From IMG/VR virus record IMGVR_UViG_2541047813_000005, positions 1 to 40,559 of that record: DNA of 40,559 nucleotides. One strand, given 5' to 3'. The notes beneath the pieces were generated by a model. The model made no database searches, was not told where the DNA came from, and saw only the letters and a list, made by a program, of their open reading frames with translations. Source of the DNA: a virus (taxonomy: Duplodnaviria > Heunggongvirae > Uroviricota > Caudoviricetes). Made by a program: the position numbers and the translations under genes. Numbering within the stretch: position 1 is the stretch's first letter; every line of letters begins with the position of its first letter. This document shows, one piece after another, positions 1 through 40,559 of the stretch.

Positions 1-223
1 TCAGCTATCAATGAGAAAATAAAATATAAATAAATCAATGCATTGAAACAAACCACTTAGCAGATACCACGAAAAATACCATGTCTCAATAATAGAGCTG
101 TCTACAGGCTGTTCAGACGAACAATATGGCCGCTCTACTCCTAATAGAGTCCTTAGCTCGGTCACATCACTAATTTCAACATAGATGTGAACAAAATGAG
201 GCATCAACGCACCTATTCAGTTA

Positions 224-1738
224 GTGTATTTGATATCGTATGTGGCAACAAAAAATGGAGTTACAATCTTGAAAGTAAGCGAGTTATCTAGCCAAATTGG
301 CCGACTTTACGGCTTAAACAACATCAACATAATTATGGGCCGAAACGGTGCGGGAAAAAGTCGTTTCCTTCGTGATATCGAACAAACAATCAGCCAGAAC
401 AAGCAGCAATTTTATGTCCGGTATGTAAGTCCAGAGCGAGCAGGATCGTTCAAGCGTGATGGCACCGTCCTCACAAATATGAGCGACAACCCCGAATGGC
501 TGAGGCACACTCGGGCAGTTAATCAGGCAAGCAACTTCAAAGCTGCATCGGCTATGCTATTTCGCGAGGCCGAGACGCTTTACTTACGTCGACTTGCCAA
601 TACTCCGGAAATTCGAACTGATCTAACGCGAAACTTTCAGACAGACCGATTAAGTAAAATTAATCAGCTTCTCACTAACATTTCGCTCGAGATGGGTAAT
701 GTCGATTATGAGTTTCGATCACTTGTAGATGGTCAGATTATTGATCCGGCCCAAATCAGTAGCGGTGAATCGGAAGCGGTTGCATTAGCCGCGGAAATCA
801 TCTATTTCTTCGACACAATAGATCCGGAGAAATTCAACGTACTCCTCCTCGATGAGCCTGATGTACATCTGCACCCCGACCTCCAAGCTAGACTGGGCAA
901 GCTGATAATCAGTATGCTCGACGAATTTAGAACACACGCGAACAGTATTGCCATATGCTTATCCACCCATAGTTCCCCGCTCGTCTGTTCTCTTGCCGCC
1001 TCCCCATATGTATCAATCGGCACGAAGAGCTTTGCAGTGAATGAAATCTCATTGATACCGGCCAGCGATGAACTTCGAAAGATTGCACCATTCTTCGGGC
1101 ACCCCCTATCGCTTTCTCTTAGCGAAGACGCTGCATTAATTTTGGAAGGAGAGGACGACGAACGAGTCTGGCAACAAGCGGCCAGAACATCACAGGGTCG
1201 AATAAAAATCTTTCCCGTACTAGCAGGTAGCGTAGATCAACAGAGTCAACTTGAGGATTTTTGCGTAGACCTCCTTAGTACACTCTATGACAATCCAATC
1301 GCCTTTTCCCTTCGTGATGGCGATGGTGTAATCAACGAGTCGCTTGAACATCGCCTACCTCTTAAACGCTATCGCTTACGATGCTACGCTATCGAAAATG
1401 TTCTTTTGACTGATTCATGCCTTGCAGTAATGAATGTTACATGGGTGGAATTTGTAGACGCAGCCAAAAAATGGGTTGAGGATAATCAAACACACTCCGA
1501 CATAGCGTTGATTGCAAAACTAATGGAATCGAACGACCGATTGCGTCACAAGAAGATCAAGAAAATCCGCCAACTCGTCTGTGCTATTGTTGAGTGTAAA
1601 AAACCTTGGGAGGTAGTAGTTGGACAAGCAATCGGGGCATTGACCAGAGAAGACCTTGAAAACTCGAATATGTTGATCGATTTTCTTGGAGGAGAGATGG
1701 TCAGCGACGTCATCTTCAGGGACGCAATAAACCCATGA
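224..1738 (+). CDS. ABC-type ATPase fused to Toprim/OLD-like nuclease domain (candidate anti-phage defence protein)
   Basis: 504-aa ORF; Walker A 'GRNGAGKS', Walker B/D-loop 'LLLDEPDVHLHP', H-loop-like 'STHSSP'; C-terminal acidic motifs 'ILEGEDDE' and 'LRDGDG' resembling the Toprim Glu and DxD; likely true start TTG at 269 (GGAG 8 nt upstream). Confidence 0.65.
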   Translation: MYLISYVATKNGVTILKVSELSSQIGRLYGLNNINIIMGRNGAGKSRFLRDIEQTISQNKQQFYVRYVSPERAGSFKRDGTVLTNMSDNPEWLRHTRAVNQASNFKAASAMLFREAETLYLRRLANTPEIRTDLTRNFQTDRLSKINQLLTNISLEMGNVDYEFRSLVDGQIIDPAQISSGESEAVALAAEIIYFFDTIDPEKFNVLLLDEPDVHLHPDLQARLGKLIISMLDEFRTHANSIAICLSTHSSPLVCSLAASPYVSIGTKSFAVNEISLIPASDELRKIAPFFGHPLSLSLSEDAALILEGEDDERVWQQAARTSQGRIKIFPVLAGSVDQQSQLEDFCVDLLSTLYDNPIAFSLRDGDGVINESLEHRLPLKRYRLRCYAIENVLLTDSCLAVMNVTWVEFVDAAKKWVEDNQTHSDIALIAKLMESNDRLRHKKIKKIRQLVCAIVECKKPWEVVVGQAIGALTREDLENSNMLIDFLGGEMVSDVIFRDAINP

Positions 1739-1753
1739 GAATGACCTGATACT

Positions 1754-2149
1754 ATGACCACGATTGATCCGCCCTCATGGTATCAGTATTTATTTTATAA
1801 CCCGCCTCTCAATACACCAAGAGATTGCGGTAAAGTGGAGCAGCATGATTACCAGCTTTATCTGGCGATAAATGATATTGAGCATACGAAAACGAAAGCA
1901 ATGTCATCTAAGACCAATAGTATCTGCGAGCAGTTCCATAAAACGATACTGAACGAGTTTTATCAGGTGACGTTCCGCAAAAAGTTATATGATGATCTTG
2001 AAGCATTACAATCGGTTCTTGATGAATGGCGGGTTCACTATAATAATGAGCGAACCCATCAGGGAAAAATGTGCAGTGGCCGAACGCCGATGGAAACGTT
2101 ACTTGATGGAAAGCACATCTGGGATGAGAAAAACTTAAGCCAGATGTAA
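1754..2149 (+). pseudogene. IS transposase C-terminal remnant (DDE/rve integrase-core fragment)
   Basis: 131-aa ORF abutting the ATPase stop; C-terminal 'EWRVHYNNERTHQGKMCSGRTPMETL' matches the conserved tail of rve-type transposases; no N-terminal or DD part present. Confidence 0.55.
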
Positions 2150-2242
2150 TCTGACAGATACCTTTATAAATAGCCGGTAATTGTCAGATCAGGTCTGATC
2201 TAATACAACTTAACTGTGTTATGAGCAATACTGAGGATGGAT

Positions 2243-3013
2243 ATGGAACCAGAGAAATTTGCTGAAACTGCAATAGGATTTACCAAAAGCCCTCTTGGTA
2301 TCATTGCACTCTTTATTGTTCTCGTTTATGGATTTGCCTCTTTCGTCGTTGGCTTTGGTAATGGCTTATCAGAGCATATAGCTCCCCTTATTTATTTCAT
2401 GGTTTTCTTTCCTGTCATTGTGTTTCTTGGCTTTCTCTGGCTTGTTGCGAAACATCATAATAAGCTTTACGGGCCGTCAGATTTCAAAGATGAAAATAAT
2501 TTTTTAAGAGCGCAAATAGCTACAGCAGCATCATTGACCGCCGCCACAGCAAAACAGCCTGAAAATAGTGCAGGGGTCACTGAAAGCCAACTGCGAAAAA
2601 TCGTCAACGTTGTATCCAATGCAAAACGGCAGAGTAAGCATGAAAAATGGCGAAATCGTATTTTATGGGTGGATGATCGACCAGAAAATAATGTTTACGA
2701 AAGACAGGCATTTGAGGCACAGGGAATAGAGTTCGCTTTAGCTCTTTCAACTGACGAAGCCTTAGAATTGTTAAAAACAAATAAGTTTGCAGCTATTATT
2801 TCGGATATGGATCGCAAAGAAGGGGCGCAAGAAGGTTATGTCTTACTAGAAAGATTACGCGCAATGGGAGACAAAACTCCTTTTATGATCTATGCGTCCT
2901 CAGATCTACCAGAGCACAAGAGAATGGCGAGAGAAAGAGGTGCAATTGGCTCCACTAATCGAGCAGAAGAACTCTTTCAAATTGTCATGGGTGCGATTAC
3001 CAATGGCTCATAA
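2243..3013 (+). CDS. Membrane protein with two N-terminal TM helices and C-terminal CheY-like receiver (REC)-like domain
   Basis: ORF 2237..3013; ATG at 2243 preceded by GAGGA; hydrophobic segments 'LGIIALFIVLVYGFASFVVGFG' and 'LIYFMVFFPVIVFLGFLWLV'; REC-like pattern 'ILWVDD', 'AAIISDMDR', 'FMIYASSD'; AT-rich codon usage. Confidence 0.55.
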   Translation: MEPEKFAETAIGFTKSPLGIIALFIVLVYGFASFVVGFGNGLSEHIAPLIYFMVFFPVIVFLGFLWLVAKHHNKLYGPSDFKDENNFLRAQIATAASLTAATAKQPENSAGVTESQLRKIVNVVSNAKRQSKHEKWRNRILWVDDRPENNVYERQAFEAQGIEFALALSTDEALELLKTNKFAAIISDMDRKEGAQEGYVLLERLRAMGDKTPFMIYASSDLPEHKRMARERGAIGSTNRAEELFQIVMGAITNGS

Positions 3014-3230
3014 CAAAGCCATTAAATTCGCCCCCTACGGCTACGGTTGCCGGGCGCTCACAACGGCCAGTATCTCATTTGTCGATTTGATCGATCTCAT
3101 TGTAAGCACTTCCGGCTAGACTGTTTTGGAATACCGCCATTTTGTTGGTAATGGCTTTTATCTTTAGGCCATAGCCGATGTTATAGAGTTACGGCCTTAA
3201 AAATAGAAGTCATACACTCAATGAAAAACC

Positions 3231-3263
3231 AATAAAAAATGCCAGTCAGCAAACTGACTGGCA
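3231..3263 (-). terminator. Rho-independent terminator ending the leftward lysis operon
   Basis: Hairpin gccagtcag/ctgactggc (3241..3263) followed on the minus strand by a U-run (plus-strand A-run 3231..3240). Confidence 0.55.
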
Positions 3264-3409
3264 TTAAAGTTAGTTGGAAAGGCTTAATTTACTATTTATA
3301 GCCAGTCCTACTCCCACTCAATTATTTACGACAACCATAACCAATTGAGTGATAACACTTTTCCAAGCCTCAACTTTTCCCGTACCGTTTTATATACCGT
3401 CACCGGAAA

Positions 3410-3907
3410 TCAGTGCCACGATTTTTGCTTCTTCAGTGAATCGTATTGCTGCTCGCAGAATTCCCCTGCGATACGATACTTTTCAGCCTCAGCTGCTGTT
3501 GCGTTGTAAACTCGGTTGCTTTCTTCAAGCATGTCGGCGAGCACACCGATGACCTTGCTGGCTGGCGTGCCAGGTGGGAAAGATCCGGTATAGTGTTCGG
3601 CGAGCCGCCTGGTTTTGTCAAGCTCGGCGCGCATGCTGTCAGCAGCGGAATTAGCATACTCAGCATCAGCACGCGCCGCATCGATACGGGATTGTGCTTC
3701 ACGTTCAATTTGTGTTTTCTCCTGCTCACGCTGTGACCTTAACTTATCATCAGCCTGTTTCTGATCTTCCTTCGCCTGCGCATACCCGGCATCGTACTGA
3801 CGGATGCCGTGCACATTCCAGGCAACAACTCCTGATATGACCAGAACAGCAAGCATCGCCACGATAAGTAACTGTTTACGGTATGCTTTTACAAATGCCC
3901 AGATCAT
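3410..3907 (-). CDS. Rz-like i-spanin (inner-membrane spanin)
   Basis: 165 aa; N-terminal TM helix then charged coiled-coil-like periplasmic region; last gene of lysis cassette; overlaps endolysin stop. Confidence 0.65.
3433..3681 (-). CDS. Rz1-like o-spanin lipoprotein embedded in the +1 frame of the i-spanin gene
   Basis: Embedded ORF with signal peptide and lipobox '[12 protein letters not shown]', proline-rich mature part; start codon choice (3681 or 3666) uncertain. Confidence 0.45.
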   Translation of the reverse strand: MRRVLMLSMLIPLLTACAPSLTKPGGSPNTIPDLSHLARQPARSSVCSPTCLKKATEFTTQQQLRLKSIVSQGNSASSNTIH

Positions 3908-4533
3908 ACCGCCAGTACCTTACTTGCTGTGATGTACCGCGCACGCCGGTCGTCGATACCGTTTCTGCCACCATTGATAATCAGAGTTACACGTGCAATA
4001 TCGCCGGTATACTTCATGCATCCTTTGCTGGCGAAGAACCACGCCGCGCTACGAGCCGCATATTCGTCCTGCGCCAGCAGTTCAGGGCTCTCCAGCAGGT
4101 CAACCTTCAGACCGTTTCCGCAATCACGATAGTTATTCAAACCGGTAATCTGGATAAGTCCGCGCCCTCGGTAATTCCAGCCATCACCAGGGGCATTGTT
4201 CCCCATGCGTTTGCTGTATACCAGATTTGCGATCGCGCGCTGGCGCTCAAGTGGCAATGGTGGTTCACCAGCACGGCGCCCCAGTGCATTAGCCTGCCCC
4301 TGAGTGAGACGCCCAGCCCGAACGAAGTTAGCCAGTCCGCTGACACTGTAGTTGAAATTCTCCTCCAATCTGGTGAAGCCCCCAGACTCATGCCCGACCT
4401 GAGCAATAAACATTGCCTGATCTTCTGGTTTGCTGATACCAAACTCTTTCATAGCAGAAGTTATATGCGAGAACCAGCGTGCGGCCAGCGCCTCGCTAAT
4501 ACCAGCAGCTCGCTGGAATTGTTTAATCTCCAT
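3904..4533 (-). CDS. Endolysin, glycoside hydrolase family 19 (chitinase-like) type
   Basis: 209 aa; '[12 protein letters not shown]' and '[12 protein letters not shown]' motifs typical of GH19 phage endolysins; between holin and spanins. Confidence 0.8.
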
Positions 4534-4831
4534 GTTTAGACCTCGTTATTTTGAAAATCTGAACGACGTTACCGCGAGTTTTAAGAACCGCAGCAAGCAT
4601 GACAGCGTTGATAATGACCTCAGATAAATCCACAGCCATTGGCGTGCGTAACCAGATTGCATAGACGACACGAACAGGAATACTGGCCGCAGCAACAATA
4701 AGGAAATAAGCAAGCCACCCTCCCCATCTTCGGTGTTGTGAACCGTTACGCCGGAATGTGACAACACGAATTGCTATACCAGTACAAATAACTGCATTGG
4801 TGATAAGCAAAAAAAACTCATGCGTTACCAT
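4523..4831 (-). CDS. Putative holin/antiholin (small membrane protein)
   Basis: 102 aa with several hydrophobic helices, immediately upstream of and overlapping the endolysin gene. Confidence 0.5.
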
Positions 4832-5222
4832 CGTCTTTTCTCCCCGGAATTAACTCGCGTGGATTATCTGAACGGTGATAGAGCCAGATGCCAATTCGAA
4901 CTGCGACGATTGCTGACACGAATGCACCAGCAGAGAAAACAATCCCTTTCTCAAAAGAGTCCTGTGTGATGGTAGGGATCAGGGTGGCTATGCCGATAAG
5001 AATTGATGCTGCTGGTTTGTAAAAGAGAAGACCGCAAAGAAAGCTGAGCATCGACAGGAGCACCCGGCGGCGGATTGGATATTCTACAGCAGAGGTAACA
5101 AAAATTACTGCACCAGCCAAAGAACCCAACGCCACTTCTGGAGGTACTCCAGCTATTACTGCCGCAAGAGAACTCATACTAAGCCACTGATTTAAAGACT
5201 CACTAGTTAGTTGAACTGACAT
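4818..5222 (-). CDS. Putative holin / lysis-cassette membrane protein
   Basis: 134 aa, multiple predicted TM segments, first gene of the lysis cassette, overlaps next gene by 14 nt. Confidence 0.45.
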   Translation of the reverse strand: MSVQLTSESLNQWLSMSSLAAVIAGVPPEVALGSLAGAVIFVTSAVEYPIRRRVLLSMLSFLCGLLFYKPAASILIGIATLIPTITQDSFEKGIVFSAGAFVSAIVAVRIGIWLYHRSDNPRELIPGRKDDGNA

Positions 5223-5378
5223 AAAGACCGCCGATTACTGTGTATAATCCACCCCATTGGTTATTGGGTTTATAATACACATAAACCATATATGAATTAA
5301 ATTTTATGAGTCCACCTATCTCTAAATTACCCGTGAGGTGATATTGTTTCGTATCGCTATTTCCTACAGTATGGATAT

Positions 5379-5740
5379 ATGAATAACAGACATAATTGCT
5401 TTGACGTGATCAGGCTTATCGCATCACTTGTAGTCCTTGTAAGCCATCAATACCCAATTAGCGGCAGACCTGAGCCTTGCTTTTTCGGACTTACGTCGAT
5501 AGGTGGCATTGCTGTAATTGCTTTTTTCGCCCAACTAAACGTAACATCTTCGAAAAATATGCAAAGATTAGGATCAATCAGCGGATGATTTTTATCCATT
5601 CATTTTGCGCGGGTAAGTTATGTGGTGGGTTATCGGCATCCTTTCCGTGGTTCTCATCGTGGCGACGCTTGTCGTTAGGTCACATCTGCAGGATATTGAT
5701 AATGACTATTAGCCATAAGTGGTTTCAACGCTTTGGGTAA
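5379..5740 (+). pseudogene. Truncated/frameshifted acyltransferase-3 family (O-antigen acetyltransferase-like) lysogenic-conversion gene remnant
   Basis: N-terminus 'MNNRHNCFDVIRLIASLVVLVSHQ' matches the acyltransferase_3 start motif; reading frame breaks after about 70 aa; only about 120 codons remain before the convergent tailspike gene. Confidence 0.5.
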
Positions 5741-8078
5741 TGTAGTAGGCCACCCAGTTACCTGACTCATTAAATCTGTAAGCACAATTCAAACGAATCG
5801 GACCGATATTATTGAATGTGCTGAGCATTGTCCCACCAATACCATTTTTAACCAAAACTGTTGGGTTAGCAGATGATGACCCGGCTATCTTTATGTAAAC
5901 AATATCACCAACTACGGCAGACACTTTATCCAGCTCAATTGAATAGGTGAAGGCACCTGTACCAGCACTCATGATGATGTAGTACCTGGAGGGGTCAAGC
6001 CTTGGTTCTATTGTTAAAGTCCCAGCTGCTGCCACAGTGTGGTCGAGAAAGGTTCTCACCTGGAGGCTTGTATTTTGTGGAAACCTCGCCCTTGCCCTGT
6101 TGAAAGCGGGATCCATCACTGCGTAAAGTGGGCGAACGTTGTTTCTGTAGGATCTAACCAGAACATCACTACCGTGGAAGTCGTTGCTTTGTGATCCAGA
6201 AAGTGAGTGAACTGCCTCGACCTGGTTAATTGTCCCCTCTCCGACATAGCAGTCAGGGCTATTAACCACAAAATCGACGAACCTGATGTTTTGCGCAAAG
6301 TATGAGTTCAGGCGGAATGTGCTGTTTGTCGAGTTAACTACTGACTGAGCATTTGTGATTGAGTTGCCGACGATTGCGTGAATAGAGTTGATAGTCACTT
6401 CCTGGCAGTCAACCAGAAGCACCGCATCGTAAACAAGGTCAGTGGCAAATCCATCACTTTTATAGACTTCAATGTTTCCGATTTGCAGGGATGGCCTGTT
6501 TCTGGCTCGTACTCCGTTTTGCTTAACGTTGACGTGTACGTTATCGATAAATCCACCTGGCTCGCTGGCTGGGTTGGTTAGGTCGATTCCAACAAATGCC
6601 CCAAGCCCTTCGCTGTCCTTGACAACAAACCCTTCAACGCCGTCACTCAGTTCGACAAACTTCCACCAGTTGTTTGTGTTGAATCTGATGTCTACACCTA
6701 CGTTACCTCGAACGGACTTCATCTTAACGGCCACGCACTGGAATTGCGTACCTTCAACCTGCTGCACGTTATAGCTGCCGTATCCAGTGACATGCACTGA
6801 GCCGCTAAAAGCGTCGCCAATCAGCATGCCATTTACCCACGAATACTGTAGCACCGTCAGGTCATCACGCCCCTGTTGAGGACCGAAATGCGCTCCTAAT
6901 TTGAACTTCGCCCGGTGCGCAGTGAACATTTCCTCCCTGAGTGGAGTAAGAATACCGTACCGACCATTTCCGTTTTCCAGGCGAATCATGAATTTTCCGA
7001 TGTCGGCTTCTCCCTGGGAATAACTGGACTCCGGGTAGCTAACGGCCAGACCTACGGTCGATGCTGAGTCAGCATCCTTCACGCATAACTGGGTTTCTGT
7101 CCCAGCCGTATAAATTTTCACGCCATAGGGAACGGTTACGCACGCCGTCAGTGCGGAATCCCCTGTATGGTAGTTATCCATATCCAGAGAAACACCATTT
7201 GTAGGGCTCACCAGATATTTTCCTGCTGGCCAATAGAGTACCTTAGCTCCGCAATTGGACCAGCGGTTTAGGGCAAGAGTGTCATCTGCAATACCATCTC
7301 CCTTTGCTCCGAAGTGGTAAGGGGTAAGAAGATAGGTGTTGTGCTGATGTTGAGTAATAGTTACAGAATTAGCATAAGGTTGTTTAACTGCAACTAAAGC
7401 ATCCCCCTTTCCATCGGAAGAACTTGCTAACTGAATAAGCACATCAGATGCTGAACCAGATGGAGGAATAACAACAATCGCATTACCATCATTATCAAAT
7501 GCTGGCATCATATTCCGCCGAACTGCTGCTGGAGGTAACTGATTTATTGGCTCAGGAACTCGGAGAGTTCGGCTAAGGTTAGAGAATACAATGGTATCTA
7601 CATAGTTTTTTGTAGCTGCATCCTGAGGGTCGCGTGGGTCTTTCAGATTACGAATATAGTTATTAAGTGCGTCATACCAATTCGCTATACTGGATGGCTT
7701 ACACAACGCCAGCCGGAACCAGCTTCGAACCTGCTGAATCAGCATCGTTAGCTTATCAAAAGCATCCTCATGCACTTCTGCAAAGAACTTACCCTGATTA
7801 CGCAAATCAGTTTCCTGCGTAACCGGGAGGTCTCGTGATATAGAAATCTGATAACCGTTAGCCAACGCCTTCGACAGAATTACATTACCGCCGTTGTACC
7901 CTCCCGCACCAGTTACTGTGTAATCAGTATCAAGAGCCAGCACAGCAATATTTTCATCAAGGTCAACCACCTGAACAACCAGGTCTGATTTTTTGAAAAT
8001 ACGGAAGGTATACGGAAATGATGTCGTAACGCCGTTACCTGTGTATTCGTTGTGGTCAACTTCGGTTGAGACCGTCAT
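5709..8078 (-). CDS. Tailspike / tail fibre protein (receptor-binding)
   Basis: 789 aa; N-terminus 'MTVSTEVDHNEYTGNGVTTSFPYTFRIF' resembles the conserved particle-binding domain of podovirus tailspikes; Gly/Asn/Val-rich body consistent with beta-helix. Confidence 0.75.
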   Translation of the reverse strand: MTVSTEVDHNEYTGNGVTTSFPYTFRIFKKSDLVVQVVDLDENIAVLALDTDYTVTGAGGYNGGNVILSKALANGYQISISRDLPVTQETDLRNQGKFFAEVHEDAFDKLTMLIQQVRSWFRLALCKPSSIANWYDALNNYIRNLKDPRDPQDAATKNYVDTIVFSNLSRTLRVPEPINQLPPAAVRRNMMPAFDNDGNAIVVIPPSGSASDVLIQLASSSDGKGDALVAVKQPYANSVTITQHQHNTYLLTPYHFGAKGDGIADDTLALNRWSNCGAKVLYWPAGKYLVSPTNGVSLDMDNYHTGDSALTACVTVPYGVKIYTAGTETQLCVKDADSASTVGLAVSYPESSYSQGEADIGKFMIRLENGNGRYGILTPLREEMFTAHRAKFKLGAHFGPQQGRDDLTVLQYSWVNGMLIGDAFSGSVHVTGYGSYNVQQVEGTQFQCVAVKMKSVRGNVGVDIRFNTNNWWKFVELSDGVEGFVVKDSEGLGAFVGIDLTNPASEPGGFIDNVHVNVKQNGVRARNRPSLQIGNIEVYKSDGFATDLVYDAVLLVDCQEVTINSIHAIVGNSITNAQSVVNSTNSTFRLNSYFAQNIRFVDFVVNSPDCYVGEGTINQVEAVHSLSGSQSNDFHGSDVLVRSYRNNVRPLYAVMDPAFNRARARFPQNTSLQVRTFLDHTVAAAGTLTIEPRLDPSRYYIIMSAGTGAFTYSIELDKVSAVVGDIVYIKIAGSSSANPTVLVKNGIGGTMLSTFNNIGPIRLNCAYRFNESGNWVAYYITQSVETTYG

Positions 8079-8182
8079 GTTAAATCTCCAGATAGTCGCA
8101 GCACCCGTTGCGCCGCATATCTGGTTATTCTATTACCTGAAAAACCAGATATGGATAGCAAGACTGCAAATACGAATAGATA

Positions 8183-8197
8183 TTACCTTTCGGGTAA
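8183..8197. promoter_or_regulatory. Palindromic operator-like site ATTACC-TTTCG-GGTAAT
   Basis: Perfect TTACC-N5-GGTAA dyad in the intergenic region between the tailspike start and the small plus-strand ORF. Confidence 0.45.
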
Positions 8198-8272
8198 TTT
8201 GCAAAACGTGCTGGATAGCCAATAAATTATTTGGTACTGTTTATTAATACAGTTATTACATGGAGAGATAAG

Positions 8273-8530
8273 ATGCAGCGGTATCACTATCCACTGGAAG
8301 AAGGATTTACCGAAAGGATTCACACGCCGGGAGGCGTCAGGTCACTGGTGGAGGGATCGCACTTGATGAAATTACTCCGGGATCTCGATAAGGATGGATT
8401 TAATGTCGATGGCCCACTTGCCGAACTGACTGCACTGATTAACTACGTCACCAGCTCACAGATGTCTATGCAGGATCTGCAAACACATCTCGACTATTGT
8501 GCCGAACAACTACGAAAACAAACCACATAA
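8273..8530 (+). CDS. Hypothetical small protein (85 aa), opposite strand to late genes
   Basis: ORF 8231..8530; ATG 8273 with GGAG 7 nt upstream; operator-like site upstream; no recognisable motif. Confidence 0.4.
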   Translation: MQRYHYPLEEGFTERIHTPGGVRSLVEGSHLMKLLRDLDKDGFNVDGPLAELTALINYVTSSQMSMQDLQTHLDYCAEQLRKQTT

Positions 8531-8552
8531 AGAAAAGGCCGCGAAAGCGGCC
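8528..8552 (-). terminator. Hairpin terminator after small membrane-protein gene
   Basis: ggccgcgaaagcggcc hairpin (8537..8552) followed on the minus strand by UUUUCU. Confidence 0.5.
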
Positions 8553-8561
8553 TGTGACATG

Positions 8562-8858
8562 TCACGTCCCTTTTCTGAATGATAGCCATTCGAAAAATGA
8601 TGACATTCCACCGCAGACAATAGCAAAGATGATCCCACCAAAGAAGAGAAGGCCAGCCTGCCACCACTCCCACCGCCATACATCCACAGCGCCAACCATA
8701 CCAACAATCGCTCCAACAAATGGAATATAGCTCACGATGAAAGCAATGGGGGCTGCAATTATCCAGTGCAATCCCCACCATGATTCAAGCCCAGCCATAA
8801 TTGCTGCCAACTGAAAAAGACCAACGACGATATAAACAATGAATCCTATAGCTTGCAT
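8562..8858 (-). CDS. Small integral membrane protein (hypothetical)
   Basis: 98 aa, almost entirely hydrophobic with Trp-rich segments; stop codon embedded in GTGACATGTCAC palindrome. Confidence 0.5.
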   Translation of the reverse strand: MQAIGFIVYIVVGLFQLAAIMAGLESWWGLHWIIAAPIAFIVSYIPFVGAIVGMVGAVDVWRWEWWQAGLLFFGGIIFAIVCGGMSSFFEWLSFRKGT

Positions 8859-9053
8859 GTAGTCACCTATTTACCCAGTAAAAATCAGAGGCCTCCCCTC
8901 AATAAGGCTTGCAACAAGAACTATTCCCTGCACAACAAAGATGAACCAGCAAATAGCTTGAGTCTGAGGGTTAAGAAAATATTTGTAGCGGTCAATAAAC
9001 AACAATCCACCAGAAATTATCACACTCAAAATAATTAAAAACACAACACTTCC

Positions 9054-11528
9054 TTATTGCGGAGTGACATCCTGAGGTCGCCACCAGTATGTCTGGTTAA
9101 ACTCTTTCTTCGAACGTTGCTCCATTTTACGCAAATAGCCTGGTGAAAAATACTCCTGCATCTGGTTAAAGATCATGTGATCGAGAGCCGCCTTCAAGTA
9201 CCAGAGATTCGCACCAGGCATCAAACCTTTCCCCAGCTTCACCAGATCACCACCAGTCTGCTCACTCTTCCCTTCCACAGCATTTAACGGTATGCCCTGA
9301 GCAATCTTCACTACGTCATCAACCAGACCAGCTACCGGGCCAAGCATCGACGCCAGCGCGCCGCTTCCGTACCTAGTGTGATCTGACAATAAAAAGTCAC
9401 CGTAAAGGCCAAGACCACCACCTTTCAGTAGAGCACCAAGCCAAAATTTAGCAGCATCTTCTCCTGTCATCTCGCGAGGATTACGACCAGACGCAAGGTC
9501 GTTAAGTTGCTGCGACAAAGCGCCAAGAATGGTCGTACTGGCAATAAACGTCGCAATATATGCCGCACGCCCACCAGCAGACGGCATACCCATAGCGCGT
9601 GACCAGTGACGCATAACCACCGAGATAGGGAACGATTTAAACAGGAAAACACTTCTCGTTAATTCACCTTTCCATGTTCCACGCTGAATACCAGAACCGG
9701 TTATCAGTTGCTCACGTGCTCCCGGTGTAATAACAGCCATATCAACTTCTTCAGTTACGGCACCGAGCAGTTTACGCATTGCCTCAAATTTCACGCGTTC
9801 AGGCTCACCAAGATGTTTAACTGCTGAATCAGGGATACGCATAATGCTTTCCGGTGTCAGCATCGTATTATTGCCGTTCCCCCAGTCCTCCTGTTGCGCC
9901 AGCTTCCATACGCTCCAGTCTGTGTCAGTAATCCCTTTGCTTTTCAGGATACGAAAATCAGAATCATCGAGGCTACGAAGGTCTGGTGTCCGTGACACTA
10001 CTTCTCCCAGGCTTCCCATCATGGTTACGCCATAGGCGCGCTTGTGCGCATCTGACCATGCTGTAAGCCCACTGGCACGCATTACCGCCGTTGCAGCCCA
10101 ACGAGACACAGACGGCCCCATATTATCCATCGCCCAGCGGTTAACGCTGCCAAGTAGAGATTCCATCGCCAGGCCAGCGCGGCGCGCCCGCGCAAGCTCA
10201 GTACGGTTCGTTGGGTCCATAGCTTCAAGCTGGTTGCGAAATAACTGGTTCATTGGAAGGTTGGTAACCTTCGCAGACAGATACATGGTTCCAAGATCAG
10301 AGAACGATGACAGCAACGCGGATCCGAGTCTGCTGGCAACCAGCCAGTTGCGGATATTGTCAGACCATCGCGCGATGTGCGGATTCGCTACAGGCTGTGT
10401 TTTTCCGGAAATAAAGTTGTACAAGTTCTCTGTTTTGTTCGCCAGACGCTCGACGCTACCGGTTTTACTCGGGTTAGCTGTTGCCGTTTCTGCCTTAACC
10501 TGATCAAGAAGGGAGCGGAAAACATGATCGGGGTTTGGACCATATGTTTCCACCAGAGCAATATCTTTACTGATACCTTCCAGGTGACCGACCATGATTT
10601 CCCATAGAGAGCGATCGCCATAAAGTTGCTGATATTGCAGATAGGAATCTGCATCTTTGAAATGTATCTGTCGTGATGCATTACCACGGTTAGCACGTGC
10701 GCCGGAAATTCGCATTCCGGTATCAGTAAGCTTATTCAGCCCACCAGTAGCGATCGTGTTATAAGCCTCTCCAAGAAATGCAGACAACTCGGCATCGTTC
10801 ATCAGTTGTCCATCGGCTCGGATATAATATTTGCGATCCAGCTTACCTATAACATCGCTAACCCACTTATCCTTTGATACCGCCCCAACCTTTTCCATAG
10901 AATGATGTTGAGGGATCCCCCAGTTTTCGAGATAGCCAATGTCCCCACCAGCATCATTAAACCGGCGGCGCAGTAGATCTGTCACTTCTCTCCACGCCTT
11001 AGCACCTTTTCTTGCTTTAACATTGCCAGTATTTTGCCCTCGCATTTCATATACCAGGTCACGTACGCCAGCTTCATCTTCAAACAGGCCAAAAAAGCGA
11101 GGATCAACTGCTTCAAATGCCTCTTGCAATTGACTCAATGCATAATCACGAGTGGCTTTTGTTCTGGACTCAACAGAGAGGAAATTCGATTTACCGTCTG
11201 CATTAAAAGCAATAGTACGGTTAAGAGCGCCAAGTTTCCCATCAGCCCCTTGATAGCTATTGATAAATTTATCCAATCTCTGACGTGCGGCTATAGTGAG
11301 GGCCACACGACGTTTCTTTAATGCCGCTTCTCGCTGTAATTCTTCAGATGCCAATTGTGCTGCTCGATATAGCCGCTCTGATTCGGAAAGTTGTCTCCAC
11401 GACATCGGGTCATCACGAGCAATGGAGCGCATATTTCGATAAATGCGGTCTTCAATGTTCTGTATTTCTCGCTCCGTTAACGTGCGCTGCGCCGCCTGCT
11501 GGACCGCTTGTATACATTCCTGTCTCAT
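9054..11528 (-). CDS. Large virion protein (putative internal core/ejection protein)
   Basis: 824 aa; position between tail tubular genes and tailspike in a podovirus-type late operon; no catalytic motif recognised. Confidence 0.6.
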   Translation of the reverse strand: MRQECIQAVQQAAQRTLTEREIQNIEDRIYRNMRSIARDDPMSWRQLSESERLYRAAQLASEELQREAALKKRRVALTIAARQRLDKFINSYQGADGKLGALNRTIAFNADGKSNFLSVESRTKATRDYALSQLQEAFEAVDPRFFGLFEDEAGVRDLVYEMRGQNTGNVKARKGAKAWREVTDLLRRRFNDAGGDIGYLENWGIPQHHSMEKVGAVSKDKWVSDVIGKLDRKYYIRADGQLMNDAELSAFLGEAYNTIATGGLNKLTDTGMRISGARANRGNASRQIHFKDADSYLQYQQLYGDRSLWEIMVGHLEGISKDIALVETYGPNPDHVFRSLLDQVKAETATANPSKTGSVERLANKTENLYNFISGKTQPVANPHIARWSDNIRNWLVASRLGSALLSSFSDLGTMYLSAKVTNLPMNQLFRNQLEAMDPTNRTELARARRAGLAMESLLGSVNRWAMDNMGPSVSRWAATAVMRASGLTAWSDAHKRAYGVTMMGSLGEVVSRTPDLRSLDDSDFRILKSKGITDTDWSVWKLAQQEDWGNGNNTMLTPESIMRIPDSAVKHLGEPERVKFEAMRKLLGAVTEEVDMAVITPGAREQLITGSGIQRGTWKGELTRSVFLFKSFPISVVMRHWSRAMGMPSAGGRAAYIATFIASTTILGALSQQLNDLASGRNPREMTGEDAAKFWLGALLKGGGLGLYGDFLLSDHTRYGSGALASMLGPVAGLVDDVVKIAQGIPLNAVEGKSEQTGGDLVKLGKGLMPGANLWYLKAALDHMIFNQMQEYFSPGYLRKMEQRSKKEFNQTYWWRPQDVTPQ

Positions 11529-11533
11529 TTAAT

Positions 11534-13336
11534 TTAACCTCTCAAGAAACACGCCACAGCAACATCAAACAGGCTGGAATCCTGTATTGCCTGCTCACTT
11601 TCCCTGTTCGCTTCATCCAGTACTTCACGCGCACTGCGCGATTGTGGATTACCATCATCATCCAGCACGGTGATTATCATATCAGGTGATTCAAGCAGCG
11701 AGTCTTCAGCTATGCGCAGATCAATATCTCCTGCCGGATCTGACATCATTTTTTGTTCTGCCTGTTGCAATATTTTATCAGGCTCAAAAGGAGCTACTTC
11801 GTCTGGCGTCCTGACCTCTGCTGTTTTATAGAATGAAACAGCCTGAGCATTAAGTTCACTTTCTGCCTGCTGTCTCCGAGCCAGTTCTGCTCGAGCTTCA
11901 AAAAACTGACCGCCAGGCTCGTGCGGTGCCAACGCGTTACGGGAAAATTCCAGGCGTTCTTGTGCCTGCCGGATTCGTTGATCAATATCGCGAAGTCTGG
12001 CCTGTTTATCTGATCGAGCACGAGACAAAGCTTTACCGCTACCGGTTGGCTCTTCTGCAAGAATTTGTGCACGCTGTTCAGTGAGATTTTCAATAATTCG
12101 TTGGCTATTAGCGATTTCAGACTGGTAAACCTGTCTATCTCCACGCGGCAAAAGCTGCGCGGCCTGTTCTTCAAGCAACCGATTTTCTATAGCGCGCGCC
12201 GTTACTCCATCATCTACAGATGACAGAGCCTCATTAACTGCCTGAGACAGCAGACTCTTGCGCCCAGGAATTTCACTGAAAGATGCAGACTCAACAATGC
12301 TGGCAACGTCTACAGGTCTCCCCTGGCTAACATCAGACATAGCTTTTCGCAGAGCCTGAATGTGAGAATTGCGCGAAAGCACGTTGATCGGCACGCCGGG
12401 CGCAATATCAATTTCAGCATGATGAGCGGCATTCGCCGCCAGTGCAGCATCGATATCAACTGGTGAAAAATTTGGTGCGTTTGTAGACTCGCCGCGAGAG
12501 TTAATAAATCTGCCGACACCACCAAACGCCACCCCAAGAACAGCATCAATAGCAATTGCCTGTCGATCCAACACATCATACTGGTTAGCCATTTCGCTAT
12601 AGCCACCATCACGAAGTGTTTTTGCAGTAAGCCCACGCTGTGCCATACCGAACGCAATATTTGTACCTGCGGCATAGGCAATATCTGGCGTTGCACGTAC
12701 TGCTGTTGCTGCGGCGCGTCGCACTGAACTCTCACCCGTCCGCGCAAGCTGAGCCGCCACACCTTCCGCCAGCGCACCACCAGCACGTAACCCGAGGCTC
12801 ATAGGGATCAGTGTTCCGGCACCAGCAGTAATGCCCTGCACTAATCCCGCTTCCTGCGCCGTCCTGAAATCAACACCCTGTGCTGTCAGCCGTTCAAACT
12901 CAGAAAAACCCTGTAGCGAAGTTACCGCCGCTGCACCTCCGACAGGACCACCGAGCGTTGTACCGACAACAGCCTGCCCGCCCATATCGAACAACCCATA
13001 AAGAACCTGCCCGGCGGTTCCGGTTGTCGCGGCATCAGGCGTCAGCCGCTTAACCTGCTGCTCTGCTAGTTTTCTCTGCTCGGCAATGTATGAAACTGAA
13101 GTATCATTGAGCGAGGTGTTTTCGTTAATAAACTGAGCAATCGGGGATACGATTTTATCCATCCCTGCCCATAGCAACTGATCTGGCTTTGCCACCAGCC
13201 CGGAGTACAAACCAGACAATGCCGCTCCTACAGCATTGTCGAAAAAACCAACATCGCTGTTAAAGCCAGCTGGATTTGATGCTGCTTCGTCAAGCTGCTG
13301 ATTCTGGTTTACTGGATTAAGGCCAAAGTAACTCAT
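11534..13336 (-). CDS. Virion internal/ejection protein (Ala/Gly-rich)
   Basis: 600 aa, low-complexity Ala/Gly-rich middle, in structural operon. Confidence 0.6.
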   Translation of the reverse strand: MSYFGLNPVNQNQQLDEAASNPAGFNSDVGFFDNAVGAALSGLYSGLVAKPDQLLWAGMDKIVSPIAQFINENTSLNDTSVSYIAEQRKLAEQQVKRLTPDAATTGTAGQVLYGLFDMGGQAVVGTTLGGPVGGAAAVTSLQGFSEFERLTAQGVDFRTAQEAGLVQGITAGAGTLIPMSLGLRAGGALAEGVAAQLARTGESSVRRAAATAVRATPDIAYAAGTNIAFGMAQRGLTAKTLRDGGYSEMANQYDVLDRQAIAIDAVLGVAFGGVGRFINSRGESTNAPNFSPVDIDAALAANAAHHAEIDIAPGVPINVLSRNSHIQALRKAMSDVSQGRPVDVASIVESASFSEIPGRKSLLSQAVNEALSSVDDGVTARAIENRLLEEQAAQLLPRGDRQVYQSEIANSQRIIENLTEQRAQILAEEPTGSGKALSRARSDKQARLRDIDQRIRQAQERLEFSRNALAPHEPGGQFFEARAELARRQQAESELNAQAVSFYKTAEVRTPDEVAPFEPDKILQQAEQKMMSDPAGDIDLRIAEDSLLESPDMIITVLDDDGNPQSRSAREVLDEANRESEQAIQDSSLFDVAVACFLRG

Positions 13337-15846
13337 TGCGGAATATCTCCGGAGAATCTCTGACGCTTCTGTGTCAGATCAAGAACAACGGGAGAACCAT
13401 CATCTTTTAGCAGATAACCAGTACCAAGTTTCACCAGGTACTGACTATCGCCGTAACTTTGCAAACCATACTGACCAGGAGGTGTTTTTATCCCGGTGCC
13501 GACCACTTGTTCATTCCAAGCCTGATTAACCTGCTTATCGAATTGCTCTGCAGACATTCCCCACGGCAAAAGAACATTCCCCATTCCGTTATAGTCATGC
13601 ACGCCACCTGTAGCTACGTTAACAGCCTGTTTCCAGATATCATTGTCAATTTCGCCTGATACCACGCCTTTTTTCGCCATCACACCAGCGTAATAGTCCT
13701 TTGCGATCTCGTATGCCATTGATGCCCCCTGAGCATCACCAGCAAATGCATCCTTCACCATGTCAGAAAACTCAAGGCGAAGATCAGCATCTTTAGGCAT
13801 CGGAATACCTTTCGCGTGATCAGTACCTTTACGAGCCGCCGCGCCAGCAAGAATTGTCTGCGCAGCGGTTTCAGGAGACACGGAAACATCCGGATTAAAC
13901 CAATTTTTTTCTGCCAAAATACCACCTGGCTTATCCATCAGTATCCCGGCAACGGCAGCAGATGGAGCGTTGGCACTGATCTGCTGTAGTGCTGACATAT
14001 ACACCTGCCCACCACCAGTGCTCTGCCTGATGGTATCGAGATATGCTGCCTGTTGGGAAACGGGCGCATCACGAAAGAAAACACCGATCTGATTGGCCTC
14101 GTCTTTGGAAAAGAACGTCAGTGGAGTGCCATATGACTTAGCAAGGTCACTGACCTGAGCAGCACGCAAGGCAACGCTCTGTCCAAAGTTATCCTTATTG
14201 CTCATGTCGATAGGCTTTGCCTGTCCGGCGGCAAGAGAGAACTGTACAGGATCAGCCTGTCGCTGCTTTATCACCTGACTTGCAGCCGACACAACGTTGT
14301 CATAAAGAGCGGCTCGTGCCGCATAACCCTCCCCTGTCTCACCAGTATCCGGGCGTAATTGCTCAACATATGCTGTAATGCTGCTTGTCGGCATGTTGCG
14401 GAAAGAGCCTATATACTGTCCGGCGATCTGCGTATTCTTAAACTCGGTATATCGCAGGTTTCCTTCTCTGACTCCATAAGCTGCAATAAAATCATCCTCA
14501 CCAGGTGGGTTAGGAAATTCAACGCCACGCATATACGCAGCTGCCGCATCGCGAACCTGGCTGTCAATCATCGTTTTATATTCAGCCTGCTGCTGCCGAC
14601 GCAGTTGATCTGCCTGTCGCATAAAACTTGCCTGCGCCTCAGGAGATGCCGCATCGAATGCTGCATTACCGGTATAGCGTTTGGTGTTGGTTGGAATTGT
14701 TGATAAACCAAGTGCTGCACTGACACCAGCAGTTAACTGCTGATCACTGTATGGCTGGCTACCGTTCTCATGATGGATAATGGCTGCACAAAGCGCCTTC
14801 AGGGTATCAGGATTAGATGCATCGAGAGGCTCATCAGCAGAAACGCCAAGTTGTTCGCACACTGCTTTGATATACGACATAGTGTCATTTTTATCAGTAG
14901 GCGGTGCCCAGCGATTAATTATCTCGCTGACGGTATCAATACCCTGCCTCTGATACGACATCAGGTTCCGCCCTAATGCACGAATCCCGTGTTCAGGTGT
15001 TTCGAATTTAGCAAATCGACCATCATCACCGGTCTGGCCTACCCACGGATTAGTTTTGCTGTATTCGAGATTTCCTGGGTTATTGTTGCGTATGCCACGG
15101 GCACGCTCGGAAGAGTCACTATCTGCTACAGCACGGCGAGCTCCAGCAGCAGTATCACTTAACTCGCCATTACTTTGGATGAATGCGGTCGCATTGTTTG
15201 CCGACCACTGGGACAATGCGGCATCAGCAACCTTCTCTTTAAACTCGATTTTCTTGGCCTGGATTTGCTCGTCACTCCAGCCATGTGCAATGCCGTAATC
15301 CTCAATTTGCTGGAAAGTTTGCTTATTAGCCAATACGTATGCGGCGTTGTCGCCATACAATGCTGCGGCATTTTTACCATTGTTCAGCAGCGTAGCCTGA
15401 AACTGGACTTCTTCGTAGGCATTTATTTGCCCTATCTCGTGCCGCCCTGCCTGCGTAGTGAACTGAATGCGCTGCTGCTGCGCCTGCTGCATGAAAGCAT
15501 TACGAGCCTGTTCATCCGGCAGCGACATAGCCAGTTGCTCGACCTGGGCATCAAACTTCTGCGTATACTCCTGACCTTTTCCAATAGCATTTTTCCCTTT
15601 CAGGTTAAGCAAACCTGTTTCAGGGTTATTCAGCAGATCGCTGCTTATCTGGCTTAAGCTAAGAGAAGCATCCTGAGCCATAGCAACATTCGCACGCTGT
15701 TTTGCCTGCGCAATAATACCTGCATATTGCTCTGCAACATCGCCAAGTACATCACCGACATTTGGTGTCTGAAACGATGAGAATCCCTGCGTCGAAATCC
15801 CTCTGCTCTGAACCTGACGGCCCGATGTTGTTGGTACAACTGGCAT
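13333..15846 (-). CDS. Large internal virion protein, possibly with peptidoglycan-hydrolase-like segment
   Basis: 837 aa; segment 'GIRNNNPGNLEYSKTNPWVGQ...FETPEHGIRA' recalled as conserved in phage virion-associated proteins; overlaps neighbour by 4 nt. Confidence 0.6.
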   Translation of the reverse strand: MPVVPTTSGRQVQSRGISTQGFSSFQTPNVGDVLGDVAEQYAGIIAQAKQRANVAMAQDASLSLSQISSDLLNNPETGLLNLKGKNAIGKGQEYTQKFDAQVEQLAMSLPDEQARNAFMQQAQQQRIQFTTQAGRHEIGQINAYEEVQFQATLLNNGKNAAALYGDNAAYVLANKQTFQQIEDYGIAHGWSDEQIQAKKIEFKEKVADAALSQWSANNATAFIQSNGELSDTAAGARRAVADSDSSERARGIRNNNPGNLEYSKTNPWVGQTGDDGRFAKFETPEHGIRALGRNLMSYQRQGIDTVSEIINRWAPPTDKNDTMSYIKAVCEQLGVSADEPLDASNPDTLKALCAAIIHHENGSQPYSDQQLTAGVSAALGLSTIPTNTKRYTGNAAFDAASPEAQASFMRQADQLRRQQQAEYKTMIDSQVRDAAAAYMRGVEFPNPPGEDDFIAAYGVREGNLRYTEFKNTQIAGQYIGSFRNMPTSSITAYVEQLRPDTGETGEGYAARAALYDNVVSAASQVIKQRQADPVQFSLAAGQAKPIDMSNKDNFGQSVALRAAQVSDLAKSYGTPLTFFSKDEANQIGVFFRDAPVSQQAAYLDTIRQSTGGGQVYMSALQQISANAPSAAVAGILMDKPGGILAEKNWFNPDVSVSPETAAQTILAGAAARKGTDHAKGIPMPKDADLRLEFSDMVKDAFAGDAQGASMAYEIAKDYYAGVMAKKGVVSGEIDNDIWKQAVNVATGGVHDYNGMGNVLLPWGMSAEQFDKQVNQAWNEQVVGTGIKTPPGQYGLQSYGDSQYLVKLGTGYLLKDDGSPVVLDLTQKRQRFSGDIPQ

Positions 15847-15858
15847 CTTATTATCCCC

Positions 15859-16398
15859 TTATCGACCGGTTGGAGTGCCAACAGCAGCAGAAATCGGCGC
15901 AGCCTTCTGAGAGAATGGGCTCCACGTTCCTCCGCCCATCTGGTATGCACCGTATGCTTTTAGTGGTGCCGTTAACAAAGTGCTGGTCATCGATGATTTA
16001 GCAGCCGACTGAGCAGCAGCCCCCTGTGCCTGAGCATTCATTCCCTGAACCTGATACCCATATGCCTCACGCTGAGCATTATTCACTGTCGTTAACGCAT
16101 CAAGAGTGCCGAACTGAGCATTATCCGCAAAAACGTCAAGAGCTGTTCCGCTACTTAATTCCGCACCGGTAGCCCCCATAGTAGCCGCCGCAGTGCCTGA
16201 GCGTTGACGCATTTCACGACGACGCTGATCTGCTTCAATATTCCCACGATTGATTGAATCCTGTGCCTGAGCTTCAGCAATTTCAGCATTCCGATCAGCT
16301 ATGGCTGACTGGTATTTTGCCTGCTTGCTCTGGCTGTACATTGACGCGGCTGTGGATGCCACTGTGACGGCAACCAAAGCAATGGCTGGGTTACACAT
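15859..16398 (-). CDS. Internal virion protein (hypothetical)
   Basis: 179 aa, N-terminal hydrophobic helix, Ala/Gln-rich; structural operon. Confidence 0.5.
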   Translation of the reverse strand: MCNPAIALVAVTVASTAASMYSQSKQAKYQSAIADRNAEIAEAQAQDSINRGNIEADQRRREMRQRSGTAAATMGATGAELSSGTALDVFADNAQFGTLDALTTVNNAQREAYGYQVQGMNAQAQGAAAQSAAKSSMTSTLLTAPLKAYGAYQMGGGTWSPFSQKAAPISAAVGTPTGR

Positions 16399-16862
16399 TA
16401 TTTTCTCTCCATGTGAAATCTGTGGAAATTAATACCAAGAGCACCATAAGGCGCTGCTTCTTCAAGCCTGAATCCAAGCCAGTGCAGCCATGCTTTGGCA
16501 ACATGGTTTCGCTCGTCGACGTAGTTTTCCAGGCGCGGATAAATTGCCAGCATCTGCTGCAATACAGGTCGGCAGTGGCGAAGAAATGTCTTCTGATATT
16601 TTTCAATACGGCTGGTTCCGACCAGCCAGGGCGTACCATTGCCACCGATCATTGACGCCGGAGATACGCCAAACATGGTTACCAGTTCTCCGTTCGCAAA
16701 TCCTGACCAGGCCATAGTCGCAGTGCGAAGACCAACACGCAGCGCATCTTCGGTAGTCATCAGCGATACCGCATACAGTTCGTCAATATCAGCCTGACGA
16801 ACATCCGGCAAAATCATCTGAAGATGCTCTTCGGTAGCGGAAACAATTCGAACATCGATCAT
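16398..16862 (-). CDS. Virion-associated hypothetical protein
   Basis: 154 aa; translationally coupled between tail tubular B and the internal virion protein genes. Confidence 0.5.
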   Translation of the reverse strand: MIDVRIVSATEEHLQMILPDVRQADIDELYAVSLMTTEDALRVGLRTATMAWSGFANGELVTMFGVSPASMIGGNGTPWLVGTSRIEKYQKTFLRHCRPVLQQMLAIYPRLENYVDERNHVAKAWLHWLGFRLEEAAPYGALGINFHRFHMERK

Positions 16863-25765: not shown

Positions 25766-26584
25766 ATGAAAAACTTCAAGGTAATTAGCATGTTTGAATC
25801 GTTTAAAGAGCTGTTTTTATCTACTGCCAATACTGCCGTGAATCGAGCCAAAAACCCTGTGCTTGGTGCTTTTGTTATGTCCTGGTGCGCCTTCAACTGG
25901 AAATCAATTCTTTATCTATTTTTTAGCAAATCAAACATAATAGATAAAATTTCATATATCTCAGATAACAGCACATGGAAAACTGTTATGTTTTATCCAT
26001 GCTTATCTGTAATTGCTATCTGCTGCCTATTACCATGGGTAAACAATATCATTAACGTATGGCAAGCAAAGCCTCTTGATAATAATGACTCAATCGAAAA
26101 TCACCTGAAGGCAAGAAAAATCCAGCGTGAAACCAGACTGCAGAGGTTATTGGCTAAAAAAGATGTTACATACGACAAAGTTAAGACTGGCGCGGAAAAA
26201 GACATCCAAGAGATGAAAGAAGAGATTATTCGATCAAAGAATAGTATGGGGGAATTGACTGCCGAGTTGAAAGCTAAAGATGACGAATTGAGATCCGCCA
26301 GTGCTCAGTTAGCAGCTCTAAATCATTCATTAAAAGAGATATCGGAAACTCTGGGAAGAATGAATGAGGCATATAAGACCCTCCAAAATGATTTCGACGA
26401 ATACAAACTCAAATACCCTGAAAAATCTCAAATAAAAAGCCTTGCACTTGGCAACGGCCAAACAATTAGCAACTTTTTGGAGCAACACAACTTATCCGGA
26501 TTAAAATCTGGTAAGCCAAACGTTTTTAATAACTTTGGTGTTCTATCTGGATTATCAGGTTTCGATGATAAAAATAAAGACTAA
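25766..26584 (+). CDS. Cargo (moron) protein: N-terminal hydrophobic/membrane region plus long coiled coil; function unknown, candidate exclusion/abortive-infection factor
   Basis: ORF 25694..26584, probable start ATG 25766; AT-rich codon usage unlike flanking late genes; opposite strand; stop overlaps terL stop convergently. Confidence 0.5.
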   Translation: MKNFKVISMFESFKELFLSTANTAVNRAKNPVLGAFVMSWCAFNWKSILYLFFSKSNIIDKISYISDNSTWKTVMFYPCLSVIAICCLLPWVNNIINVWQAKPLDNNDSIENHLKARKIQRETRLQRLLAKKDVTYDKVKTGAEKDIQEMKEEIIRSKNSMGELTAELKAKDDELRSASAQLAALNHSLKEISETLGRMNEAYKTLQNDFDEYKLKYPEKSQIKSLALGNGQTISNFLEQHNLSGLKSGKPNVFNNFGVLSGLSGFDDKNKD

Positions 26585-28056
26585 GCATATGGATCGTACT
26601 CGGTAAGCGACTTGCCTTGCTGGTTCTGCTGCCCGGGAATTCGCAGACGCTTCGACACAGGGAACGCAAACGTCAGCAGTAGCGCATCGCCTTTACCAGG
26701 AGAACGCCCAAGCCGCTCTTTGATATCTTCCTTCGGTTCGATAACGATTTTACCGTCCACGCGAACTTTGTACTCTGCCGCCGACAGGTCGTCCGCTGTT
26801 TCCTGGTCATCCAGCATGCCGCCCAGCCTCAGCCATGTCTTGCATGAGTTGAACATCTCCCCACGCTTGTTGAGCATCTGCGGGTCAGTAGACGCGCCAC
26901 CGAACGGAACAAGTTGCCATGTGCGCCCCCAACCGTCACCGATTGACTTCAGCCCGGTACCGTAACCGAAGTCGATGAACACCGCGTCAGCCTGATACTT
27001 GTCTTCAAAGTCAGCGATACGCTTTGCCATAATCAGATCGTCAGTGGTCTTGTTGCCGGTCCACAGCACCTTACTGTGCAGCCCCTGCCGCAGGTATATC
27101 ACAGCGTCATCAACGCCGGAGTATGCCGGGTCAACGCCGATTATCACCGGAGCATGTGCAACCTGCGCAGCGGTTACCACCCGTTTCATTGCCTCGTCAG
27201 TAAGGCCGGTAGGGATAAACTGCAATTCAGATGCATCCGGGAATATACCGCGCACACGGATTTTAACGAAGTCGCTGTCTTCCCCGTAGTCATCAACCCA
27301 TTTCTGCAACTGCTGTTTGTTAGTGCCTTCCACCGTCCGGCTGTCAATCTGCGCAGTTTTCCAGCGGTGTTTATATTTGCGGAAACATTCGCGAAAACGC
27401 CCGGTGTTACGTGTAGGGTTTCCGAACGCCACCCAAATAATCTCAGTGTCTTCGTCCGTAAGCGCACCCTCGGCAACTTCCCACACCAGATCCGCAATGT
27501 TCGACGCTTCATCAAACACCACGATGATGCGTTTGCGCTCGTTGTGTAGTCCGGCGAATGCCTCGGTGTTGTGCTCAGACCAGGGTATTGCGTCAGCCCG
27601 CCACCGCTTGTCGTGCCCTAGGTCATTGCTGTACATCGCGGTAGCGGTACAGGTAAACCAGTCTTTCGTGATAGCAAGGTTCGACCACTTGATAATTTCC
27701 GGCCAGGTCTTCGTTCGTAGCTGGTTGTCGGTGTTGGCGGTCACCACGACCTTACAATCCTCGCAAGTGGACATGCCCCAGTTGATCAGCATTGAGATGA
27801 ATGCGGATTTACCAATACCGTGACCAGAAGCGCGTGCCAGCATAAGCGGCTGATAGCGCGTCTCTGGATTCTGCAGGTGATCACGTATCTCTCGGAACGC
27901 ATCGGCCTGCCACTGACGTGGACCGGTGGCATGTGCCAGTTCAGTCCCCTCTTCCCCCCACGGGAACGCATAGAGGGCATAACCAAGCGGATCGTGAGTG
28001 AACCCTGCAATATCCTCGATCAACTGCTCTTCAGGAGATAACGCTGTATCTTTCAC
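26581..28056 (-). CDS. Terminase large subunit
   Basis: 491 aa; ATPase-like N-terminal region and nuclease-like C-terminal region; overlaps terS stop by 4 nt. Confidence 0.8.
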   Translation of the reverse strand: MKDTALSPEEQLIEDIAGFTHDPLGYALYAFPWGEEGTELAHATGPRQWQADAFREIRDHLQNPETRYQPLMLARASGHGIGKSAFISMLINWGMSTCEDCKVVVTANTDNQLRTKTWPEIIKWSNLAITKDWFTCTATAMYSNDLGHDKRWRADAIPWSEHNTEAFAGLHNERKRIIVVFDEASNIADLVWEVAEGALTDEDTEIIWVAFGNPTRNTGRFRECFRKYKHRWKTAQIDSRTVEGTNKQQLQKWVDDYGEDSDFVKIRVRGIFPDASELQFIPTGLTDEAMKRVVTAAQVAHAPVIIGVDPAYSGVDDAVIYLRQGLHSKVLWTGNKTTDDLIMAKRIADFEDKYQADAVFIDFGYGTGLKSIGDGWGRTWQLVPFGGASTDPQMLNKRGEMFNSCKTWLRLGGMLDDQETADDLSAAEYKVRVDGKIVIEPKEDIKERLGRSPGKGDALLLTFAFPVSKRLRIPGQQNQQGKSLTEYDPYA

Positions 28057-28649
28057 TGATTACCATCCTGACGTTCTTTGAGTCGCTTCCTGGCTGCTGC
28101 TATGCGATCAGCAATTGTCACATTCACATTAACATCCAGACGTTCTTTGAACGCGTTGACATCAACATGCTTACCAATCAGTTCGAGGTTCTTCACCTTG
28201 TCAGGCCATTTAATTTTTTTGAGGATTGTCTCTATCGAATCCTCGTTCATGTTCATGATGGTCGATGACAGATCAAAGCCACTAAGCGTAGTGCGCCAGA
28301 TTTTCGGCCACTCGCGGATTGGCTTAAGGCTCCCATCGTCGTTGAGGATGTCGATCACGTCCATCTGGTCGATCTCCACCAGGCGCATGAGAACGTAATC
28401 AGCACTGACGCGCATTCGTTTGTTGCGCTCCTCCATCAACTCGGCAATCCGTTTTTGAATGCGTTCATCGCGCATCATGACACTGGCTTTAACTGCCGCT
28501 GTATTTGGGGAGAATCCTGCGTTAATCGCTGCCTGAGTCTGGTTTTCAGGCGTTTTGATGTATGACTGGCAATAAGCCTCCTGCATTGCTGTTAGTGGCT
28601 TAAATTGCGTTGATTTGCGTTTATAGGTTTTAGGTTCAGCAGGCATCAT
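28053..28649 (-). CDS. Terminase small subunit
   Basis: ORF 28053..28745; likely start at internal Met (28649); 'AINAGFSPNTAAVKASVMMRD' resembles terminase small-subunit DNA-binding region. Confidence 0.65.
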   Translation of the reverse strand: MMPAEPKTYKRKSTQFKPLTAMQEAYCQSYIKTPENQTQAAINAGFSPNTAAVKASVMMRDERIQKRIAELMEERNKRMRVSADYVLMRLVEIDQMDVIDILNDDGSLKPIREWPKIWRTTLSGFDLSSTIMNMNEDSIETILKKIKWPDKVKNLELIGKHVDVNAFKERLDVNVNVTIADRIAAARKRLKERQDGNQ

Positions 28650-28758
28650 AACCACCGTGGTAATAGTTACCGTTGTGGTAATAGTACCATGCAAAATAAA
28701 GCCGCCATAGTTGGCGGCAGTATTCAAAACCATCAAATTCATCATGCATAATCTACTC

Positions 28759-28770
28759 GTGACATGTCAC
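28759..28770. repeat. 12-bp perfect palindrome GTGACATGTCAC (copy 2)
   Basis: Identical to 8554..8565; overlaps the stop codon of the upstream minus-strand gene in the same register. Confidence 0.6.
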
Positions 28771-29114
28771 ACTATTAATTTCGTTTCATGCCAGCCTTTA
28801 GTCACCCAGCATTGCGAGTCACCATTACACGGGCATGAATTAACTGGAACTCTCTCGCCGCACTTACCGCAACGTTTTCTGCTGATCGATTTTATACGCC
28901 CGCGCACGCGTGCATCATCCTGGCGGATCAGTAACGCTATATACTCACCAAATTCGTAAGGCGCACGCCCGGGGCGACGCGTGGCACAGTTACGCTCCAG
29001 CATTTCAATTTCCTGAGCATCAAGCACAATTTCCAGCTTACGCACACCAGATGCAGCTTGTCTGGCTCTCTGAGCGGCTTTGCGCTCTGCGGGGGATTTA
29101 GCCACGAATCGCAC
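28767..29114 (-). CDS. Small Cys-rich (zinc-ribbon-like) protein, possible late-gene regulator
   Basis: 115 aa; C-terminal 'CGKCGERVPVNSCPCNGDSQC'; immediately upstream of terS. Confidence 0.45.
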   Translation of the reverse strand: MRFVAKSPAERKAAQRARQAASGVRKLEIVLDAQEIEMLERNCATRRPGRAPYEFGEYIALLIRQDDARVRGRIKSISRKRCGKCGERVPVNSCPCNGDSQCWVTKGWHETKLIV

Positions 29115-29219
29115 TCCACGCCAGATTGATTAATGACTCCCAGGTAATATAAACCCGGATACCAGCAGCCAGGCCGAAACCAATCACCATGGCATAAAGC
29201 AGAGCGTTGCACTTGTCCA

Positions 29220-30035
29220 TCACTTCACCTCCTGCGGCGGTTCTGGTAACGGCATCCAGTACAAGGCGTTCCCTAACCACGATAAAGTGCCGTCGCTCAA
29301 CTCCACGTATTCCCCTTGTACCTGTCCTGCCATATACTCGCCGTGCTTTGAATAAATTAAAATCCAATCATCTTGAGCGGGCATTCGCTCACTACAGCTT
29401 ATCCAACCATCCGGAGTTACCGGAGAGTTGCCATTCACAAGGTCAGCTCGAACATATAGTGTGTCATCATGGTGCTGATTGTGGCTGCACCACGTTAATT
29501 CGCTTAACTCGCCATCTTCTGGCCATACTCCAGCTGTTTGCAGCCAGATATGGGCTGGCGCATCTTGGCAAGGTGTATTAACTGGCAACTTGTAAGTTTG
29601 GCTTACAGGTTGGCTACCCTGAAGCATGGCAGCGTGGCAGGCATCCTCAACGTTCTTCACTGCATCTGCGCAGTAGTTATAGCGATTGCATTCCACTAAT
29701 TTCTGCTTGAGGTTTTCAATTGCTAACTCGATTTCATCCGGCACTACCGGCTCTGGTTGGATAGTGACGTTGGCAAAGGCAGCACGCAAACCGGCCTTAA
29801 TTTCCTCTACTTCATCAGCGCCTAGCGATGAATCTGACAATGCGTGATGGAATGCGTAAGCCATGTCGTCGTTGATTTCTACAGGCACACTATCAGCCTT
29901 GCGGCGCTCCTGTAGCTCGCGCAGAGCCGCTGCAACATAATGACTATTGTGCTGGTCAGCCCACAGAATGAGCCGAATCAACGTTGCATTTGAAACGTAT
30001 TCGTCTGTTAGTTTGCTATTGGTAAAAGTGGTCAT
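29220..30035 (-). CDS. DUF551-like phage protein (hypothetical)
   Basis: 271 aa; C-terminal 'WMPLPEPP' motif recalled as typical of DUF551 proteins of enterobacterial prophages. Confidence 0.5.
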   Translation of the reverse strand: MTTFTNSKLTDEYVSNATLIRLILWADQHNSHYVAAALRELQERRKADSVPVEINDDMAYAFHHALSDSSLGADEVEEIKAGLRAAFANVTIQPEPVVPDEIELAIENLKQKLVECNRYNYCADAVKNVEDACHAAMLQGSQPVSQTYKLPVNTPCQDAPAHIWLQTAGVWPEDGELSELTWCSHNQHHDDTLYVRADLVNGNSPVTPDGWISCSERMPAQDDWILIYSKHGEYMAGQVQGEYVELSDGTLSWLGNALYWMPLPEPPQEVK

Positions 30036-30397
30036 GCTGTAGCCCCTTCTTGATATTTTTCAAACCAGAACACAACCGGGTCAGATTTCATTTCAACCAA
30101 TCCCATACGAACCAGCGCCTTGCCTTTCCCGGACGCAAGGAATTCACGACGACCATCACTGATAATTCGCCGATAATCTTCCAGGCTACTGCAATGCTTG
30201 TGCAGATTGCATGGGTGGCATGCCGGAACCATGTTGGATATATCGTCACGATCCTGGTGAAGCATATTTCCAGCAAAACGAATGACCGGTTTTACGTGGT
30301 CTGCGTGCCACTTTTCGCCAAGTTCGCAGCCGCAATAAGCACAGCGACCGCCGAACTTCATGCGTAATTCTGCACGTTGTTTTTTCGTCAGTGCCAT
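30032..30397 (-). CDS. HNH endonuclease
   Basis: ORF 30032..30487; likely start at Met 30397 (AAGGAAAA RBS); 'CAYCGC...HADHVKP...N...CHPCN' HNH motif. Confidence 0.7.
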   Translation of the reverse strand: MALTKKQRAELRMKFGGRCAYCGCELGEKWHADHVKPVIRFAGNMLHQDRDDISNMVPACHPCNLHKHCSSLEDYRRIISDGRREFLASGKGKALVRMGLVEMKSDPVVFWFEKYQEGATA

Positions 30398-30398
30398 T

Positions 30399-30659
30399 TC
30401 AGTTTTCCTTATATGGATTAATTTTATTGTGCAGTGTATTGAACGACGCCCATACCACGTCGTTATACAATTCAATAACTGGCTCAATTATTTTCCCGAT
30501 TCCCCATACCAGAATTAACGGGGATATCGGTATCATCAATACGATAAACAGAATGAGAAACAGGAATTCTGTCGTTCTACTCTTTCGCGGATATTCTTTT
30601 CTGAATAATGTCGGCACATCACTCTCCTTTGATGCGAATGCCAGCGGCACGGGAATCAT
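30399..30659 (-). CDS. Small membrane protein (hypothetical)
   Basis: 86-aa ORF with TM segment 'FLFLILFIVLMIPISPLILVWGIG'; its stop lies 1 nt from the HNH start; weak RBS. Confidence 0.3.
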   Translation of the reverse strand: MIPVPLAFASKESDVPTLFRKEYPRKSRTTEFLFLILFIVLMIPISPLILVWGIGKIIEPVIELYNDVVWASFNTLHNKINPYKEN

Positions 30660-31311
30660 TCCATCGCTTTACTTCTTCACGAATTACGTCAATGCATTCT
30701 TTCGAATCCATTAGGTAATCTTCATCAAAAAGCCTTTCCTGTTCGTTTTCTATCGCAACAATGATTGCTTCAACTAACTTTTGTGCCTGAGAACCACTTT
30801 CTAACTCTGCAATGCGCTTCTCTGCGGCTTCCAGCTTCTCGCGCATATCGTCAACGTACTCGACCAGAGATCCGCCAGCAGGAATTTCGCACTCCTCGAC
30901 CAGTTGGAAGTAGATATCAGCTGCGGCCCGTGTGTTGCTATGCCTAGCGTCGCCCATCTCACCTTCACGAAGAGCATCGCGTTCGGCGGTAAGATTGGCT
31001 ATTTTGCTGTCTTTGCCTTCCAGCTCAACGCGAAGCCTCCCTACCGTTAGCGCAATATCCTCGTTCTCCTGGTCGCGGCGTTTTATGTATTGCTGGTTTC
31101 TTTCCCGTTCATCCAGCAGTGCCAAAGCAATCTTTGGATTAAAGGCAGCAATAAATTCAGCGTTGTTTTTCAGAACGTGTTGCGCAATGGCCTGACTACT
31201 TAGTCGGACCTCATAACCACGTGCGCCACGGTGTGGTTTATATGAGTCCCAGTCTCCCCACGTTGCCTTCTCTGCCGCCTCACGCAGTGCCTGGTAATTA
31301 ATTTCGCTCAC
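30619..31311 (-). CDS. Ea22-like family protein
   Basis: 230 aa; N-terminus 'MSEINYQALREAAEKATWGDW' resembles ead/Ea22-like prophage proteins; coiled-coil middle. Confidence 0.55.
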   Translation of the reverse strand: MSEINYQALREAAEKATWGDWDSYKPHRGARGYEVRLSSQAIAQHVLKNNAEFIAAFNPKIALALLDERERNQQYIKRRDQENEDIALTVGRLRVELEGKDSKIANLTAERDALREGEMGDARHSNTRAAADIYFQLVEECEIPAGGSLVEYVDDMREKLEAAEKRIAELESGSQAQKLVEAIIVAIENEQERLFDEDYLMDSKECIDVIREEVKRWNDSRAAGIRIKGE

Positions 31312-31757
31312 TGGTTGCCTCCTTTGCGTAGCTCGGCGGCAAAAGCTACTGCGTGATCATGATGTTCAAGTGTGTATGCACACTCCGCAAACATCTCCAC
31401 GCCTTGCGCTCGTACTTCAGCCAGAAAAGCATCGGTGGCTGGGGTGTCTGATTGCATAGACTTTGCGCGATAGTCATTCCACCCTCTTGCATACATGGGA
31501 TTAACTTGCACTCCATCTTTTACACAATATGCCTGCCCTCCACGGTTGATAACCTTGATTTCGTCCATAGCGCCAGACTTCATCCCCGCATTCTCCGCTG
31601 CCAGCGCATTAGCACGCACCAGTTGCACTTCCAGTTGCGTTGCCAAATCGCTGATCAGTTTTGCCACACTACGCATATCAACGGCACCACATTCTGCTTT
31701 CAGTTCCGAAGCCATCTCATGCCCGGCGGCAACTAACCCTTTGATATTACTTTCCAT
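31308..31757 (-). CDS. Hypothetical phage protein
   Basis: 149 aa, overlaps the Ea22-like start by 4 nt. Confidence 0.5.
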   Translation of the reverse strand: MESNIKGLVAAGHEMASELKAECGAVDMRSVAKLISDLATQLEVQLVRANALAAENAGMKSGAMDEIKVINRGGQAYCVKDGVQVNPMYARGWNDYRAKSMQSDTPATDAFLAEVRAQGVEMFAECAYTLEHHDHAVAFAAELRKGGNQ

Positions 31758-31818
31758 CTTTACCCTCGCTTATCCACATAACTTATTGATTACATTGATA
31801 ACTAAAAAGATCGTCGAT

Positions 31819-32163
31819 TCAGAACTCTTCGATGTTCCAGCCACCACCTGCTTTCTTTGGCTTAACCGTTACCCCGATGATTCGGAACGGATACTGATCT
31901 GCGGCGACTTTGGTTTTCACCCTGGCGTCGTCGGTCCAGAAACCTTTCACTTCGTGCAGTTCCATCTCGCCGGTGGCGAGCATCACAGCAAAATCGGGCG
32001 TATAGAACGTGTTGTCAGCTAACCGCAGCTTGATACCCTCGAATCGATACCAGGCGATTTCCCCTGCACGTTTACGCAGCTCAAGGTGCTGGCAATACGC
32101 AGATTCTGTTTTGTTCATCTGGCCTGTTTTGAGTCGACCAAGAGCCTGTATCTGTTTTCTCAT
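31819..32163 (-). CDS. DUF1064-like phage protein (hypothetical)
   Basis: 114 aa; recalled similarity to DUF1064 proteins found next to lambdoid replication genes; operator-like dyad abuts its start codon. Confidence 0.5.
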   Translation of the reverse strand: MRKQIQALGRLKTGQMNKTESAYCQHLELRKRAGEIAWYRFEGIKLRLADNTFYTPDFAVMLATGEMELHEVKGFWTDDARVKTKVAADQYPFRIIGVTVKPKKAGGGWNIEEF

Positions 32164-32166
32164 GAT

Positions 32167-32181
32167 TTACCTCTAAGGTAA
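32167..32181. promoter_or_regulatory. Operator-like dyad TTACC-TCTAA-GGTAA abutting start codon of the DUF1064-like gene
   Basis: On the minus strand reads TTACCTTAGAGGTAA-ATC-ATG. Confidence 0.45.
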
Positions 32182-32228
32182 TTAAAAACCACATAAGACA
32201 CGAAATCAATAGAGTTTAGAATATTTTA

Positions 32229-32243
32229 TTACCTGATAGGTAA
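32229..32243. promoter_or_regulatory. Operator-like dyad ATTACC-TGATA-GGTAAT
   Basis: Perfect dyad in the 117-bp gap between the P-like and DUF1064-like genes. Confidence 0.45.
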
Positions 32244-32280
32244 TTGTTGAGACGTAAAAAAATGCGCTATCGCGCTGGTA

Positions 32281-33081
32281 TTACTTGATAAATCCTGCCG
32301 CCTTTCCCCGCTTGTATTCCTCCATCAGCCACTGCGCTGGTGTTATTCCCCCAAGGGTGGCGGCGTTAGGCATGCACCCGAAACTTCGCCCTGGTGGATG
32401 GTAAACGTCTCTCCCTGTGTCCGGAGGTGTACTCATGGGTTCTGGCTTTGCCTGTATGCTGATCACCGGATCGGGTATCTGCTGTCCGGAAGCCACCTTT
32501 TTCGCCCAATCATCGAGCAGCCTGCGCGCGTGTTTCTCAACCTCAATCTCGCTAAGCTGGCGCTGATACATTGCACGGCGGGTATCACATACGACCCAGT
32601 ACATAACCGGATGTCGCCACGGGAATCTTTCGGGACCACCAGGATATAAACTTTTTTCCTTGCTGTACCGGTGAAACTCCGCCATCACATCGTCAATGGT
32701 GACGCCAAGAACCATCTTGCTGTCTTTACACCACTTGATGAATTGCCCTGGCGACGGCCAGAACGGAGATTCACTGGCGCGGGCGTGGCGCATACCAGCA
32801 GAAACCTGTTCACGGGTACGTATTCCCCCTTCGGCAAACGCAGCAATCCACTGCTGTTTTGCAGCAACTTCCTGCTCTGGCGTCTTCAGGTTGGTTACCA
32901 CTGCCGCCGGAAACAGTTGTTTCAGCTGTTTGAAAAGGGCATCAACAAGCCTCTCTGCTGACATGTTCACCACATTGTCATTGTTGACGTACTGATGCTC
33001 ATAACCTGACATGCGAGAAAGGGCTTCTCCGTCACGGTTTTGTATCGCGGTAAAAACGTTGTTCACAAGAAATCCTCCCAC
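32281..33081 (-). CDS. Replication protein P-like (helicase loader)
   Basis: 266 aa; 'GMRHARASESPFWPSPGQFIKWC' closely parallels lambda P 'GMRVARRQNRPFLPSPGQFVAWC' (from memory). Confidence 0.75.
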   Translation of the reverse strand: MGGFLVNNVFTAIQNRDGEALSRMSGYEHQYVNNDNVVNMSAERLVDALFKQLKQLFPAAVVTNLKTPEQEVAAKQQWIAAFAEGGIRTREQVSAGMRHARASESPFWPSPGQFIKWCKDSKMVLGVTIDDVMAEFHRYSKEKSLYPGGPERFPWRHPVMYWVVCDTRRAMYQRQLSEIEVEKHARRLLDDWAKKVASGQQIPDPVISIQAKPEPMSTPPDTGRDVYHPPGRSFGCMPNAATLGGITPAQWLMEEYKRGKAAGFIK

Positions 33082-33860
33082 GCTTCAGGGCTGTTCCAGT
33101 GCGGAACGTTGTTATCAGGTAATGTTGATTGCTTCTGTCTGCTAATCTGCAGCCGCCTTGCCAGCTTCTGCTCCCACTGTGCCTGATGGTATGCCTTACC
33201 CTCAGCCATCCAGTAAATTCTGAACTCTGCAAGTTCCTGTGCCGTTGGCAGACTGTCCAGGTAGATCCCCTGCAATGAGCTTTTCCGAAGAAAGTCATCT
33301 GATGGGTGCCATTGTTCATGCATGACAAATTTGCCTAATTGCCCTGGCCCACCAGGAGGAACAAAGTTATTCATCACGGCGTTGTTTGCGCCGGGGTCAT
33401 GAGGCACAGAATCCCCGGTTTTTGTCCTGCTCTCCCTCTCTTGGTTAAATGACTGGTTATATGACTGGTTCTGGATCCCGTTTTTGGGATCATTCAACAT
33501 CCCGTTTTTGGGATCATTCAACATCCCGTTTTTGGGTATATTCCCGTTTTCGGGTTCATTATCCCCTTCCCGGTTGCCTTTAATGTTCCCGTTTTTGGTT
33601 ATATTAAGAGAGAAAACCCGCACTCTTTTCGTCGCTCCCTTTCTCTCTCCGGTATCTGAAATAAGCCCCATTTTCATGAGCGATATAAGTCCGGCCTGCA
33701 CGGTTTTTTTATTCAGGCAAGTGTCTTTAACGAGGCGTTCTATGCTGGGGTAGCAGAGGTTATATTCATCGGCTCTGTCAGCCATCGAGAGCAGTATGAG
33801 CTTTAATGACGAGCTACCTGGATCTGTCTCCCAGGCCCAATCTGTTGCATGTCTGCTCAT
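33063..33860 (-). CDS. Replication initiator (lambda O-like) with internal origin iterons
   Basis: 265 aa; N-terminal HTH-like region; direct DNA repeats inside the gene encode 'NDPKNGML' repeats; precedes the P-like gene with overlap. Confidence 0.65.
   Translation of the reverse strand: MSRHATDWAWETDPGSSSLKLILLSMADRADEYNLCYPSIERLVKDTCLNKKTVQAGLISLMKMGLISDTGERKGATKRVRVFSLNITKNGNIKGNREGDNEPENGNIPKNGMLNDPKNGMLNDPKNGIQNQSYNQSFNQERESRTKTGDSVPHDPGANNAVMNNFVPPGGPGQLGKFVMHEQWHPSDDFLRKSSLQGIYLDSLPTAQELAEFRIYWMAEGKAYHQAQWEQKLARRLQISRQKQSTLPDNNVPHWNSPEAWEDFL
33449..33607. repeat. Iteron array (putative replication origin)
   Basis: Two perfect 24-bp copies 'atcccgtttttgggatcattcaac' (33475..33498, 33499..33522) plus degenerate copies with core CCCGTTTT(T/C)GG; preceded by 2x 'atgactggtt'. 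Confidence 0.65.
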
Positions 33861-33875
33861 GATTAATCTCCGCTA

Positions 33876-34076
33876 TCAGCTTGAATGTTGTGGGGAGGAA
33901 TTAATCATGATCTGCTTAATCTCTGCCCTGATACGACGGTTTGATTCCATGGTGCACTCAACACAGTGTCCGTTGTAAACCCAGCGTTCACTGTCATGTC
34001 CGTGCTTACATGTTTTTCCGGTGTAGTAGCGTTTAAGTCCGCGCTTTGCGGCATCAATACGTGTAATGATTTCCAT
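33876..34076 (-). CDS. Small zinc-ribbon-like protein (hypothetical early regulator)
   Basis: ORF 33876..34139; likely start at Met 34076; 'CKHGH...NGHCVEC' Cys/His cluster. Confidence 0.4.
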   Translation of the reverse strand: MEIITRIDAAKRGLKRYYTGKTCKHGHDSERWVYNGHCVECTMESNRRIRAEIKQIMINSSPQHSS

Positions 34077-34156
34077 GGTAAGACCTGTTATTAGTATTGG
34101 GATTACGGTTATTTTGTGCTGACACAAAAAAAAGATCAACCAGATTTGGTTATTTA

Positions 34157-34171
34157 TTACCTTTGAGGTAC
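34157..34171. promoter_or_regulatory. Operator-like dyad TTACC-TTTGA-GGTAC
   Basis: Between cro-like gene and replication genes. Confidence 0.4.
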
Positions 34172-34180
34172 GAATAGATA

Positions 34181-34205
34181 TGAAAAGACCGCCGGGTGGC
34201 GGTCT
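34181..34205 (-). terminator. Hairpin after cro-like gene (weak terminator, tR1-like position)
   Basis: agaccgcc-gggt-ggcggtct hairpin followed on minus strand by UUUCA. Confidence 0.35.
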
Positions 34206-34226
34206 ACAGAGGGTTGTAGCTGGATA

Positions 34227-34457
34227 TCATGAGTAGAAGAAGTATGCCAGTTCTGCTTTTGAGCGCAGCCATTGTCTTGTTTTACAGGCTTTAAAAAGCC
34301 CATTCATCAATACTTTACCTGGCATTTTGCGCTTACCTGTTAAGTGAGTCTGGATATAGTGACTCGTCGTTCCGGCTTCCTGTGCGAAGGCTTCACGCTC
34401 ATCCGGAGTAAGTGCAAGCCAGTGCTTTTTGAAATCGAAATGTCCGTTATCGCTCAT
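34227..34457 (-). CDS. Cro-like HTH regulator
   Basis: 76 aa; HTH-like 'EAFAQEAGTTSHYIQTHLTGKR'; divergent from repressor-like gene across an operator-rich region. Confidence 0.55.
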   Translation of the reverse strand: MSDNGHFDFKKHWLALTPDEREAFAQEAGTTSHYIQTHLTGKRKMPGKVLMNGLFKACKTRQWLRSKAELAYFFYS

Positions 34458-34493
34458 AGCTATTGCCTGATATTTATTTCAGATAATAAATAT

Positions 34494-34556
34494 TCACCCA
34501 TAAGGTAACAAAAATCAAGGATAGTTACCCATGAGGTGCATTTACCTGTTGGGTAA
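34494..34556. promoter_or_regulatory. Immunity-region operator cluster (three TTACC-N5-GGTAA-type dyads) with divergent promoters
   Basis: Sites 34494..34508 (TCACC-cataa-GGTAA), 34525..34539 (TTACC-catga-GGTGC), 34542..34556 (TTACC-tgttg-GGTAA) between the cro-like and repressor-like starts. Confidence 0.5.
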
Positions 34557-34611
34557 TATTGCTTTAAATTGAATCATCTACTGATTCATATATGAGGCGA
34601 TTTTCCAGAAA

Positions 34612-35196
34612 ATGAAAAGTATCCAGGACGTCCGCAGGCAAAATCTCAACGACTTGATCGACCGTGAATTCAATGGTGTTCAGACGCGGATGGCAGAAAA
34701 ACTTGGAACTCAGGCAAATCTGGTAAACCGCTGGGCTCTTGGCAAGAAGGTTATCGGCGACCAGGTTGCACGAAAAATTGAAGCTGCCGCCAATAAACCC
34801 CGTAACTGGCTTGATATCGATCGCTCGCTTTCTCAGGAAGGTTTTCAGCCTGTCGGCCCAAGCGACATTGGTCAGCTGGCGGCTCACAACCTGGAACGCT
34901 GGATGAGCGAAAGCCGCGACCTTTCAACGCAGGGAAAACTTCACCGCGCATCCGGCGTCGCCCAGGTGACAATCAGCCGCCTGTTAAACAATGAGGTCAG
35001 CGTTTCCATTTCCACCCTGGAGAATGTTGCATCCGCATTCGGGCGTCATGGCTATGAATTACTGATTCACCCGCACGACCCTGCGACTATCAACTATGAC
35101 CGCTCGCGCTACGCATTGTTACCCGAAACCGAGAAAGCAAAGATCGAAAGTTACATTGAATTTGTCATCAACCAGAACGAAAAAAACAAACAATAA
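34612..35196 (+). CDS. Repressor-like DNA-binding protein with two HTH-like regions (candidate phage repressor)
   Basis: 194 aa; 'QTRMAEKLGTQANLVNRW' and 'ASGVAQVTISRLLNNE' HTH-like segments; no obvious S24 peptidase motif. Confidence 0.55.
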   Translation: MKSIQDVRRQNLNDLIDREFNGVQTRMAEKLGTQANLVNRWALGKKVIGDQVARKIEAAANKPRNWLDIDRSLSQEGFQPVGPSDIGQLAAHNLERWMSESRDLSTQGKLHRASGVAQVTISRLLNNEVSVSISTLENVASAFGRHGYELLIHPHDPATINYDRSRYALLPETEKAKIESYIEFVINQNEKNKQ

Positions 35197-35216
35197 AACT
35201 ATAGTTTTCAGCAAGT

Positions 35217-35240
35217 AAGCCGCCTCATGGCGGCTTTTTT
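35217..35240 (+). terminator. Rho-independent terminator after repressor-like gene
   Basis: aagccgcc-tcat-ggcggctt hairpin followed by TTTTTT. Confidence 0.65.
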
Positions 35241-35253
35241 ATTGCCTGTTAGA

Positions 35254-35331
35254 TTACCTTTTGGGTAATTTTTTTTAACTCATATCTATTGACATCAAAC
35301 CAGATACGCATAATTATTACCTCAACGGTAA
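35254..35331 (+). promoter_or_regulatory. Early-left promoter with two flanking operator dyads
   Basis: Dyads at 35254..35268 (ATTACC-ttttg-GGTAAT) and 35317..35331 (TTACC-tcaac-GGTAA); TTGACA 35289..35294, 16-nt spacer, TAATTA 35311..35316. Confidence 0.5.
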
Positions 35332-35350
35332 CAGACCGAGGTAACAAGTT

Positions 35351-35503
35351 ATGCAGTGGAAAATCATCAACGGTTGGTACTGCGTTACTGCATGCGGATT
35401 CATGAGCTGGAAGTTCCGCACCTTACAGGAAGGCATTAAGTGGGCTTTCGTCAGCAAAGAAGCTCGCGATGTGGCCAACGATAACGAGATATGGGAGGGC
35501 TGA
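35351..35503 (+). CDS. Small hypothetical protein (50 aa)
   Basis: ATG 35351 with GAGGT about 10 nt upstream; stop TGA 35501..35503 just before the next start; not in supplied ORF track (under 60 aa). Confidence 0.3.
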   Translation: MQWKIINGWYCVTACGFMSWKFRTLQEGIKWAFVSKEARDVANDNEIWEG

Positions 35504-35505
35504 TA

Positions 35506-35805
35506 ATGAACGTTAATCAGCAGAAAAATCTTCAAAAAATCATGCTGGCATTCGACAAGGACTACCGCCTGTCAGAACAGCTATATGACCGACAAGTTGA
35601 ACTGATTGAGAGCATCCGACTTCATCAACTGTCCTCAACTTTCGACGTTGTAACAGGCAAAGGCGTTCGCCAGGAAGTACTGGAGGCTGCTAAAGACAGC
35701 CCTGAGTTCGAAGAACTGATGGATGCCTATCGGCGAGAGGCAATGGCAATTATCGCCCGCTGGGATCTGGCGGATCAGCTTGATGGACAGAGGGACGCGG
35801 CATGA
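35506..35805 (+). CDS. Hypothetical early protein
   Basis: ORF 35491..35805; ATG 35506 preceded by GGGAGG; overlaps next gene by 4 nt. Confidence 0.5.
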   Translation: MNVNQQKNLQKIMLAFDKDYRLSEQLYDRQVELIESIRLHQLSSTFDVVTGKGVRQEVLEAAKDSPEFEELMDAYRREAMAIIARWDLADQLDGQRDAA

Positions 35806-36008
35806 AACCAACACTCATCTCATTGCTGCGAGGTGGAAAACACAGCATCCGAGATATGGCAAAGATTCTTGGTATCTCAAGATCGAAGGTTTCTTGGTTC
35901 ATCGCTGAGCTTGAACGTCGCAAATGGGTAGAGGTAACCAGGAGCGCAATATATTTCCACGATGGAACCCGTTCCAACAAGCAGAACGAATACAAGGTTA
36001 AGTTATGA
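35802..36008 (+). CDS. Small HTH/winged-helix DNA-binding protein
   Basis: 68 aa; 'IRDMAKILGISRSKVSWFIAELE' HTH-like. Confidence 0.5.
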   Translation: MKPTLISLLRGGKHSIRDMAKILGISRSKVSWFIAELERRKWVEVTRSAIYFHDGTRSNKQNEYKVKL

Positions 36009-36826
36009 ATACTGGCATCTATTTCGACATCAGCAATGAGGACTACCACGCCGGTGACGGCGTGAGTAAGTCGCAACTGGACATGGTTGCCAAGAATCCG
36101 GCGCTTCTTAAATGGGTTCAGGCAGCACCAGAAGACGAAGAGAAAAAGTCTGCACTAGATATGGGAACTGCATTGCACTGTCTGCTTCTTGAACCTGGAG
36201 AATTCGACAAACGCTTCATTGTTTCACCAAAGTTCGATCGTCGGACGAAACAAGGTAAAGCTGACGAAGAAGCATTTCTTCGTGATGTAGCGGATATGGG
36301 GATTGCGGTACTTGATGCCGAGCAGTGGCGGAAACTGGAGCTGATGCGTGATAGCGCAATGGCTCACCCGGCGGCACGCTGGATGCTGGAAGCACCTGGT
36401 TACTGCGAAGCATCAATGTACTGGAACGATGAAGAGACTGGTGAGTTGTGCCGCATTCGTCCAGACAAATGGCTGAACGAGCACAACGTGATCGTCGACG
36501 TGAAAAAGGTTGCAGATATGGACCGTTTTGCACGCCACATCGAGGAATTCCGCTACCACGTGCAGGACGCAATGTACCGCGAAGGCGCAATGAGGGTTAC
36601 TGGTCAGCCGCATGGTTTTTTCTTTCTTGCCGTGAGCGAAAGCATTGATTGTGGTCGGTATCCGGTACGCGTGTTCGAGCTGGATGCGCAGGATGTCGAT
36701 GCCGGGCACGCTCTGTTCCGCCGGGATCTGAATACCTATCACGAATGCCGCATCAATGATGAATGGGGCGGTGTGGAAATCATTAAACGCCCTGAGTGGG
36801 CACGCAAACAGGATATGTACATATGA
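36005..36826 (+). CDS. PD-(D/E)XK-type recombination exonuclease (RecE/YqaJ-like)
   Basis: 273 aa; N-terminus 'MNTGIYFDISNEDYHAGDGVSKSQL' recalled as typical of phage PD-(D/E)XK exonucleases; directly upstream of and overlapping the annealase gene. Confidence 0.6.
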   Translation: MNTGIYFDISNEDYHAGDGVSKSQLDMVAKNPALLKWVQAAPEDEEKKSALDMGTALHCLLLEPGEFDKRFIVSPKFDRRTKQGKADEEAFLRDVADMGIAVLDAEQWRKLELMRDSAMAHPAARWMLEAPGYCEASMYWNDEETGELCRIRPDKWLNEHNVIVDVKKVADMDRFARHIEEFRYHVQDAMYREGAMRVTGQPHGFFFLAVSESIDCGRYPVRVFELDAQDVDAGHALFRRDLNTYHECRINDEWGGVEIIKRPEWARKQDMYI

Positions 36827-37764
36827 GCAACGACATCGCAAACATCAACGCACCAGTAGACACAGCAATCGCTGGAACTGCTGCAACTATTTTCAGCCCA
36901 GACGGCTTGAACCAACTGATGAAATTCGCCGAGGTAATGGCGCAAAGCCGCGTAACGGTACCGGCGCACCTCGCCGGGAAACCAGCTGATTGCATGGCCG
37001 TGGCAATGCAGGCTGCGCAGTGGGGAATGAACCCGTTTGCCGTTGCTCAGAAAACCCATGTTGTGAACGGCACGCTAGGTTATGAAGCCCAATTAGTAAA
37101 CGCAGTTATCTCAACGATGTCGCCAACAAAAGATCGCATCAACTACGAGTGGTTCGGGCCGTGGGAACGCGTGATCGGTAAGTTTGTTGAGAAAACATCC
37201 AAAAACGGCAATCCATATATCGCACCAGGCTGGACTCTAAAAGACGAAGAAGGCTGCGGTGTTCGCGTATGGGCAACCATGAAGGGCGAGGATCAACCTC
37301 GAGTGCTTGAGTTAATGCTGTCTCAAGCACAGGTAAGAAACTCCACACTTTGGGCCAGTGATCCGAAACAACAACTCGCATACCTTGCGACAAAACGCTG
37401 GTCTCGCTTGCACTGTCCTGACGTAATCATGGGCGTCTACACACCAGACGAATTACAGGAAACGGCACCGCGCGTTGAGCGAGACATTACTCCGCAAACA
37501 ACTACTGCTGCGGGAATGAACAGTCTGATCAACGCTAAACCAGTGAAAAAGCCTGATGAGCAAACTCGTAAAGCGGATAGCCGTGATCCAGAAGAAATGC
37601 TGATGGCCTTTACCAGCGCAGCGATGAATTACAGCACTGTCTCCGAACTGGATAAGGCTTACAAATACATTGCACAAAAACTTTCAGATGATGACGAACT
37701 GCTGGCAAAAGCCACCGACGTTTACAGCGTTCGTCGGGAAGAATTAAACGAAACATCTATGTAA
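36823..37764 (+). CDS. Single-strand annealing protein, Bet/RecT family
   Basis: ORF 36796..37764; start ATG 36823 (ATGA overlap); 'GMNPFAVAQKTHVV' and 'ERDITPQ' resemble lambda Bet (from memory). Confidence 0.7.
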   Translation: MSNDIANINAPVDTAIAGTAATIFSPDGLNQLMKFAEVMAQSRVTVPAHLAGKPADCMAVAMQAAQWGMNPFAVAQKTHVVNGTLGYEAQLVNAVISTMSPTKDRINYEWFGPWERVIGKFVEKTSKNGNPYIAPGWTLKDEEGCGVRVWATMKGEDQPRVLELMLSQAQVRNSTLWASDPKQQLAYLATKRWSRLHCPDVIMGVYTPDELQETAPRVERDITPQTTTAAGMNSLINAKPVKKPDEQTRKADSRDPEEMLMAFTSAAMNYSTVSELDKAYKYIAQKLSDDDELLAKATDVYSVRREELNETSM

Positions 37765-37813
37765 CCACCACCGCGCCGCCACACGCGCCGCACTGCAACC
37801 AAGAGAGGTATTT

Positions 37814-38062
37814 ATGAAAGGTGCATTAGGTAAGAAGGAACTCCTGGCGGTGGTGCCACTGTCATGGAGCACTATCGACCGTATGGAGCGCGCAGGGGAA
37901 TTTCCTAAACGCTGGTATATCACTGACAAACGCTGCGCATGGAACCGTGACGAAGTTGAGCGTTGGCTTGATGAACGTCAGGCAGCAAGCCCGGCAGAGT
38001 TCCAGGGTAAAAAACCTCCTGTTCAGCAACGTGTATATCGTCCCGTGAGCAACGCTGCATGA
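37814..38062 (+). CDS. AlpA-family excisionase/transcriptional regulator-like protein
   Basis: 82 aa; 'LLAVVPLSWSTIDRMERAGEFPKRWYI' resembles AlpA/Xis HTH. Confidence 0.55.
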   Translation: MKGALGKKELLAVVPLSWSTIDRMERAGEFPKRWYITDKRCAWNRDEVERWLDERQAASPAEFQGKKPPVQQRVYRPVSNAA

Positions 38063-38171
38063 GTGCGCTGCTAAGGCACTGGAGCAAATGGTCAGGATGG
38101 TACTTATTCCTGGCCTCTGTTTCAGCATGGCTTTATCTGCTGGCATTAATTTTCAGAGAGGGTTGGATTAA

Positions 38172-38471
38172 GTGAGAAAGTTAAGCCGACTTGAAAAATA
38201 TCACATGAATAAGGTTTCAATGCGCAGTCAGTCAAAGATTGTCGCCGTTACTCCTGCGGCGATAGAGATCGAAAAACGCGCGATTGAAAGAGAGAAAAAA
38301 GGGCAGTTCCGCATTGCCGCTCACCTTTGGCTTCAGTGTATGGATGTTGCTTCTGGTGATGTTGAACGTGCAAGGATCGCGGTTCGCAGGGACCAATGTA
38401 TCACAAAAGGTAACGGCCTTCGCCGTGGCGACTATAGCGGCATAGGATGTTGTGGGGTGGTTTATGACTAA
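38172..38471 (+). CDS. Hypothetical protein
   Basis: 99-aa ORF; start codon uncertain; overlaps methylase start. Confidence 0.35.
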   Translation: MRKLSRLEKYHMNKVSMRSQSKIVAVTPAAIEIEKRAIEREKKGQFRIAAHLWLQCMDVASGDVERARIAVRRDQCITKGNGLRRGDYSGIGCCGVVYD

Positions 38472-39114
38472 GAAATACACACTAATCTATGCAGATCCAC
38501 CCTGGGTATACCGGGACAAAGCCGCAGATGGTAATCGCGGTGCCGGTTTTAAATATCCGGTTATGAGTGTGCTGGATATCTGCCGCCTTCCTGTGTGGGA
38601 TTTGGCCGATGAAAACTGTCTGTTGGCCATGTGGTGGGTGCCAACACAACCACTCGAAGCACTAAAAGTTGTTGAAGCCTGGGGATTCCGTCTGATGACC
38701 ATGAAGGGATTCACGTGGATAAAATGTGGTAGTCGACAACCAGATAAACTGGTTATGGGTATGGGTCACATGACTCGCGCCAATAGTGAAGATTGCCTGT
38801 TTGCAGTAAAGGGAAAACTACCTCCGCGCATTAATGCAGGGATCGTTCAGTCATTTACCGCACCGCGGCTTGAGCATTCAAGAAAACCAGATGTCGTTCG
38901 TGAAAAACTTGTGCAATTGTTAGGCGATGTTTCTCGCATTGAACTGTTCGCCCGCCAGTCGTCTCATGGCTTCGATGTTTGGGGTAATCAGTGCGAAGAC
39001 CCGGCAGTGCAACTACACCCTGGATACGCGTTGGATATTGCCAGATTAACAAATGCATTCAGCAATGCTCCGCTGTCACCAACAGACAACCAGGGGCGGG
39101 AGCGTGCAGCATGA
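38464..39114 (+). CDS. MT-A70 family DNA N6-adenine methyltransferase
   Basis: ORF 38452..39114; 'LIYADPPW' (DPPW catalytic motif) near N-terminus. Confidence 0.75.
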   Translation: MTKKYTLIYADPPWVYRDKAADGNRGAGFKYPVMSVLDICRLPVWDLADENCLLAMWWVPTQPLEALKVVEAWGFRLMTMKGFTWIKCGSRQPDKLVMGMGHMTRANSEDCLFAVKGKLPPRINAGIVQSFTAPRLEHSRKPDVVREKLVQLLGDVSRIELFARQSSHGFDVWGNQCEDPAVQLHPGYALDIARLTNAFSNAPLSPTDNQGRERAA

Positions 39115-39305
39115 ACAGGGCATCACCAGCAGATTTAAGGAAATGCCTTGAAACTGCAAACATGCTTGCACACAGCGGGATCAGGTTTGTTCCAATTCCC
39201 GCTGTCACTGATGCTGAATTTGCAACACTGTCAGCAATATTCGAAAACAAAATTGAATCACTGGCAGCAGAAGCAGAGATGGAAGAAAATCAGCAGAACT
39301 ATTAA
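39111..39305 (+). CDS. Small hypothetical protein
   Basis: 64 aa; ATGA overlap with methylase stop; ends 4 nt before the convergent integrase stop. Confidence 0.4.
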   Translation: MNRASPADLRKCLETANMLAHSGIRFVPIPAVTDAEFATLSAIFENKIESLAAEAEMEENQQNY

Positions 39306-39308
39306 ACG

Positions 39309-40559
39309 CTATTCCCCCGCCATCCACTTCTCAAACTTCGACGGGGAGAACGGAATCAGATCCGTATGCTCCCCGTTAATCCAGGAATCAATCATATCGG
39401 ACCACTGCTGCAACATGTAGGCGCGCTGCCTGGCGTATTCCGCTTTGTTATATACGGCGCGCACACCTTTCTGCTCATGTGCCAGAGCCTTTTCAATCCA
39501 GTCTGAAGGATAACCAGCCTCATGCAACAACGTACTGGCTGTACGGCGCATATCGTGTACGGTGAAGTCCTGAATATGCTCACCATCTTCATTTATTATT
39601 TTCACCGTTCTGTCGATCAGAGAGTTCAGCGCGGCATTAGATAATGGCTTCCTGAAATTGTAACGACCAGGAACCAGATATTCACTTCCACCAGCGCACA
39701 TCTGCAACCCGACCAATATATCCTGAGCCTGTTTAGGCAGGTAAATAACATGCGCCCGGCTTCCCTTCATGCGGTCTGAAGGAATTGTCCATGTCCATTT
39801 TTTAAAATCTATTTCATCCCACGTTGCATTGGTGAATTCGCCCTTACGAACCATAGTGATAAGCACCAGTTTTAAAGCCATTTTCATAGTGCCCATAGCA
39901 CCAATGGCATCCAACGTGCGGAAGAACAGGCCAATTTCTTCTGGTGTCAGTGTTCGCTCTCGTGGTTTAAATATGGCGATAGACGAAGGTTTAATGTCAG
40001 CCGCAGGATTAAACAAACCATGACCACGGTCATTGGCGTGACGGTATACGCTGCTGATGATCTCCCTGGCCTGTACTGCTGTTGCCCGACCACCGCGTTC
40101 GACAATCCGGTCACACAAATCACGAACCATCGATGTGGTAATTTCAGCCATCATTTTGTTGCCAAGAACCGGAAGTATGTCACGGTCGATCACCGCCTGC
40201 TTCATTGCGCGGGTACTGTCAGCCAGGATGACGTGTTTCATATAACTGTCGGTATGTACCGCAAACGTCTCGGCACCACGAATCTTTTTGATACCGTCAC
40301 GTTTAGCCGCAGCCGGCGACTGGCCTGCTTTAAGCAGCTTCTTTGCAGCAATCAGTTCTTCTCGAGCTTCTGCTAGACTGATACCGTCACGCCCATACTG
40401 CCCGATTACCAGTGTTTCGCGGCGACCGTTGATACGGTAGTCATAGCGAAACGAGACCGTGCCTGACGTAAGCACAGCTACATACAGCCCGTCACGATCG
40501 GAGACCTTGTACAGTTTGTCCTGCGGCTTGAGGTTTTTTAATTTTGTATCGGTAAGCAC
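39309..40559 (-). CDS. int: Tyrosine-type phage integrase (start at or just beyond window edge)
   Basis: 416 aa; N-terminus 'LTDTKLKNLKPQDKLYKVSDRDGLYVAV' typical of phage integrase arm-binding domain; C-terminal 'HDMRRT...AGY' region; first codon GTG at 40557..40559. Confidence 0.85.
   Translation of the reverse strand: MLTDTKLKNLKPQDKLYKVSDRDGLYVAVLTSGTVSFRYDYRINGRRETLVIGQYGRDGISLAEAREELIAAKKLLKAGQSPAAAKRDGIKKIRGAETFAVHTDSYMKHVILADSTRAMKQAVIDRDILPVLGNKMMAEITTSMVRDLCDRIVERGGRATAVQAREIISSVYRHANDRGHGLFNPAADIKPSSIAIFKPRERTLTPEEIGLFFRTLDAIGAMGTMKMALKLVLITMVRKGEFTNATWDEIDFKKWTWTIPSDRMKGSRAHVIYLPKQAQDILVGLQMCAGGSEYLVPGRYNFRKPLSNAALNSLIDRTVKIINEDGEHIQDFTVHDMRRTASTLLHEAGYPSDWIEKALAHEQKGVRAVYNKAEYARQRAYMLQQWSDMIDSWINGEHTDLIPFSPSKFEKWMAGE

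Follow-up and report, generated by a model that had tools for sequence, protein, structure and literature searches.

PARIS combines an ABC ATPase, AriA, with a DUF4435 Toprim tRNase, AriB, and represents class 4 of the OLD family. Its trigger is an anti-restriction protein (Ocr), and its substrates are tRNA-Lys(UUU) and related tRNAs. AriA comprises 464 aa in its PDB chain and AriB has a mass of about 35 kDa (PMC11464382); the model of the merged form, AriAB, has 694 positions. The insertions of AriA build a hexameric scaffold as well as the AriB docking and trigger surfaces, the effector is freed from this cage, and dimerisation of AriB involves the helical part of its DUF4435 domain (PMC11464382). 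Fused AriAB genes have been described as two merged clades that arose from clade 9 (PMC9122126; PMC11464382), and a review treated the question of whether they work like PARIS or make up a separate class as unsettled (PMC10568477). The class 1 OLD proteins (P2 Old, Thermus scotoductus OLD and Vibrio cholerae Vc OLD) are encoded by single, partnerless genes and join an N-terminal ABC ATPase to a C-terminal Toprim domain with a Glu and a DxD motif. Class 2 is represented by GajA of Gabija, whose invariant Toprim glutamate, E379, was mutated to obtain catalytically dead GajA (PMC10781630), and class 3 by the OLD nuclease of retron Eco8. A non-defence ATPase of the same family, the archaeal Cran1, has also been described (PMC12796447).

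The window, i.e. the whole stretch of DNA that was analysed, comprises the 40,559 nucleotides of the IMG/VR virus record IMGVR_UViG_2541047813_000005. According to its ORF list, an uninterrupted ORF runs on the + strand from a GTG at 224 to 1738 (504 aa). RefSeq starts the same gene at a TTG at window position 269, which gives a protein of 489 aa (WP_000868467.1) labelled 'AAA family ATPase'. A Shine-Dalgarno GGAG (256-259) is located 9 nt 5' of this TTG, and both are kept in the P. aeruginosa orthologue; on this sequence comparison, the conserved TTG 269 is likely to be the true start. Residue positions are given in the 489-aa numbering, and the features of the gene are as follows.

269..1738, + strand: fused ABC-ATPase/Toprim coding sequence, 489 aa, stop included (ORF list, RefSeq, P. 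aeruginosa comparison)
269..1063, + strand: ABC ATPase head, aa 1-265 (Pfam, motif invariance, model and fold matches)
338-361, + strand: Walker A (motif invariance)
758-775, + strand: signature-like SSGESE (motif invariance)
842-862, + strand: Walker B (motif invariance)
962-976, + strand: H-loop (motif invariance)
1124..1408, + strand: Toprim unit, aa 286-380 (invariant columns, DSSP topology, GajA alignment, AriB/DUF4435 profiles)
1145-1147, + strand: codon of E293, the predicted catalytic Glu, inside ILEGEDDE (1139-1162)
1313-1327, + strand: RDGDG, containing D350xD352
1385-1399, + strand: YAIEN, containing E376/N377
1409..1735, + strand: C-terminal helical bundle, aa 381-489 (pLDDT 87-96, conservation)

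All of the motifs quoted in the initial annotation were found in the protein: GRNGAGKS (aa 24-31), LLLDEPD (aa 192-198), STHSS (aa 232-236), ILEGEDDE (aa 291-298) and RDGDG (aa 349-353). The alignment of 40 homologues, with identity down to 27%, showed K30, S31, S164, S165, D195, H234, E293, D350, D352 and N377 to be invariant, and therefore the motifs are not due to chance.

The N-terminal 265 aa constitute a complete ABC ATPase with all nucleotide-binding motifs. Pfam AAA_15 and AAA_21 matched at 53 and 45.6 bits, respectively, which exceeds both their gathering scores and the thresholds of 32 and 27 bits used for these profiles in PARIS detection (PMC9122126). The fold search with the AF2 model agreed, its best matches being the heads of AriA, OLD, GajA, PtuA and Rad50, so the ABC-type ATPase head proposed earlier is borne out by both approaches. 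Among solved structures, the best sequence match of the ATPase was AriA. The Q-loop region and the signature motif are separated by only ~78 aa, which form short helices only in the model; there is thus no long coiled coil.

The C-terminal 225 aa consist of a Toprim unit and a helical bundle. In the confident part of the AF2 model (pLDDT 83-92), DSSP assigned the order beta-alpha-beta-alpha-beta-beta, with E293 at the end of strand 1 and D350xD352 at that of strand 3, which are the canonical positions, so that the structure prediction suggested as a check returned a Toprim topology. In the family profile alignment E293 pairs with GajA E379, and the spacing from Glu to DxD is 57 residues compared with 53 in GajA. 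Topology, invariance and this pairing all agree with the earlier proposal that the Glu of ILEGEDDE and the DxD of LRDGDG are the Toprim residues. The metal-binding site (E293, D350, D352 and E376) is intact, and the protein is predicted from these residues to be a nuclease. The helical bundle, located where DUF4435 has its helical part, carries an invariant K431 and a conserved KPWE motif (1598-1612). A stand-alone AF2 model of the C-terminal domain, built on a 12-sequence alignment, was dropped (pLDDT 58.8, Toprim part 30-50), and its Foldseek comparison with the PDB gave noise (best E 1.9).

The profile searches suggest that the C-terminal domain is closest to AriB and DUF4435, consistently across the family and weakly for the query protein. 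The PADLOC AriB model matched the isolated C-terminal domain with an E value of 9.5e-6 and 17 of the 24 family members, the AriAB model matched the isolated domain of six of the 24, and Pfam DUF4435 (PF14491) matched 14 of them (best E 4e-6). For the query itself, DUF4435 scored 13.1 bits on the whole protein and 15.4 bits on the isolated domain, below the Pfam cut-off of 27. A C-terminal fragment in the same 90% cluster is named 'DUF4435 domain-containing protein' by NCBI. Pfam OLD-like_TOPRIM (PF20469) did not match the query protein and found just 3/24 family members (best E 8e-5); a few members matched the PADLOC Old model. The HMM search proposed in the initial annotation was therefore positive for AAA_15 and AAA_21, whereas for the query protein DUF4435 remained below its cut-off and OLD-like_TOPRIM was absent. 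The matches of NCBIfam and PHROGs to the protein were sub-threshold or confined to the ATPase. The profile of the C-terminal domain retrieved no AriB chain from the PDB sequences at E<=10, and in a collection of 5.8 billion proteins this profile and that of the Toprim core retrieved same-family fragments only and no Pfam-annotated DUF4435 protein.

By sequence, the protein appears most like two-protein PARIS but much smaller, with both activities on one 489-aa chain. The PADLOC AriAB model matched across the domain junction (50.8 bits, E 2.6e-14). This is what would be expected of a catalogued merged PARIS gene, called PARIS_I_merge or PARIS_II_merge in DefenseFinder or AriAB in PADLOC, whose product works like other merged PARIS proteins, and this reading is a real possibility: such fused genes have been described, AriA is the nearest relative of the ATPase and AriB/DUF4435 are the nearest profiles of the C-terminal part. 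Moreover, the DefenseFinder thresholds for merged AriAB are 80 or 20 bits, and the lower of these, only 20 bits, belongs to the AAA_21+DUF4435 profile (PMC9122126). However, the match covers positions 220-523 of the 694 in the AriAB model, and the protein is about 200 aa shorter. Positions 9-39 of the family profile correspond to AriA 21-51 and positions 101-232 to AriA 303-431, while AriA ~51-303 (IS1, coiled coil and IS2) has no counterpart; from the gap between the two aligned blocks, ~190 AriA residues are missing. The compact protein thus has none of the insertions that form the scaffold and the docking and trigger surfaces, and the release of an effector from a cage is impossible for a fused chain. 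The sub-threshold score of DUF4435 also speaks against this reading. Furthermore, the family is sharply bounded: it consists of 236 clusters at 50% identity, nearly all of them of 480-500 aa, and none is linked to annotated DUF4435 proteins. Weaker junction-crossing genome matches (L079, L085, L087, L088 and L091) were rejected as AriAB; they belong to other fused families without Pfam Toprim or DUF4435.

The second alternative is a class-1-OLD-like DNA nickase or exonuclease that acts on phage or host DNA, as with P2 Old, Vc OLD and GajA, and is not a tRNase. The single-gene ATPase-Toprim architecture that defines class 1 OLD is the architecture found here, and the top Foldseek matches of the AF2 model are full-length ATPase-Toprim proteins. 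The best of them was the retron Eco8 OLD nuclease (E 8e-9, aligned over the whole length), and they include GajA and Thermus OLD (6p74), the last of which was also among the sequence matches; PADLOC ATPase-Toprim_I-B models matched as well. The family profile aligns with GajA without a break, starting at the signature motif and taking in Walker B, the H-loop and the Toprim Glu, and the few members that matched OLD-like_TOPRIM or PADLOC Old point in the same direction. Nevertheless, a DNA nuclease of this kind seems unlikely, as OLD-like_TOPRIM found 3/24 members versus 14/24 for DUF4435 and 17/24 for AriB, the helical bundle after the Toprim unit suits the DUF4435 layout, and the best sequence match of the ATPase is AriA and not an OLD protein. 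The compact protein is also shorter than Thermus OLD (528 aa), GajA (578 aa) and the Eco8 effector (750 aa), its Toprim unit and helical tail are nearer to DUF4435 than to class 1 OLD, and GajA profiles match only its ATPase part. A UvrD-like GajB partner was not found either: no helicase ORF adjoins the gene in the window, and the 58 related loci share no neighbour. A type I-B retron would place a reverse transcriptase and an msr/msd non-coding RNA next to the effector gene. The ORFs in 1-3300 encode the ATPase, an IS fragment and a receiver protein, with no reverse transcriptase ORF among them, and Rfam gave no match at E<=0.1 in 1-3500. The kinship with OLD, GajA and PARIS-type proteins claimed in the initial annotation is nonetheless upheld by the AF2 model, which matches AriA, OLD and GajA, and by the AriB/DUF4435 profiles.

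The gene is located in a 3.3-kb integrase-less islet that has a repeat of the guaA 3' end on either side and lies outside the prophage. The features surrounding the gene are listed below.

1..268, + strand: left end of the islet and conserved non-coding leader (junction seen in UPEC132 and P. aeruginosa)
1739..1812, + strand: conserved 3' flank of the basic islet (P. aeruginosa homology)
1826..2149, + strand: IS481-family transposase remnant, C-terminal integrase-core, pseudogene (rve_3 5.5e-10, NCBIfam IS481 9e-23, RefSeq pseudogene)
2243..3013, + strand: orphan receiver-domain protein with a hydrophobic N-terminal part (Response_reg 1.8e-7, RefSeq 'response regulator')
3308..3322, - strand: last 15 nt of guaA (ending in IEWE and the stop codon), right repeat copy, att core common to islet and prophage (end of UPEC132 identity)
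3323..40559, no strand assigned: prophage at the same guaA att site, context only (Pfam content)
39309-40559, - strand: prophage integrase

Window bases 1-3 (TCA) are the end of the left guaA-3' repeat copy, and the left junction, at which ...TCATTCCCACTCA meets GCTATCAAT..., was observed in UPEC132 and P. aeruginosa. UPEC132 has this 3.3-kb segment immediately next to guaA, and the prophage is absent; the match to this genome stops at 3322, and genomes with the prophage only, which number in the hundreds, align from about 3310. The gene does not belong to the prophage, as UPEC132 has the islet but no prophage, and of the 28 E. coli genomes with the gene, only four show the prophage junction seen here. 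The Pfam content of the prophage includes integrase, RecT, PDDEXK, MT-A70, DUF2514 and GH19. The earlier description of the gene as next to the prophage end is correct as regards distance (the prophage begins at ~3323, 1.6 kb downstream). The connection with the prophage border is indirect: the gene lies in an att-flanked islet of its own, which uses the guaA site in common with the prophage.

E. coli positions 1-1812 are 74% identical to positions 11-1843 of the P. aeruginosa islet. The IS481 remnant, absent from the latter, is by this comparison a later insertion into the islet, and the receiver-domain gene is an addition to the cargo in the E. coli islet. The latter gene was considered as a partner and rejected, because it is missing beside the orthologues in all other genera. 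A small antisense ORF (1-207, minus strand) was likewise discarded: the leader alignment with the P. aeruginosa islet contains frame-breaking indels, and the conservation is therefore at the DNA level only.

Repeat-flanked integrase-less islets were found in E. coli, P. aeruginosa, Mesorhizobium and a Verrucomicrobiota MAG, with the ATPase-Toprim gene as their sole conserved cargo. Their target is the guaA 3' end in Gammaproteobacteria and tRNA-Arg in Mesorhizobium, and five genera show the linkage to the guaA 3' end, where a prophage or ICE lies in tandem. Cis-mobilisable elements are att-flanked, integrase-less islets accreted beside ICEs or prophages. The islet, as distinct from the protein, resembles them in lacking an integrase, in its direct repeats of the 3' end of the target gene and in having a tandem neighbour with an integrase at its site, which is a prophage in E. 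coli and an ICE in P. aeruginosa; it differs in the shortness of the guaA repeats (9-13 nt), and its mobilisation is putative.

Members of the family occur in many phyla and have a fixed length of about 480-500 aa, near 487. The hosts include uropathogenic and animal E. coli, Klebsiella, Enterobacter, Serratia, Pseudomonas and many environmental phyla. In E. coli, where 28 of 5426 complete genomes (~0.5%) carry it, the gene is rare and horizontally acquired, and its GC content is lower than that of the host in every genus checked. The identity across proteobacterial classes is 66-94%, more than is usual among defence genes. The 58 related loci have no partner gene in common, in line with the earlier remark that none was obvious. 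Six of these 58 loci, all distant, carry the gene inside type I R-M operons of the order hsdM-hsdS-X-hsdR, and further distant loci adjoin AbiJ-like, Mrr, GmrSD or DNA methylase genes. On two viral contigs the gene adjoins a CI-like repressor or an integrase, a prophage lysogeny module setting. In the high-identity clade, it stands alone amid housekeeping genes in most loci. The gene was not found in deposited phage genomes or true plasmids, and a literature search on the accession WP_000868467.1 returned no paper.

A non-immune role, either in the maintenance or addiction of the islet or a neighbouring element or in cellular nucleic-acid processing as proposed for Cran1, would fit a gene that has no conserved companion in its integrase-less islets, is very highly conserved and has housekeeping neighbours at many loci, but it is highly improbable given the sporadic distribution, the foreign GC content in every host, the R-M, Abi, Mrr, GmrSD and lysogeny-module settings of distant members, and the intact, invariant predicted nuclease site.

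The protein belongs to the OLD/PARIS superfamily and is complete on a single chain, and we consider it probable, at roughly 70%, that it acts as a one-gene abortive-infection or anti-phage module. It is a compact fused PARIS/OLD-type variant, for which a defence role and a target are inferred. The suggestion of a compact or atypical variant made from the sequence alone holds in view of the fixed length near 487 aa, the ~190 aa of AriA insertions that are missing and the lack of a conserved partner gene. In the proposed mechanism, the ATPase head would serve as an ATP-dependent sensor and switch, and a phage-derived trigger would alter its nucleotide state or its oligomer contacts. The covalently attached Toprim domains could then be freed to pair into an active Mg2+-dependent nuclease. 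As cage release is impossible in a fusion and the cage insertions of AriA are missing, activation would be intramolecular or by oligomer rearrangement. The most likely target would be host tRNA, leading to a translation stop; it is favoured by analogy with AriB, the closest profile, and the main alternative activity would be DNA nicking, as in OLD or GajA. Both the trigger and the choice between tRNA and DNA are suggested purely by analogy. The gene would travel in small, repeat-flanked islets that lack an integrase and have no other conserved cargo. It is also found in R-M operons and in the lysogeny modules of prophages.

A more far-reaching version of the single-chain reading is doubtful. 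It would make the family a distinct, minimal OLD/PARIS-type immunity, in which a 55-kDa chain senses and kills without the AriA coiled-coil scaffold or a partner, through rearrangement of its own oligomer, and is spread by att-flanked mini-islets that carry nothing else, lack an integrase and ride in tandem with prophages and ICEs that target guaA or tRNA genes.

The family represents a very small, strongly conserved and widespread fusion without the AriA scaffold insertions and therefore offers a tractable test of how an ABC ATPase gates an attached Toprim nuclease. It may constitute an unannotated defence gene, carried as 'AAA family ATPase' in RefSeq, in the hosts named above, and the islet provides a concrete case for the build-up of integrase-less defence cargo at the guaA 3' attachment site. 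If the gene is merely a member of merged PARIS, the gain is better annotation only. Split forms of the gene were seen at two loci (L011 and L012), where they represent either a two-gene version or a frameshift.

The initial annotation, in which a compact defence gene of the OLD, GajA or PARIS type with an ATPase and a Toprim domain had been proposed, quoted motifs that were all found in the protein. The ORF and the features of its start are as follows.

224-1738, + strand: ORF of the ATPase-Toprim protein in the window, opened mechanically at GTG 224
256-259, + strand: Shine-Dalgarno-like GGAG, 9 nt 5' of the TTG at 269-271

In 28 E. coli chromosomes, RefSeq starts the same gene at TTG, window position 269, and names the 489-aa product 'AAA family ATPase' (WP_000868467.1). 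Both GGAG and TTG are kept in the P. aeruginosa orthologue, the DNA farther upstream carries indels, and the 489-aa numbering was therefore adopted. A TTG start at the equivalent position is common to the P. aeruginosa, Sphingobium, Rhodoplanes and Acetobacter orthologues and may limit how strongly a potentially toxic product is translated.

A complete ABC ATPase is joined in this protein to a Toprim unit whose acidic site is intact and invariant. Pfam AAA_15 (53 bits) and AAA_21 (45.6 bits) both exceeded their gathering scores, and among 40 homologues with identity down to 27% the Walker A K30/S31, Walker B D195, H200, Q206 and H-loop H234/S235 are invariant, as are S164/S165 of the signature-like SSGESE. 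The full-length AF2 model, based on an alignment of 35 homologues, reached a mean pLDDT of 81.3 and a pTM of 0.71; its top Foldseek matches in the PDB, aligned over the whole length, were the retron Eco8 OLD nuclease and GajA, with PtuA, the cohesin and Rad50 heads and Thermus OLD next in rank. Model confidence is low in one stretch only (window 431-550, aa 55-94, pLDDT 33-52), which is among the best conserved in sequence, with P55, E56, R57, A58, G59, F61, R82, N85 and Q86 invariant in the close clade, and could be a flexible functional loop, e.g., a Q-loop region or a sensor surface.

In the same model, residues 288-380 form a strand-helix-strand-helix-strand-strand unit (pLDDT 83-92), in which strand 1 ends at E293 and D350xD352 follows strand 3; a helical bundle (pLDDT 87-96) comes next. 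H278, E293, G294, D350, D352, C372, N377 and K431 are invariant across the family. A profile running from the C-terminal end of the ATPase through the Toprim core aligned continuously with GajA (E 5e-10), the family vEGeDD falling on GajA LIEGPSE, so that E293 corresponds to GajA E379, the invariant Toprim glutamate that is replaced in the catalytically dead mutant E379A (PMC10781630). The distance from this glutamate to the DxD (D432/D434 in GajA; PMC10781630) is 57 residues, whereas it is 53 in GajA.

The protein is closest to the components of PARIS, which comprises the ABC ATPase AriA and the DUF4435 Toprim protein AriB. AriA was the best solved-structure sequence for the family profile (6.4e-15). 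In the printed alignment, profile positions 9-39 correspond to AriA 21-51 and positions 101-232 to AriA 303-431, so that about 190 AriA residues have no counterpart. These residues make up the insertions and coiled coil with which AriA builds its hexamer and its contact surfaces for the trigger and for AriB (PMC11464382). The isolated C-terminal domain matched the PADLOC AriB model (E 9.5e-6), and among the C-terminal domains of 24 diverse family members the PADLOC matches were to AriB (17), AriAB (6) and Old (1), while Pfam DUF4435 matched 14 (best 4e-6) and OLD-like_TOPRIM and DUF3226 three each. The window protein itself scored only 13-15 bits against the DUF4435 cut-off of 27; NCBI applies the name 'DUF4435 domain-containing protein' to a C-terminal fragment of 233 aa in the same 90% cluster.

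The chance that existing profiles for merged PARIS already capture this protein is substantial, about one in three. The fused PADLOC AriAB model spans the domain junction (E 2.6e-14), with only model positions 220-523 of 694 covered. The protein has the architecture that defines the OLD family and an ATPase of the kind required for PARIS, but it lies below the DUF4435 cut-off and lacks the AriA insertion architecture, and the partner genes of Gabija and of the retron types are absent; in view of this combination we class it as a fused, compact variant within the PARIS/OLD kind and do not regard its membership of PARIS as proven.

The variant belongs to a compact family. When 1.84 billion cluster representatives were scanned in full with HMMER, the C-terminal domain matched just 236 clusters at E<=0.001, nearly all of them 480-500 aa long and carrying the domain at about 270-480. 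The closest clade is strikingly well conserved (66-94% identity, constant length) and extends across Enterobacterales, Pseudomonas, Rhizobiales, Sphingomonadales and others, and a genome scan revealed full-length relatives, always over residues ~13-482, in Bacteroidota, Actinomycetota, Patescibacteria, Verrucomicrobiota, Planctomycetota, Cyanobacteria, Gemmatimonadota, Nitrospirota and Chloroflexota. Profile searches reached neither annotated DUF4435 proteins nor the AriB chain in the PDB; the family is thus a discrete lineage, and its link to DUF4435/AriB is consistent but weak.

In E. coli the gene lies in an islet without an integrase (window 1-3322), which is 100% identical in UPEC132, where it stands between yfgI and guaA without the prophage; in K-12 just 92 nt separate these genes. 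The left insertion boundary lies between ...TCATTCCCACTCA and GCTATCA..., and the right one reads ...CTACTCCCACTCAAT...; both repeat the last codons of guaA (IEWE*) in direct orientation, the new stop codon coming from the element. Besides the ATPase-Toprim gene, the islet contains:

1826-2149, + strand: C-terminal fragment of an IS481-family transposase, pseudogene
2243-3013, + strand: orphan protein of 256 aa, hydrophobic in its N-terminal part, with the receiver domain at the C-terminus

The receiver protein (weak cREC_REC match, E 0.006) is confined to the E. coli form of the islet and has neither a recognisable output domain nor a cognate kinase nearby. The transposase fragment is ~82% identical to an ISSod13-family copy in the phage-plasmid RCS47 and explains most of the ~600 partial matches to 1-3300 in E. 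coli records, mostly plasmid-borne.

The DNA that follows is a separate element at the same att core:

3323-40559: prophage, with its integrase (39309-40559) ending exactly at the window edge
directly at the prophage left end: lysis cassette with a DUF2514 spanin-like protein and a GH19 endolysin
5709-8078: 789-aa tailspike-like protein with a pectate-lyase-type domain
36005-37764: RecT and PDDEXK recombination pair
38452-39114: MT-A70 methyltransferase

Genomes that have the prophage alone match the window from ~3310, and the islet-prophage junction is present in only four of the 28 islet-bearing genomes; NZ_CP095086.1 is 100% identical over the junction segment compared (window 2900-3800).

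The ATPase-Toprim gene is horizontally mobile and sporadic. Small integrase-less islets between direct repeats of the 3' end of the target occur at window 1-3322 and in the locus set (L001 14990-18322; L003, from P. aeruginosa, 5705-7650; L004 5426-8224; L030 1998-4332). The P. aeruginosa orthologue (80% identity) occupies a 1.93-kb islet at the guaA 3' end between TCACTCCCACTC repeats; from end to end, non-coding flanks included, this islet shares 74% identity with E. coli 1-1812. In Mesorhizobium a 2.75-kb islet has no cargo other than this gene and is bounded by a 49-nt repeat that corresponds to the 3' half of tRNA-Arg(CCT), and in a Verrucomicrobiota MAG a 2.2-kb islet lies between copies of a 126-nt repeat. 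As with cis-mobilisable elements, an integrase-bearing element stands in tandem at the islet's own site, namely the prophage in E. coli and, in another P. aeruginosa strain, an ICE after the islet. In five gammaproteobacterial genera the guaA 3' end (...IEWE*; window 3308-3322; also at L093, L095 and L013) acts as a hotspot of accretion. There, Enterobacter, Serratia and Vreelandella included, the gene invariably marks the outer edge, and the DNA between it and guaA varies: the receiver protein, a gene for a HipA-like kinase next to a small ORF (the kinase gene in Serratia), unknown ORFs, a prophage or an ICE. In every genus checked, the gene had a lower GC content than the flanking host DNA.

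At six of 58 distant loci (L028, L054, L062, L066, L074 and L077; 25-37% identity) the gene is embedded in a type I R-M operon, next to or between hsdM, hsdS and hsdR, in some cases overlapping hsdS and hsdR by 4 nt; a GmrSD gene comes after the member at L054 and a YgjP-like metallopeptidase gene is alongside that at L062. Other distant members adjoin AbiJ-like, Mrr, GmrSD or DNA methylase genes, and two non-E. coli members on viral contigs of IMG/VR stand beside a CI-like repressor or an integrase. No neighbour gene was conserved across the 58 related loci, and the gene was not found in deposited phage genomes or true plasmids.

We infer that the gene is a one-gene anti-phage or abortive-infection module, in which the ATPase would detect a phage cue and license the Toprim nuclease to act on a candidate substrate, either tRNA, as for AriB, or DNA, as for OLD/GajA. 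In PARIS, AriB is sequestered by the AriA hexamer and set free on Ocr binding (PMC11464382); a covalent fusion without the scaffold insertions must be controlled otherwise, and whether fused AriAB proteins operate in the manner of two-protein PARIS or make up a class of their own is the question that a review of the OLD family leaves open (PMC10568477).

Just 3' of the stop codon, a stretch conserved in E. coli and P. aeruginosa (window 1754-1812, + strand; L003 7490-7560) reads MT..(5)..PSWYQYLFY.PPLN and is in frame with the IS fragment in E. coli (ORF 1754-2149); it may encode a small peptide or be a conserved site in the DNA, e.g., for recombination. On two metagenomic contigs (L011 3303-4897 and L012 3295-4756) the family appears as two adjacent ORFs of ~221-230 aa and 251-298 aa; these are either frameshifted genes or genuine two-gene versions that divide ATPase from Toprim, as AriA/AriB do. 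Five loci (L079, L085, L087, L088 and L091) encode longer AAA_15/AAA_21 proteins (516-670 aa) whose C-terminal region, of the form E…DxD…E-x-EN-Y, escapes every Pfam Toprim and DUF4435 model; this suggests further uncatalogued ATPase-Toprim fusion families.

What the first reader, a model, noticed from the sequence alone, without database searches (positions are those of the whole stretch)
224..3013. AT-rich islet (ATPase-Toprim, IS scar, TM-REC) as a possible composite defence locus
The three left-end ORFs have visibly lower GC and different codon usage from the prophage, and an IS transposase remnant sits between the two intact genes. Either they were one two-gene module split by an IS insertion, or two independent cargo genes accreted at an integration hotspot. 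An ATPase-nuclease paired with a membrane receiver protein would be an undescribed combination.
Basis: inference. Interest (0 to 1): 0.6.

Follow-up and report, generated by a model that had tools for sequence, protein, structure and literature searches.

The report
Two unrelated cargo genes beside guaA
The AT-rich islet is not a two-gene defence system and not part of the prophage: it holds two independently mobile single genes, a compact PARIS-like ATPase-nuclease and a stranded integron-cassette gene for a membrane-anchored receiver protein, which piled up at the guaA integration hotspot of E. coli and were joined by an IS-mediated deletion.

Summary
In detail: three ORFs, 43.5% GC against 49.2% in the prophage, and an IS481-family transposase remnant between two intact genes. 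The "composite defence locus" reading is not supported.

The islet (window 4-3307) fills the yfgI-guaA gap, which is 92 bp in K-12. It is bracketed by duplicated guaA 3'-end cores (TCCCACTC, the reverse complement of the known GIsul2 site GAGTGGGA). It predates the prophage, which used the same core.

ORF1 (269-1738) is a solitary ABC ATPase fused to an AriB/DUF4435-like Toprim domain. It rides on a ~1.9-kb integrase-less element found at guaA in E. coli, P. aeruginosa and (near guaA) Serratia.

ORF3 (2243-3013) is a 2TM + receiver protein with integron-cassette boundaries. Relatives sit in attC arrays, one of them beside an IntI gene.

Of 46 other TM-REC genome loci and 75 other ORF1 metagenome loci, none carries the partner gene. 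The pair occurs only as this one IS-scarred composite (28 of 5,426 E. coli genomes, Kluyvera, and five near-identical metagenome contigs).

The most interesting by-product is the conserved 2TM module. It defines a large family (at least 1,287 clusters) that matched no model or paper I searched, with swappable cytoplasmic heads.

The parts
1..3 (.). Last 3 nt of the displaced original guaA 3' end (TCATTCCCACTCA); left att-core copy that marks the left edge of the islet
   Evidence: K-12 homology ends at window 3 and resumes at about 3312 with a 9-bp overlap. The core is the reverse complement of the GIsul2 site GAGTGGGA (PMC9376610).
4..1823 (+). ORF1 mini-element: a discrete integrase-less unit (leader, ORF1, short 3' arm), truncated at its right end in E. 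coli
   Evidence: The same boundaries are seen in Serratia L058-60 (window 2-1824, 92% identity) and P. aeruginosa L050/51 (window 1-1812, 74%). In P. aeruginosa it is flanked on both sides by TCACTCCCACTC cores and abuts guaA.
4..268 (+). Conserved non-coding leader / left arm of the ORF1 element
   Evidence: Conserved in four lineages, with indels that break the antisense 68-aa ORF. Only weak evidence for a hairpin over the RBS and TTG start.
269..1738 (+). ORF1, 489 aa: ABC ATPase (residues ~1-270) fused to an AriB/DUF4435-like Toprim nuclease domain (residues ~285-400) and a helical C-terminus
   Evidence: Pfam AAA_15/AAA_21. Invariant Walker A GRNGAGKS, signature SSGESE, Walker B LLLDEPD, H-loop THS, and Toprim motifs EGEDDE, RDGDG, YAIEN. 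The C-terminal domain hits only PADLOC AriB (10 of 10 members, best E = 4e-7) and AriAB, and Pfam DUF4435 weakly (10 of 10). Top Foldseek hits are GajA, retron Eco8/Eco7 ATPases, PtuA and AriA.
1824..2207 (+). IS481-family IS remnant: 3' third of the transposase gene plus the intact right terminal inverted repeat (2182-2207)
   Evidence: NF033577 E = 9e-23. 87% DNA identity to a complete IS481-family copy; IR pair identified in L061.
2218..2226 (+). Cassette 5' boundary core GTTATGAGC (R'-derived)
   Evidence: DNA similarity to distant TM-REC loci starts exactly here. It is the exact reverse complement of 3006-3014. The same geometry is found in 8 of 34 loci against a 0.2-0.4% control rate.
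2243..3013 (+). ORF3, 256 aa: TM-REC protein with two TM helices (residues 17-38 and 43-75), invariant juxtamembrane HHxKLYGPSDF, a low-confidence linker, and a cytoplasmic receiver domain (residues 139-254)
   Evidence: AF2 model and secondary structure. REC confirmed by Pfam, a PDB profile search and Foldseek. D144, D145 and D188 are invariant; the T87 equivalent is A218 and the K109 equivalent is R240.
3006..3014 (+). attC R'' core GCTCATAAC overlapping the stop codon; the rest of the attC is lost in E. coli (fossil cassette)
   Evidence: Relatives L004, L007, L008 and L014 continue into foldable attC hairpins (L004 z = -6.5), whereas the window region does not fold better than shuffles (z = -1.3 and -0.8).
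3014..3307 (.). Right arm of the TM-REC-bearing module; supplies a + strand terminator-like hairpin (3136-3155) and the terminator now serving guaA (3238-3265, - strand)
   Evidence: Shared at 89% identity with Rosenbergiella L034 through to the guaA end. Terminator scan. The K-12 guaA terminator remains left of the islet.
3308..3322 (-). guaA stop codon plus its last four codons (CTACTCCCACTCAAT): right att-core copy. This is the functional guaA end in the 22 listed full-islet genomes whose match runs into guaA; in this strain it was displaced by the prophage.
   Evidence: In those genomes the islet match ends at 3322 inside guaA. The prophage follows from 3323, with its integrase next to guaA beyond the window end.

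Best explanation
The islet is a layered deposit at the guaA 3'-end attachment site, not one system. Shown: in K-12, yfgI and guaA are 92 bp apart. In 28 of 5,426 E. coli genomes a 3.3-kb insert sits there, bracketed by a duplicated guaA-end core. In this strain a prophage later used the same core.

Layer 1 (window 4-1823) is a ~1.9-kb integrase-less mini-element whose only gene is ORF1, an ABC ATPase fused to an AriB/DUF4435-like Toprim nuclease.

Layer 2 (2218-3307) carries ORF3, a 2TM + receiver protein whose gene has integron-cassette boundaries. In other phyla this gene sits in attC arrays, one of them 2.3 kb from an IntI gene. In E. coli it is a stranded cassette without a functional attC.

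Inferred: an IS481-family element inserted about 10 bp upstream of the cassette. A deletion running leftwards from inside the IS then removed the IS's left two-thirds, the right arm and core of the ORF1 element, and whatever lay between. This produced today's adjacency once, and that composite then spread among enterobacteria.

Inferred mechanisms. ORF1 most likely acts alone as a compact PARIS/OLD-type abortive-infection enzyme: the ATPase senses a phage cue and licenses the Toprim domain to cut tRNA or other nucleic acid. ORF3 most likely acts alone as a cytoplasmic receiver head controlling a conserved 2TM membrane module, and it has no dedicated kinase.
For: Location and age: searches show the islet between yfgI and guaA. 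At least 22 of the 28 genomes have no prophage at this junction, and the prophage integrase lies next to guaA.

att duplication. The core matches the published GIsul2 site.

ORF1 unit with conserved ends at guaA in P. aeruginosa and near guaA in Serratia. guaA is the only recurrent neighbour in 73 metagenome loci.

Cassette nature of ORF3: DNA similarity is confined to 2218-3016; R'/R'' reverse-complement geometry in 8 of 34 loci against a 0.2-0.4% control rate; attC hairpins; attC-like repeat arrays in L004, L014 and L020; IntI in L004 at 275.6 bits against a cut-off of 265.

No co-occurrence:.

Single origin of the composite: 28 of 28 E. coli copies share the same spacing at >=99.5% identity, Kluyvera L003 is 97% identical and includes the IS scar, and five metagenome contigs carry the same composite.

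IS anatomy.
Against: Within E. coli, Kluyvera and the five metagenome contigs the two genes are always together, so a functional interaction acquired after the fusion cannot be excluded.

The order of events and the IS-mediated deletion are reconstructed, not observed. No intermediate was found with a full IS or with both complete modules.

Only 8 of 34 TM-REC loci show perfect cassette geometry, and my own attC detector failed, so the fraction of copies that are true cassettes is uncertain.

No biochemical or phage-challenge data exist for either protein.
Confidence: 0.85

Rival explanations
1. Original hypothesis: ORF1 and ORF3 form one ancestral two-gene defence module (ATPase-nuclease sensor/effector plus membrane receiver) that was split by an IS insertion.
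For: The two genes are on the same strand and adjacent, both are intact, both have low GC, and they are always together in the 28 E. coli genomes, in Kluyvera and in five metagenome contigs.
Against: 0 of 46 other TM-REC genome loci have an ORF1 homologue within 10 kb, and 0 of 75 other ORF1 metagenome loci have TM-REC (39 of the 80 loci have at least 1.5 kb downstream). The P. aeruginosa, Mesorhizobium, Sphingobium and Serratia ORF1 contexts also lack TM-REC. Each gene has its own unit boundaries and its own mobility mechanism. All co-occurrences carry the same IS scar, which means a single event. The IS is a truncated remnant whose left break coincides with the end of the ORF1 unit, indicating a deletion that created the adjacency rather than an insertion that split it.
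Confidence: 0.03
2. The genes are independent in origin but now cooperate: the islet works as a small defence island in which ORF1 and TM-REC give additive or synergistic protection, which would explain why the composite was retained and spread among enterobacteria.
For: Both ORFs are intact in all 28 E. coli copies at >=99.5% identity. ORF1 is PARIS/OLD-like, and a 75%-identical homologue lies next to a CI-like repressor in a prophage-like contig. Integron cassettes are a documented reservoir of defence genes. The REC subtype and the pYEATS heads tie the TM family to conflict systems. HipBA and STAND NTPase genes share the hotspot in other genera.
Against: High identity may simply reflect recent clonal spread: prevalence is 0.5% of genomes. 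The Rosenbergiella TM-REC copy at guaA is a decaying pseudogene. ORF3 has no PADLOC hit. No expression or phenotype data exist.
Confidence: 0.1
3. ORF3 is not conflict-related. It is an accessory signalling protein, a membrane-tethered orphan receiver that acts as a phosphate sink or modulator for host hybrid kinases or Hpt relays.
For: The acidic pocket and phospho-acceptor Asp are invariant. The best sequence and fold matches are ordinary receiver domains, including that of the hybrid kinase RcsC.
Against: The T/S switch residue is invariantly Ala, and the Lys is Arg, Asn or Lys. No kinase or Hpt gene is a conserved neighbour. The same 2TM module carries nuclease-like, pYEATS and wHTH heads that have nothing to do with phosphorelay. 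The closest REC outside the family sits in a kinase-less VMAP conflict locus.
Confidence: 0.2

Closest known systems
PARIS (AriA ABC ATPase + AriB DUF4435 Toprim), including the merged single-gene AriAB clades (PMC11464382)
   Same: ORF1 has an AAA_15/21 ABC ATPase followed by a Toprim domain whose only PADLOC matches are AriB and AriAB. The catalytic-type motifs are invariant. It is carried by mobile elements, and one relative lies in a prophage-like contig next to a CI-like repressor.
   Different: ORF1 is 489 aa, against a 694-position AriAB model (AriA and AriB are 55 kDa and 35 kDa). The ATPase insertion region between Walker A and the signature motif is short. The DUF4435 score is below Pfam's cut-off and the AriAB profile match is partial (residues 85-396). 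No two-gene relatives were found. Trigger and target are unknown.
Class 1 OLD-family nucleases (P2 Old; single-polypeptide ABC ATPase + Toprim)
   Same: Single-gene ATPase-Toprim architecture. Foldseek aligns nearly the full length to the OLD-like proteins GajA and the retron Eco8 effector.
   Different: No match to the OLD-type Toprim model PF20469 even at E <= 10. The nuclease domain is of the DUF4435/AriB kind.
Integron gene cassettes encoding phage defence (BRiCs; Kieffer 2025, Darracq 2025, Getz 2025, as cited)
   Same: ORF3 is a promoterless single-ORF unit with R'/R'' cores. Relatives lie in attC arrays, one next to IntI. About a third of validated BRiCs contain TM helices.
   Different: The E. 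coli copy is outside any integron and lacks a foldable attC. No member of this family was mentioned in the integron-defence papers I searched. A defence role is untested.
GIsul2-type elements that integrate at the guaA 3' end (PMC9376610)
   Same: Same target core (GAGTGGGA, which reads TCCCACTC on the window strand), duplication of the guaA end, and tandem accretion at one site.
   Different: The islet encodes no integrase, no transfer genes and no resistance genes. It is a remnant, or an element that depends on an integrase supplied in trans.
Receiver-domain modules in kinase-less vWA-MoxR (VMAP) conflict systems (Kaur et al. 2020, PMC7159879); Detocs DtcC as a looser analogue (from my own knowledge)
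   Same: The REC of ORF3 is 44% identical, including its signature motifs, to the REC of a 1,509-aa REC+SLOG protein in a VMAP locus (L155). In both cases no histidine kinase is associated.
   Different: ORF3 is a stand-alone 256-aa membrane protein with no vWA, MoxR or VMAP partner. It gave no hit to any PADLOC model at E <= 0.1 and has no kinase or buffer genes as conserved neighbours.

Membership tests
PARIS / merged AriAB | ABC ATPase of the AAA_15/AAA_21 type with intact nucleotide-binding motifs | tested here: met
   Pfam AAA_15 E = 5.5e-14 and AAA_21 E = 1.3e-11. Walker A, signature, Walker B and H-loop are invariant in 16 homologues.
PARIS / merged AriAB | DUF4435-type Toprim nuclease (AriB) | tested here: inconclusive
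   Pfam DUF4435 is hit by 10 of 10 members, but at E = 0.001-0.014 and 15.6 bits against a cut-off of 27. PADLOC AriB is hit by 10 of 10 members, best E = 4e-7, with no other nuclease model matched. A PDB profile search of the domain finds nothing significant.
PARIS / merged AriAB | Full-length agreement with the AriAB architecture (large ATPase with helical insertions plus AriB) | tested here: not met
   The PADLOC AriAB match covers residues 85-396 against model positions 220-523 of 694. ORF1 is only 489 aa, with about 130 residues between Walker A and the signature motif.
PARIS / merged AriAB | Phage-trigger-dependent tRNA cleavage and abortive infection | not testable with these tools
   Requires phage challenge and tRNA analysis.
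Class 1 OLD nucleases | Single polypeptide with N-terminal ABC ATPase and C-terminal Toprim | tested here: met
   No genuine split versions were found.
Class 1 OLD nucleases | OLD-type Toprim domain (PF20469) | tested here: not met
   No PF20469 hit at E <= 10 in any of 10 members.
Integron gene cassette (ORF3) | Single ORF bounded by a GTT core at the 5' end and an attC beginning with the complementary R'' at the 3' end | tested here: met
   The window has GTTATGAGC at 2218-2226 and GCTCATAAC at 3006-3014. The same geometry is found in 8 of 34 loci against a 0.2-0.4% control rate.
Integron gene cassette (ORF3) | Complete, foldable attC recombination site | tested here: not met
   This applies to the E. 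coli copy: no hairpin better than shuffles (z = -1.3 and -0.8). Relatives L004 (z = -6.5), L008, L007 and L014 do have one.
Integron gene cassette (ORF3) | Residence in an attC array downstream of an integron integrase | tested here: not met
   Not met in E. coli, where the gene lies at guaA. Met in relatives: IntI in L004 (TIGR02249, 275.6 bits against 265) and repeat arrays in L004, L014 and L020.
Two-component response regulator | Receiver fold with acidic pocket (DD) and phospho-acceptor Asp | tested here: met
   D144, D145 and D188 are invariant and align to the RcsC and CheY acceptor sites. Foldseek TM-score 0.85, rmsd 2.1 A.
Two-component response regulator | Conserved Thr/Ser and Lys switch residues | tested here: not met
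   The Thr/Ser position is invariant A218. The Lys position is R240, with K or N in a few homologues.
Two-component response regulator | Cognate histidine kinase or output domain | tested here: not met
   No conserved neighbour in 45 loci. The only other part of the protein is the 2TM module.
Detocs and other PADLOC-modelled defence systems (ORF3) | Match to any PADLOC model, and a kinase/buffer/effector gene context as in Detocs (three-gene architecture stated from my own knowledge) | tested here: not met
   No PADLOC hit at E <= 0.1 and no kinase gene among conserved neighbours. I did not verify which systems PADLOC v2.0.0 includes.
guaA-targeting integrative element (GIsul2-like) | Insertion at the GAGTGGGA core of the guaA 3' end with duplication of the core | tested here: met
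guaA-targeting integrative element (GIsul2-like) | Element-encoded tyrosine integrase | tested here: not met
   No integrase ORF in window 1-3322. The only integrase nearby belongs to the prophage.

The most novel reading that the evidence does not exclude
The conserved 2TM + HHxKLYGPSDF module of ORF3 defines a large family of single-gene conflict proteins (at least 1,287 clusters at 50% identity) that matched no Pfam or PADLOC model and no paper I searched, and that is often carried on integron cassettes. Under this reading the membrane module is a common effector (pore or depolarising device) controlled by interchangeable cytoplasmic heads: kinase-less REC, PD-(D/E)xK-like, pYEATS, wHTH, CBM-like. 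TM-REC would then be a one-protein abortive-infection switch. Separately, the 1.9-kb integrase-less ORF1 element would be a satellite-like cargo unit that is moved in and out of guaA by the integrases of co-resident phages, ICEs or GIsul2-type islands.
Probability: 0.3. Interest if true: 0.7.

Novelty: new variant of a known kind. Interest (0 to 1): 0.42.

Why it matters
For the scan, this is a cautionary case. A "composite locus" at the edge of a predicted prophage turned out to be chromosomal hotspot debris captured by boundary overshoot, and the adjacency was created by an IS-mediated deletion. Biologically, three points are useful:

1. The guaA 3' end works as a multi-layer accretion site for small cargo across genera, including a recurring integrase-less 1.9-kb unit.
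2. ORF1 is an unusually compact fused ABC-ATPase/AriB-like Toprim protein. It could serve as a minimal model of PARIS/OLD-type sensing.
3. ORF3 exposes a very large, widely transferred family of small membrane proteins with modular heads. The family occurs in integron arrays of Proteobacteria and Bacteroidota and in other phyla, and neither the domain libraries nor the papers I searched describe it. It is cheap to test because it is a single gene.

Tried and rejected
1. Two home-made attC detectors were too strict or insensitive and did no better than controls. I replaced them with three other tests: the R'/R'' geometry test, attC repeat arrays, and IntI detection.
2. Fold search against afdb50 was unavailable.
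3. I looked for two-gene (AriA/AriB-like) versions of the ORF1 family. P0437 is a frameshifted single-polypeptide homologue, and P0438 and P0450 are truncated or at a contig edge. Rejected.
4. The antisense 68-aa ORF at window 1-207 is not conserved as coding sequence.
5. 'CCTCTCAAT' at 1805-1813 looked like a possible internal att core. It is conserved inside the element's right arm in Serratia and P. aeruginosa, where the real core lies ~100 nt further on. Rejected as the crossover site.
6. An Rfam scan of 1-3500 found nothing at E <= 0.1.
7. A profile of the ORF1 nuclease domain against PDB sequences gave no significant hit.
8. The plasmid search gave only a chromosome filed in the plasmid collection.
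9. Literature searches for the two RefSeq accessions and for this hotspot in the E. coli defence-island survey found nothing.
10. The promoter scan gave fewer sites than shuffles, so no promoter is claimed for ORF3.
Full report
OBSERVATION. The three ORFs exist as described. ORF1 is best started at TTG 269, giving 489 aa. That is the annotated start, and all homologues begin MKVSEL there. ORF3 is annotated from 2243 (256 aa). The finding's span has 43.5% GC against 49.2% for the rest of the window, and no 2,790-bp window of the prophage is that low. ORF1 matches AAA_15/AAA_21 ABC ATPases. ORF2 is the C-terminal part of an IS481-family transposase. ORF3 has a receiver domain just above Pfam's cut-off.

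WHERE IT IS. The window is E. coli chromosome, 100% identical to NZ_CP095086. The islet lies between yfgI and guaA, which in K-12 are separated by only 92 bp. Of the 28 E. coli genomes with the full islet, at least 22 have it directly abutting guaA with no prophage. In six genomes, including this one, a prophage lies between the islet and guaA, with its tyrosine integrase next to guaA just beyond the window's right end. The islet is therefore older than the prophage and outside it. IMG/VR holds this region as a predicted viral contig with the two genes at the same coordinates as in the window, so the window looks like a prophage call whose boundary overshot.

HOW IT GOT THERE. K-12 homology stops at window position 3 and resumes at about 3312 with a 9-bp overlap inside the guaA 3' end. 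The left junction reads ...TCATTCCCACTCA|GCTATC and the right one CTACTCCCACTCAAT (window 3308-3322). This is an att-type duplication in which the incoming DNA supplies a new guaA end and a new terminator (3238-3265, minus strand), while the original end and terminator are displaced to the left. The shared core TCCCACTC is the reverse complement of GAGTGGGA, the published integration site of GIsul2 at the 3' end of guaA (PMC9376610). The prophage reused the same core.

TWO SEPARATE UNITS. blastn of the islet against all fetched loci splits it cleanly.

Window 2-1824 is one unit. It has the same ends in Serratia (92% identity) and P. aeruginosa (74%). In P. aeruginosa it is bracketed by TCACTCCCACTC cores and abuts guaA, and in a second strain an ICE has inserted at that same core. 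In Serratia and P. aeruginosa the unit continues for about 100 nt to the core. In E. coli that last stretch is replaced by the IS remnant. The unit has no integrase.

Window 2218-3016 is the second unit. In distant taxa the similarity covers only the ORF3 gene and about 25 nt upstream of it. In Rosenbergiella the similarity runs from 2374 to the guaA end (89%), with no ORF1, and that copy is a decaying pseudogene.

ORF3 IS AN INTEGRON CASSETTE. The 5' edge of the unit is GTTATGAGC (2218-2226). Its exact reverse complement GCTCATAAC (3006-3014) overlaps the stop codon. This R'/R'' geometry recurs in 8 of 34 testable loci, including Bacteroidota copies with GTTAGGCAC/GTGCCTAAC, against a control rate of 0.2-0.4%. 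Downstream of the gene, L004, L008, L007 and L014 fold into attC-like hairpins (L004 z = -6.5). L004, L014 and L020 carry arrays of similar repeats at roughly 0.7-3 kb spacing, with ORF3 in one slot. L004 has a bona fide integron integrase 2.3 kb upstream (TIGR02249, 275.6 bits against a cut-off of 265), and L045, which carries a 2TM relative, has an IntI-like ORF too. The E. coli copy keeps both cores but has no foldable attC, so it is a stranded cassette. The gene is spread across Proteobacteria, Bacteroidota, Chlorobiota, Kiritimatiellia, Cloacimonadota and others at 58-98% identity.

Among 47 species-level genome loci with a TM-REC homologue and up to 10 kb of flank, only Kluyvera L003 has ORF1, and L003 is the same composite, IS scar included, at 97% identity. 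No neighbour of TM-REC is conserved. Among 80 metagenome loci with an ORF1 homologue, TM-REC appears only in the five that are 99-100% identical copies of this composite. The other 75 have none, and guaA is the only recurrent neighbour. The genomic contexts in P. aeruginosa, Mesorhizobium, Sphingobium and Serratia agree. In E. coli the two units are found in the same 28 genomes with identical spacing and >=99.5% identity, which indicates one event. The two-gene-module hypothesis is therefore not supported.

THE IS SCAR. IS-homologous DNA spans 1824-2207, with the right terminal inverted repeat intact at 2182-2207. That repeat ends 10 bp before the cassette core and 36 bp before the ORF3 start codon. 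The left ~800 bp of the IS are absent. The left break coincides with the truncated end of the ORF1 unit. The simplest reading (inference) is that the IS inserted just upstream of the cassette and an adjacent deletion then fused it to the ORF1 unit. The deletion created the adjacency rather than interrupting an operon.

WHAT ORF1 IS. All ABC ATPase motifs are invariant across 16 homologues of 71-94% identity from alpha- and gammaproteobacteria and unnamed metagenomic sources. So are the Toprim-type motifs EGEDDE, RDGDG and YAIEN. Its best PADLOC hits are ATPase models (PDC-M01A, AriA, AriAB, NsnB, PtuA, GajA). The C-terminal 220 residues on their own hit only AriB (10 of 10 members, best E = 4e-7) and AriAB in PADLOC, and only DUF4435 in Pfam (10 of 10, below the cut-off). 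They never hit the OLD-type Toprim model. Foldseek aligns the model (mean pLDDT 72.7) best with GajA, retron Eco8/Eco7 ATPases, PtuA and AriA. PARIS is known to occur as merged AriAB genes (PMC11464382), but ORF1 is far smaller and matches the AriAB profile only partly. I found no genuine split versions. A 75%-identical homologue lies directly downstream of a CI-like repressor in a prophage-like contig. I therefore place ORF1 as a compact, divergent PARIS/OLD-type single-gene system. Its defence function and its target are inferred, not shown.

WHAT ORF3 IS. The AF2 model (mean pLDDT 66.9; the REC domain about 80-89) shows two TM helices, a disordered linker and a (beta-alpha)5 receiver domain that superposes on solved receivers (TM-score 0.85). 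From the positive-inside rule (reading the sequence directly), both termini are cytoplasmic. D144, D145 and D188 are invariant, but the Thr/Ser switch residue is invariably Ala and the Lys is mostly Arg. No kinase is linked.

The N-terminal 96 residues are more conserved than a simple membrane anchor would need to be. They define a family of at least 1,287 clusters at 50% identity. Of 110 representatives, 22 have REC, 5 have pYEATS, a few have wHTH, DUF4760 or others, and most have no Pfam domain. The largest C-terminal class carries a D...(I/V)E(I/V)K motif suggestive of a PD-(D/E)xK fold (motif-level inference). No Pfam family at significance and no PADLOC model matched the module.

Outside this family, the nearest REC (44% identity, sharing the WVDD-P-NN, DMGR-EG, IYA and G-TN-AEELF motifs) lies in a 1,509-aa REC+SLOG protein of a vWA-MoxR/VMAP locus on a Rhizobium plasmid. 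The paper that defined those systems noted receiver domains without kinases (PMC7159879). Integron cassettes are established reservoirs of defence genes, and many of the validated ones encode membrane proteins. Together this makes a conflict-system role plausible (my estimate is about 0.3-0.4) but unproven.

VERDICT. The sequence description is right. The functional pairing is not supported, and the accretion alternative is. Each gene is a member or variant of a known kind: a PARIS/OLD-like ATPase-Toprim protein, and an integron cassette encoding a protein of unknown function. Neither protein, nor this hotspot's contents, appears in the literature I could search. The finding as posed deserves a modest score. 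The 2TM cassette family and the integrase-less guaA mini-element are the leads worth keeping.

Noticed in passing
window 3323-40559 and beyond the right end: The window matches an IMG/VR predicted viral contig whose boundary overshoots into chromosomal DNA on the left. On the right it stops short of the prophage's own tyrosine integrase, which lies next to guaA. The prophage integrated at the same guaA core as the islet.
   Followed up: partly
window 1-268: The 268-nt leader of ORF1 is conserved in E. coli, Serratia, P. aeruginosa and a gut metagenome lineage. Indels break the antisense 68-aa ORF (1-207). RNAalifold suggests a hairpin covering the RBS and TTG start, but with only four sequences and a covariation term of -2.06 this is weak.
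   Followed up: partly
L050 7885-11910 (P. aeruginosa): A 1,341-aa HTH + nSTAND NTPase gene sits at the edge of an ICE (TrbI, DUF2274) that inserted at the guaA core immediately after the ORF1 element. This would be another likely defence gene in the same hotspot.
   Followed up: no
L058-L060 7780-9054 (Serratia); L034 5366-6942 (Rosenbergiella): HipA or HipBA toxin-antitoxin genes occupy the guaA hotspot in two other genera, next to ORF1 or to the TM-REC remnant.
   Followed up: no
L155 489-8805 (Rhizobium phaseoli plasmid pRphaN671d): A vWA-MoxR/VMAP-type locus with a trypsin-like peptidase, an EAD5-VMAP-M4-VMAP-C protein, a MoxR ATPase and a 1,509-aa protein with REC and SLOG cluster-4 domains. 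Its REC is 44% identical to that of ORF3.
   Followed up: partly
L043, L044, L047 (2TM + nuclease-like head); L045/L046 (2TM + CBM_4_9-like head): The 2TM module of ORF3 is fused in other phyla to heads carrying a D...(I/V)E(I/V)K motif (PD-(D/E)xK-like) or to a beta-sandwich with a weak CBM_4_9 match. L045 also has an IntI-like ORF about 2.9 kb away.
   Followed up: partly
L091, L092, L097, L102, L082 (gut and other metagenomes), upstream of the ORF1 homologue: A ~1,300-aa ORF of unknown function recurs upstream of the 76-83% ORF1 homologues that abut guaA. These loci may all come from one related lineage.
   Followed up: no
window 18537-18547: A second exact copy of TCCCACTCAAT lies inside the prophage. 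This is compatible with chance: 12 of 100 shuffles gave at least 2 matches.
   Followed up: yes
window 5379-5588 and the low-GC patch 5001-6000: A short ORF whose N-terminus (MNNRHNCFDVIRLIASLVVLVSH...) resembles, from my own recollection and not a tool result, the start of acyltransferase-3/OafA-type O-antigen modifying enzymes. It appears truncated and lies beside a 789-aa ORF that PGAP annotates as a hypothetical protein.
   Followed up: no
window 25501-26500: This is the lowest-GC patch inside the prophage (0.39-0.44) and a possible moron or accessory gene.
   Followed up: no

Follow-up and report, generated by a model that had tools for sequence, protein, structure and literature searches.

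Our main finding is that a small membrane protein with a C-terminal receiver (REC) domain is encoded by a self-contained, single-gene integron cassette, now left behind in a small islet flanked by yfgI and guaA, and that its gene is under strong purifying selection across three phyla. The gene (WP_000433086.1, annotated as 'response regulator') lies near the start of the window, by which we mean the whole stretch of 40,559 nucleotides (40.5 kb) that was analysed. Its 256-aa product, designated here the 2TM-REC protein, is made of a two-helix hairpin, a juxtamembrane motif, a variable linker and the REC domain, in that order. A conflict or defence role is plausible on comparative grounds, because relatives of the protein occur in the cargo of mobile elements and because its REC subtype recurs in kinase-less vWA-MoxR systems. 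The features of the islet are listed below with the evidence used to define them; all are on the plus strand.

224..1738, plus strand: ABC/OLD-like ATPase, adjacent to the REC gene but not its partner (Pfam, PADLOC, distribution)
1754..2149, plus strand: IS integrase-core remnant (rve_3), a neighbour travelling with the cassette (Pfam, shared segment)
2219..2242, plus strand: 5' leader of the cassette, starting at the crossover between G2218 and T2219 of GTGTTATGAGC and holding the Shine-Dalgarno GAGGA (aligned homologous loci, blastn)
2243..3013, plus strand: coding sequence of the 256-aa 2TM-REC protein (RefSeq, purifying selection)
2291..2356, plus strand: transmembrane helix 1, aa 17-38, PLGIIALFIVLVYGFASFVVGF (AlphaFold2 helix 17-38, hydropathy)
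2369..2452, plus strand: transmembrane helix 2, aa 43-70 (AlphaFold2 helix 43-70, hydropathy)
2447..2506, plus strand: juxtamembrane motif AKHHNKLYGPSDFKDENNFL on the cytoplasmic side, aa 69-88 (hallmark of the N-module superfamily)
2507..2650, plus strand: variable helical linker of low confidence, aa 89-136 (AlphaFold2, pN)
2651..3001, plus strand: REC domain, aa 137-253 (Pfam, AlphaFold2, Foldseek, PDB profile alignment, residue counts over 143 sequences)
Key residues of the REC domain, plus strand: D144/D145 at 2672-2677, acceptor D188 at 2804-2806, R191 at 2813-2815, S220 at 2900-2902 and R240 at 2960-2962
3008..3160, plus strand: probable attC relic with a degenerate GTT box at its 3' end (inverted repeats, folding, homologues)

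The reading frame is listed as 2237-3013 on the plus strand, that is, 258 aa; the ATG at 2243, which gives the 256-aa protein, is backed by RefSeq and by the family alignment, and a Shine-Dalgarno GAGGA lies upstream of it at 2233-2237. Full-length homologues, 58-92% identical, are found in Pseudomonadota, Chlorobiota and Bacteroidota, with pN of 0.05-0.28 against a saturated pS of 0.72-0.97, and this is therefore no chance open reading frame. The gene is not part of the core genome: it is present in 28 of 5426 E. coli genomes, and a pattern scan of roughly 100,000 species-representative genomes detected it in about 20. No paper mentioning the accession WP_000433086.1 was returned by a literature search, and searches on kinase-independent membrane REC proteins in defence and on the function of integron cassettes likewise turned up nothing on the family.

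The original prediction for this locus was of a receiver protein anchored by two membrane helices, without a cognate kinase and situated in an AT-rich islet; it further invoked the logic of Detocs-type effectors, named SLATT-like families for comparison and pointed to a possible link with the ATPase-Toprim gene upstream. The architecture, the lack of a kinase, the islet, which is mobile, and the position of relatives in mobile-element cargo all stood, and the last three points were not supported.

Hydropathy, AlphaFold2, Pfam and Foldseek agree on the combination of two transmembrane helices with a REC domain. Kyte-Doolittle profiles (19-residue windows above 1.6) gave two hydrophobic stretches, centred on aa 18-34 and 51-63, and the loop that joins the two helices on the periplasmic side is only about 4-8 residues long; the topology of the hairpin is N-in/C-in. 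The hairpin and the juxtamembrane motif together form what we call the N-module. In the alignment of this module (A3), invariant positions comprise P17, G19, I20, I21 and F24 in helix 1, F52, F56, P57, F64, L67 and V68 in helix 2, and H71, L75, P78 and D80 in the juxtamembrane motif, in which K74 and Y76 are also conserved at 90% or more. This motif reads HHxKLYGPSDF in the 2TM-REC protein and HHxKLYxPSDF throughout the superfamily, and it is common to siblings that carry a PD-(D/E)xK domain (hhalign probability 99%, E 8.6e-18). The linker has a pLDDT below 50 over most of its length and, with pN of 0.09-0.44, the highest pN of the three protein regions.

For the REC domain, a search with the Pfam Response_reg profile (PF00072), suggested in the original prediction, gave 31.7 bits (gathering cut-off 30.2) over aa 142-237 of the 258-aa frame, and relatives of the protein reach an E value of 2e-14. 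The structure predicted by AlphaFold2 is a (beta-alpha)5 CheY-like fold with five strand-helix units (aa 139-253, pLDDT 79-91), hence a REC fold and not a non-REC one. All top Foldseek matches in the PDB are receiver domains (6ont, target-normalised TM-score 0.86, rmsd 2.0), and the matches among viral structures are generic REC matches only. The three motifs on which the domain had been recognized could be assigned to strands: ILWVDD is beta1 with D144/D145, IISDMDR is beta3 with the acceptor D188, and MIYASS is beta4 with S220. D144, D145 and D188 are invariant in all 143 sequences compared (118 close and 25 divergent homologues), as is R191, an Arg located at D+3; S220 is kept in 116 of the 118 close relatives and in 15 of the 25 divergent ones.

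In receivers, a conserved Lys in beta5 couples phosphorylation to the conformational switch. This residue had been reported as not obvious here, and indeed a profile alignment to the RcsC receiver places R240 on it. The position is occupied by R in 108 and by K in 5 of the 118 close homologues, and it is not conserved among the 25 divergent ones (R in 10, D in 6, N in 3, M in 2, S in 2, Q in 1 and K in 1). With R240 in place of the conserved Lys, the receiver is therefore atypical, and classical phospho-switching is doubtful because the position varies in the divergent members. The best named sequence matches are receivers of hybrid kinases (NCBIfam RcsC, 1.6e-5; PDB RcsC 2ayz and RpfC 3m6m). 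Hybrid histidine kinases such as RcsC, RpfC and TorS resemble the 2TM-REC protein in the VDDxPxN motif of beta1 and in bearing C-terminal receivers on membrane proteins, but the latter has neither kinase core nor Hpt, its beta5 Lys is replaced, and its beta3-alpha3 loop is longer and contains the invariant Arg. A cyclic-phosphate processing receiver (cREC) was rejected, the score of PF20274 (17.7 bits) being below the cut-off of 27.

The status of the gene as a cassette rests on array repeats and aligned boundaries; most sites escaped both strict regular expressions for the attC consensus (GTTRRRY / RYYYAAC) and a score for ungapped pairing of the arms. On the 5' side, similarity between homologous loci is lost, in all loci, upstream of a GTTA box located about 25-28 nt before the ATG, and blastn homology with the Pectobacterium copy begins exactly at 2219. 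On the 3' side, homologues have an intact attC at the same place, starting at the stop codon. The Vibrio gene has one of nine 123-nt array repeats directly at its stop codon, the Ancylomarina gene sits between the repeats of an array of 5-6 copies, and four GGCT..CAGGCGTT.GGC ends are found in Acidithiobacillus. In the E. coli copy, the 5' G/TT boundary (2218/2219) is intact and the attC is present only as a relic. The TCATAAC of this probable relic overlaps the stop codon of the gene, its arm AAAGCCATTA (3015-3024) pairs with TAATGGCTTT (3149-3158), and its bottom strand adopts a fold with paired ends (z = -2.2); the 3' end is also terminator-like, with a hairpin at 3136-3155 followed by a T run. 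A promoter scan detected no sigma-70-like promoter inside the cassette leader, and in E. coli the gene is probably expressed by transcription reading through from upstream. No integron surrounds the E. coli copy, and the cassette is likewise lodged next to guaA in Klebsiella and Kluyvera.

The surroundings are AT-rich, as the original prediction had it, the GC content being 0.41 at 1501-3000 and about 0.50 in the prophage, and the ATPase gene ends (1738) 505 bp upstream of the 2TM-REC gene. Annotation of the whole 40.5-kb window includes no histidine kinase or Hpt gene, and none was found in about 25 homologue contexts; nor is there a second REC gene in the window or adjoining the 2TM-REC gene in the homologue loci. 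No neighbour is conserved among the Dickeya, Vibrio, Pseudomonas, Klebsiella, betaproteobacterial, Pseudoalteromonas, Buttiauxella, Pectobacterium and Kluyvera contexts. The survey of homologues pointed to mobile-element settings and not to a conserved core-genome protein: relatives reside in integron arrays beside toxin-antitoxin cassettes, in the cargo of P4-like elements and in accessory-gene slots of prophages, and some adjoin KAP NTPase or NERD proteins. In several contexts, the neighbours are ordinary housekeeping genes. The P4 psu-int hotspot of Rousset was rejected as a location for the Dickeya and Pectobacterium gene, which follows the primase gene at the other end; these copies are thus designated P4-like cargo only.

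The N-module is far more widespread than the 2TM-REC gene. It defines a family of 1333 clusters at 50% identity (E<=1e-3), in which the module is nearly always located near the N terminus. Its C-terminal partners include REC, pYEATS, HTH_45, wHTH, NERD, HamA, TIR and CARF-like domains, and 119 tails fell into 35 unrelated groups, that is, at least 35 C-terminal domain types. The largest sibling branch is PD-(D/E)xK, with 38 of the 119 tails; these siblings have conserved D183, E196 and K198 and a nuclease-like fold and look active, and they gave no match to Pfam Mrr_cat. N-module proteins ride on integrons (a search that started from a Vibrio sibling yielded the V. cholerae superintegron members P0307 and P0345), prophages, plasmids and P4-like elements. 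The cluster names of ten siblings led to metagenomic entries only. The phage copies occupy accessory-gene (moron) slots, where they follow Rz or a cI-like repressor or lie between head and portal genes; the module is present in well-known phages (F116 gp41, for example), and phrog_26238 covers it. No Pfam model corresponds to the module, neither SLATT nor holin models matching the protein, the module or 150 relatives, and PADLOC found nothing for the module in these 150 relatives, its hits being a single TIR match and weak TM+CARF matches on C-termini. Identity with a phage holin was rejected, given the lack of a holin Pfam match and the position of the phage copies after complete holin-endolysin-Rz cassettes or elsewhere.

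Several known systems share part of this organization. Cam1 TM-CARF, Cap14 2TM-SAVED, SLATT and PycTM proteins are membrane effectors fused to cytosolic Rossmann-like sensors, and they answer a second messenger that a partner cyclase produces. N-terminal transmembrane helices, a C-terminal cytosolic alpha/beta sensor and a proposed ligand-driven oligomerization leading to membrane damage are the points of likeness; the 2TM-REC protein differs from them in having no partner and in a transmembrane module that is far more conserved and also bears nucleases and TIR domains. A SLATT identity (for these proteins, see PMC7159879) was rejected after searches with SLATT Pfam models returned no match for the protein (E<=1), the N-module (E<=10) or 150 N-module relatives (E<=0.01).

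Kinase-independent REC domains occupy effector slots of the vWA-MoxR (VMAP) and iSTAND2 conflict systems, surveys of which list REC among the effectors of these kinase-less systems and predict nucleotide-responsive switches (Kaur, Burroughs, Iyer and Aravind, eLife 2020 and 2021; PMC7159879, PMC8195603). The receiver of the 2TM-REC protein is of the same subtype as that of vWA-MoxR systems, with the motifs LWVDDxPxNN, (S/T)DMxRxEG..G, IY, G..G.T and ELF, and its nearest relative outside the family (43.6% identity) lies inside a 1509-aa 'SAV_2336 NTD' protein encoded on a Rhizobium plasmid with MoxR and trypsin-like genes as neighbours. Both are devoid of a histidine kinase, but the 2TM-REC protein is a 256-aa single-gene cassette product with its REC on a 2TM hairpin; no vWA, MoxR, VMAP or NTPase partner gene is present in any 2TM-REC context, and only the REC subtype is common. 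Integron cassettes, for their part, have been documented as a source of small anti-phage systems, including 'Epona', a V. cholerae superintegron cassette that is described as combining an Mrr_cat nuclease with a two-TM 'holin' domain and is anti-phage in E. coli (bioRxiv 10.1101/2024.07.02.601686). By description alone, Epona is similar in that one gene makes up the integron cassette and encodes both a two-TM module and a cytosolic domain, and V. cholerae superintegrons hold the 2TM-PD-(D/E)xK sibling P0307; however, Epona is nearly restricted to V. cholerae (same reference), whereas the N-module family is widespread.

Our preferred reading, to which we give somewhat less than an even chance, is that the 2TM-REC protein combines switch and output in a single protein acting in phage or mobile-element conflict, with an Asp pocket loaded without a kinase and an assembly of hairpins that perturbs the membrane. 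A cytoplasmic receiver would be tethered to the inner membrane by the highly conserved two-helix hairpin, and the REC domain would be the switch, since receiver domains normally regulate rather than catalyse. The Asp pocket might be loaded by acetyl phosphate or a similarly ubiquitous small phosphodonor, or else by some other ligand that bears a phosphate, and such loading would enable the cassette to work in any host phylum. Altered self-association of the REC domain would then be relayed through the linker to the hairpin module, whereupon the hairpins may assemble and perturb the membrane, leading to growth arrest or abortive infection. The kinase-free loading and the passage of the signal to the hairpin, with its effect on the membrane, are the weakest steps. 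Sequences conserved to such an extreme degree are uncommon among immune genes, which counts against this explanation.

By parsimony, the hairpin would be an anchor or a sensor and not a killing device, because its siblings bear active-looking PD-(D/E)xK or TIR domains. In a scheme with the same conflict role but opposite polarity, which we judge rather unlikely, the hairpin would be the unchanging part that anchors the protein in the membrane or senses, for example, the entry of phage DNA, the action of a holin or a collapse of the membrane potential; the C-terminal domain would be the exchangeable output, and the REC domain, placed in the 'effector slot', would bind or sequester a target, drain phosphoryl groups or bind a nucleotide. 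It would account for a constant N-module bearing classical effectors (PD-(D/E)xK in 38 of 119 tails, TIR, HamA, NERD) and for hairpin residues conserved far beyond the need of a passive anchor, and it is in line with the listing of REC as an effector in the VMAP and iSTAND2 systems, which lack kinases, and with the nearest outside relative of the receiver being within a vWA-MoxR-type protein. Other C-terminal partners, however, resemble sensors (wHTH, pYEATS, CARF-like). Furthermore, to our knowledge no REC domain is known to act as an enzyme or a toxin, which also argues against it. A role outside conflict is less probable still, and we hold it to be quite unlikely: the protein would be an orphan response-regulator-like phosphate sink or connector, tethered to the membrane and acting on resident phosphorelays to tune envelope, biofilm or stress signalling. 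The hybrid-kinase receivers such as RcsC among the best named matches, the intact Asp pocket, the loci amid housekeeping genes and the strong purifying selection, which suits a physiological role, are all in its favour, but it is at odds with the rarity of the gene, both in E. coli and among species representatives, with the loss of the beta5 Lys and with a hairpin module common to nuclease, TIR and pYEATS proteins and to phage accessory genes. Since the gene crosses phyla on integron cassettes, it cannot depend on the kinase or Hpt of one host.

The two remaining explanations bring in partner genes. That the upstream ATPase-Toprim senses and the 2TM-REC protein executes is suggested by the adjacency and common direction of the two genes in the E. 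coli and Klebsiella islet and by the matches of the ATPase to defence ATPase profiles in PADLOC (PDC-M01A, 1e-17; AriA; AriAB). Yet an IS remnant lies between them, and the Kluyvera locus, whose copy is 91% identical, and a relaxase-bearing mobile-element contig have in common only positions 1824-3322 of the window, the ATPase being missing beside both copies. In Klebsiella, the ATPase is split by IS3 and the REC protein is intact and 100% identical, and in no context besides the E. coli/Klebsiella islet does an ATPase adjoin the gene. The partnership put forward in the original prediction is thus largely refuted by distribution, and we regard it as very improbable. Detocs consists of DtcA (a histidine kinase), DtcB (a stand-alone REC serving as a buffer) and DtcC, and has variants with transmembrane effectors; the 2TM-REC protein likewise combines a REC domain and a membrane segment, couples a receiver to a putative cell-damaging output and could follow an abortive-infection logic. 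That it is a Detocs-type DtcC with a membrane effector, its kinase having been lost or separated, is nonetheless barely credible: DtcA, DtcB and DtcC are near the gene in no locus, REC is N-terminal and the effector C-terminal in DtcC, which is the reverse of the order found here, the REC subtype groups with the REC domains of vWA-MoxR systems, and the protein matched no PADLOC family at E<=1.

Beyond the preferred one-protein switch, we consider a broader proposal, possible though doubtful, according to which proteins with the hairpin and HHxKLYxPSDF would constitute a large unnamed class of single-protein immune or conflict devices, spread across bacterial phyla mainly as integron cassettes and phage accessory genes. 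The 2TM-REC branch would then provide the first receiver to act entirely without a kinase as an infection switch coupled to the membrane. What it senses would be a phage-derived ligand or some universal metabolite, acetyl phosphate for example, and the Asp pocket that does the sensing would have been remodelled around the invariant Arg.

The N-module is an unannotated membrane module that Pfam, NCBIfam and PADLOC v2 have missed. Even without a defence role, two facts call for an explanation: the protein of a mobile cassette is 58-92% identical across three phyla with synonymous sites saturated, and an integron cassette lies outside an integron next to guaA in E. coli, Klebsiella and Kluyvera. 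If the proposed function is correct, a compact, 0.95-kb, host-independent defence or conflict module would have been circulated between phyla by integrons, and the protein would offer a concrete model of receiver signalling without histidine kinases, a question raised by the comparative genomics of vWA-MoxR systems.

The window is part of an E. coli chromosome (100% match to NZ_CP095086), in which yfgI is followed by a 3.3-kb islet and then by a prophage inserted at the guaA 3' end. The islet holds three features, the last of which, the REC gene, is considered here:

224-1738, + strand: ATPase gene
1754-2149: remnant of an IS integrase core (rve_3)
2243-3013, + strand: REC gene (open reading frame 2237-3013, + strand, in the ORF listing)

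According to RefSeq and the family alignment, the REC gene begins at ATG 2243, six bases 3' of GAGGA. Its product has 256 aa (WP_000433086.1), and 'response regulator' is its sole RefSeq annotation. Hydropathy and an AlphaFold2 model, for which 26 homologues served as input, are concordant on the layout of this 2TM-REC protein:

first element: short N-terminal helix (hydropathy and AlphaFold2)
aa 17-38 and aa 43-70: transmembrane (TM) helices with a very short loop between them (hydropathy and AlphaFold2)
following the TM helices: cytoplasmic motif AKHHNKLYGPSDFKDENNFL, strongly conserved
aa 89-136: linker, low confidence (AlphaFold2)
aa 139-253: (beta-alpha)5 domain, pLDDT 79-91 (AlphaFold2)

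The original prediction of two hydrophobic helices joined to a receiver (REC) domain is thus borne out by hydropathy and AlphaFold2, by Pfam Response_reg (a narrow pass, 31.7 bits vs a curated cut-off of 30.2) and by Foldseek. A non-REC fold was looked for with the latter and not seen: the top PDB matches to the modeled domain were all receivers (best 6ont, target-normalised TM-score 0.86, rmsd 2.0), and in the model the REC fold is unambiguous. The three REC motifs initially proposed are correct, with D144 and D145 on beta1, the acceptor D188 on beta3 and S220 on beta4, and the beta5 Lys, described as not obvious, is indeed replaced by R240 in a profile alignment to the RcsC receiver. Key positions were tallied in full-length relatives, 118 of them close and 25 divergent. 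D144, D145, D188 and R191, the latter three residues beyond the acceptor, are invariant in both sets, while S220 is kept in 116/118 close and 15/25 divergent sequences. Position 240 is R in 108 and K in 5 of the close relatives, and R, D, N, M, S, Q or K in the divergent ones. The acceptor+2 position, which in canonical receivers tunes autodephosphorylation, is D190 in the E. coli/Klebsiella protein (SDMDR; codon 190, window 2810-2812) and G in 110 of the 118 close relatives. The beta3-alpha3 loop SDMGRKEGPQEGY is ~3 residues longer than that of CheY. The protein is therefore a receiver by profile, fold and pocket, atypical at the Lys. No histidine kinase or Hpt gene is annotated across the whole window, in agreement with the predicted lack of a cognate partner.

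Outside the family, the nearest relative of the REC domain is the mid-part of a 1509-aa 'SAV_2336 N-terminal domain-related' protein on a Rhizobium plasmid, whose gene adjoins those of a MoxR ATPase and a trypsin-like peptidase. The two domains are 43.6% identical and have in common the motifs LWVDDxPxNN, TDMGRPEG, IIYA and G..GTTN..ELF. Kaur and colleagues listed REC among the effector domains of vWA-MoxR (VMAP) and iSTAND2 ternary conflict systems that have no histidine kinase, and predicted such domains to be kinase-independent switches (PMC7159879, PMC8195603). Taken together, this kinship and these kinase-less systems indicate that the domain is of a subtype found in conflict systems and not one half of an ordinary two-component pair.

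Full-length homologues (~256 aa) with 58-92% identity occur in many lineages: Enterobacterales, Vibrio, Alteromonadales, Pseudomonas, Alcanivorax, Nitrosomonas, Sulfuritalea, Acidithiobacillus, Chlorobium (88%) and Bacteroidota (58-67%). The gene is rare within any single species; the islet is present in 28/5426 complete E. coli genomes, and also in Klebsiella. The genome scan relied on exact peptide patterns, so its count is an underestimate. Synonymous differences are saturated (pS 0.72-0.97), and pN is low for the hairpin module (0.05-0.20) and for REC (0.06-0.29) but higher for the linker (0.09-0.44), which means that conservation stems from selection and not from recent transfer. The constraint must be host-independent.

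We identify the REC gene as an integron gene cassette. In three Vibrio genomes it resides in superintegron arrays amid toxin-antitoxin and small unknown cassettes, and a 123-nt repeat with nine copies in the locus starts at its stop codon. In Ancylomarina (Bacteroidota) it is flanked by copies of a repeat that occurs five to six times at a spacing of 1-2 kb, and in Acidithiobacillus one of four GGCT..CAGGCGTT.GGC ends comes after it. By eye, Chlorobium, Sulfuritalea, Psychroserpens and other loci have this pattern too, with a GTT box ~25-30 nt 5' of the ATG matched, at the stop or just past it, by a complementary ..AAC box. In Pseudoalteromonas, opposite-strand group II intron reverse transcriptase/maturase genes flank the cassette on both sides (locus L024, 6031-7368 and 8852-10036, - strand), as expected of introns targeting attC sites. 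The E. coli copy has kept its 5' boundary: GTGTTATGAGCAATA.. at 2216 is near-identical to the Chlorobium and Sulfuritalea leaders, and DNA similarity to the Pectobacterium copy starts exactly at 2219. On the 3' side, where attC was judged by eye and folding, TCATAAC and the stop codon overlap, an arm of ten bases at 3015-3024 can pair with 3149-3158, and folding of the bottom strand pairs its two ends (z = -2.2); because the 3' GTT box is degenerate, we regard this attC as a relic. Cassette origin accounts for the gene being always solo.

The proposed link with the neighboring ATPase-Toprim gene did not hold, and the ATPase was rejected as a partner: in Kluyvera a 91%-identical REC gene adjoins guaA without it; of the window, Kluyvera and a relaxase/NikA/KAP-NTPase contig, which also lacks the ATPase, share just a 1.5-kb block (1824-3322, ~90% DNA identity); in Klebsiella an IS3 interrupts the ATPase gene, with the REC protein 100% identical; and neither the ATPase nor any other recurrent neighbor was found in any further genus examined (contexts sampled: ~25 loci of the REC branch, ~20 of the wider superfamily). 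The rve_3 remnant (1754-2149) moves along with the cassette. The ATPase itself, seen in no version of the islet but that of E. coli and Klebsiella, has 504 aa with AAA_15/AAA_21 matches and a weak DUF4435 match at aa 307-401; in PADLOC it is closest to PDC-M01A (1e-17), AriA and fused AriAB, and it looks like a stand-alone OLD/PARIS-like ATPase-nuclease.

The guaA 3' end (window ~3308-3325) is an attachment site. A ~37-kb prophage starts there in the window strain and runs to 40559, with a T7 gp14-like core protein, a holin-holin-GH19-spanin cassette (3410-5222), a tail fibre gene (5709-8078) and, beside the terminase region, a tRNA-Arg (~27590-27666, converted from RefSeq coordinates). In other strains guaA lies directly downstream of the islet, and one homologue locus (L079) has a relaxase-bearing element at the same junction. 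In Pseudomonas cavernicola (L008, 5553-6922) the REC gene is ~1 kb downstream of adenosine deaminase-like and Ham1-like genes and near that of a 958-aa protein without Pfam domain, an arrangement that may represent a further locus of defence type.

A full HMMER scan with the two TM helices and juxtamembrane motif (aa 1-104, the N-module) retrieved 1333 cluster representatives (50% identity, E<=1e-3), 799 of them at E<=1e-10. Among the best 150 of these 1333 proteins, typically 150-330 aa long, the module is near the N-terminus in most, and PHROGs family 26238 (unknown function) matches 143/150; no Pfam, NCBIfam or PADLOC model covers it. C-terminal tails numbering 119 fall into 35 mutually unrelated groups, the largest being PD-(D/E)xK-like (38/119) and REC (33/119); further types are pYEATS, winged helix, NERD, HamA, DUF4760, nucleoside deoxyribosyltransferase-like and, with one match, a TIR effector. 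The nuclease branch has near-invariant D183, E196 and K198; a model of it resembles Can2/Cdn1 nuclease domains, McrC and restriction enzymes (probability 0.9-1.0, weak E-values), and hhalign aligns the N-modules of the nuclease and REC branches with 99% probability. Judged from these alignments, the N-module represents an unannotated modular superfamily. Members occur in the V. cholerae superintegron, on a Vibrio plasmid and in Rhizobium phage RHEph21; gp41 of Pseudomonas phage F116 (L074 4001-4912), a 303-aa protein annotated as hypothetical, carries the module and is inserted between portal and head genes. In Elizabethkingia phage EKP1, as on an enterobacterial prophage contig, a small ORF encodes the module alone and overlaps a second small ORF, directly 3' of a complete holin-endolysin-Rz cassette; on another viral contig the module directly follows a cI/S24-type repressor gene. 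These are typical accessory-gene (moron) positions. F116 is a temperate transducing phage, and its relative H66 also encodes a 303-aa hairpin-module protein. 'Split' hairpin proteins have 103-121 aa (L047 5941-6306 with 6297-6578; L075 3501-3812 with 3809-4078), and one of the second ORFs contains pentapeptide-like repeats.

SLATT, cREC and holin identities were discarded by the available tests, so the suggested SLATT-like nature of the helices was not confirmed; nor is this a Detocs-type receiver-effector, as the definition of Detocs requires DtcA, DtcB and DtcC. With the membrane effector-sensor fusions of CBASS, Pycsar, type III CRISPR and Detocs, the protein at most shares a similar working. 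Epona, a V. cholerae cassette combining a two-TM 'holin' and Mrr_cat, is anti-phage in E. coli (bioRxiv 10.1101/2024.07.02.601686); it has the architecture of the PD-(D/E)xK siblings, likened by description and not by sequence, and this possible kinship is a lead.

The unit thus consists of one gene for a membrane-tethered receiver with an intact acidic pocket and no kinase, a constrained, constant hairpin and mobile carriage, both halves being akin to conflict components. We infer that it acts in phage or mobile-element conflict, and a defence-effector role is plausible. The receiver would be the switch. Its input would be universal or invader-derived, because the cassette must work in hosts of different phyla; candidates are a small phosphodonor such as acetyl phosphate, which phosphorylates receivers without kinases, another phosphate-bearing ligand or a phage product, and the invariant Arg191 may stand in for the lost Lys. 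Altered self-association of REC would pass to the hairpins, which would assemble and damage the membrane. We prefer this scheme, tentatively, its probability as a whole being somewhat under one half.

The polarity might be reversed within the same conflict role, the hairpin being a constant anchor or sensor and the C-terminal domain, with REC in the effector slot, the output. Nuclease and TIR siblings on the same hairpin, as well as the effector position of REC in VMAP systems, point that way, and we regard this arrangement as the main alternative, though a less likely one. An orphan phosphate sink for resident phosphorelays, outside any conflict, is hard to reconcile with a cassette that moves between phyla and with the lost Lys, and appears improbable. 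To the original observation, the analysis adds four points: the cassette identity of the gene, purifying selection across phyla, a modular superfamily so far unannotated, and a tie to the kinase-less receivers of conflict systems.

Follow-up and report, generated by a model that had tools for sequence, protein, structure and literature searches.

A dispersed palindrome as the putative operator of the Rep repressor in an Escherichia coli prophage of the ε15/φV10 group

The DNA analysed here (the window, 40,559 nucleotides) carries an E. coli prophage that belongs to the ε15/φV10 group (Uetakevirus), and the question it raises is what reads the 15-bp palindrome TTACC-N5-GGTAA that recurs between its genes. 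When all 5-mer hyphenated palindromes are ranked without bias, this string comes first in the window, and among the spacers of 0-11 bases scanned, that of five bases alone recurs, save for one N3 match. There are eight exact copies against a mean of 0.02 in shuffled sequence (eight were reached in 0 of 100 shuffles), and five more with a single mismatch, which makes 13 against a shuffle mean of 0.63 and a shuffle maximum of 3. The enrichment over shuffled sequence expected by the initial annotation thus held and its repeat is real, but the 12 sites it listed become 13 with at most one mismatch, together with a 14th copy carrying two mismatches, which lies between two of the sites of the rep/cro intergenic region (Table 1). 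Matches with two mismatches are as a group near chance (20 observed, 10 expected), and 19 of them fall within genes, the exception being this very copy.

All 13 sites and the two-mismatch copy are intergenic, as had been claimed, in a window of which intergenic DNA makes up 7.8% (chance of 13/13 placement, 0.078^13 ~ 4e-15), the two sites at terS counting as such only if this gene starts at 28646, as in ε15. The longer terS reading frame annotated in φV10 would enclose both and would also read through a rho-independent terminator (28701-28718); the start is here corrected to 28646, the ε15-type start.

Table 1. Palindromic sites and associated features of the window; operator and promoter names are predictions
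Feature	Position	Strand	Remarks
Candidate operator, one mismatch (GGTGA)	5327..5341		between lysis cassette (start 5222, minus) and ORF 5379
ORF, 69-aa acyltransferase-like remnant	5379-5588	plus	
Candidate operator, exact	8183..8197		between tailspike (start 8078, minus) and ant (start 8273, plus)
LexA box, perfect TACTGT-N8-ACAGT	8235..8253		at predicted ant transcription start
ant, Ant antirepressor homologue	8273..8530	+	89.5% identical to SPC32H Ant
Candidate operator, exact	25130..25144		divergent region: head operon (p06 start 25039, minus) / tRNA-Arg (25467, plus)
Operator-like site of cargo promoter, one mismatch (GGTAT)	25747..25761		in spacer and -10 of ATGACC-17-TATAAT
Second terS operator, one mismatch	28649..28663		18 bp from first; ends 2 nt before start codon 28646
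terS operator, exact	28667..28681		directly after extended -10-like TGgTACTAT, upstream of terS
DUF1064 operon pair, downstream operator, exact	32167..32181		62 bp from partner
DUF1064 operon pair, upstream operator, exact	32229..32243		
Promoter-like TTGATC-17-CAAAAT	34139-34111	minus	conserved; heads p42-DnaT-P; post-cro operator centred at ~-60
Post-cro operator, one mismatch (GTACC, minus strand)	34157..34171		past cro terminator 34186-34205
cro-like gene, divergent from rep	34227..34457	-	φV10 p41 100%, ε15 gp39 76%; phrog_35, transcriptional repressor
Predicted PR, TTGTTA-17-TATTAT	34511-34483	minus	
OR1, one mismatch (TCACC)	34494..34508		in -35/spacer of predicted PR of cro-like gene
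OR2, two mismatches, TTACCCATGAGGTGC	34525..34539		positional homologue of the middle OR site of ε15/SPC32H
OR3, exact	34542..34556		rep-proximal side of rep/cro intergenic region
rep, Rep repressor, 194 aa	34612..35196	+	100% identical to φV10 p40 and ZX5 ORF21
OL2, exact	35254..35268		directly past rep terminator; 63 bp upstream of OL1, centre to centre
Predicted PL, TTGACA-17-AATTAT	35289-35317		
OL1, exact	35317..35331		starts at last base of predicted PL -10 hexamer

Among the sites the ACC/GGT cores are invariant while the centre varies freely, the pattern of a palindrome recognized by a protein. This bears on the idea that the palindromes work in RNA, where small hairpins would control translation, guide RNase processing or cause termination: a hairpin of 5-8 bp is possible at each site, and two sites overlap a Shine-Dalgarno sequence, at terS (28649) and at the DUF1064 gene (GAGG, within the site at 32167). 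These hairpins would, however, be weak (-1 to -7 kcal/mol) and lack a T-tract, and several sites precede the predicted start points (in the -35, in the spacer or at ~-60), so that they would not be transcribed from the accompanying promoter. On account of these energies and positions the RNA reading was rejected, and we regard it as most improbable.

The natural candidate for the reader is the product of rep, the gene flanked on one side by the OR sites and on the other by the OL sites. By homology Rep is an XRE-type HTH protein of the family of ε15 gp38 and SPC32H Rep. It matches the latter (PDB 5D50) over its full length (residues 1-190, phmmer E = 4e-42) at 42-43% identity with 81 invariant alignment columns, and is 42% identical to ε15 gp38, being itself of the φV10 subtype. 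In this family an N-terminal HTH is followed by a middle, HTH-like domain for dimerization and a C-terminal one for tetramerization. The two subtypes share without change the helix segment NLVNRW, a putative recognition segment, and the C-terminal segment YDxxxYAxLPxxEKxKIxSxIxFVxxQN is conserved. A Pfam search of Rep (E <= 1) returned HTH-type families only, with HTH_3 at 106-147 and an HTH-like match at the N-terminus; Peptidase_S24, the C-terminal autocleavage domain that lambda-type repressors have together with an Ala-Gly cleavage site, was absent from its matches. We consider, with a probability of about 0.9 for the explanation as a whole, that the palindrome is the putative operator of Rep, through which the prophage units are silenced jointly and from which they are released by antirepression. 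Direct binding of (A)TTACC-N5-GGTAA(T), 15-17 bp, by this Rep subtype is what the homology and layout lead us to infer.

The relatives point the same way. In seven Uetakevirus genomes TTACC-N5-GGTAA is the top-ranked palindrome with 8-11 exact copies each, the range of φV10, ε15, SPC32H, Tyrion, BUCT711 and TL-2011b, and when eight equivalent positions are aligned in φV10, ε15, SPC32H and Tyrion, the sites are conserved where the intergenic DNA around them has diverged. Moreover, the ε15 record (AY150271.2) marks ATTACC-N5-GGTAAT, the identical sequence, as 'protein_bind, repressor, lysogeny' at seven of these dispersed positions. ε15 and the window carry it alike ahead of terS and of gp3, between gp19/ant and the tailspike, at OL and before the gene that follows the replication module; in particular, window sites 28667/28649, 25130, 8183 and 32229/32167 align with ε15 12-27, 2931-2947, 19895-19911 and 35906-35922. 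The ε15 sequence has further sites that its record does not annotate: those at OR, at the lysis cassette, upstream of int and at the second position of the 62-bp pair. The phages differ in that ε15 has three OL sites and the window two, and in that the window has a further site, placed in a cargo promoter. The relevant ε15 study is said to be that of Kropinski et al. 2007 (Virology 369:234). The motif, its reading as a repressor operator and its dispersed layout are already annotated in ε15, and the breadth of the regulon, which had been thought unusual, is a conserved layout of the genus; a text search of the literature for the consensus string and its half-sites found no relevant paper. What had been read as operators of an HTH repressor at the heads of transcription units is borne out by the position of rep between OR and OL, the overlap with predicted promoters and the identical ε15 annotation.

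The link to Rep extends beyond these phages. Rep homologues occur in 36 of 50,697 phage records, those examined being ε15-like (Uetakevirus) genomes, and a search of GTDB genomes using the Rep alignment gave three loci only (prophages in Erwinia dacicola and two Citrobacter species), all with the motif. Every Rep homologue found, including those three bacterial ones located by Rep homology alone, has the motif flanking it, with matching OR and OL geometry. The motif thus accompanies Rep-encoding elements in Escherichia, Salmonella, Enterobacter, Klebsiella, Erwinia and Citrobacter, which, like the excess of exact sites over shuffled sequence, is hard to reconcile with a host transcription factor site or with a chance or compositional repeat. 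We found no point in support of either, the non-prophage left end of the window comprising positions 1-3400 only, and we know of no E. coli regulator with such a consensus; this explanation, too, we deem very improbable.

A regulator other than Rep had been offered as an alternative user of the motif, a suggestion that gained no support. In the form considered here, the main ligand of the sites would be the Cro-like protein (34227-34457) or a further phage regulator. The cro-like gene diverges from rep and matches a phage family of transcriptional repressors. In classical switches Cro and the repressor share operators, and between the φV10 and ε15 subgroups, in which the operator is unchanged, the Cro-like protein is the better conserved (76% against 42% for Rep). 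On the other hand, the ε15 record credits the sites to the repressor, the putative recognition segment of Rep is invariant across the subtypes, and binding by Cro exclusively would leave Rep without operators. In ZX5, furthermore, overexpression of the identical repressor alone abolished free phage and lowered holin and endolysin transcripts by >99.9%. We therefore consider it improbable that Rep is not the main ligand, though the Cro-like protein may bind the Rep sites and the two proteins likely share OR.

If the sites are Rep operators, paired N-terminal domains of Rep would bind each palindrome. The dimeric HTH regulator envisaged initially was right as to the HTH repressor, but the homologous SPC32H Rep is reported to be a tetramer rather than a simple dimer, which binds palindromic sites and which Ant disassembles. 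The antirepression system of SPC32H is reportedly the subject of Kim and Ryu 2013 (J Virol) and Kim et al. 2016 (PNAS). The window resembles the SPC32H Rep-Ant-LexA system (PDB 5D50, 5D4Z) in Rep, Ant, LexA box, operator motif and layout; the Reps are 42% identical, and the tetramer and the binding of Ant and operator are reported properties of the SPC32H protein. The small plus-strand gene near the tailspike is by homology that of an Ant antirepressor and not cargo, with a LexA box upstream that is conserved in φV10, ε15 and SPC32H. Induction would proceed by antirepression, with no cleavage of the repressor: upon DNA damage LexA would leave the box at ant, Ant would be made, Rep would be inactivated and the units would be released together.

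Most sites overlap or flank promoter-like sequences, recognized as consensus matches only: those of PL, PR, the replication unit beyond cro, the operon from DUF1064 to p55, terS-terL, the tRNA-Arg unit, the cargo gene at 25790 and the ant region. One repressor would therefore lock almost every terminator-bounded unit directly. It is tempting to compare this with phage P1, in which a single immunity repressor, C1, directly controls many units through operators scattered over the genome, but the likeness is an analogy only, since the P1 operators are asymmetric 17-bp sequences, C1 is unrelated in sequence and antirepression by Ant/Coi is wired differently. As with lambda cI, the repressor gene has several operators on either side, which overlap divergent promoters, and a higher-order oligomer could bridge sites; unlike cI, Rep lacks the S24 autocleavage domain and would be inactivated by an antirepressor, its operators reach far past OL and OR, and the candidate loops span ~62 bp around single promoters instead of 2.4 kb.

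The spacing of the sites is itself conserved. OL1 is kept in φV10, ε15, SPC32H and Tyrion, the distance equivalent to OL2-OL1 is 62 bp in the relatives, and the OR spacings of 17-18 and 30-31 bp are likewise retained. At the DUF1064 operon the first base of the downstream site is the last of a conserved promoter-like TTGATT-17-TTTAAT, and this type of pair persists with its 62-bp spacing in ε15 and Tyrion, where the downstream gene encodes a RuvC-like resolvase. In every genome examined, pairs 62-63 bp apart thus bracket two promoters, PL and that of the DUF1064/RuvC operon. We infer that one Rep tetramer may bridge each pair, clamping and wrapping the promoter, which is conceivable because the fold of the C-terminal domain of SPC32H Rep has been linked to DNA looping. 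The 'weak' half-sites also recur: GGTGA at the lysis site (TCACC/GGTGA also in φV10, SPC32H and Tyrion, exact in ε15) and at OR1, and GGTAT upstream of int and at the cargo gene, may be forced by fused -10 elements; at the post-cro GTACC site, whose variant is found also in φV10 and Tyrion, no fused -10 element was identified. Small details that had gone unreported are the constancy of the pair spacing, the retention of weak half-sites fused to -10 elements and the presence of an operator inside a cargo promoter. That pair clamping, forced half-sites and operators in accessory promoters together hold an unreported mechanism is a speculation we advance tentatively and would not bet on; were the clamp true, it would offer a concrete DNA target for the still uncharacterized repression mechanism of the Rep tetramer.

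Which units the dispersed operators serve can be judged from their geometry. In front of the three late operons (head, tailspike, lysis), 29-43 nt separate the operator from a conserved late-promoter-like element downstream of it; for this reason direct repression of the late promoters is unsupported and was rejected, and the promoters of the divergent accessory units have more support as targets. Operator 25130 covers the -10 position of a predicted promoter on the plus strand, the -35 of which, TTGACA (25108-25113), is invariant and at fixed spacing in five genomes, and operator 8183 ends 1 nt before the ant -35-like TTGCAA. The site at 25747 has the design of the int-upstream site of φV10, ε15, SPC32H and Tyrion (TTACCYTAAAGGTATAMT) and is unchanged in a variant of the cassette 92-94% identical to it. 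The initial proposal of operators at cargo genes is hence supported for the tRNA-Arg unit and the gene at 25790-26584. The tRNA-Arg unit, the gene in the moron slot and ant would each have an operator inside their own promoter, which would place the 'cargo' in the lytic rather than the lysogenic programme.

What these results mainly show is that reading the sequence alone was enough to rediscover a genuine regulatory code. In annotation, each transcription unit of φV10-type prophages, which are frequent in E. coli (562 of 5426 complete genomes have a match to the immunity region), can be delimited as running from operator to terminator, with the terS start and the identity of ant as further gains. 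No heteroimmune ε15-like relative was found among 80 IMG/VR loci (TerL 98-99% identical) or in the GTDB genomes scanned with the Rep alignment; Rep is 98-100% identical in all IMG/VR loci reaching the immunity region, save two. One of these has P, DUF1064 and p55 and no match to Rep, Cro or DnaT; in the other, ε15-like late genes are joined to an early region of lambda on one contig, which may be an assembly chimera. In the divergent region of the lysis cassette and the acyltransferase-like remnant the promoter assignment is tentative. A tblastn search with the remnant detected no homology to known phage O-acetyltransferases; its N-terminal FDxxRxxAxxxVxxxH-like motif resembles, by eye, that of acyltransferase-3 proteins.

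The palindrome TTACC-N5-GGTAA is present in eight exact copies in the 40,559-base window, against a mean of 0.02 in dinucleotide-preserving shuffles, and with at most one mismatch allowed the number rises to 13 (0.63 expected); a chance origin of the motif is excluded. Among all hyphenated palindromes of 5-mers with spacers of 0-10 bases, an unbiased scan places it first, and its half-sites are separated by five bases throughout, save for one N3 match. On a gene map made by carrying across the annotation of φV10, intergenic DNA constitutes 7.8% of the window, and all 13 sites fall within it rather than in coding DNA (chance about 4e-15). Matches with two mismatches number 20 (10 expected), a single one of them, 34525, being intergenic; it falls precisely between the two OR sites. 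Comparison of these 14 sites reveals invariant ACC and GGT cores, flanks that prefer A/T (ATTACC...GGTAAT) and a free centre. The repeated intergenic palindrome described in the initial annotation is confirmed, while the count of 12 sites given there was slightly low.

The window represents a prophage of E. coli from the ε15/φV10 group, genus Uetakevirus; it is reversed in orientation with respect to φV10, and its immunity region has matches in 562 of 5426 complete E. coli genomes. The palindromes are the operator system of ε15-like phages, already known and not new: the ε15 GenBank record (AY150271.2) contains seven features labelled 'protein_bind, repressor, lysogeny', with sequences corresponding to ATTACC-N5-GGTAAT. 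Exact copies number 8-11 each in φV10, ε15, SPC32H, Tyrion, BUCT711 and TL-2011b, and the motif ranks first or nearly so among palindromes in every genome examined. When eight intergenic regions are aligned across the window, φV10, ε15, SPC32H and Tyrion, the sites form conserved islands at equivalent positions (see the table), even amid fully diverged neighbouring DNA. The relatives possess an additional site upstream of int, at a position corresponding to one just past the window end. Together with the presence of a repressor (Rep) homologue, the ε15 annotation and the conserved positions support the earlier proposal that these are operators of an HTH regulator.

Operator sites (named by first base), predicted promoters and other features, in window coordinates
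Feature	Coordinates	Match to motif	Predicted promoter (consensus match) and layout
Conserved, between lysis cassette and serotype-conversion slot	5327	one mismatch	
Conserved, between ant and tailspike	8183	exact	
Conserved, between head operon and tRNA/moron slot	25130	exact	
Cargo gene promoter	25747	one mismatch	ATGACC-17-TATAAT containing the operator-like site, GGTAT fused to -10
Conserved, upstream of terS, two sites 18 bp apart	28649, 28667	one mismatch, exact	rho-independent terminator 28701-28718, then TGgTACTAT, final T = first base of 28667
Conserved, upstream of DUF1064 gene (RuvC-like gene in ε15, Tyrion), pair 62 bp apart	32167, 32229	exact, exact	conserved TTGATT-17-TTTAAT, ending on first base of 32167; partner 62 bp upstream
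Conserved, after cro terminator	34157	one mismatch	post-cro unit: site centred about -60 from conserved TTGATC-17-CAAAAT
Conserved, OR, three sites, spacings 17-18 and 30-31 bp	34494, 34525, 34542	one mismatch, two mismatches, exact	PR: TTGTTA-17-TATTAT; 34494 within -35/spacer
Conserved, OL	35254, 35317	exact, exact	PL: TTGACA-17-AATTAT, ending on first base of 35317; partner 35254 63 bp upstream
Late element, lysis, tailspike and head operon heads (minus strand)	5271-5294, 8130-8153, 25065-25088		
LexA box	8235-8253		
ant	8273-8530		
rep	34612-35196		
p55	28767-29105		
Palindrome GTGACATGTCAC	8554-8565, 28759-28770		
terS start, ε15-type (198 aa); φV10-style (224 aa)	28646; 28727		
Variable slot; cargo gene	25467-26584; 25790-26584		
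RecE-like; RecT-like	36005-36826; 36796-37764		
69-aa ORF	5379-5588		
Leftmost gene group	224-3013		

The Rep protein shares 100% identity with φV10 p40 and the ZX5 repressor, and it is homologous over its full length to SPC32H Rep (PDB 5D50; E = 4e-42, 42-43% identity). The domain search returned only HTH-type domains and no S24 peptidase domain. The NLVNRW segment of the N-terminal HTH is invariant between both Rep subtypes, which fits the unchanged half-site; no clear heteroimmune relative was found for analysis of repressor/operator co-variation. Homologues occur in 36 of 50,697 phage records, those examined being all ε15-like, and three prophages located by Rep homology alone (in Erwinia dacicola, Citrobacter werkmanii and C. 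braakii) have the motif in the same arrangement at OR and OL. A site for a host factor has no support; the motif follows Rep-encoding elements across six genera. When the identical protein was overexpressed in ZX5, free phage disappeared and transcripts for holin and endolysin fell by more than 99.9%. SPC32H Rep is described as a tetramer on palindromic sites, with DNA-binding pairs contributed by different dimers, that is dismantled by the antirepressor Ant; its C-terminal domain has a fold linked to DNA looping, and its mechanism of repression is said to be little characterised.

Promoter assignments are consensus matches only, and the geometry is inferred from them. At OR, the Cro-like protein may share the sites with Rep, while its exclusive binding to the palindromes is unlikely. 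The 32167 site also contains the Shine-Dalgarno sequence of the DUF1064 gene, and the second terS site (28649) stops 2 nt short of the ε15-type start codon. A role of the palindromes as RNA hairpins is unlikely: such hairpins are weak, and many sites would lie outside the transcript of the promoter each accompanies. Returning to operators, in the head/tRNA region an invariant TTGACA is found exactly 16 nt from the operator in 5/5 genomes, with a variable spacer sequence; this fixed distance would place the -10 (TACCTT) within the operator, oriented toward tRNA-Arg. The layout of the cargo promoter, which precedes a phrog_4780 gene of no assigned function, is the same as that of the int-upstream site in the relatives. 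Unreported aspects of this arrangement, as far as the predicted promoters suggest, would be the strictly conserved operator pairs 62-63 bp apart that bracket two of them, the conserved weakened half-sites fused to putative -10 elements, and the operators embedded within accessory and cargo promoters.

The lysis, tailspike and head operons have in common, at their heads, the element CATATnTGGTT-N7-(G)TAwwAn. CATATnTGGTT-N7-TAwwAn is matched four times in all against 0.27 expected, three times at these heads, and it is kept at 3/3 heads in φV10, ε15 and SPC32H and in the head and lysis regions of Tyrion. It looks like a dedicated late-promoter signature, for which p55 is one candidate factor. 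In each of these three divergent regions the operator lies 29-43 nt upstream of the element, and is therefore better suited to control of the accessory promoter facing the other way than of the late promoter itself. Late genes may be kept off in the lysogen indirectly, e.g. if they need a product of an early unit that is under operator control.

Near the tailspike, the small gene on the plus strand, noted earlier as operator-adjacent, can now be identified as an antirepressor homologue that shares 89.5% identity with SPC32H Ant. The predicted transcription start of its promoter-like TTGCAA-18-TAAATT coincides with a perfect LexA box (TACTGT-N8-ACAGT), conserved in relatives, and Rep operator 8183 abuts the -35; from these positions, both LexA and Rep may control ant. 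The gene and the box match the LexA-to-Ant-to-Rep antirepression pathway reportedly described in SPC32H by Kim and Ryu in 2013.

Several further observations were made in the window and in relatives. The exact 12-bp palindrome GTGACATGTCAC recurs at operon ends in every relative (loci L001-L004, L007 and L008), usually right next to a rho-independent terminator (following terL, the long structural operon and p55), and could be the site of a second regulator or a termination-linked element. The ε15-type start of terS is more plausible than the φV10-style one, whose ORF would cross a terminator and two operators, so that the φV10 and PGAP annotations are probably too long. Locus L069 (IMGVR_UViG_3300045988_054982) combines a lambda early region, which includes cI, O and P and shares 99.9% identity with evolved lambda strains, with ε15-like genes for p55, terS, terL and the head; it lacks Rep but keeps the operators at terS and in the head region, and is a hybrid that arose either naturally or as a chimera of assembly.

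Both tRNA-Arg(TCT) and the 264-aa phrog_4780 gene, the latter with weak coiled-coil-like matches, lie in the variable slot that separates the head operon from terL; this cassette has matches in 56 of 5426 E. coli genomes, and both contexts examined are the same slot in ε15-like prophages. RecE-like and RecT-like proteins are encoded by two overlapping ORFs, whereas φV10 annotates a single 586-aa RecET fusion, which reflects either a frameshift or a sequencing error in the window or the φV10 record. A tblastn comparison of the 69-aa ORF, whose N-terminus (FDVIRLIASLVVLVSH) is acyltransferase-3-like by eye, with the O-acetyltransferases of φV10, TL-2011b, SPC32H and Tyrion gave no significant match; the ORF is probably the acetyltransferase remnant of the initial annotation. 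The leftmost 3.4 kb of the window extend beyond the φV10 gene map and encode an AAA_15/AAA_21 ATPase of 504 aa, a fragment of an rve_3 integrase core and a protein carrying a receiver-like domain, which may constitute a defence or mobile island adjoining the attachment site.

Follow-up and report, generated by a model that had tools for sequence, protein, structure and literature searches.

Genes that modify the O-antigen have already been described behind the tailspike genes of Lederberg- and Uetakeviruses, and exchange of receptor-binding domains between the two genera is also documented (PMC10408124). The same study delineated the tailspike anchor at 205 aa in phiV10 and at 124 aa in HK620, and noted variable DNA downstream of the tailspike gene, with no destruction of a conversion gene reported (PMC10408124). 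Proteins of the acyltransferase-3 (AT3) family have about ten transmembrane helices in ~320 residues, and two of their motifs are essential: R/K-X10-H in the first transmembrane helix (TM1) and RXXR in the first cytoplasmic loop (PMC9558356). In the Shigella phage Sf6, the stand-alone AT3 protein Oac (gene 15; ~335 aa) brings about serotype conversion and superinfection exclusion, and its gene lies directly behind the tailspike gene and convergent with it. In every sequenced relative of epsilon15 and phiV10 that we examined, the slot behind the tailspike gene held an O-antigen modification gene transcribed towards the tailspike: oac (338 aa) in phiV10, an AT3-SGNH acetylase of 624 aa in Tyrion, an acetylase of 640 aa in 65FD, an O-antigen-ligase-like gene in the epsilon15-like phage VB_ST_E15, and gtrA together with an acetylase annotated as two ORFs in SPN1S. 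The slot varies among E. coli prophages, in which we found either an intact acyltransferase gene (L017) or an empty slot (L018 and L019, where 221 and 245 bp separate the bordering genes). Conversion genes behind tailspikes and receptor-binding-domain swaps are already known (PMC10408124, PMC9558356); what is new here is a resolved joint at which a receptor-binding-domain swap most probably deleted the conversion gene.

We analyzed a stretch of viral DNA of 40,559 nucleotides (IMGVR_UViG_2541047813_000005:1-40559; hereafter, the window), which from about position 3400 to 40559 is an epsilon15/phiV10-type prophage of the genus Uetakevirus. Its Rz-like, GH19 endolysin, holin and holin-like genes (3410-5222, minus strand) have the order and orientation of the phiV10 lysis cassette. 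The gene for the holin-like membrane protein (4818-5222, minus strand; Pfam Phage_holin_8, E 8e-12), which is syntenic with phiV10 p27 and epsilon15 p23, is the first of the cassette and forms the left border of the slot; 486 bp (5223-5708) separate it from the 3' end of the tailspike gene (5709-8078, minus strand). The integrase gene occupies positions 39309-40559, as expected for the orientation of the prophage, and a loss of the integrase from the left end was accordingly rejected. Backbone DNA of the Uetakevirus kind was present in 575 of 5,426 complete E. coli genomes. We also observed an islet of ~2.9 kb between yfgI and the prophage end (224-3013), encoding an AAA_15/AAA_21 ATPase (504 aa; weak PADLOC matches to PDC-M01A and AriA-like models), a fragment of an rve_3 transposase, and a protein of 258 aa that has hydrophobic segments at its N-terminus and a receiver domain. 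This islet, which may be a defence-type insertion, is present in the E. coli genome EC5654 (L003) and absent in L017-L019, where yfgI lies ~200 bp from the Rz-like gene.

Within the slot, an ORF of 69 codons (69 aa) on the plus strand (5379-5588) begins like an AT3 protein. A preliminary description of the region had read positions 5379 to 5740 as a decayed, OafA-like acetyltransferase gene that is convergent with the tailspike gene and truncated on its side, in a place typical of conversion genes. The placement was confirmed: the ORF occupies the Uetakevirus conversion slot and is transcribed towards the tailspike, as are the slot genes of phiV10, Tyrion, 65FD, VB_ST_E15, SPN1S, L017 and the metagenomic contig L020 (see below), and the oac gene of Sf6 is likewise convergent with its tailspike gene. 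The resemblance of the N-terminus to AT3 proteins also proved to be genuine. In a tblastn search of 50,697 phage records, residues 1-63 matched Sf6 Oac only (51% identity, E 7e-14); in the pairwise comparison, the real similarity covered Oac residues 2-50 (52% identity), and the two proteins part company after FF, where the remnant continues with AQLNV and Oac with SISGYL. An exhaustive HMMER scan of 1.84 billion representative proteins gave 229 matches, in which the named or Pfam-tagged full-length proteins are AT3; the best match, P0001 (351 aa, PF01757), was 90% identical over residues 1-51 (E 9e-22). A profile of 188 full-length Oac-like AT3 proteins scored 77.8 bits (E 2e-25) on codons 1-51, ending in ...FFA and matching positions 25-77 of the 400 in the profile. 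The homology (5379-5531, plus strand) comprises TM1, with R12-X10-H23, and the start of TM2 ending in ...AFFA. It is collinear with the N-terminus of the AT3 family (PF01757/IPR002656) from the start codon, and intact genes are 78-89% identical to the remnant at the DNA level from the ATG to position 5531.

Several searches returned nothing. The 69-aa ORF had no Pfam match at E <= 1, PF01757 included, and the gathering threshold was not reached; PF01757 does detect Sf6 Oac, phiV10 Oac, P0001 and the L020 gene. A word-indexed protein search with the 69-aa ORF gave no match, the query being too short for the index. No related loci were found in viral contigs with the remnant fragment, P0001 had no match in GTDB species genomes or in viral contigs, and an exact 30-mer across the start codon had none in metagenome contigs, from which P0001 as query retrieved L020.

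The comparison to OafA did not survive. The closest intact relatives of the remnant have 334-362 aa and contain PF01757 only, whereas OafA-type proteins (~600-640 aa) carry a fused SGNH domain; the lost enzyme was therefore of the stand-alone Sf6-Oac type (~335-350 aa). The acetylases of Tyrion, with its fused SGNH domain, and of 65FD, whose similar length marks it as OafA type, are both unlike the remnant in this respect, although they occupy the same slot and belong to the same Pfam family (PF01757), as do phiV10 Oac and the SPN1S acetylase. Because BLASTP detected no similarity between the remnant and phiV10 Oac, the remnant is not a phiV10-type oac. Moreover, the genes of phiV10, Tyrion and 65FD are intact, unlike the remnant. 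As far as sequence comparison can tell, the remnant is a descendant of a stand-alone AT3 gene of the Sf6-Oac type, and belongs neither to OafA (AT3-SGNH) nor to the lineage of phiV10 Oac. It shares with Sf6 Oac the stand-alone type, the convergent position directly behind the tailspike gene and the R-X10-H motif, but it keeps only 51 of ~335 codons and resides in a Uetakevirus, not a Lederbergvirus; P0001, its closest full-length relative, is only ~34% identical to Sf6 Oac overall. P0001 itself is encoded on a 3.9-kb Logan contig (L011, 458-2678) directly behind a different AT3 gene (363 aa), so that the two stand in tandem. A further relative, P0151 (L012; 84% identical), occurs in another phage context, beside a gene for a 2,162-aa LPD38 protein.

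The end of the homology could be placed to the nucleotide. Three independent intact genes, those of L011 (P0001), L012 (P0151) and L020, align with the window by blastn from the ATG at 5379 to exactly 5531. L020 is particularly informative: it is a metagenomic Uetakevirus-like contig (OLRU01001298.1) with the same backbone, upstream region and start codon, and is 92.6% identical to the window over positions 3765-5531, that is, from within the Rz-like gene at the far end of the lysis cassette. Unlike the window, it continues into a complete gene, encoding an intact 337-aa PF01757 protein, which is followed by a convergent tailspike gene with a different receptor-binding domain; the C-terminus of its tailspike is unrelated to that of the window. 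The contig stops inside the tailspike gene, and the comparison thus ends before the other crossover and the ancestral anchor domain. The remnant is identical to the L020 gene at 48 of 51 amino acids and at 88.9% of nucleotides, and it runs through 51 codons without a stop or a frameshift; of the 17 nucleotide differences, 14 are at the third position of a codon. By this pattern the stump looks freshly cut rather than eroded. Since the adjacent intergenic DNA is 96% identical to L020, compared with 88.9% in the remnant, L020 is a cousin and not the parent. Past position 5531, the ORF continues for codons 52-69 and a stop (5532-5588), with 27% ungapped identity to L020 and no match to the AT3 profile, and this tail is read-through into imported DNA that is not of acyltransferase origin. 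The preliminary description placed the break of the frame after about 70 codons, which is the length of the ORF; the homology itself ends after 51 codons, at a recombination joint: by all these comparisons the gene is cleanly truncated after codon 51 (nt 5531), with no frameshift and no gradual decay.

The DNA on the other side of the joint matches a P22-like prophage, L002, which carries a tailspike with a head-binding domain and the genes ant/arc/mnt, and which in an O139:H1 strain is inserted at the lambda att site. Positions 5523-7407 of the window are 98.2% identical to positions 5988-7871 of L002. This segment includes the 177-bp 3' flank of the tailspike gene (5532-5708; L002 5997-6172) and the receptor-binding module (5709-7407, minus strand; ~aa 216/224 to 789 of the tailspike), which is exchanged with P22-like prophages and is 98% identical at the amino acid level to aa 117-690 of the L002 tailspike. 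The N-terminal anchor of the window tailspike (7408-8078, minus strand) is of the Uetakevirus type, with 59% identity to the phiV10 tailspike over residues 1-277, and does not match the L002 head-binding domain. The boundaries, at aa ~216-224 in the window and aa 117 in L002, agree with the published anchor lengths of 205 and 124 aa (PMC10408124). The two sequences differ by ~1.8% over the module, with a greater divergence in 5538-5575, so that L002 represents a relative of the donor and not the donor itself. In L002, the flank runs straight into an attP arm and a sib/tI terminator, both of lambda type.

The two homologies overlap at the joint. The blastn matches to L020, L011 and L012 end at 5531, and that to L002 begins at 5523. 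At positions 5522-5531 lies a microhomology, TTTTTTCGCC, common to the Phe-Phe-Ala codons of the AT3 gene and to the T-run of the lambda-type sib/tI terminator of the donor (joint motif TTTTTT(C)GCC). The acetyltransferase side reads TTTTTCGCC and the terminator T-run TTTTTTGCC; in the window, GCTTTTTTCGCC is followed by CAAC..., and the sequence up to GCC can be read either as Ala-Phe-Phe-Ala codons or as the L002 terminator T-run plus GCC. In three- and four-way alignments, the dozen bases past the joint still resemble the lambda-type sequence. The shared motif, at 9-10 nt with one indel, is short, and its occurrence at the joint could be coincidental.

We next surveyed the carriers of this joint. 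The region 5200-5760 (561 bp, joint included) was present in 14 of the 5,426 complete E. coli genomes, with identities of 98.5-100%; 12 carriers were from pigs (one titled O139:H1), one was a swine isolate and one a human isolate. The window's prophage lineage is mostly found in porcine strains, two of them titled O139:H1, and in such strains it shares the genome with an L002-type P22-like prophage. Most of the 14 genomes had the tailspike flank and receptor-binding domain twice, the additional copy lying in another prophage, which indicates that the recombination partners met in the same cells. A third P22-like prophage, located near dacD (L010), has the tailspike in common with them, and of the flank only 79 bp (5630-5708). 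Taken by itself, the receptor-binding domain (~98% identity; L002 6001-8245, L010 3001-5152 and L009 compared with window 5532-7407) recurs in porcine E. coli in at least three different prophage settings, namely the Uetakevirus near yfgI and two P22-like prophages, one at the lambda att site and the other near dacD, and it is often found twice per genome; EC556 (L009) has a P22-like copy that is itself split or truncated. Over 5223-5545, EC5654, the closest complete genome, matches the window at 100% identity. The two differ on the right-hand side of the tailspike gene (L003 9000-10400 compared with window 8100-8560), where EC5654 has an antA/AntB antirepressor gene and other operator copies, and the window's prophage is therefore a mosaic that is absent as such from the 5,426 genomes.

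These results lead us to the reading, to which we assign a probability of roughly 85%, that the remnant is the 5' stump of an Sf6-Oac-type conversion gene that was cut when the prophage exchanged its receptor-binding domain with a P22-like prophage. The gene would have been the lysogenic-conversion gene, for O-antigen O-acetylation, of an epsilon15/phiV10-like prophage. Its ancestor would have resembled L020, with a lysis cassette, an intergenic region containing a repressor-type operator, an intact 337-aa acetyltransferase gene and a convergent tailspike gene with a different receptor-binding domain. A resident P22-like prophage, of a type that occupies the lambda att site in porcine E. coli (strains titled O139:H1 among them), would then have recombined with it. 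The first crossover presumably fell at the boundary between tailspike anchor and receptor-binding domain, near window position 7407; the second would have been illegitimate, between the Phe-Phe-Ala codons and the T-run of the donor sib/tI terminator, within 9-10 nt of microhomology. The donor receptor-binding domain and 177 bp of its 3' flank would thereby have entered, and the old receptor-binding domain and acetyltransferase codons 52-337 would have been lost. The loss of a conversion enzyme matched to the old receptor would have cost nothing. We tentatively infer a single event, although a module swap followed by a deletion may also account for the arrangement. Compared with the swaps described previously (PMC10408124), the 177-bp 3' flank appears to have been carried along, and the outer crossover to have destroyed the conversion gene.

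The direction of transfer deserves separate consideration, as sequence similarity alone has no direction. It is conceivable that the receptor-binding domain and its flank moved from the Uetakevirus lineage into P22-like prophages, and that the truncation is older and unrelated; the presence of the domain in three prophage contexts with flanks of differing length (177 and 79 bp) would fit such a history. However, the lambda attP/sib region is the native place of the T-run seen at the joint, which in L002 forms part of the sib/tI terminator, and lambda-type bases following the joint would not be expected unless the flank derived from a phage with such an att region. In addition, the intact L020-type ancestor has a different receptor-binding domain. 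We therefore consider the opposite transfer improbable, and the lambda-type bases at the joint support a transfer from the P22-like prophage to the Uetakevirus as the likely direction.

Slightly less probable still is that the gene decayed by an internal deletion or by frameshifts: having arrived beside the present tailspike gene, or having stood there from the start, it would later have lost its middle and 3' part, and 5532-5740, which the preliminary description includes in the gene, would be degraded acetyltransferase sequence in another frame. A second-frame ORF (5477-5740) does reach the tailspike gene, and the C-terminus of Sf6 Oac weakly and non-significantly resembles one frame of the flank (E 0.97). 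However, that ORF had no Pfam match, and the profile of 188 AT3 proteins scored below zero in every frame past codon 51 and in all other frames of 5223-5760. Searches with the closest intact genes by blastn and tblastn stop at 5531; with P0001 as the tblastn query, only 5379-5531 was recovered in the whole window, and no remnant of an acetyltransferase C-terminus was detected by tblastn with Sf6 Oac, phiV10 Oac or P0001 or by the profile in six frames. The slot of 486 bp is also too small for a gene that needs >1 kb. Finally, P22-like prophages carry 5532-5708 beside the same tailspike, without an acetyltransferase and joined to a lambda-type terminator. The flank contains no recognisable gene, Rfam family or terminator, and on both strands its folding is no better than that of shuffled sequences. 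A 30-codon ORF within it (5620-5712, plus strand; MWWVIGILSVVLIVATLVVRSHLQDIDNDY), which encodes one hydrophobic helix and overlaps the tailspike stop codon by 4 nt, is a doubtful gene: it is identical in L002 at 29 of 30 aa, its first 3-4 codons are replaced in L010, and it showed no Pfam family match beyond noise and no convincing ribosome-binding site.

The intergenic region between the divergent lysis cassette and conversion gene (5223-5378) belongs to the Uetakevirus backbone, with ~73% identity to phiV10, Tyrion and other phages as far as ~5349; its 96% identity to L020 includes the operator described below and extends right up to the ATG. The preliminary description had pointed out an operator-like dyad at 5327-5341, which it took to be kept by the inactivated gene. 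The dyad is real. The 15-nt sequence TTACCCGTGAGGTGA lies within a 17-bp operator-type dyad, ATTACCCGTGAGGTGAT (5326-5342), one of ~14 TTACC-N5-GGTAA sites in the window, where ~1-2 are expected (extended form (A)TTACC-N5-GGTAA(T)). With up to one mismatch, TTACC-N5-GGTRA gave 34 strand-hits in the window compared with 2.9 expected, a number reached by 0 of 100 shuffled sequences. The 15-nt sites begin at 5327, 8183, 25130, 25747, 28649, 28667, 32167, 32229, 34157, 34494, 34525, 34542, 35254 and 35317. Three of them (34494, 34525 and 34542; 34494-34556) are clustered between a Cro-like gene (34227-34457; phrog_35) and a CI-like gene (34612-35196; HTH_3, phrog_8), and two more (35254 and 35317) lie just downstream of the latter. 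A dyad that recurs in the genome and is clustered between a repressor gene and a divergent cro-like gene is what would be expected of an operator. Other sites precede the genes for the small terminase subunit and the tailspike, as well as the lysis cassette; in front of the latter two, the centre of the site is in both cases 112 nt from the start codon on the minus strand. A paralogy of 5223-5345 and 8079-8200 was considered and rejected, as their best local alignment was weak and heavily gapped.

As regards the dyad being a regulator retained by the acetyltransferase gene, the comparison of relatives gave a different answer. The core AAATTACCC-N4-GGT is invariant at the dyad position in six Uetakeviruses with five different downstream genes. 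Because the dyad is kept in the empty slots of L018 and L019 and is missing in L017, which has a different intact acyltransferase gene, it is an element of the phage backbone and not an acetyltransferase regulator. It is most probably a backbone operator bound by the CI-like repressor, a role suggested by its copies and their positions, and it probably controls the divergent lysis operon. The dyad would persist by serving the phage's own regulation and not that of a dead gene. Like the lambdoid CI/Cro operators, the sites are 17-bp imperfect palindromes present in triplicate between divergent CI-like and Cro-like genes; unlike them, the window copies, at which binding is putative, also stand before late units (terminase, tailspike and lysis), a pattern that suggests direct repressor control of many transcription units. 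Such operator sites are reportedly described in the epsilon15 genome paper by Kropinski from 2007; a full-text literature search for their consensus gave no match. The same intergenic region contains an imperfect 19-nt inverted repeat (5239-5281) with two perfect TATAAT hexamers on the plus strand (5243-5248 and 5271-5276), the second of which is shared with L020. Neither occurs in the other five Uetakeviruses, which have CATAAA and CATCAT instead (CATTAT in phiV10), and neither has a good -35 element, although they might drive transcription towards the conversion gene in the window's lineage.

We further considered what the stump can still do. The R/K-X10-H motif is present in its translation as R12-LIASLVVLVS-H23. 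The RXXR motif, which in the relatives lies past residue 70 (KRCRRLFP in P0001 and L020, KRARRIFP in Sf6 Oac), belongs to a region that is absent from the window, and instead of the complete ten-helix AT3 domain only one and a half helices are encoded. With no RXXR loop and no sequence past the first half of TM2, the stump should, judged by its structure, have no acetyltransferase activity at all. The claim of the preliminary description that the gene is inactivated accordingly stands, there being no AT3 sequence past codon 51 in any frame. The stump is thus predicted to be unable to acetylate the O-antigen, and acetylation would be lost in vivo. The prophage is likewise predicted to have lost the acetyltransferase route of seroconversion and superinfection exclusion.

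We regard it as very unlikely that lysogens nevertheless produce a small membrane protein from the 69-aa ORF that has taken on a new role, and we rate no higher the same proposal when the choice is between this ORF and the 30-aa ORF at 5620-5712. The start codon, the upstream region (96% identical to L020) and all 51 codons are intact, the differences from L020 are mostly synonymous, and the allele is kept at 98.5-100% identity in 14 genomes. However, mostly synonymous differences would be just as expected from a divergence that took place before a recent truncation, and the 18-codon tail is accidental read-through. The 14 genomes, of which 12 are porcine isolates from similar collections, may be close relatives, so that conservation of the allele among them carries little weight. 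There is no clear Shine-Dalgarno sequence or sigma-70 promoter; a scan of 5100-5850 found no plus-strand promoter and no terminator, and Rfam families and unusual folds were likewise absent from the slot. RefSeq has no annotation at 5379-5588. If the product were real, it could disturb host O-antigen or peptidoglycan acetyltransferases or block superinfection, and its expression would be linked to lysogeny by the repressor-type operator that precedes it. The possibility that a full-length frame is masked by an error of sequencing or assembly can be dismissed, because the same 561-bp region and joint recur in 14 independently assembled complete genomes and ~860 bp of the gene are missing, not one or two bases.

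We thus return to the truncation of the conversion gene by a receptor-binding-domain swap, a case that is an ordinary result of known phage mosaicism. The prophage lineage, judging from what remains of the gene, should not O-acetylate the O-antigen of its host, and the locus should therefore be left out when seroconversion is predicted from genomes. The dispersed operator family may be useful for annotating regulation in the ~575 related E. coli prophages. The locus also bears on the recombination points around receptor-binding domains, for which further study has been called necessary (PMC10408124). It would represent a traceable change of host range with a side effect, in which both parental types are known and the joint can be narrowed down to a microhomology of 10 nt: an exchange of receptor-binding domains between two unrelated genera of podoviruses appears to have deleted a conversion gene that would have matched the old receptor.

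Follow-up and report, generated by a model that had tools for sequence, protein, structure and literature searches.

The 85-amino acid open reading frame (ORF) encoded antisense to the late genes at 8273-8530 of the window, the whole 40,559-nucleotide stretch of viral DNA analyzed here, is almost certainly ant, as carried by prophages of the epsilon15/phiV10 type (genus Uetakevirus), where it forms part of a Rep-Ant lytic switch of the SPC32H type. Every feature of an SPC32H-type Ant that could be tested was found in the window. Ant acts to terminate lysogeny and is no aid to it. Work on SPC32H has already established the gene, its control by LexA, and the structure of the Ant-repressor complex, and the finding is real but ordinary. 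The references for the Ant/Rep switch of SPC32H are Kim & Ryu 2013 (J Virol 87:11775), Kim et al. 2016 (PNAS 113:E2480), and PDB entries 5D50 and 5D4Z.

The ant gene, its product, and its setting

The window, whose late genes lie on the minus strand, is closest in DNA sequence to the E. coli phages YDC107_2, PAS61, EC.W1-9, TL-2011b, and phiV10 (94-97%), with Salmonella phages epsilon15, SPC32H, and SPN1S and Enterobacter phage Tyrion matching it at ∼77%. The ant gene diverges from the tailspike gene and is convergent with the upstream late genes, an arrangement that is conserved. The genes and sites considered in this section are as follows:

5709-8078, minus strand: tailspike gene (PHROG tail families), diverging from ant on its left side
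8262-8267, plus strand: ribosome-binding site GGAGAG, 5 nt before the ant ATG, as read from the sequence
8273-8530 (stop included), plus strand: ant, the 85-amino acid antirepressor gene, ATG at 8273, 85 codons plus stop
8536-8553, no strand assigned: GC-rich hairpin AGGCCGC/GCGGCCT between the converging ant and late genes, 7 pairs of which 6 are GC
8562-8858, minus strand: 98-amino acid membrane-protein gene (phrog_3075), converging on ant from its right side

Beyond the 98-amino acid gene, a 57-amino acid ORF and then an 824-amino acid virion protein gene also converge on ant. The same order (leftward tailspike, rightward ant, leftward small membrane protein, leftward large virion protein) recurs in SPC32H, epsilon15, phiV10, 65FD, Tyrion, BUCT554, and E. 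coli chromosomes. A sequence-only reading of this region had described an 85-amino acid ORF with a good ribosome-binding site, set antisense between the tailspike and a small membrane-protein gene, and had suggested a separately controlled regulator embedded amid late genes. This description is borne out: the ORF is intact, both neighbors lie on the minus strand, and operators upstream and a hairpin downstream set the gene apart. The ORF is also kept and undisrupted in close and distant relatives, and the GGAG of its ribosome-binding site is unchanged in all 13 sequences of an alignment of 8079-8272, which comprised the window and 12 relatives (phiV10, four E. coli chromosomes, SPC32H, SPC32N, epsilon15, 65FD, Tyrion, BUCT554, and a Klebsiella phage).

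The identity of the product comes from protein comparisons. Searched as a single sequence against the PDB (phmmer), the ORF matched chain E of entry 5D50, 'Anti-repressor protein', with an E value of 1.2e-47 over residues 2-85 versus 3-86. A profile of the family matched the same chain over its full length (E 6.6e-52), and 5D50, titled 'Crystal structure of Rep-Ant complex from Salmonella-temperate phage', was the sole entry matched. The syntenic SPC32H_020 is annotated ant, and its product is 90% identical to the window ORF (BLASTP). In PHROGs, the ORF falls in phrog_450 (unknown function; E 2.7e-47), with a weaker match to the C-terminus of phrog_1760, 'anti-repressor'. No model in Pfam or NCBIfam matched Ant, the sole Pfam trace being a sub-threshold DUF724. 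Pfam and PHROG scans found no DNA-binding family, no ribbon-helix-helix, and no similarity to Mnt or Arc, and the domain scan of the protein revealed no membrane or exclusion-type features. An analogy to P22 Mnt, drawn from the immI-like position and a 'KQTT' C-terminus, was dropped because no DNA-binding family matched and PDB 5D50 did. An AlphaFold2 monomer of Ant consisted of five helices and zero strands, with no N-terminal strand, at moderate confidence (pLDDT 69). Despite 91% sequence identity, it superposed poorly on the 5D50 chains (TM 0.42), and structural comparison of the model with the PDB gained nothing over the sequence match. At a guess, the modeled Ant is an extended helical subunit whose shape is set by its oligomer.

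The family is widespread among enterobacteria and narrow in sequence. Protein searching yielded 134 clusters (90% identity level) with members from Escherichia, Salmonella, Citrobacter, Klebsiella, Enterobacter, Cedecea, Yersinia, and other hosts, nearly all of 85-86 amino acids and some carrying the UniRef name 'Anti-repressor protein'. The family is compact: when 1.84 billion cluster representatives were searched with a profile, no more than 54 relatives emerged, all of them Ant-like, and this search gave no link to the Tum or Gifsy antirepressors. Compared with the Salmonella and Enterobacter phage orthologues, ant has a dN/dS of 0.04-0.07 (∼0.05) at synonymous sites that are saturated (dS ∼1.4-2.3), and these ratios indicate that the gene is under strong purifying selection. 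The ant region was found at the same position in 531 of 5426 complete E. coli genomes (∼10%), where the gene is annotated 'hypothetical protein' among the matches listed. Variable presence among related phages, as would be characteristic of a moron, was not seen in the 35 matching phage records, all of which carry ant, or in the 531 E. coli genomes. The gene is thus a fixed part of the genus and not variable cargo.

The slot directly 3' of ant holds variable cargo (loci L001, L003, L010, L011, L013, and L014). It is occupied in the window, as in strains GF4 and F1005, by the 98-amino acid membrane protein gene on the late strand; in phiV10, Tyrion, 2015C-4944, ZX5, and the Klebsiella phage by a Bro-N antirepressor gene on the ant strand, sometimes with others; and in SCU-101 by a gene for a 242-amino acid hypothetical protein. 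In the Tyrion record, only a 54-amino acid C-terminal piece of ant is annotated (gp21, 3369-3533 of L003), and the full 86-amino acid ant ORF is intact upstream of it, with an ATG, a ribosome-binding site, and a LexA box.

The sequence-only reading had placed a shared hairpin downstream of the gene. The stem is real, and in a 56-nt context it folds at -17.9 kcal/mol (z -3.6), but a terminator scan found a T-tail after it on the minus strand only, so that it can be called an intrinsic terminator for that strand alone. The location of the U-tail makes the hairpin foremost a terminator of the converging late transcript, and the epsilon15 record marks the counterpart stem-loop as a rho-independent terminator of the late strand. 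The hairpin mainly keeps late transcription from continuing antisense into ant; on the ant mRNA, it forms a 3' stem that lacks a canonical tail.

Between the holin-like gene and the end of the tailspike gene lie only ∼490 bp (5223-5708), a place that in phiV10 and SPC32H is filled by a complete O-antigen acetyltransferase gene. A remnant of oac at 5379-5588 was considered and rejected, since the short ORFs at 5379-5588 and 5477-5740 showed no similarity to phiV10 Oac. The serotype-conversion gene thus seems to be absent or cut down to a remnant, and a Rep-type operator with one mismatch (5326-5342) persists in this stretch. To the left of the lysis genes, positions 1-3400 look unlike phage DNA and encode a 504-amino acid AAA ATPase (AAA_15/AbiEii-like AAA_21), an IS integrase-core fragment (rve_3), and a response-regulator receiver-domain protein; this is probably flanking or island DNA past the prophage end.

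The control region upstream of ant

Three perfect dyads lie in the intergenic region upstream of ant (8079-8272). The elements discussed below are:

8116-8126 and 8143-8153, no strand assigned: arms of the long dyad, CATATCTGGTT and AACCAGATATG, with 11 of 11 bases paired
8127-8155, minus strand: candidate tailspike promoter, -35 TCCATA (8155 to 8150), 17-nt spacer, -10 TAGAAT (8132 to 8127)
8182-8198, no strand assigned: Rep operator of 17 bp, ATTACCTTTCGGGTAAT, a perfect palindrome (ATTACC-TTTCG-GGTAAT)
8212-8240, plus strand: candidate ant promoter, -35 TGGATA (8212-8217), 17-nt spacer, -10 TACTGT (8235-8240)
8235-8254, no strand assigned: LexA (SOS) box TACTGTTTATTAATACAGTT, an exact CTGT-N8-ACAG match
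34156-34172, 34541-34557, 35253-35269, and 35316-35332, no strand assigned: Rep operators of the same motif around rep and cro

The sequence-only reading spoke of a perfect operator dyad upstream of the gene, leaving unsaid which one was meant. Conservation favors the two shorter palindromes as operators: the ORF, the Rep-operator dyad, and the LexA dyad are all kept in the 12 relatives, and the most conspicuous dyad, with 11-bp arms, is not.

The palindrome nearest to the gene, a TACTGT-N8-ACAGT dyad at 8235-8253, is a strong LexA box. Against a matrix made from E. coli SOS boxes, with a training-set median of 19.5, it scored 23.9; the second-ranking site of the window reached 10.5, and the top score among 50 shuffles was 17.5. 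CTGT-N8-ACAG is kept throughout the alignment save in the Klebsiella phage (one mismatch) and SPC32N, and the bases that flank the box diverge among the 12 relatives. The window box aligns column for column with that of SPC32H. Over a span of 1554 bp, SPC32H and SPC32N differ at only two bases, one of which is a C to A change in the ACAG of the box that lowers its score from 25.1 to 18.7. Kim & Ryu reportedly found in 2013 that these two phages are two nucleotides apart and that a point mutation in the LexA site makes Ant constitutive. The base difference seen in the box agrees with such a mutation. Kim & Ryu 2013 is also among the work cited in a review for Salmonella prophages whose antirepressor, an inhibitor of the repressor, can be made once LexA has cleaved itself (PMC7380047).

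A scan for consensus promoters upstream of ant found none, the candidate hexamers being weak and below threshold, so the hexamers of the candidate ant promoter are proposed on conservation only: the TGCTGGATAG block is unchanged in 12 of the 13 aligned sequences. Since TGGATA lies 17 nt ahead of TACTGT, the LexA box would cover the -10 element. An alternative promoter would use TTGCAA (8199-8204) as its -35 and 8223-8228, which is poorly conserved, as its -10. The location of the strong, conserved LexA box between putative promoter elements and the ribosome-binding site predicts that ant is silent in an uninduced lysogen and expressed during the SOS response. By homology to SPC32H, LexA would bind this box and ant would be SOS-induced in this phage as well.

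These results bear directly on the proposal in the sequence-only reading that the gene is a lysogeny-expressed moron, that is, an accessory gene with its own operator that serves, for example, in superinfection exclusion. Such a gene could well lie on the strand opposite to the late genes, with its own control region, and next to a slot for variable cargo, as ant does. The strong, conserved LexA box nonetheless would keep ant repressed as long as the lysogen is not induced, the protein shares 90% identity with a characterized antirepressor and bears no membrane or exclusion-type features, and ant is present in 35 of 35 phage records and fixed in the genus. This claim of the earlier reading falls, and we give the moron explanation virtually no weight against that of an SOS-controlled antirepressor gene.

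The second conserved palindrome is one of a set of Rep operators. Allowing up to 2 mismatches, ATTACC-N5-GGTAAT occurs 13 times in the window as compared to 1.07 expected, and none of 100 shuffles reached 13. The sites start at 4863, 5326, 8182, 25129, 25746, 28648, 28666, 32166, 32228, 34156, 34541, 35253, and 35316. Genes with such a site upstream are those for terminase, the gp3-like protein, and resolvase, as well as ant, rep/cro, and the early-left genes. At 8182-8198 the arms are invariant among the aligned relatives and the 5-bp spacer is variable, which is the pattern expected for a protein-binding site. Applied to epsilon15, this pattern picks out exactly those seven sites that are annotated 'protein_bind: repressor', including one upstream of gp19, the ant orthologue. 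The layout in the window thus matches the annotated epsilon15 repressor sites, and the scattered operators are nearer to the C1 operators of phage P1 than to the two operator clusters of lambda. An exact 13-mer, TACGAATAGATAT, is common to the ant control region (8171-8183) and to 34169-34181, just after the cro terminator.

The long dyad folds strongly (z -5.9), but it is perfect solely in the window, where the G at 8148 that completes it is unique among the aligned sequences. The right arms of the relatives read AACCACATATG or AACCTTATATG and their left arms vary; the arms differ by a single mismatch in GF4 and SCU-101 and by two in phiV10 and F1005, and the dyad is missing altogether from the Salmonella and Enterobacter phages. 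No compensating changes between the arms were found in the alignment of 13, and the long dyad was rejected as a conserved operator or RNA hairpin because it is perfect only here and uncompensated. Its half-site has 9 matches in the window versus 0.66 expected, most of the others in coding DNA. The 8-mer AACCAGAT has 12 copies in the window versus 1.4 expected, four of which are in regulatory intergenic DNA (8119, 8143, 34138, and 35298). What is kept inside the long dyad is TATTACC and AACC..ATATG, which on the minus strand read as T(T/C)CATA, 17 nt, and TA(G/C/A)AAT (TAAACT in BUCT554). These are the key positions of the candidate tailspike promoter, which are conserved among the 13 aligned sequences, and the promoter shares bases with a GGTAAT Rep half-site. 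An A/T-rich, -10-like sequence also comes directly after several of the other Rep operators. The block is therefore read as a probable promoter for the tailspike gene with a Rep half-site in it. Because the late transcript coming from upstream is apparently stopped at 8536-8553, this gene may depend on a promoter of its own.

In P22, the immI region lies between genes for injection-type virion proteins and the tailspike. Because ant occupies a matching position, its product could be imagined as a small Mnt/Arc-like DNA-binding regulator of an immI-like region that itself binds the upstream dyads. The protein is indeed small, helical, and probably oligomeric, and a Bro-N antirepressor gene is next on the same strand in phiV10, Tyrion, ZX5, and others. 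Yet it matches no DNA-binding family, with only the sub-threshold DUF724 from Pfam, its homologue is a protein-binding antirepressor crystallized with Rep, and LexA and Rep account for the conserved dyads. In addition, the window has no Bro-N gene downstream of ant to regulate. We regard an Mnt/Arc-like role as extremely improbable.

The repressor Rep and the predicted switch

The predicted target of Ant is encoded at the other end of the window:

34612-35196, plus strand: rep, the 194-amino acid prophage repressor, predicted Ant target

Rep matches chain A of 5D50, 'Repressor', over its full length (E 4e-42), as well as 5D4Z, and is 42% identical to epsilon15 gp38. Identity to the crystallized Rep is also 42%, with 51% in the N-terminal domain and 39% in the C-terminal domain. 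Only helix-turn-helix domains were found in Rep by Pfam and PHROG, and the peptidase S24 self-cleavage domain is absent in both. The DNA of the rep region is 97-98% identical to that of the phiV10 and ZX5 repressors, and overexpression of the near-identical ZX5 repressor blocks lytic growth and abolishes free phage (PMC9782041). [quoted passage not shown]

These features suggest the following course of events. In the lysogen, host LexA would occupy 8235-8254, overlapping or directly after the ant promoter, and silence ant. Rep has two helix-turn-helix domains and is without a RecA-stimulated self-cleavage domain, so that DNA damage could not inactivate it directly. Damage would instead cause LexA to cleave itself, after which ant would be transcribed. 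The small, all-helical Ant would then bind Rep and strip it from the dispersed 17-bp operators, turning on the lytic genes. That Ant binds Rep in this phage is proposed by homology, because its Rep is just 42% identical to the crystallized one.

Constraint on the components of the switch is uneven: relative to the Salmonella phage orthologues, identity is 87-91% for Ant but only 42% for its partner Rep, and the arms of the operators stay the same. Ant of the E. coli lineage might conceivably be an orthologue that does not act via the diverged Rep, being redundant with Bro-N or having another target. The disparity in identity between Ant and Rep across E. coli and Salmonella phages speaks for this, and the 2022 paper on ZX5 (vB_EcoP_ZX5, L014) gives the antirepressor role to the Bro-N protein ORF4 (PMC9782041). 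However, the window, GF4, and F1005 have no adjoining Bro-N gene, yet their ant, LexA box, and operator are intact. The strong purifying selection on ant argues for function, the match of Rep to 5D50_A is full-length and includes the C-terminal domain, which Kim et al. 2016 reportedly give as the binding site of Ant, and the operator arms have not changed. An Ant that bypasses Rep is therefore very unlikely, and Rep is retained as the predicted target.

Related systems and implications

The closest known system is SPC32H, with which the window shares a 90% identical Ant, the same two-domain layout of Rep, the same gene position and orientation, the same LexA box position, and the same 17-bp operator arms. 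Three differences were noted: the window Rep is the E. coli phiV10-type repressor, only 42% identical; the spacer of the LexA box differs (TTATTAAT); and SPC32H is without the 98-amino acid membrane-protein gene (phrog_3075) found downstream of ant here. Kim & Ryu are said to have described Ant as structurally distinct from the antirepressors of Sipho- and Myoviridae. Tum of 186 and of Fels-2 and GfoA/GfhA of Gifsy-1/3 (Shearwin 1998; Lemire et al. 2011, PMC3121763) are also LexA-controlled antirepressors. They follow the same logic, in which the repressor cannot be cleaved and a small antirepressor under LexA repression senses the SOS response (PMC7380047), but showed no similarity to Ant in any search.

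In P22, a short-tailed temperate phage, the immI region (mnt, arc, and ant) likewise places an antirepressor module between virion-protein genes and the tailspike. The position is of the same kind as that of ant in the window, but P22 Ant is large, unrelated, and controlled by Mnt, Arc, and an antisense RNA and not by LexA. The P22 c2 repressor is RecA-cleavable, and ant mutants stay SOS-inducible (PMC7380047). Among the Bro-N/Rha/AntA-type 'antirepressors' (phrog_1760), some have a C-terminal domain of ∼80 amino acids that is homologous to the whole of Ant. Such a domain is found in P0130 (Rha, 319 amino acids), P0131 (Bro-N, 236 amino acids), P0164 (Bro-N, 183 amino acids), P0133 (AntA, 216 amino acids), and P0128, with E values of 1e-16 to 4e-4 between Ant and these fusion proteins. 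Unlike them, the window Ant stands alone, without an N-terminal domain.

Two extensions of the SPC32H scheme can be considered. The conserved Rep operator at 8182-8198 sits between the candidate ant promoter and the probable divergent tailspike promoter, and Rep may additionally repress ant, the tailspike gene, or the two together. If Rep represses ant, production of Ant would be self-reinforcing once removal of Rep starts. From the sequence homology to the fusion proteins, Ant may be the stand-alone version of a portable repressor-binding module. If true, this could explain target recognition by the widespread, poorly understood Rha/Bro-N/AntA 'antirepressors'. Both ideas lie, to our knowledge, outside published work, and taken together, a double lock on ant by LexA and Rep and a portable Ant module are possible but rather doubtful.

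Otherwise there is little new biology in the finding, and its practical value lies in annotation. The ZX5 paper, for example, mentions neither SPC32H nor LexA (PMC9782041), and in the ZX5 record the small Ant homologue directly upstream of the Bro-N gene is labeled a hypothetical protein. Where ant, its LexA box, and Rep are recognized, the prophages that carry them should be SOS-inducible via an antirepressor and not via cleavage of the repressor.

Follow-up and report, generated by a model that had tools for sequence, protein, structure and literature searches.

An antisense, horizontally mobile cargo gene beside terL of a Uetakevirus prophage encodes a predicted membrane-anchored coiled-coil protein with an exchangeable C-terminal module

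The stretch of DNA analysed here, referred to as the window, is 40,559 nt long and is, by its sequence, a Uetakevirus (epsilon15/phiV10-like) prophage of E. coli. Between the genes for the portal protein and the large terminase subunit, on the strand opposite to both, lies a small cargo gene. In BLAST comparisons, the flanks of this gene are 94-98% identical to Uetakevirus phages (phiV10, TL-2011b and the O157 typing phages), while the cargo itself is unmatched. The features of the locus are as follows.

23139-24818, minus strand: portal gene
24833-25039, minus strand: small epsilon15 gp3-like ORF
25467-25543, plus strand: tRNA-Arg(UCU), identified with ARAGORN and Rfam; a constant element of the slot that precedes the cassette
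25587-25622, plus strand: intrinsic-terminator-like hairpin (stem of 14 bp, then a T run), downstream of the tRNA-Arg (consensus scan)
25707-25730, plus strand: second terminator-like hairpin, GCCCGG-TTCG-CCGGGC (25707-25722) followed by T7, directly upstream of the cargo promoter
25731-26578, plus strand: cargo cassette of 848 bp, absent from phiV10 and TL-2011b between common flanks
25736-25764, plus strand: predicted sigma-70-type promoter, ATGACC-17-TATAAT, the best promoter match of the region (10/12 positions)
25747-25761, no strand: predicted repressor operator, palindrome TTACC-N5-GGTA(T), in the promoter spacer and overlapping the -10 hexamer
25778-25782, plus strand: Shine-Dalgarno-like AAGGT, 8 nt before the ATG at 25790 (read from the sequence)
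25790-26584, plus strand: cargo CDS, 264 aa plus stop, delimited from homologue lengths, the PHROG alignment and the cassette alignment
26581-28056, minus strand: terL, which runs towards the cargo gene, the two overlapping tail to tail by 4 nt
28053-28745, minus strand: terS

The open reading frame extends from 25766 to 26584 on the plus strand, and its stop codon (TAA, 26582-26584) overlaps that of terL (CTA on the plus strand, 26581-26583), exactly as the initial annotation had described. The description of the gene as wedged between terL and the portal gene is accurate on the terL side, but on the other side the tRNA-Arg(UCU), a conserved non-coding element and the small ORF separate it from the portal gene. 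The tRNA-Arg(UCU) is found in most Uetakevirus loci irrespective of which cargo they carry. Its cognate codon AGA accounts for four of the eight arginine codons in the cargo gene and for none in terL and the portal gene. Identity with HK022 put was considered for the conserved RNA element upstream of the tRNA-Arg and was dropped, as the comparison returned only a 16-nt chance match located in coding DNA.

The cargo gene is far more AT-rich than the genes around it, as had been claimed, with a GC content of 0.367 and a GC3 of 0.37, as compared with 0.547 and 0.62 in terL and 0.518 and 0.58 in the portal gene. An identical ORF in an E. coli chromosome has been called by PGAP as a hypothetical protein (WP_021542590.1), and the identical cargo DNA was recovered from 37 of 5426 complete E. 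coli genomes. A word-indexed search recovered 177 close homologues, all of which are “hypothetical” proteins of Enterobacteriaceae, and the dN/dS ratio for the N-terminal 160 codons, as estimated against relatives at 74-92% identity, is 0.06-0.09. A profile of the N-terminal domain matched 2532 cluster representatives (50% clustering) at E<=1e-3, of which 378 matched at E<=1e-10. Because of the low dN/dS ratio, the close homologues and the size of the wider family, we conclude that the ORF is a real gene under purifying selection and not a chance ORF.

The start codon is almost certainly the ATG at 25790, which yields a protein of 264 aa, and not the ATG at 25766, which was chosen previously and lies 24 nt too far upstream (272 aa). 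When nine cassettes were aligned, all of them had the ATG at 25790, whereas the one at 25766 was shared by the window with no cassette other than its closest allele. Furthermore, the upstream ATG sits 2 nt past the conserved -10 hexamer and is thus probably located upstream of the transcription start. Consistently, most homologues are 264 aa long, and the PHROG profile alignment begins at residue 9 of the 272-aa form.

Comparison with the closest phages places the cassette junctions at 25730 and 26579 (BLAST against phiV10 and TL-2011b). In phiV10, the same slot is occupied by gp03, a protein of the Phage_gp49_66 family, and in TL-2011b by an unrelated 115-aa ORF; epsilon15 also lacks the cargo gene and carries other cargo. 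At the same place beside the tRNA, E. coli genomes contain a “Gp49 family protein” or assorted hypothetical proteins, some of which (234, 246 and 283 aa) belong to the cargo family as alternative alleles or remote members. Since phiV10 and TL-2011b hold different genes between the same flanks, the gene represents accessory cargo in a variable slot. The proposal that it is a moron thus agrees both with its absence from close relatives between conserved flanks and with a base composition that departs from that of the surrounding phage genes (GC 0.52-0.55, GC3 0.58-0.62). The gene product is not a component of the virion, as many Uetakeviruses do without the gene. The group-wide conservation and the co-orientation with morphogenesis genes that mark virion structural proteins were not found: the gene is absent from phiV10, TL-2011b and epsilon15, it is located on the opposite strand, and it is also carried in lambdoid nin regions and on plasmids.

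A close relative of the gene was located at 68 loci on viral contigs. Most of these have a Uetakevirus terL directly downstream, tail to tail, and the portal gene upstream, while a minority belong to other phages, where the gene lies in the nin region of lambdoid Klebsiella phages or in an SSU5-like phage-plasmid, in each case antisense to its neighbours. In five of the loci with non-Uetakevirus backbones (L046, L049, L051, L052 and L058), the gene is accompanied by a fragment of 78-150 aa from the 3' end of a Uetakevirus terL, which, as a sequence signature, indicates that the cassette was exported from a Uetakevirus to other backbones. Shortened ORFs of 62, 100 and 201 aa were seen at three of the 68 loci. 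The cargo gene is accordingly accessory and horizontally mobile.

The members of the wider family are nearly all 220-350 aa long, with the conserved domain at the N-terminal end. The protein matches phrog_4780 over its full length (E 6.3e-137; residues 9-272 align to positions 1-267 of the 275-position profile), and this family as well as phrog_13369 and phrog_35327 are annotated as “unknown function”. Scans of Pfam and NCBIfam at E<=10 gave only sub-threshold coiled-coil matches, and no Pfam model covered the conserved domain in any of 138 diverse members. Neither the protein nor these 138 relatives matched known superinfection-exclusion families (SieB PF14163 and other Sie/Imm/Cor models). 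Searches of PADLOC-DB v2.0.0 returned only coiled-coil noise from the SMC-like coiled-coil parts of DndD, PbeC, LmuB and JetC (best E 1.8e-5), a sequence profile search of the PDB returned nothing, and a fold search of the PDB returned generic helices only. A Pfam scan of the ten longest relatives for informative C-terminal domains found none, and the sole informative fusion among the 138 relatives was to a GerE domain. Kinship to known exclusion, abortive-infection or defence proteins was thus not borne out by the remote-homology and fold searches against Pfam, NCBIfam, PADLOC and the PDB. Literature searches by protein accession and PHROG identifier found no report. Two publications were set aside: LF82 prophage Gally, reported to be moron-free by RNA-seq (PMC9928086), was considered as a carrier of the slot and is irrelevant since it is P22-like, and the paper on neaT (PMC3573123) concerns an O-acetyltransferase elsewhere in phiV10.

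The genomic contexts of distant members were inspected for sampled members of the 2532 representatives. One of these occupies the terL/portal slot of another Uetakevirus-type phage, and two are located in P2-like prophages between gpA and the portal gene, exactly at the gpA-gpQ hotspot of P2. This hotspot holds old, tin and several validated defence systems (PMC9122126). On Klebsiella plasmids, members are placed beside a TacA/TacT-type toxin-antitoxin pair and a CBASS operon, and one copy is truncated by IS1. Another distant member adjoins an Rhs toxin gene, and the other sampled members lie in one phage-like and one non-phage region. The family also occurs on chromosomal islands. These results identify a phage- and plasmid-borne family that is uncharacterised. 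Since genes for anti-defence, toxins and fitness are found in accessory slots as well, location is a weak guide to function.

The conserved domain comprises about 150-160 residues and includes both of the hydrophobic segments that had been noted near the N-terminus. In the numbering of the 272-aa form, they span residues 31-53 (Kyte-Doolittle peak 1.2) and 69-101 (peak 2.15), and the combined membrane and coiled-coil architecture is upheld by the agreement between the hydropathy profile and the single long helix predicted by AF2. The elements of the protein, numbered in the 264-aa form, are listed below.

25856-25924, plus strand: hydrophobic helix 1, residues 23-45, with the family motif NPxxGAFxxSWxxFNWK
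25925-25984, plus strand: predicted periplasmic loop, some 20 residues long and containing a short amphipathic helix (AF2 helix at residues 50-60)
25985-26059, plus strand: hydrophobic helix 2, residues 66-90, with conserved P70 and P82-W83; it begins the long helix
25976-26413, plus strand: single predicted helix of 146 residues (63-208), a transmembrane segment running into a coiled-coil stalk
26270-26581, plus strand: exchangeable C-terminal module, residues 161-264, comprising the distal coiled coil and a low-confidence tail that ends in KNKD

In an alignment with 13 relatives at 62-75% identity, 67 of the first 160 columns are invariant, and residues R19, P23, G26, N36 and W37 are retained in at least 90% of the 138 diverse members. 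The AF2 model, which was built from a deep and diverse alignment, has a mean pLDDT of 85.9 and contains helices at residues 2-20, 23-35, 37-45 and 50-60 and a continuous helix at 63-208 with a pLDDT of 94-98, while residues from about 216 to 264 are of low confidence. As shown by this computed model, the predicted fold is a two-helix hydrophobic hairpin, the second helix of which extends as a stalk about 20 nm long.

The hydrophobic character of the two segments is a property of the family, with mean Kyte-Doolittle values of 1.6 and 1.5 over the 138 diverse members. The mean net charge over the same members is +0.9 in the N-terminal tail, -1.0 in the 20-residue loop and +1.9 in the 20 residues after helix 2, which, according to the positive-inside rule, suggests an N-in, loop-out, C-in orientation. 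Moreover, one family member ends in a GerE/LuxR helix-turn-helix domain, which must be cytoplasmic, and this argues that the C-terminal stalk is cytoplasmic too. From these sequence features, we infer a hairpin in the inner membrane with both ends, the stalk and the variable tip in the cytoplasm.

The C-terminal module evolves differently from the conserved domain. The allele in the window and a 274-aa allele are 92% identical in the N-terminus and only 29-33% identical in the C-terminus, and the phages that carry them have terL proteins that are 96-97% identical. Among 176 close relatives, clustering at 40% identity sorted the C-termini into 29 types, as compared with 13 N-terminal types at 85% identity, and one N-terminal type was combined with 16 different C-terminal types. 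The computations show that the last approximately 100 residues are swapped between alleles as a module. An omega of 0.11-0.26 within C-terminal types shows that the tips are under constraint and not in decay.

The nine cassettes of the alignment, which come from Uetakevirus, lambdoid and Klebsiella contexts, all retain the -35 and -10 hexamers of the predicted promoter directly upstream of the gene, and the second hairpin is likewise retained upstream of the cassette in other contexts. A terminator scan found none 3' of the cargo ORF, which ends inside the terL stop codon, so that its transcription would converge on terL. Of the two signals that would flank an independent transcription unit, the gene has a conserved promoter-like site at the 5' end, and the scan found no terminator at the 3' end.

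The palindrome in the promoter spacer, with TTACC-N5-GGTA placed at 25748-25760, had been missed by the initial annotation. Its core, TACC-N5-GGTA, occurs in 10 copies in the window as compared with 0.18 expected, and no shuffled sequence reached 10. Such sites are located between and beside the gene at 34612-35196, which encodes a helix-turn-helix repressor (Pfam HTH_3), and its divergent neighbour, and further sites precede a DUF1064 gene, terS and the tRNA unit at 25131. Similarly, phiV10 has 10 sites at equivalent regulatory spots, with sites also before int and near the Bro/antirepressor operon. The sites are mostly placed just downstream of an intrinsic terminator. In the RefSeq record of epsilon15, the sequence ATTACC-N5-GGTAAT at corresponding positions is annotated as “protein_bind, repressor, lysogeny”, and these annotated sequences carry the same motif; the assignment of the operator is based on this record annotation and on the distribution of the sites, and a search of the accessible literature turned up no binding experiment. 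Of the 68 viral-contig cassettes, 65 have kept the operator-like site of the cargo promoter, despite the divergence of the encoded proteins to about 50% identity. This site was not found upstream of the gp03 cargo of phiV10, and in non-Uetakevirus cassettes it is either an orphan (L014) or decayed (KO-TP1).

As a repressor-type palindrome lies within the conserved promoter, the gene is predicted to be expressed in lytic growth and not in the lysogen, and in Uetakeviruses the cargo promoter is probably under the control of the prophage repressor, silent in the lysogen and active after induction or infection. Expression in the prophage state, which the initial annotation had proposed to check, is thus doubtful, since the promoter spacer holds a copy of the predicted repressor operator of the phage itself. 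Silence in the lysogen, if the operator works, would be atypical for prophage Sie and Abi genes.

Taken together, these observations lead us to favour, tentatively and at somewhat less than an even chance, a role of the cargo in inter-phage conflict, by exclusion or abortive infection. The grounds are the accessory-slot and hotspot contexts, the polymorphism of the tip and the purifying selection within tip types. Of the superinfection-exclusion or abortive-infection function proposed earlier, the part that concerns conflict is plausible from the hotspot, toxin-antitoxin and CBASS contexts, but homology is lacking and expression in the lysogen is doubtful. The mechanism we envisage starts from a self-contained accessory cassette of epsilon15-like phages, inserted tail to tail with respect to terL. 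The prophage repressor would keep the gene off through the operator between the -35 and -10 hexamers, and induction or a new infection would switch it on. The variable cytoplasmic tip may then detect a rival phage or mobile element through one of its components, upon which the membrane domain would block the entry or development of the competitor, or compromise the membrane in a manner similar to abortive infection. In its most specific form, the proposal is of a new class of single-gene membrane conflict module with a conserved two-helix effector or anchor, a rigid cytoplasmic stalk of approximately 20 nm and an interchangeable sensor tip, wired by the repressor to the lytic cycle in Uetakeviruses, that is, a lytic-phase exclusion or abortive-infection system with cassette-like switching of specificity, which would be distributed among Uetakevirus, lambdoid, P2-like and SSU5-like phages and plasmids. 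That all of these elements hold together is unlikely.

The main rival to a conflict role is that the protein acts early in the lytic cycle in host takeover or anti-defence, in which case the stalk would neutralise a factor of the host or of a resident prophage, such as a membrane defence complex, a protease or the division machinery, and the tip would track variable targets. The predicted timing fits this explanation equally well, since the predicted operator groups the cargo with int, the antirepressor operon and the early operons, although that operator is only predicted. The gene is also small, AT-rich, highly variable and located in an accessory slot, and it is carried by several phage types and plasmids. 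However, family members in the gpA-gpQ hotspot of P2 and beside toxin-antitoxin and CBASS genes occupy places where the validated cargo is defensive and not anti-defensive, and the protein resembles no known anti-defence protein. We regard this explanation as improbable on present evidence. Its counterpart in the prophage state would be a classical lysogenic-conversion moron, constitutively expressed in the lysogen from its own promoter and mediating superinfection exclusion at the inner membrane like SieA of P22. The near-consensus promoter, insulated by two upstream terminator-like hairpins, the foreign composition, the strand opposite to the late operon and the membrane architecture are all as such a gene would have them, and in the non-Uetakevirus phages, where the palindrome is orphaned or decayed, the promoter would be unregulated. 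Yet the spacer palindrome is kept in nearly all cassettes and matches annotated repressor operators, the large domain is predicted to be cytoplasmic, whereas incoming ejection proteins arrive in the periplasm, and there is no homology to SieA/SieB-type families; a constitutive exclusion gene of this kind is considered quite unlikely.

A role in the lytic programme of the phage itself, as a dispensable helper at the membrane that could be replaced by analogous cargo, for example in antiholin-like timing of lysis or as a tether for replication or packaging, seems very unlikely. The gene does adjoin the packaging genes, its predicted expression coincides with that of the lytic genes, and its overall layout of membrane anchor and coiled coil is reminiscent of lysis accessory proteins, but many close relatives have unrelated cargo instead, the gene has travelled on its own to unrelated phages, to plasmids and to chromosomal islands, and the extreme polymorphism of the C-terminus between near-identical backbones is hard to explain for a helper.

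Several known systems offer partial parallels. Both SieA of P22 and Imm of T4 are, like the cargo protein, small phage proteins of the inner membrane that are encoded at accessory positions and are dispensable for virion formation, and T4 Imm is expressed in the lytic cycle. However, they show no sequence similarity to the cargo protein and lack a cytoplasmic coiled-coil stalk of approximately 170 residues with exchangeable tips. ZorA of the Zorya system is a membrane motor subunit of about 700 aa with a long cytoplasmic coiled-coil tail. It resembles the cargo protein in having a membrane-embedded N-terminal part and a long cytoplasmic helical tail, which may relay a signal between membrane and cytoplasm, but the cargo protein has only 264 aa, no MotA/ExbB domain and no PADLOC match to Zorya, and it is encoded by a single gene without ZorB-D partners. 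The i-spanin Rz is also phage-encoded and likewise has a coiled coil that follows an N-terminal membrane anchor. The cargo protein differs from it in that it has two hydrophobic helices and a predicted cytoplasmic stalk and is encoded outside the lysis cassette. The ORF list contains no o-spanin-like lipoprotein ORF embedded in or adjoining the cargo gene, as would be expected for an i-spanin, and related phages carry Rz/Rz1 elsewhere (phiV10 record).

The genes carried in the gpA-gpQ hotspot of P2, namely old, tin and the Rst systems (Rousset et al. 2022, PMC9122126), are likewise single-gene, AT-rich and present as alternative alleles in a fixed slot, but the cargo protein matches no PADLOC model, those for the Rst systems included. 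The 2TM protein of the AC1 “2TM+1TM+TIR” system, which shares a weak UPF0242 match with the cargo protein, was considered as a relative and rejected, since it lacks the family motif (Table S2A, PMC9122126) and has no PADLOC link.

An antisense, AT-rich gene for a membrane protein, carried as cargo in a phage hotspot, is a familiar arrangement, whereas no description of the family, of its stalk-and-swappable-tip design or of the predicted wiring to the repressor was found in the literature searched. If the proposed role is true, the family would be a widespread and uncatalogued player in phage-phage competition among Enterobacteriaceae, with no model in Pfam, NCBIfam or PADLOC. The combination of a conserved membrane module with swappable tips makes it unusually tractable, as the tips could be exchanged in experiments to map specificity. 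If the operator assignment is true, antisense “morons” are not all expressed in the lysogen, which bears on how prophage cargo is read in genome scans. Whatever the function of the gene, the slot, with its tRNA-Arg, conserved leader RNA, terminators and variable cassette, represents a defined hotspot for cargo mining in common prophages of E. coli and Salmonella.

The palindrome (A)TTACC-N5-GGTAA(T), a predicted repressor operator, recurs at the following window positions:

8184, 25131, 25748, 28668, 32168, 32230, 34158, 34543, 35255 and 35318: palindrome copies

Because the window contains 10 copies, as compared to 0.18 expected, and these are mostly placed just 3' of intrinsic terminators, which are located 10-15 nt upstream, the palindromes suggest a P1-like, scattered network of putative operators that would control the majority of the prophage's transcription units. 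In the epsilon15 record, repressor sites are annotated at the corresponding positions.

One of the copies bears on the start of the small terminase gene, terS.

28646-28745, minus strand: 5' part of the terS open reading frame, from a mechanical call that places the start at 28745

The first approximately 33 codons of this open reading frame, including TITTTVTITTVV, span a terminator-like hairpin as well as the palindrome copy located at 28668-28680. The true start is probably at the methionines of MMPAEPK near 28649-28644, which is consistent with the 197-amino-acid TerS proteins of related prophages.

The palindrome is also present in the promoter of the tRNA gene upstream of the cargo gene.

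25467-25543: tRNA-Arg(UCU), which decodes AGA

Four of the eight arginine codons in the AT-rich cargo gene (25790-26584) are AGA, a codon that is used 0 times in terL and the portal gene. The tRNA-Arg(UCU) is found in this variable site between terL and the portal gene irrespective of the cargo.

Relatives of the cargo gene are also located elsewhere. Five viral contigs in IMG/VR (L046, L049, L051, L052 and L058) contain cassettes in non-Uetakevirus backbones, each adjoining a piece of 78-150 amino acids from the C-terminus of a Uetakevirus TerL. This terL remnant marks the direction in which the cassette was transferred. In another relative, P0209, the membrane domain of the family and a coiled coil are joined to a C-terminal HTH domain of the GerE/LuxR type, and the protein may thus be a membrane-tethered transcription factor; its contig (L103) is just 935 bp long, with no neighboring genes visible. 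A further copy has been cut by IS1 in the Klebsiella plasmid pM186-2.

L089, 5001-5309: IS1-cut family copy with approximately 100 codons left

Its neighbors are a DUF1778/GNAT pair of the TacAT type and a CBASS operon (SAVED, nucleotidyltransferase and ThiF), and the truncated arrangement is repeated in many IncF/IncH plasmids of Klebsiella.

Upstream of the tRNA-Arg gene is a conserved non-coding element.

25218-25430, plus strand: conserved non-coding element of approximately 200 nt

The element, annotated in the phiV10 record as a minus-strand hypothetical gene (gp04), occurs in Uetakeviruses and also in phages of Klebsiella and Stenotrophomonas. It is placed directly after the repressor gene in lambdoid phages, and between tRNA-Ile and ban in P1-like phages. 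About 640 E. coli genomes match it with 80-90% identity, in DNA that is unannotated. An identification with HK022 put was rejected, and Rfam 15 contained no match for 25218-25430. The element contains invariant blocks, including GGUAGCCGGAAUGUGCAAG, and RNAalifold, run on 12 element sequences, predicted 33 pairs, and six of these pairs showed compensatory changes. The element is a candidate for a novel structured RNA in the leaders of early operons in phages.

Follow-up and report, generated by a model that had tools for sequence, protein, structure and literature searches.

The pairing of a small phage regulator with a palindromic operator is already well known, and several described systems of this and neighboring kinds bear on the locus considered here. 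Among them are the ribbon-helix-helix repressors, including Arc and Mnt of the P22 immI region, CopG, and omega, whose operators are composed of 7-bp WATCACW heptads. In the lambdoid Q/QBE/tR' system, a regulator gene, a DNA site, a close terminator and the late genes follow one another in that order. Boundary cassettes occur around variable phage genes, as in the lambdoid boundary sequences and the T4-type PeSL cassettes. Finally, MatP, the organizer of the E. coli Ter macrodomain, binds matS. The matS pattern is 13 bp long, GTGAC[AG]N[CT]GTCAC (PMC3603311). Here, we describe a 12-bp palindrome, GTGACATGTCAC, in a prophage family that is common in E. coli and whose late-gene control is poorly understood.

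The DNA analyzed is a stretch of 40,559 nucleotides (hereafter, the window), which BLAST against phage records places with the epsilon15/phiV10-like podoviruses, genus Uetakevirus. It is a prophage, with genes for an integrase and an HTH repressor, and its packaging and structural genes lie on the minus strand (Table 1). Published relatives are integrated at the 3′ end of guaA (PMC9782041). The left end of the window, about 3.4 kb (1-3400), is non-phage DNA, with ORFs for an AAA_15 / AbiEii-like ATPase (224-1738), an IS integrase-core fragment (1754-2149) and a response-regulator-like protein (2237-3013). The region around the palindrome copy between the Cys-rich gene and terS, designated site A, is found in 637 of 5,426 complete E. 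coli genomes.

Table 1. Positions of the features discussed, in window coordinates.
Feature	Position	Strand	Remarks
Palindrome GTGACATGTCAC, site A	28759..28770	.	holds the TGA stop of the Cys-rich gene; exact 12-mer kept in 75/80 IMG/VR relatives
Second exact GTGACATGTCAC copy, site C	8554..8565	.	holds the TGA stop of the 98-aa late ORF; abuts an intrinsic terminator
One-mismatch copy GTGCCATGTCAC	23079..23090	.	within an ORF; identical coding sequence in phiV10 at 5306
Cys-rich gene	28767..29105	-	112 aa; phrog_536, E 2.5e-54; epsilon15 gp49 / N15 gp46 family
Non-coding remnant, 3′ end of 70-aa gene (phrog_1541)	28719..28758	-	last 40 nt left
Intrinsic-terminator-like hairpin GCCGCCAACTATGGCGGC, then TTTATTTTG	28692..28718	-	end of early-right operon
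Candidate terS promoter/operator region	28648..28689	-	extended -10-like TGGTACTAT (28689-28681) over two repressor-operator-like sites
ATTACC-N5-GGTAAT-like operators upstream of terS	28682-28666 and 28664-28648	-	consensus from epsilon15 'repressor' protein_bind features
terS, corrected start	28053..28649	-	ATGATGCC; second ATG 28646 = epsilon15/Tyrion start
terL	26581-28056	-	
Cargo ORF at the terL junction	25694-26584	+	296 aa, phrog_4780
Last structural-operon ORF	8562..8858	-	98 aa, phrog_3075; stop codon in site C
Terminator stem AGGCCGCTTTCGCGGCCT, then TTTCTTTATG	8536..8553	-	strong terminator; closes the structural operon immediately after site C
Convergent ORF, epsilon15 gp19 type	8231..8530	+	phrog_450; faces site C across the terminator
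ATTACC-N5-GGTAAT, 0-1 mismatch	8182-8198 (perfect), 25129-25145, 28648-28682, 32166-32244 (incl. 32228), 34541-34557, 35253-35332		
HNH endonuclease gene	30032-30487	-	two genes upstream of the Cys-rich gene
HTH repressor	34612-35196	+	
Integrase	39309-40559	-	

The palindrome lies exactly where the first-pass annotation had placed it, and the second copy implied by its numbering there (copy 2) proved to be site C. GTGACATGTCAC is the only perfect palindrome of at least 10 bp that is present twice in the window, and 100 dinucleotide-preserving shuffles of the window contained no exact copy. We estimate that approximately 10 positions in 40.6 kb are 12-bp palindromes, with a chance of about 0.01 that any two are identical. 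The palindrome is almost certainly a real element under selection. The one-mismatch copy is probably due to chance and probably lies outside the system; three matches with up to two mismatches arise in 23 of 100 shuffles. Folded as RNA, the palindrome gives a hairpin of only -1.2 kcal/mol on its own and -2.9 kcal/mol with its flanks, not better than shuffles. It is therefore not itself an intrinsic terminator, and the terminators of this region are separate, neighboring hairpins.

At site A, the Cys-rich gene ends ...ATA GTG TGA, and its stop codon comprises bases 2-4 of the palindrome (28767-28769, minus strand). Thus, the palindrome is not wholly intergenic, as had been described, nor does it lie in a 21-nt gap before terS: that figure rests on the longest ORF, and the real distance is approximately 117 nt. 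The longest ORF (start 28745, ATGATG) encodes 230 aa and is over-extended. Among 80 close relatives, 1-nt indels (GATGGTTTTG, GATGGGTTTTG, GATGTGTTTTG) disrupt the 28745 frame; matches to terS begin at residue 51 (Pfam) or 35 (PHROG) of the longest ORF; and the start of terS in both epsilon15 and Tyrion is the ATG equivalent to window position 28646. For these reasons, the ATGATG at 28745 is not the terS start. Read along the minus strand, the order of elements is the Cys-rich stop codon with the palindrome, the remnant of the phrog_1541 gene, the terminator, the promoter region with its operators, and terS. Sequence changes right after ...GTCACGA in 26 of the 80 relatives, and the 70-aa phrog_1541 gene is intact at this position in 26 of 80. 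The stem-loop equivalent to the window's hairpin is annotated as a terminator in the epsilon15 record.

These corrections bear on how terS is controlled. Its promoter region lies about 80-90 nt downstream of the palindrome, past the intrinsic terminator, and TGGTACTAT is, on our reading of the bases, a candidate extended -10 element of that promoter. The epsilon15 record annotates one ATTACC-N5-GGTAAT repressor site in front of terS. In the window, sites of this type precede terS, the portal operon and the divergent region of the tailspike and gp19-like genes, and they occur also in the immunity region, a distribution suggestive of direct repression of each late operon by the prophage repressor. 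We considered whether the palindrome is itself an operator of that repressor and rejected this, since the epsilon15 repressor sites are of the ATTACC-N5-GGTAAT type and are separately present in the window. The two kinds of site are alike in being palindromic and repeated before late operons of these phages, but they differ in sequence and position, and only the repressor sites are annotated in epsilon15. It had also been proposed that the palindrome could belong to a late-promoter activator site. This proposal does not hold up well, because the terS promoter lies beyond a terminator and has its own repressor operators, and because the spacing differs between phages. By our counts, the palindrome lies at approximately -90 relative to the nearest promoter-like element in the window, -74 in epsilon15, -66 in N15 and phiKO2, and -48 in a further prophage locus (L090), so that neither a fixed promoter geometry nor a classical activator position is supported. 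In addition, the gene-site pair is unconnected with terS in other clades.

The palindrome recurs in the relatives of the window phage. Epsilon15, Tyrion and SPN1S each carry exactly three perfect copies of GTGACATGTCAC, at corresponding junctions in all of them: where the gp49-type gene ends (site A), just past terL and a hairpin (site B), and where the structural operon ends, just before its terminator (site C). In phiV10, the copies at B and C are perfect and the one at A, again at the gene end, has a single mismatch, GTGACATGTTAC; this C-to-T variant is also seen in 2 of the 80 IMG/VR relatives. The phiV10 record (NC_007804.2) was opened inside the palindrome, between ...GTGTGA and CATGTTAC..., that is, after the stop codon of the last gene. 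Overall, these phages have two to three copies per genome, spaced 2-20 kb apart, and the palindrome is unannotated in the epsilon15 and phiV10 records. On one strand, all three sites present the same series of stop codon, palindrome and, 0-40 nt further on, terminator. When sites B and C are aligned, no block is invariant except the 12-mer and the terminator stems, and the flanks differ between phages; at site C, for instance, the 12-mer occupies the equivalent place in phiV10, epsilon15, Tyrion and SPN1S while the upstream flanks differ. In relatives, mosaicism or cargo is concentrated at the site C junction, which coincides with a breakpoint in BLAST matches. Site B is seen in 52 of 80 IMG/VR relatives and has seven unrelated families of right flank, which are the ends of cargo genes on the opposite strand. 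In most relatives, the terL junction holds a hairpin, a palindrome copy (the third) and a cargo gene, of which at least seven different ones occur, which makes this place a cargo hot spot. The window is without site B, and its own cargo ORF overlaps the terL stop codon. All three junctions are also places where variable cargo genes are inserted.

The Cys-rich gene that ends in site A probably starts at the GTG at 29105, although the mechanically called ORF starts at 29114. Its homologues are mostly 112 aa long, with invariant residues that include four Cys; basic residues are conserved as well, the pattern resembles strand-helix-helix, and the N-terminus is arginine-rich. An AF2 model of the monomer (pLDDT 68) has helices at residues 30-43 and 52-75, with residues 19-29 ahead of them unstructured. 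The protein has no Pfam match. A CopG-like model of NCBIfam, the 'LexA regulated protein' NF008671, matches four of seven family members weakly (best E 0.0015), comparisons with CopG and Arc are not significant, and structure searches returned no significant match. The protein is possibly a dimer that combines a ribbon-helix-helix domain with a zinc ribbon. In SPN1S, the basic AKSPAERKAAQRARQ segment of the homologue (38348-38656) is replaced by an unrelated N-terminus, MATTTTRRQN..., and the three perfect sites are kept. We had considered SPN1S as a natural knock-out, because the protein looked N-terminally truncated in tblastn; the gene is intact, and so the case is uninformative. An HNH gene lies near the Cys-rich gene in the window (Table 1), and in Pantoea phage AH07 an HNH gene directly adjoins the Cys-rich homologue.

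Homologues of phrog_536 occur in epsilon15-like, N15-like, P2-like, ZF40-like and Vibrio phages, and they are accompanied by GTGAC-NN-GTCAC in myo-, sipho- and podoviruses alike; the hosts seen are Enterobacterales, Vibrio or Aeromonas. We scanned loci in one genome per bacterial species and obtained 38, with proteins of 35-79% identity. The motif starts 1 nt before the TGA of the gene in 20 of the 38 and lies within 14 nt after the stop codon in five more. In three Serratia and Symbiopectobacterium prophages (L099, L103, L104), the palindrome is absent and a LexA-box-like TACTGTTTTTATATACAG directly follows the gene. Eleven gene-carrying genomes, 455 kb in total, contain 27 GTGAC-NN-GTCAC sites, compared with 0.43 expected; P22, which has no annotated copy of the gene, contains zero. 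The half-sites are conserved and the central dinucleotide is specific to the clade, with AT prevailing, CT seen in Pantoea, GC in one group of Yersinia and TG in the N15-like elements. Prophages of Yersinia and Providencia (L089, L112, L117, L119) have copies in tandem, spaced 32-33 bp apart.

Individual phages illustrate both the constancy of the pairing and the variety of its settings. ZF40, a Pectobacterium myovirus whose protein is 66% identical, has three copies of TGTGACATGTCACA, including one that follows the gene by 5 nt. In AH07, the TGA of the gene overlaps GTGACCTGTCAC, here in the early-left operon and beside an excisionase gene. N15 gp46 (34% identity) and phiKO2 gp45 (40%) end in the TGA of GTGACTGGTCAC. 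Both of these phages have three GTGAC-TG/CA-GTCAC sites at equivalent places (28550, 33237 and 39269 in N15; 32783, 37663 and 43540 in the phiKO2 record): one on the stop codon of the gene, one inside the replicase gene repA, and one in front of a promoter-like element of the icd/ant anti-immunity operon, 24 nt upstream of its -35. They are not the annotated partition sites (GTGCGACCACGGTCGCAC). In Vibrio phage K233 (30% identity), there are again three sites, two of them exactly 19 nt before a start codon, which in one case is that of terS. In all, 31 of 60 sites lie within 45 nt of a terminator-like hairpin, versus 14% of random positions. We nonetheless discarded terminator adjacency as a universal rule, as it holds in Uetakeviruses and fails in other clades; the contexts in N15, ZF40 and the Vibrio phage indicate that the family is not confined to terminators.

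The Cys-rich gene takes its TGA stop from the palindrome, so that gene and site are inherited as a single unit. From the conserved half-sites, the clade-specific center, the several copies per genome and the fusion to a single protein family, we infer a dimeric reader encoded by the linked gene. The adjacent Cys-rich protein, already named as a candidate binder in the first-pass annotation, is thus a probable reader of the palindrome: the motif tracks its homologues in diverse phages, usually on the stop codon of the gene, and extra copies occur elsewhere. Going one step further, we lean toward the view that the palindrome is an operator-like DNA site of this protein that acts at operon junctions, a proposal drawn from comparative sequence data.

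Other explanations of the element have to be weighed. The palindrome might be a Q-like late switch, in which it would be the QBE-like DNA loading site of an antiterminator from the gene just upstream. Its left half, GTGACA, would then double as a -35 element, and the counterpart of tR' would be the terminator that lies 40 nt downstream. The succession of regulator gene, site, terminator and terS indeed resembles that of lambda, or of gene 23, P_late/qut and t_late in the annotation of P22; the Cys4 motif of the protein matches the Cys-rich motif of the lambdoid system; a promoter scan calls a sigma70-like GTGACA-18-CATGAT on the late strand; and we read GTGACA-17-TAAATT at that place in epsilon15 and Tyrion. 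We nevertheless think a Q-like switch improbable. The promoter match is weak (9/12), shuffles produce such matches at least as often, the 26 of 80 relatives with the extra gene do not retain it, and the transcript implied in epsilon15 would start at the terminator stem itself. Moreover, past the terminator terS is served by a repressor-controlled promoter region of its own, and neither Pfam, NCBIfam nor PDB-sequence searches match the Cys-rich protein to Q proteins, nor is there any other match to Q families. The lambdoid arrangement differs further in that no convincing promoter or pause element is found here, there are three sites per genome, and N15, phiKO2 and AH07 carry a phrog_536 family member together with a separate annotated Q-like protein. 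That the palindrome is instead the pac or cos site of the downstream terminase, or a packaging recognition element as had been suggested, is very improbable indeed. Site A does lie upstream of terS, the K233 copy lies 19 nt before the ATG of terS, and the phiV10 reference record opens inside the palindrome. However, that record simply begins after the stop codon of its last gene, and each genome holds three copies, of which two are far from terS. N15 has both motif and gene, yet its cohesive ends are annotated at the other end of the genome, and no copy lies near the terminase genes in N15, in a P2-like phage or in ZF40. The multiple copies, and the presence of the gene-site pair in phages with cohesive ends or unrelated terminases, argue against a packaging signal.

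The remaining alternatives would dispense with a phage-encoded reader of DNA. A host factor, such as a MatP-like or other enterobacterial DNA-binding protein, could read the site, in which case it would be linked to the gene only by common descent of the module. matS has exactly these half-sites, GTGAC and GTCAC, both elements are present as few dispersed copies, and all hosts are Enterobacterales, Vibrio or Aeromonas, a range that overlaps the MatP-bearing bacteria. On the other hand, the spacer is 2 nt rather than the 3 nt of matS, and the site is fused to one phage gene across unrelated backbones. The center changes with the clade of the phage protein and is constant over all three sites in N15 and in phiKO2, which fits a phage-encoded reader better than one host protein. 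Overall, we regard a host reader as unlikely. Identity with matS and MatP in particular was rejected on the spacing (12 versus 13 bp) and for want of protein homology: a regex scan of the window and seven related genomes found zero 13-bp matS sites, and the Cys-rich protein has no detectable homology to MatP (Pfam PF06303, PF17414). CRP, FNR, LexA and SlmA-type sites were likewise set aside, as their spacing or inner bases presumably do not match the palindrome. It is also conceivable, though quite unlikely, that the element acts as RNA, as a small hairpin at mRNA 3′ ends that serves as a nut-like antitermination signal or in processing or stability. The constant order of stop codon, palindrome and terminator at sites A, B and C and the arginine-rich N-terminus of the protein would suit such a role. 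But the hairpin is of very low stability, pairing of the conserved C5 and G8 across a 2-nt loop is impossible, and site 3 of N15 and phiKO2 is oppositely oriented relative to transcription; conserved half-sites around a free center are instead characteristic of DNA sites that dimers read. Lastly, the palindrome might be a passive joint at module boundaries, used in cargo swaps by recombination and without a trans-acting reader. Like the boundary cassettes mentioned above, it is a short conserved element beside a stem-loop where variable cargo genes are exchanged, and mosaic junctions do fall at its edge (26 of 80 relatives at site A, the seven right-flank families in 52 loci at site B, and the breakpoint at site C). 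Yet 12 bp is short for homologous exchange, and a joint leaves unexplained both the exact conservation across epsilon15-like, ZF40, N15-like and Vibrio phages with unrelated flanks and the tandem copies 33 bp apart and the copies inside genes. Here, in contrast to those cassettes, the palindrome is tied to one protein family in unrelated backbones, and we give the passive joint little credence.

We return to the preferred reading, an operator-like site of the Cys-rich protein. Once the prophage is induced, expression of the early-right operon would supply the protein, and one or two dimers of it would bind GTGAC-NN-GTCAC (with AT at the center in the epsilon15-like clade). The protein would thus come to occupy the site at the end of its own gene as well as those at the ends of the terminase and structural operons. 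Bound there, it may act as a roadblock or insulator, or else as an anchor that alters read-through at the adjacent terminators, and in this way modulate transcription across the junctions; negative feedback on the protein's own transcript is possible. A role in junction transcription is favored because all three Uetakevirus sites adjoin terminators at junctions of convergent or independent units. Taken by itself, control of the junctions is a tentative suggestion, and we hold it with considerable doubt.

A bolder proposal is that the Cys-rich protein and its three sites constitute a chromosome-boundary system encoded by the phage, orthogonal to host MatP/matS but analogous to it and with one base less in the spacer, that bridges or insulates the ends of the early, terminase and structural operons. 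We consider this a long shot. If it were true, the system could control terminator read-through or keep host condensin or MatP off the phage DNA, and the sites would mark the slots where defense and conversion cargo genes are swapped.

The 12-mer was not found in the literature that we searched, a search that many subscription papers fell outside, and papers on ZX5, epsilon15 packaging and prophage motifs contain nothing on the palindrome or gp49. The pair of phrog_536 protein and site, as it occurs in many unrelated temperate phages, has apparently never been described before. What is unusual about it is the fusion to a stop codon, the conservation across morphotypes, the regular three copies, and the matS half-sites with a shorter spacer. 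For a 'hypothetical protein' family without a Pfam entry, the analysis offers a concrete hypothesis, with a defined protein, a 12-bp site and two positions in the window. Should the binding prove true, it would represent a new regulator-operator pair of unusual design, the site being fused to its own gene at the stop codon, and it would provide a handle on how operons are kept separate and on why cargo builds up at exactly these junctions. Independently of the palindrome, the analysis corrects the start of terS and places a repressor-controlled promoter region in front of it.

The ribbon-helix-helix repressors are among the known systems nearest in kind. As with those, a small early protein is associated here with a short symmetric site, and the features of a short symmetric operator are found: conserved GTGAC and GTCAC half-sites, a variable center and tandem copies. 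The site can be read as two inverted heptads, TGTGACA/TGTCACA, and the occasional tandems lie approximately three helical turns apart. The location, too, recalls the immI layout of P22, beside antirepressor or cargo regions of the late operon. There are differences as well. The Cys-rich protein is only a candidate for the ribbon-helix-helix fold and has an extra C-terminal Cys4 module. Its site is fused to the 3′ end of the regulator gene rather than placed at the promoter of that gene, and the other copies stand at the ends of operons, away from obvious promoters.
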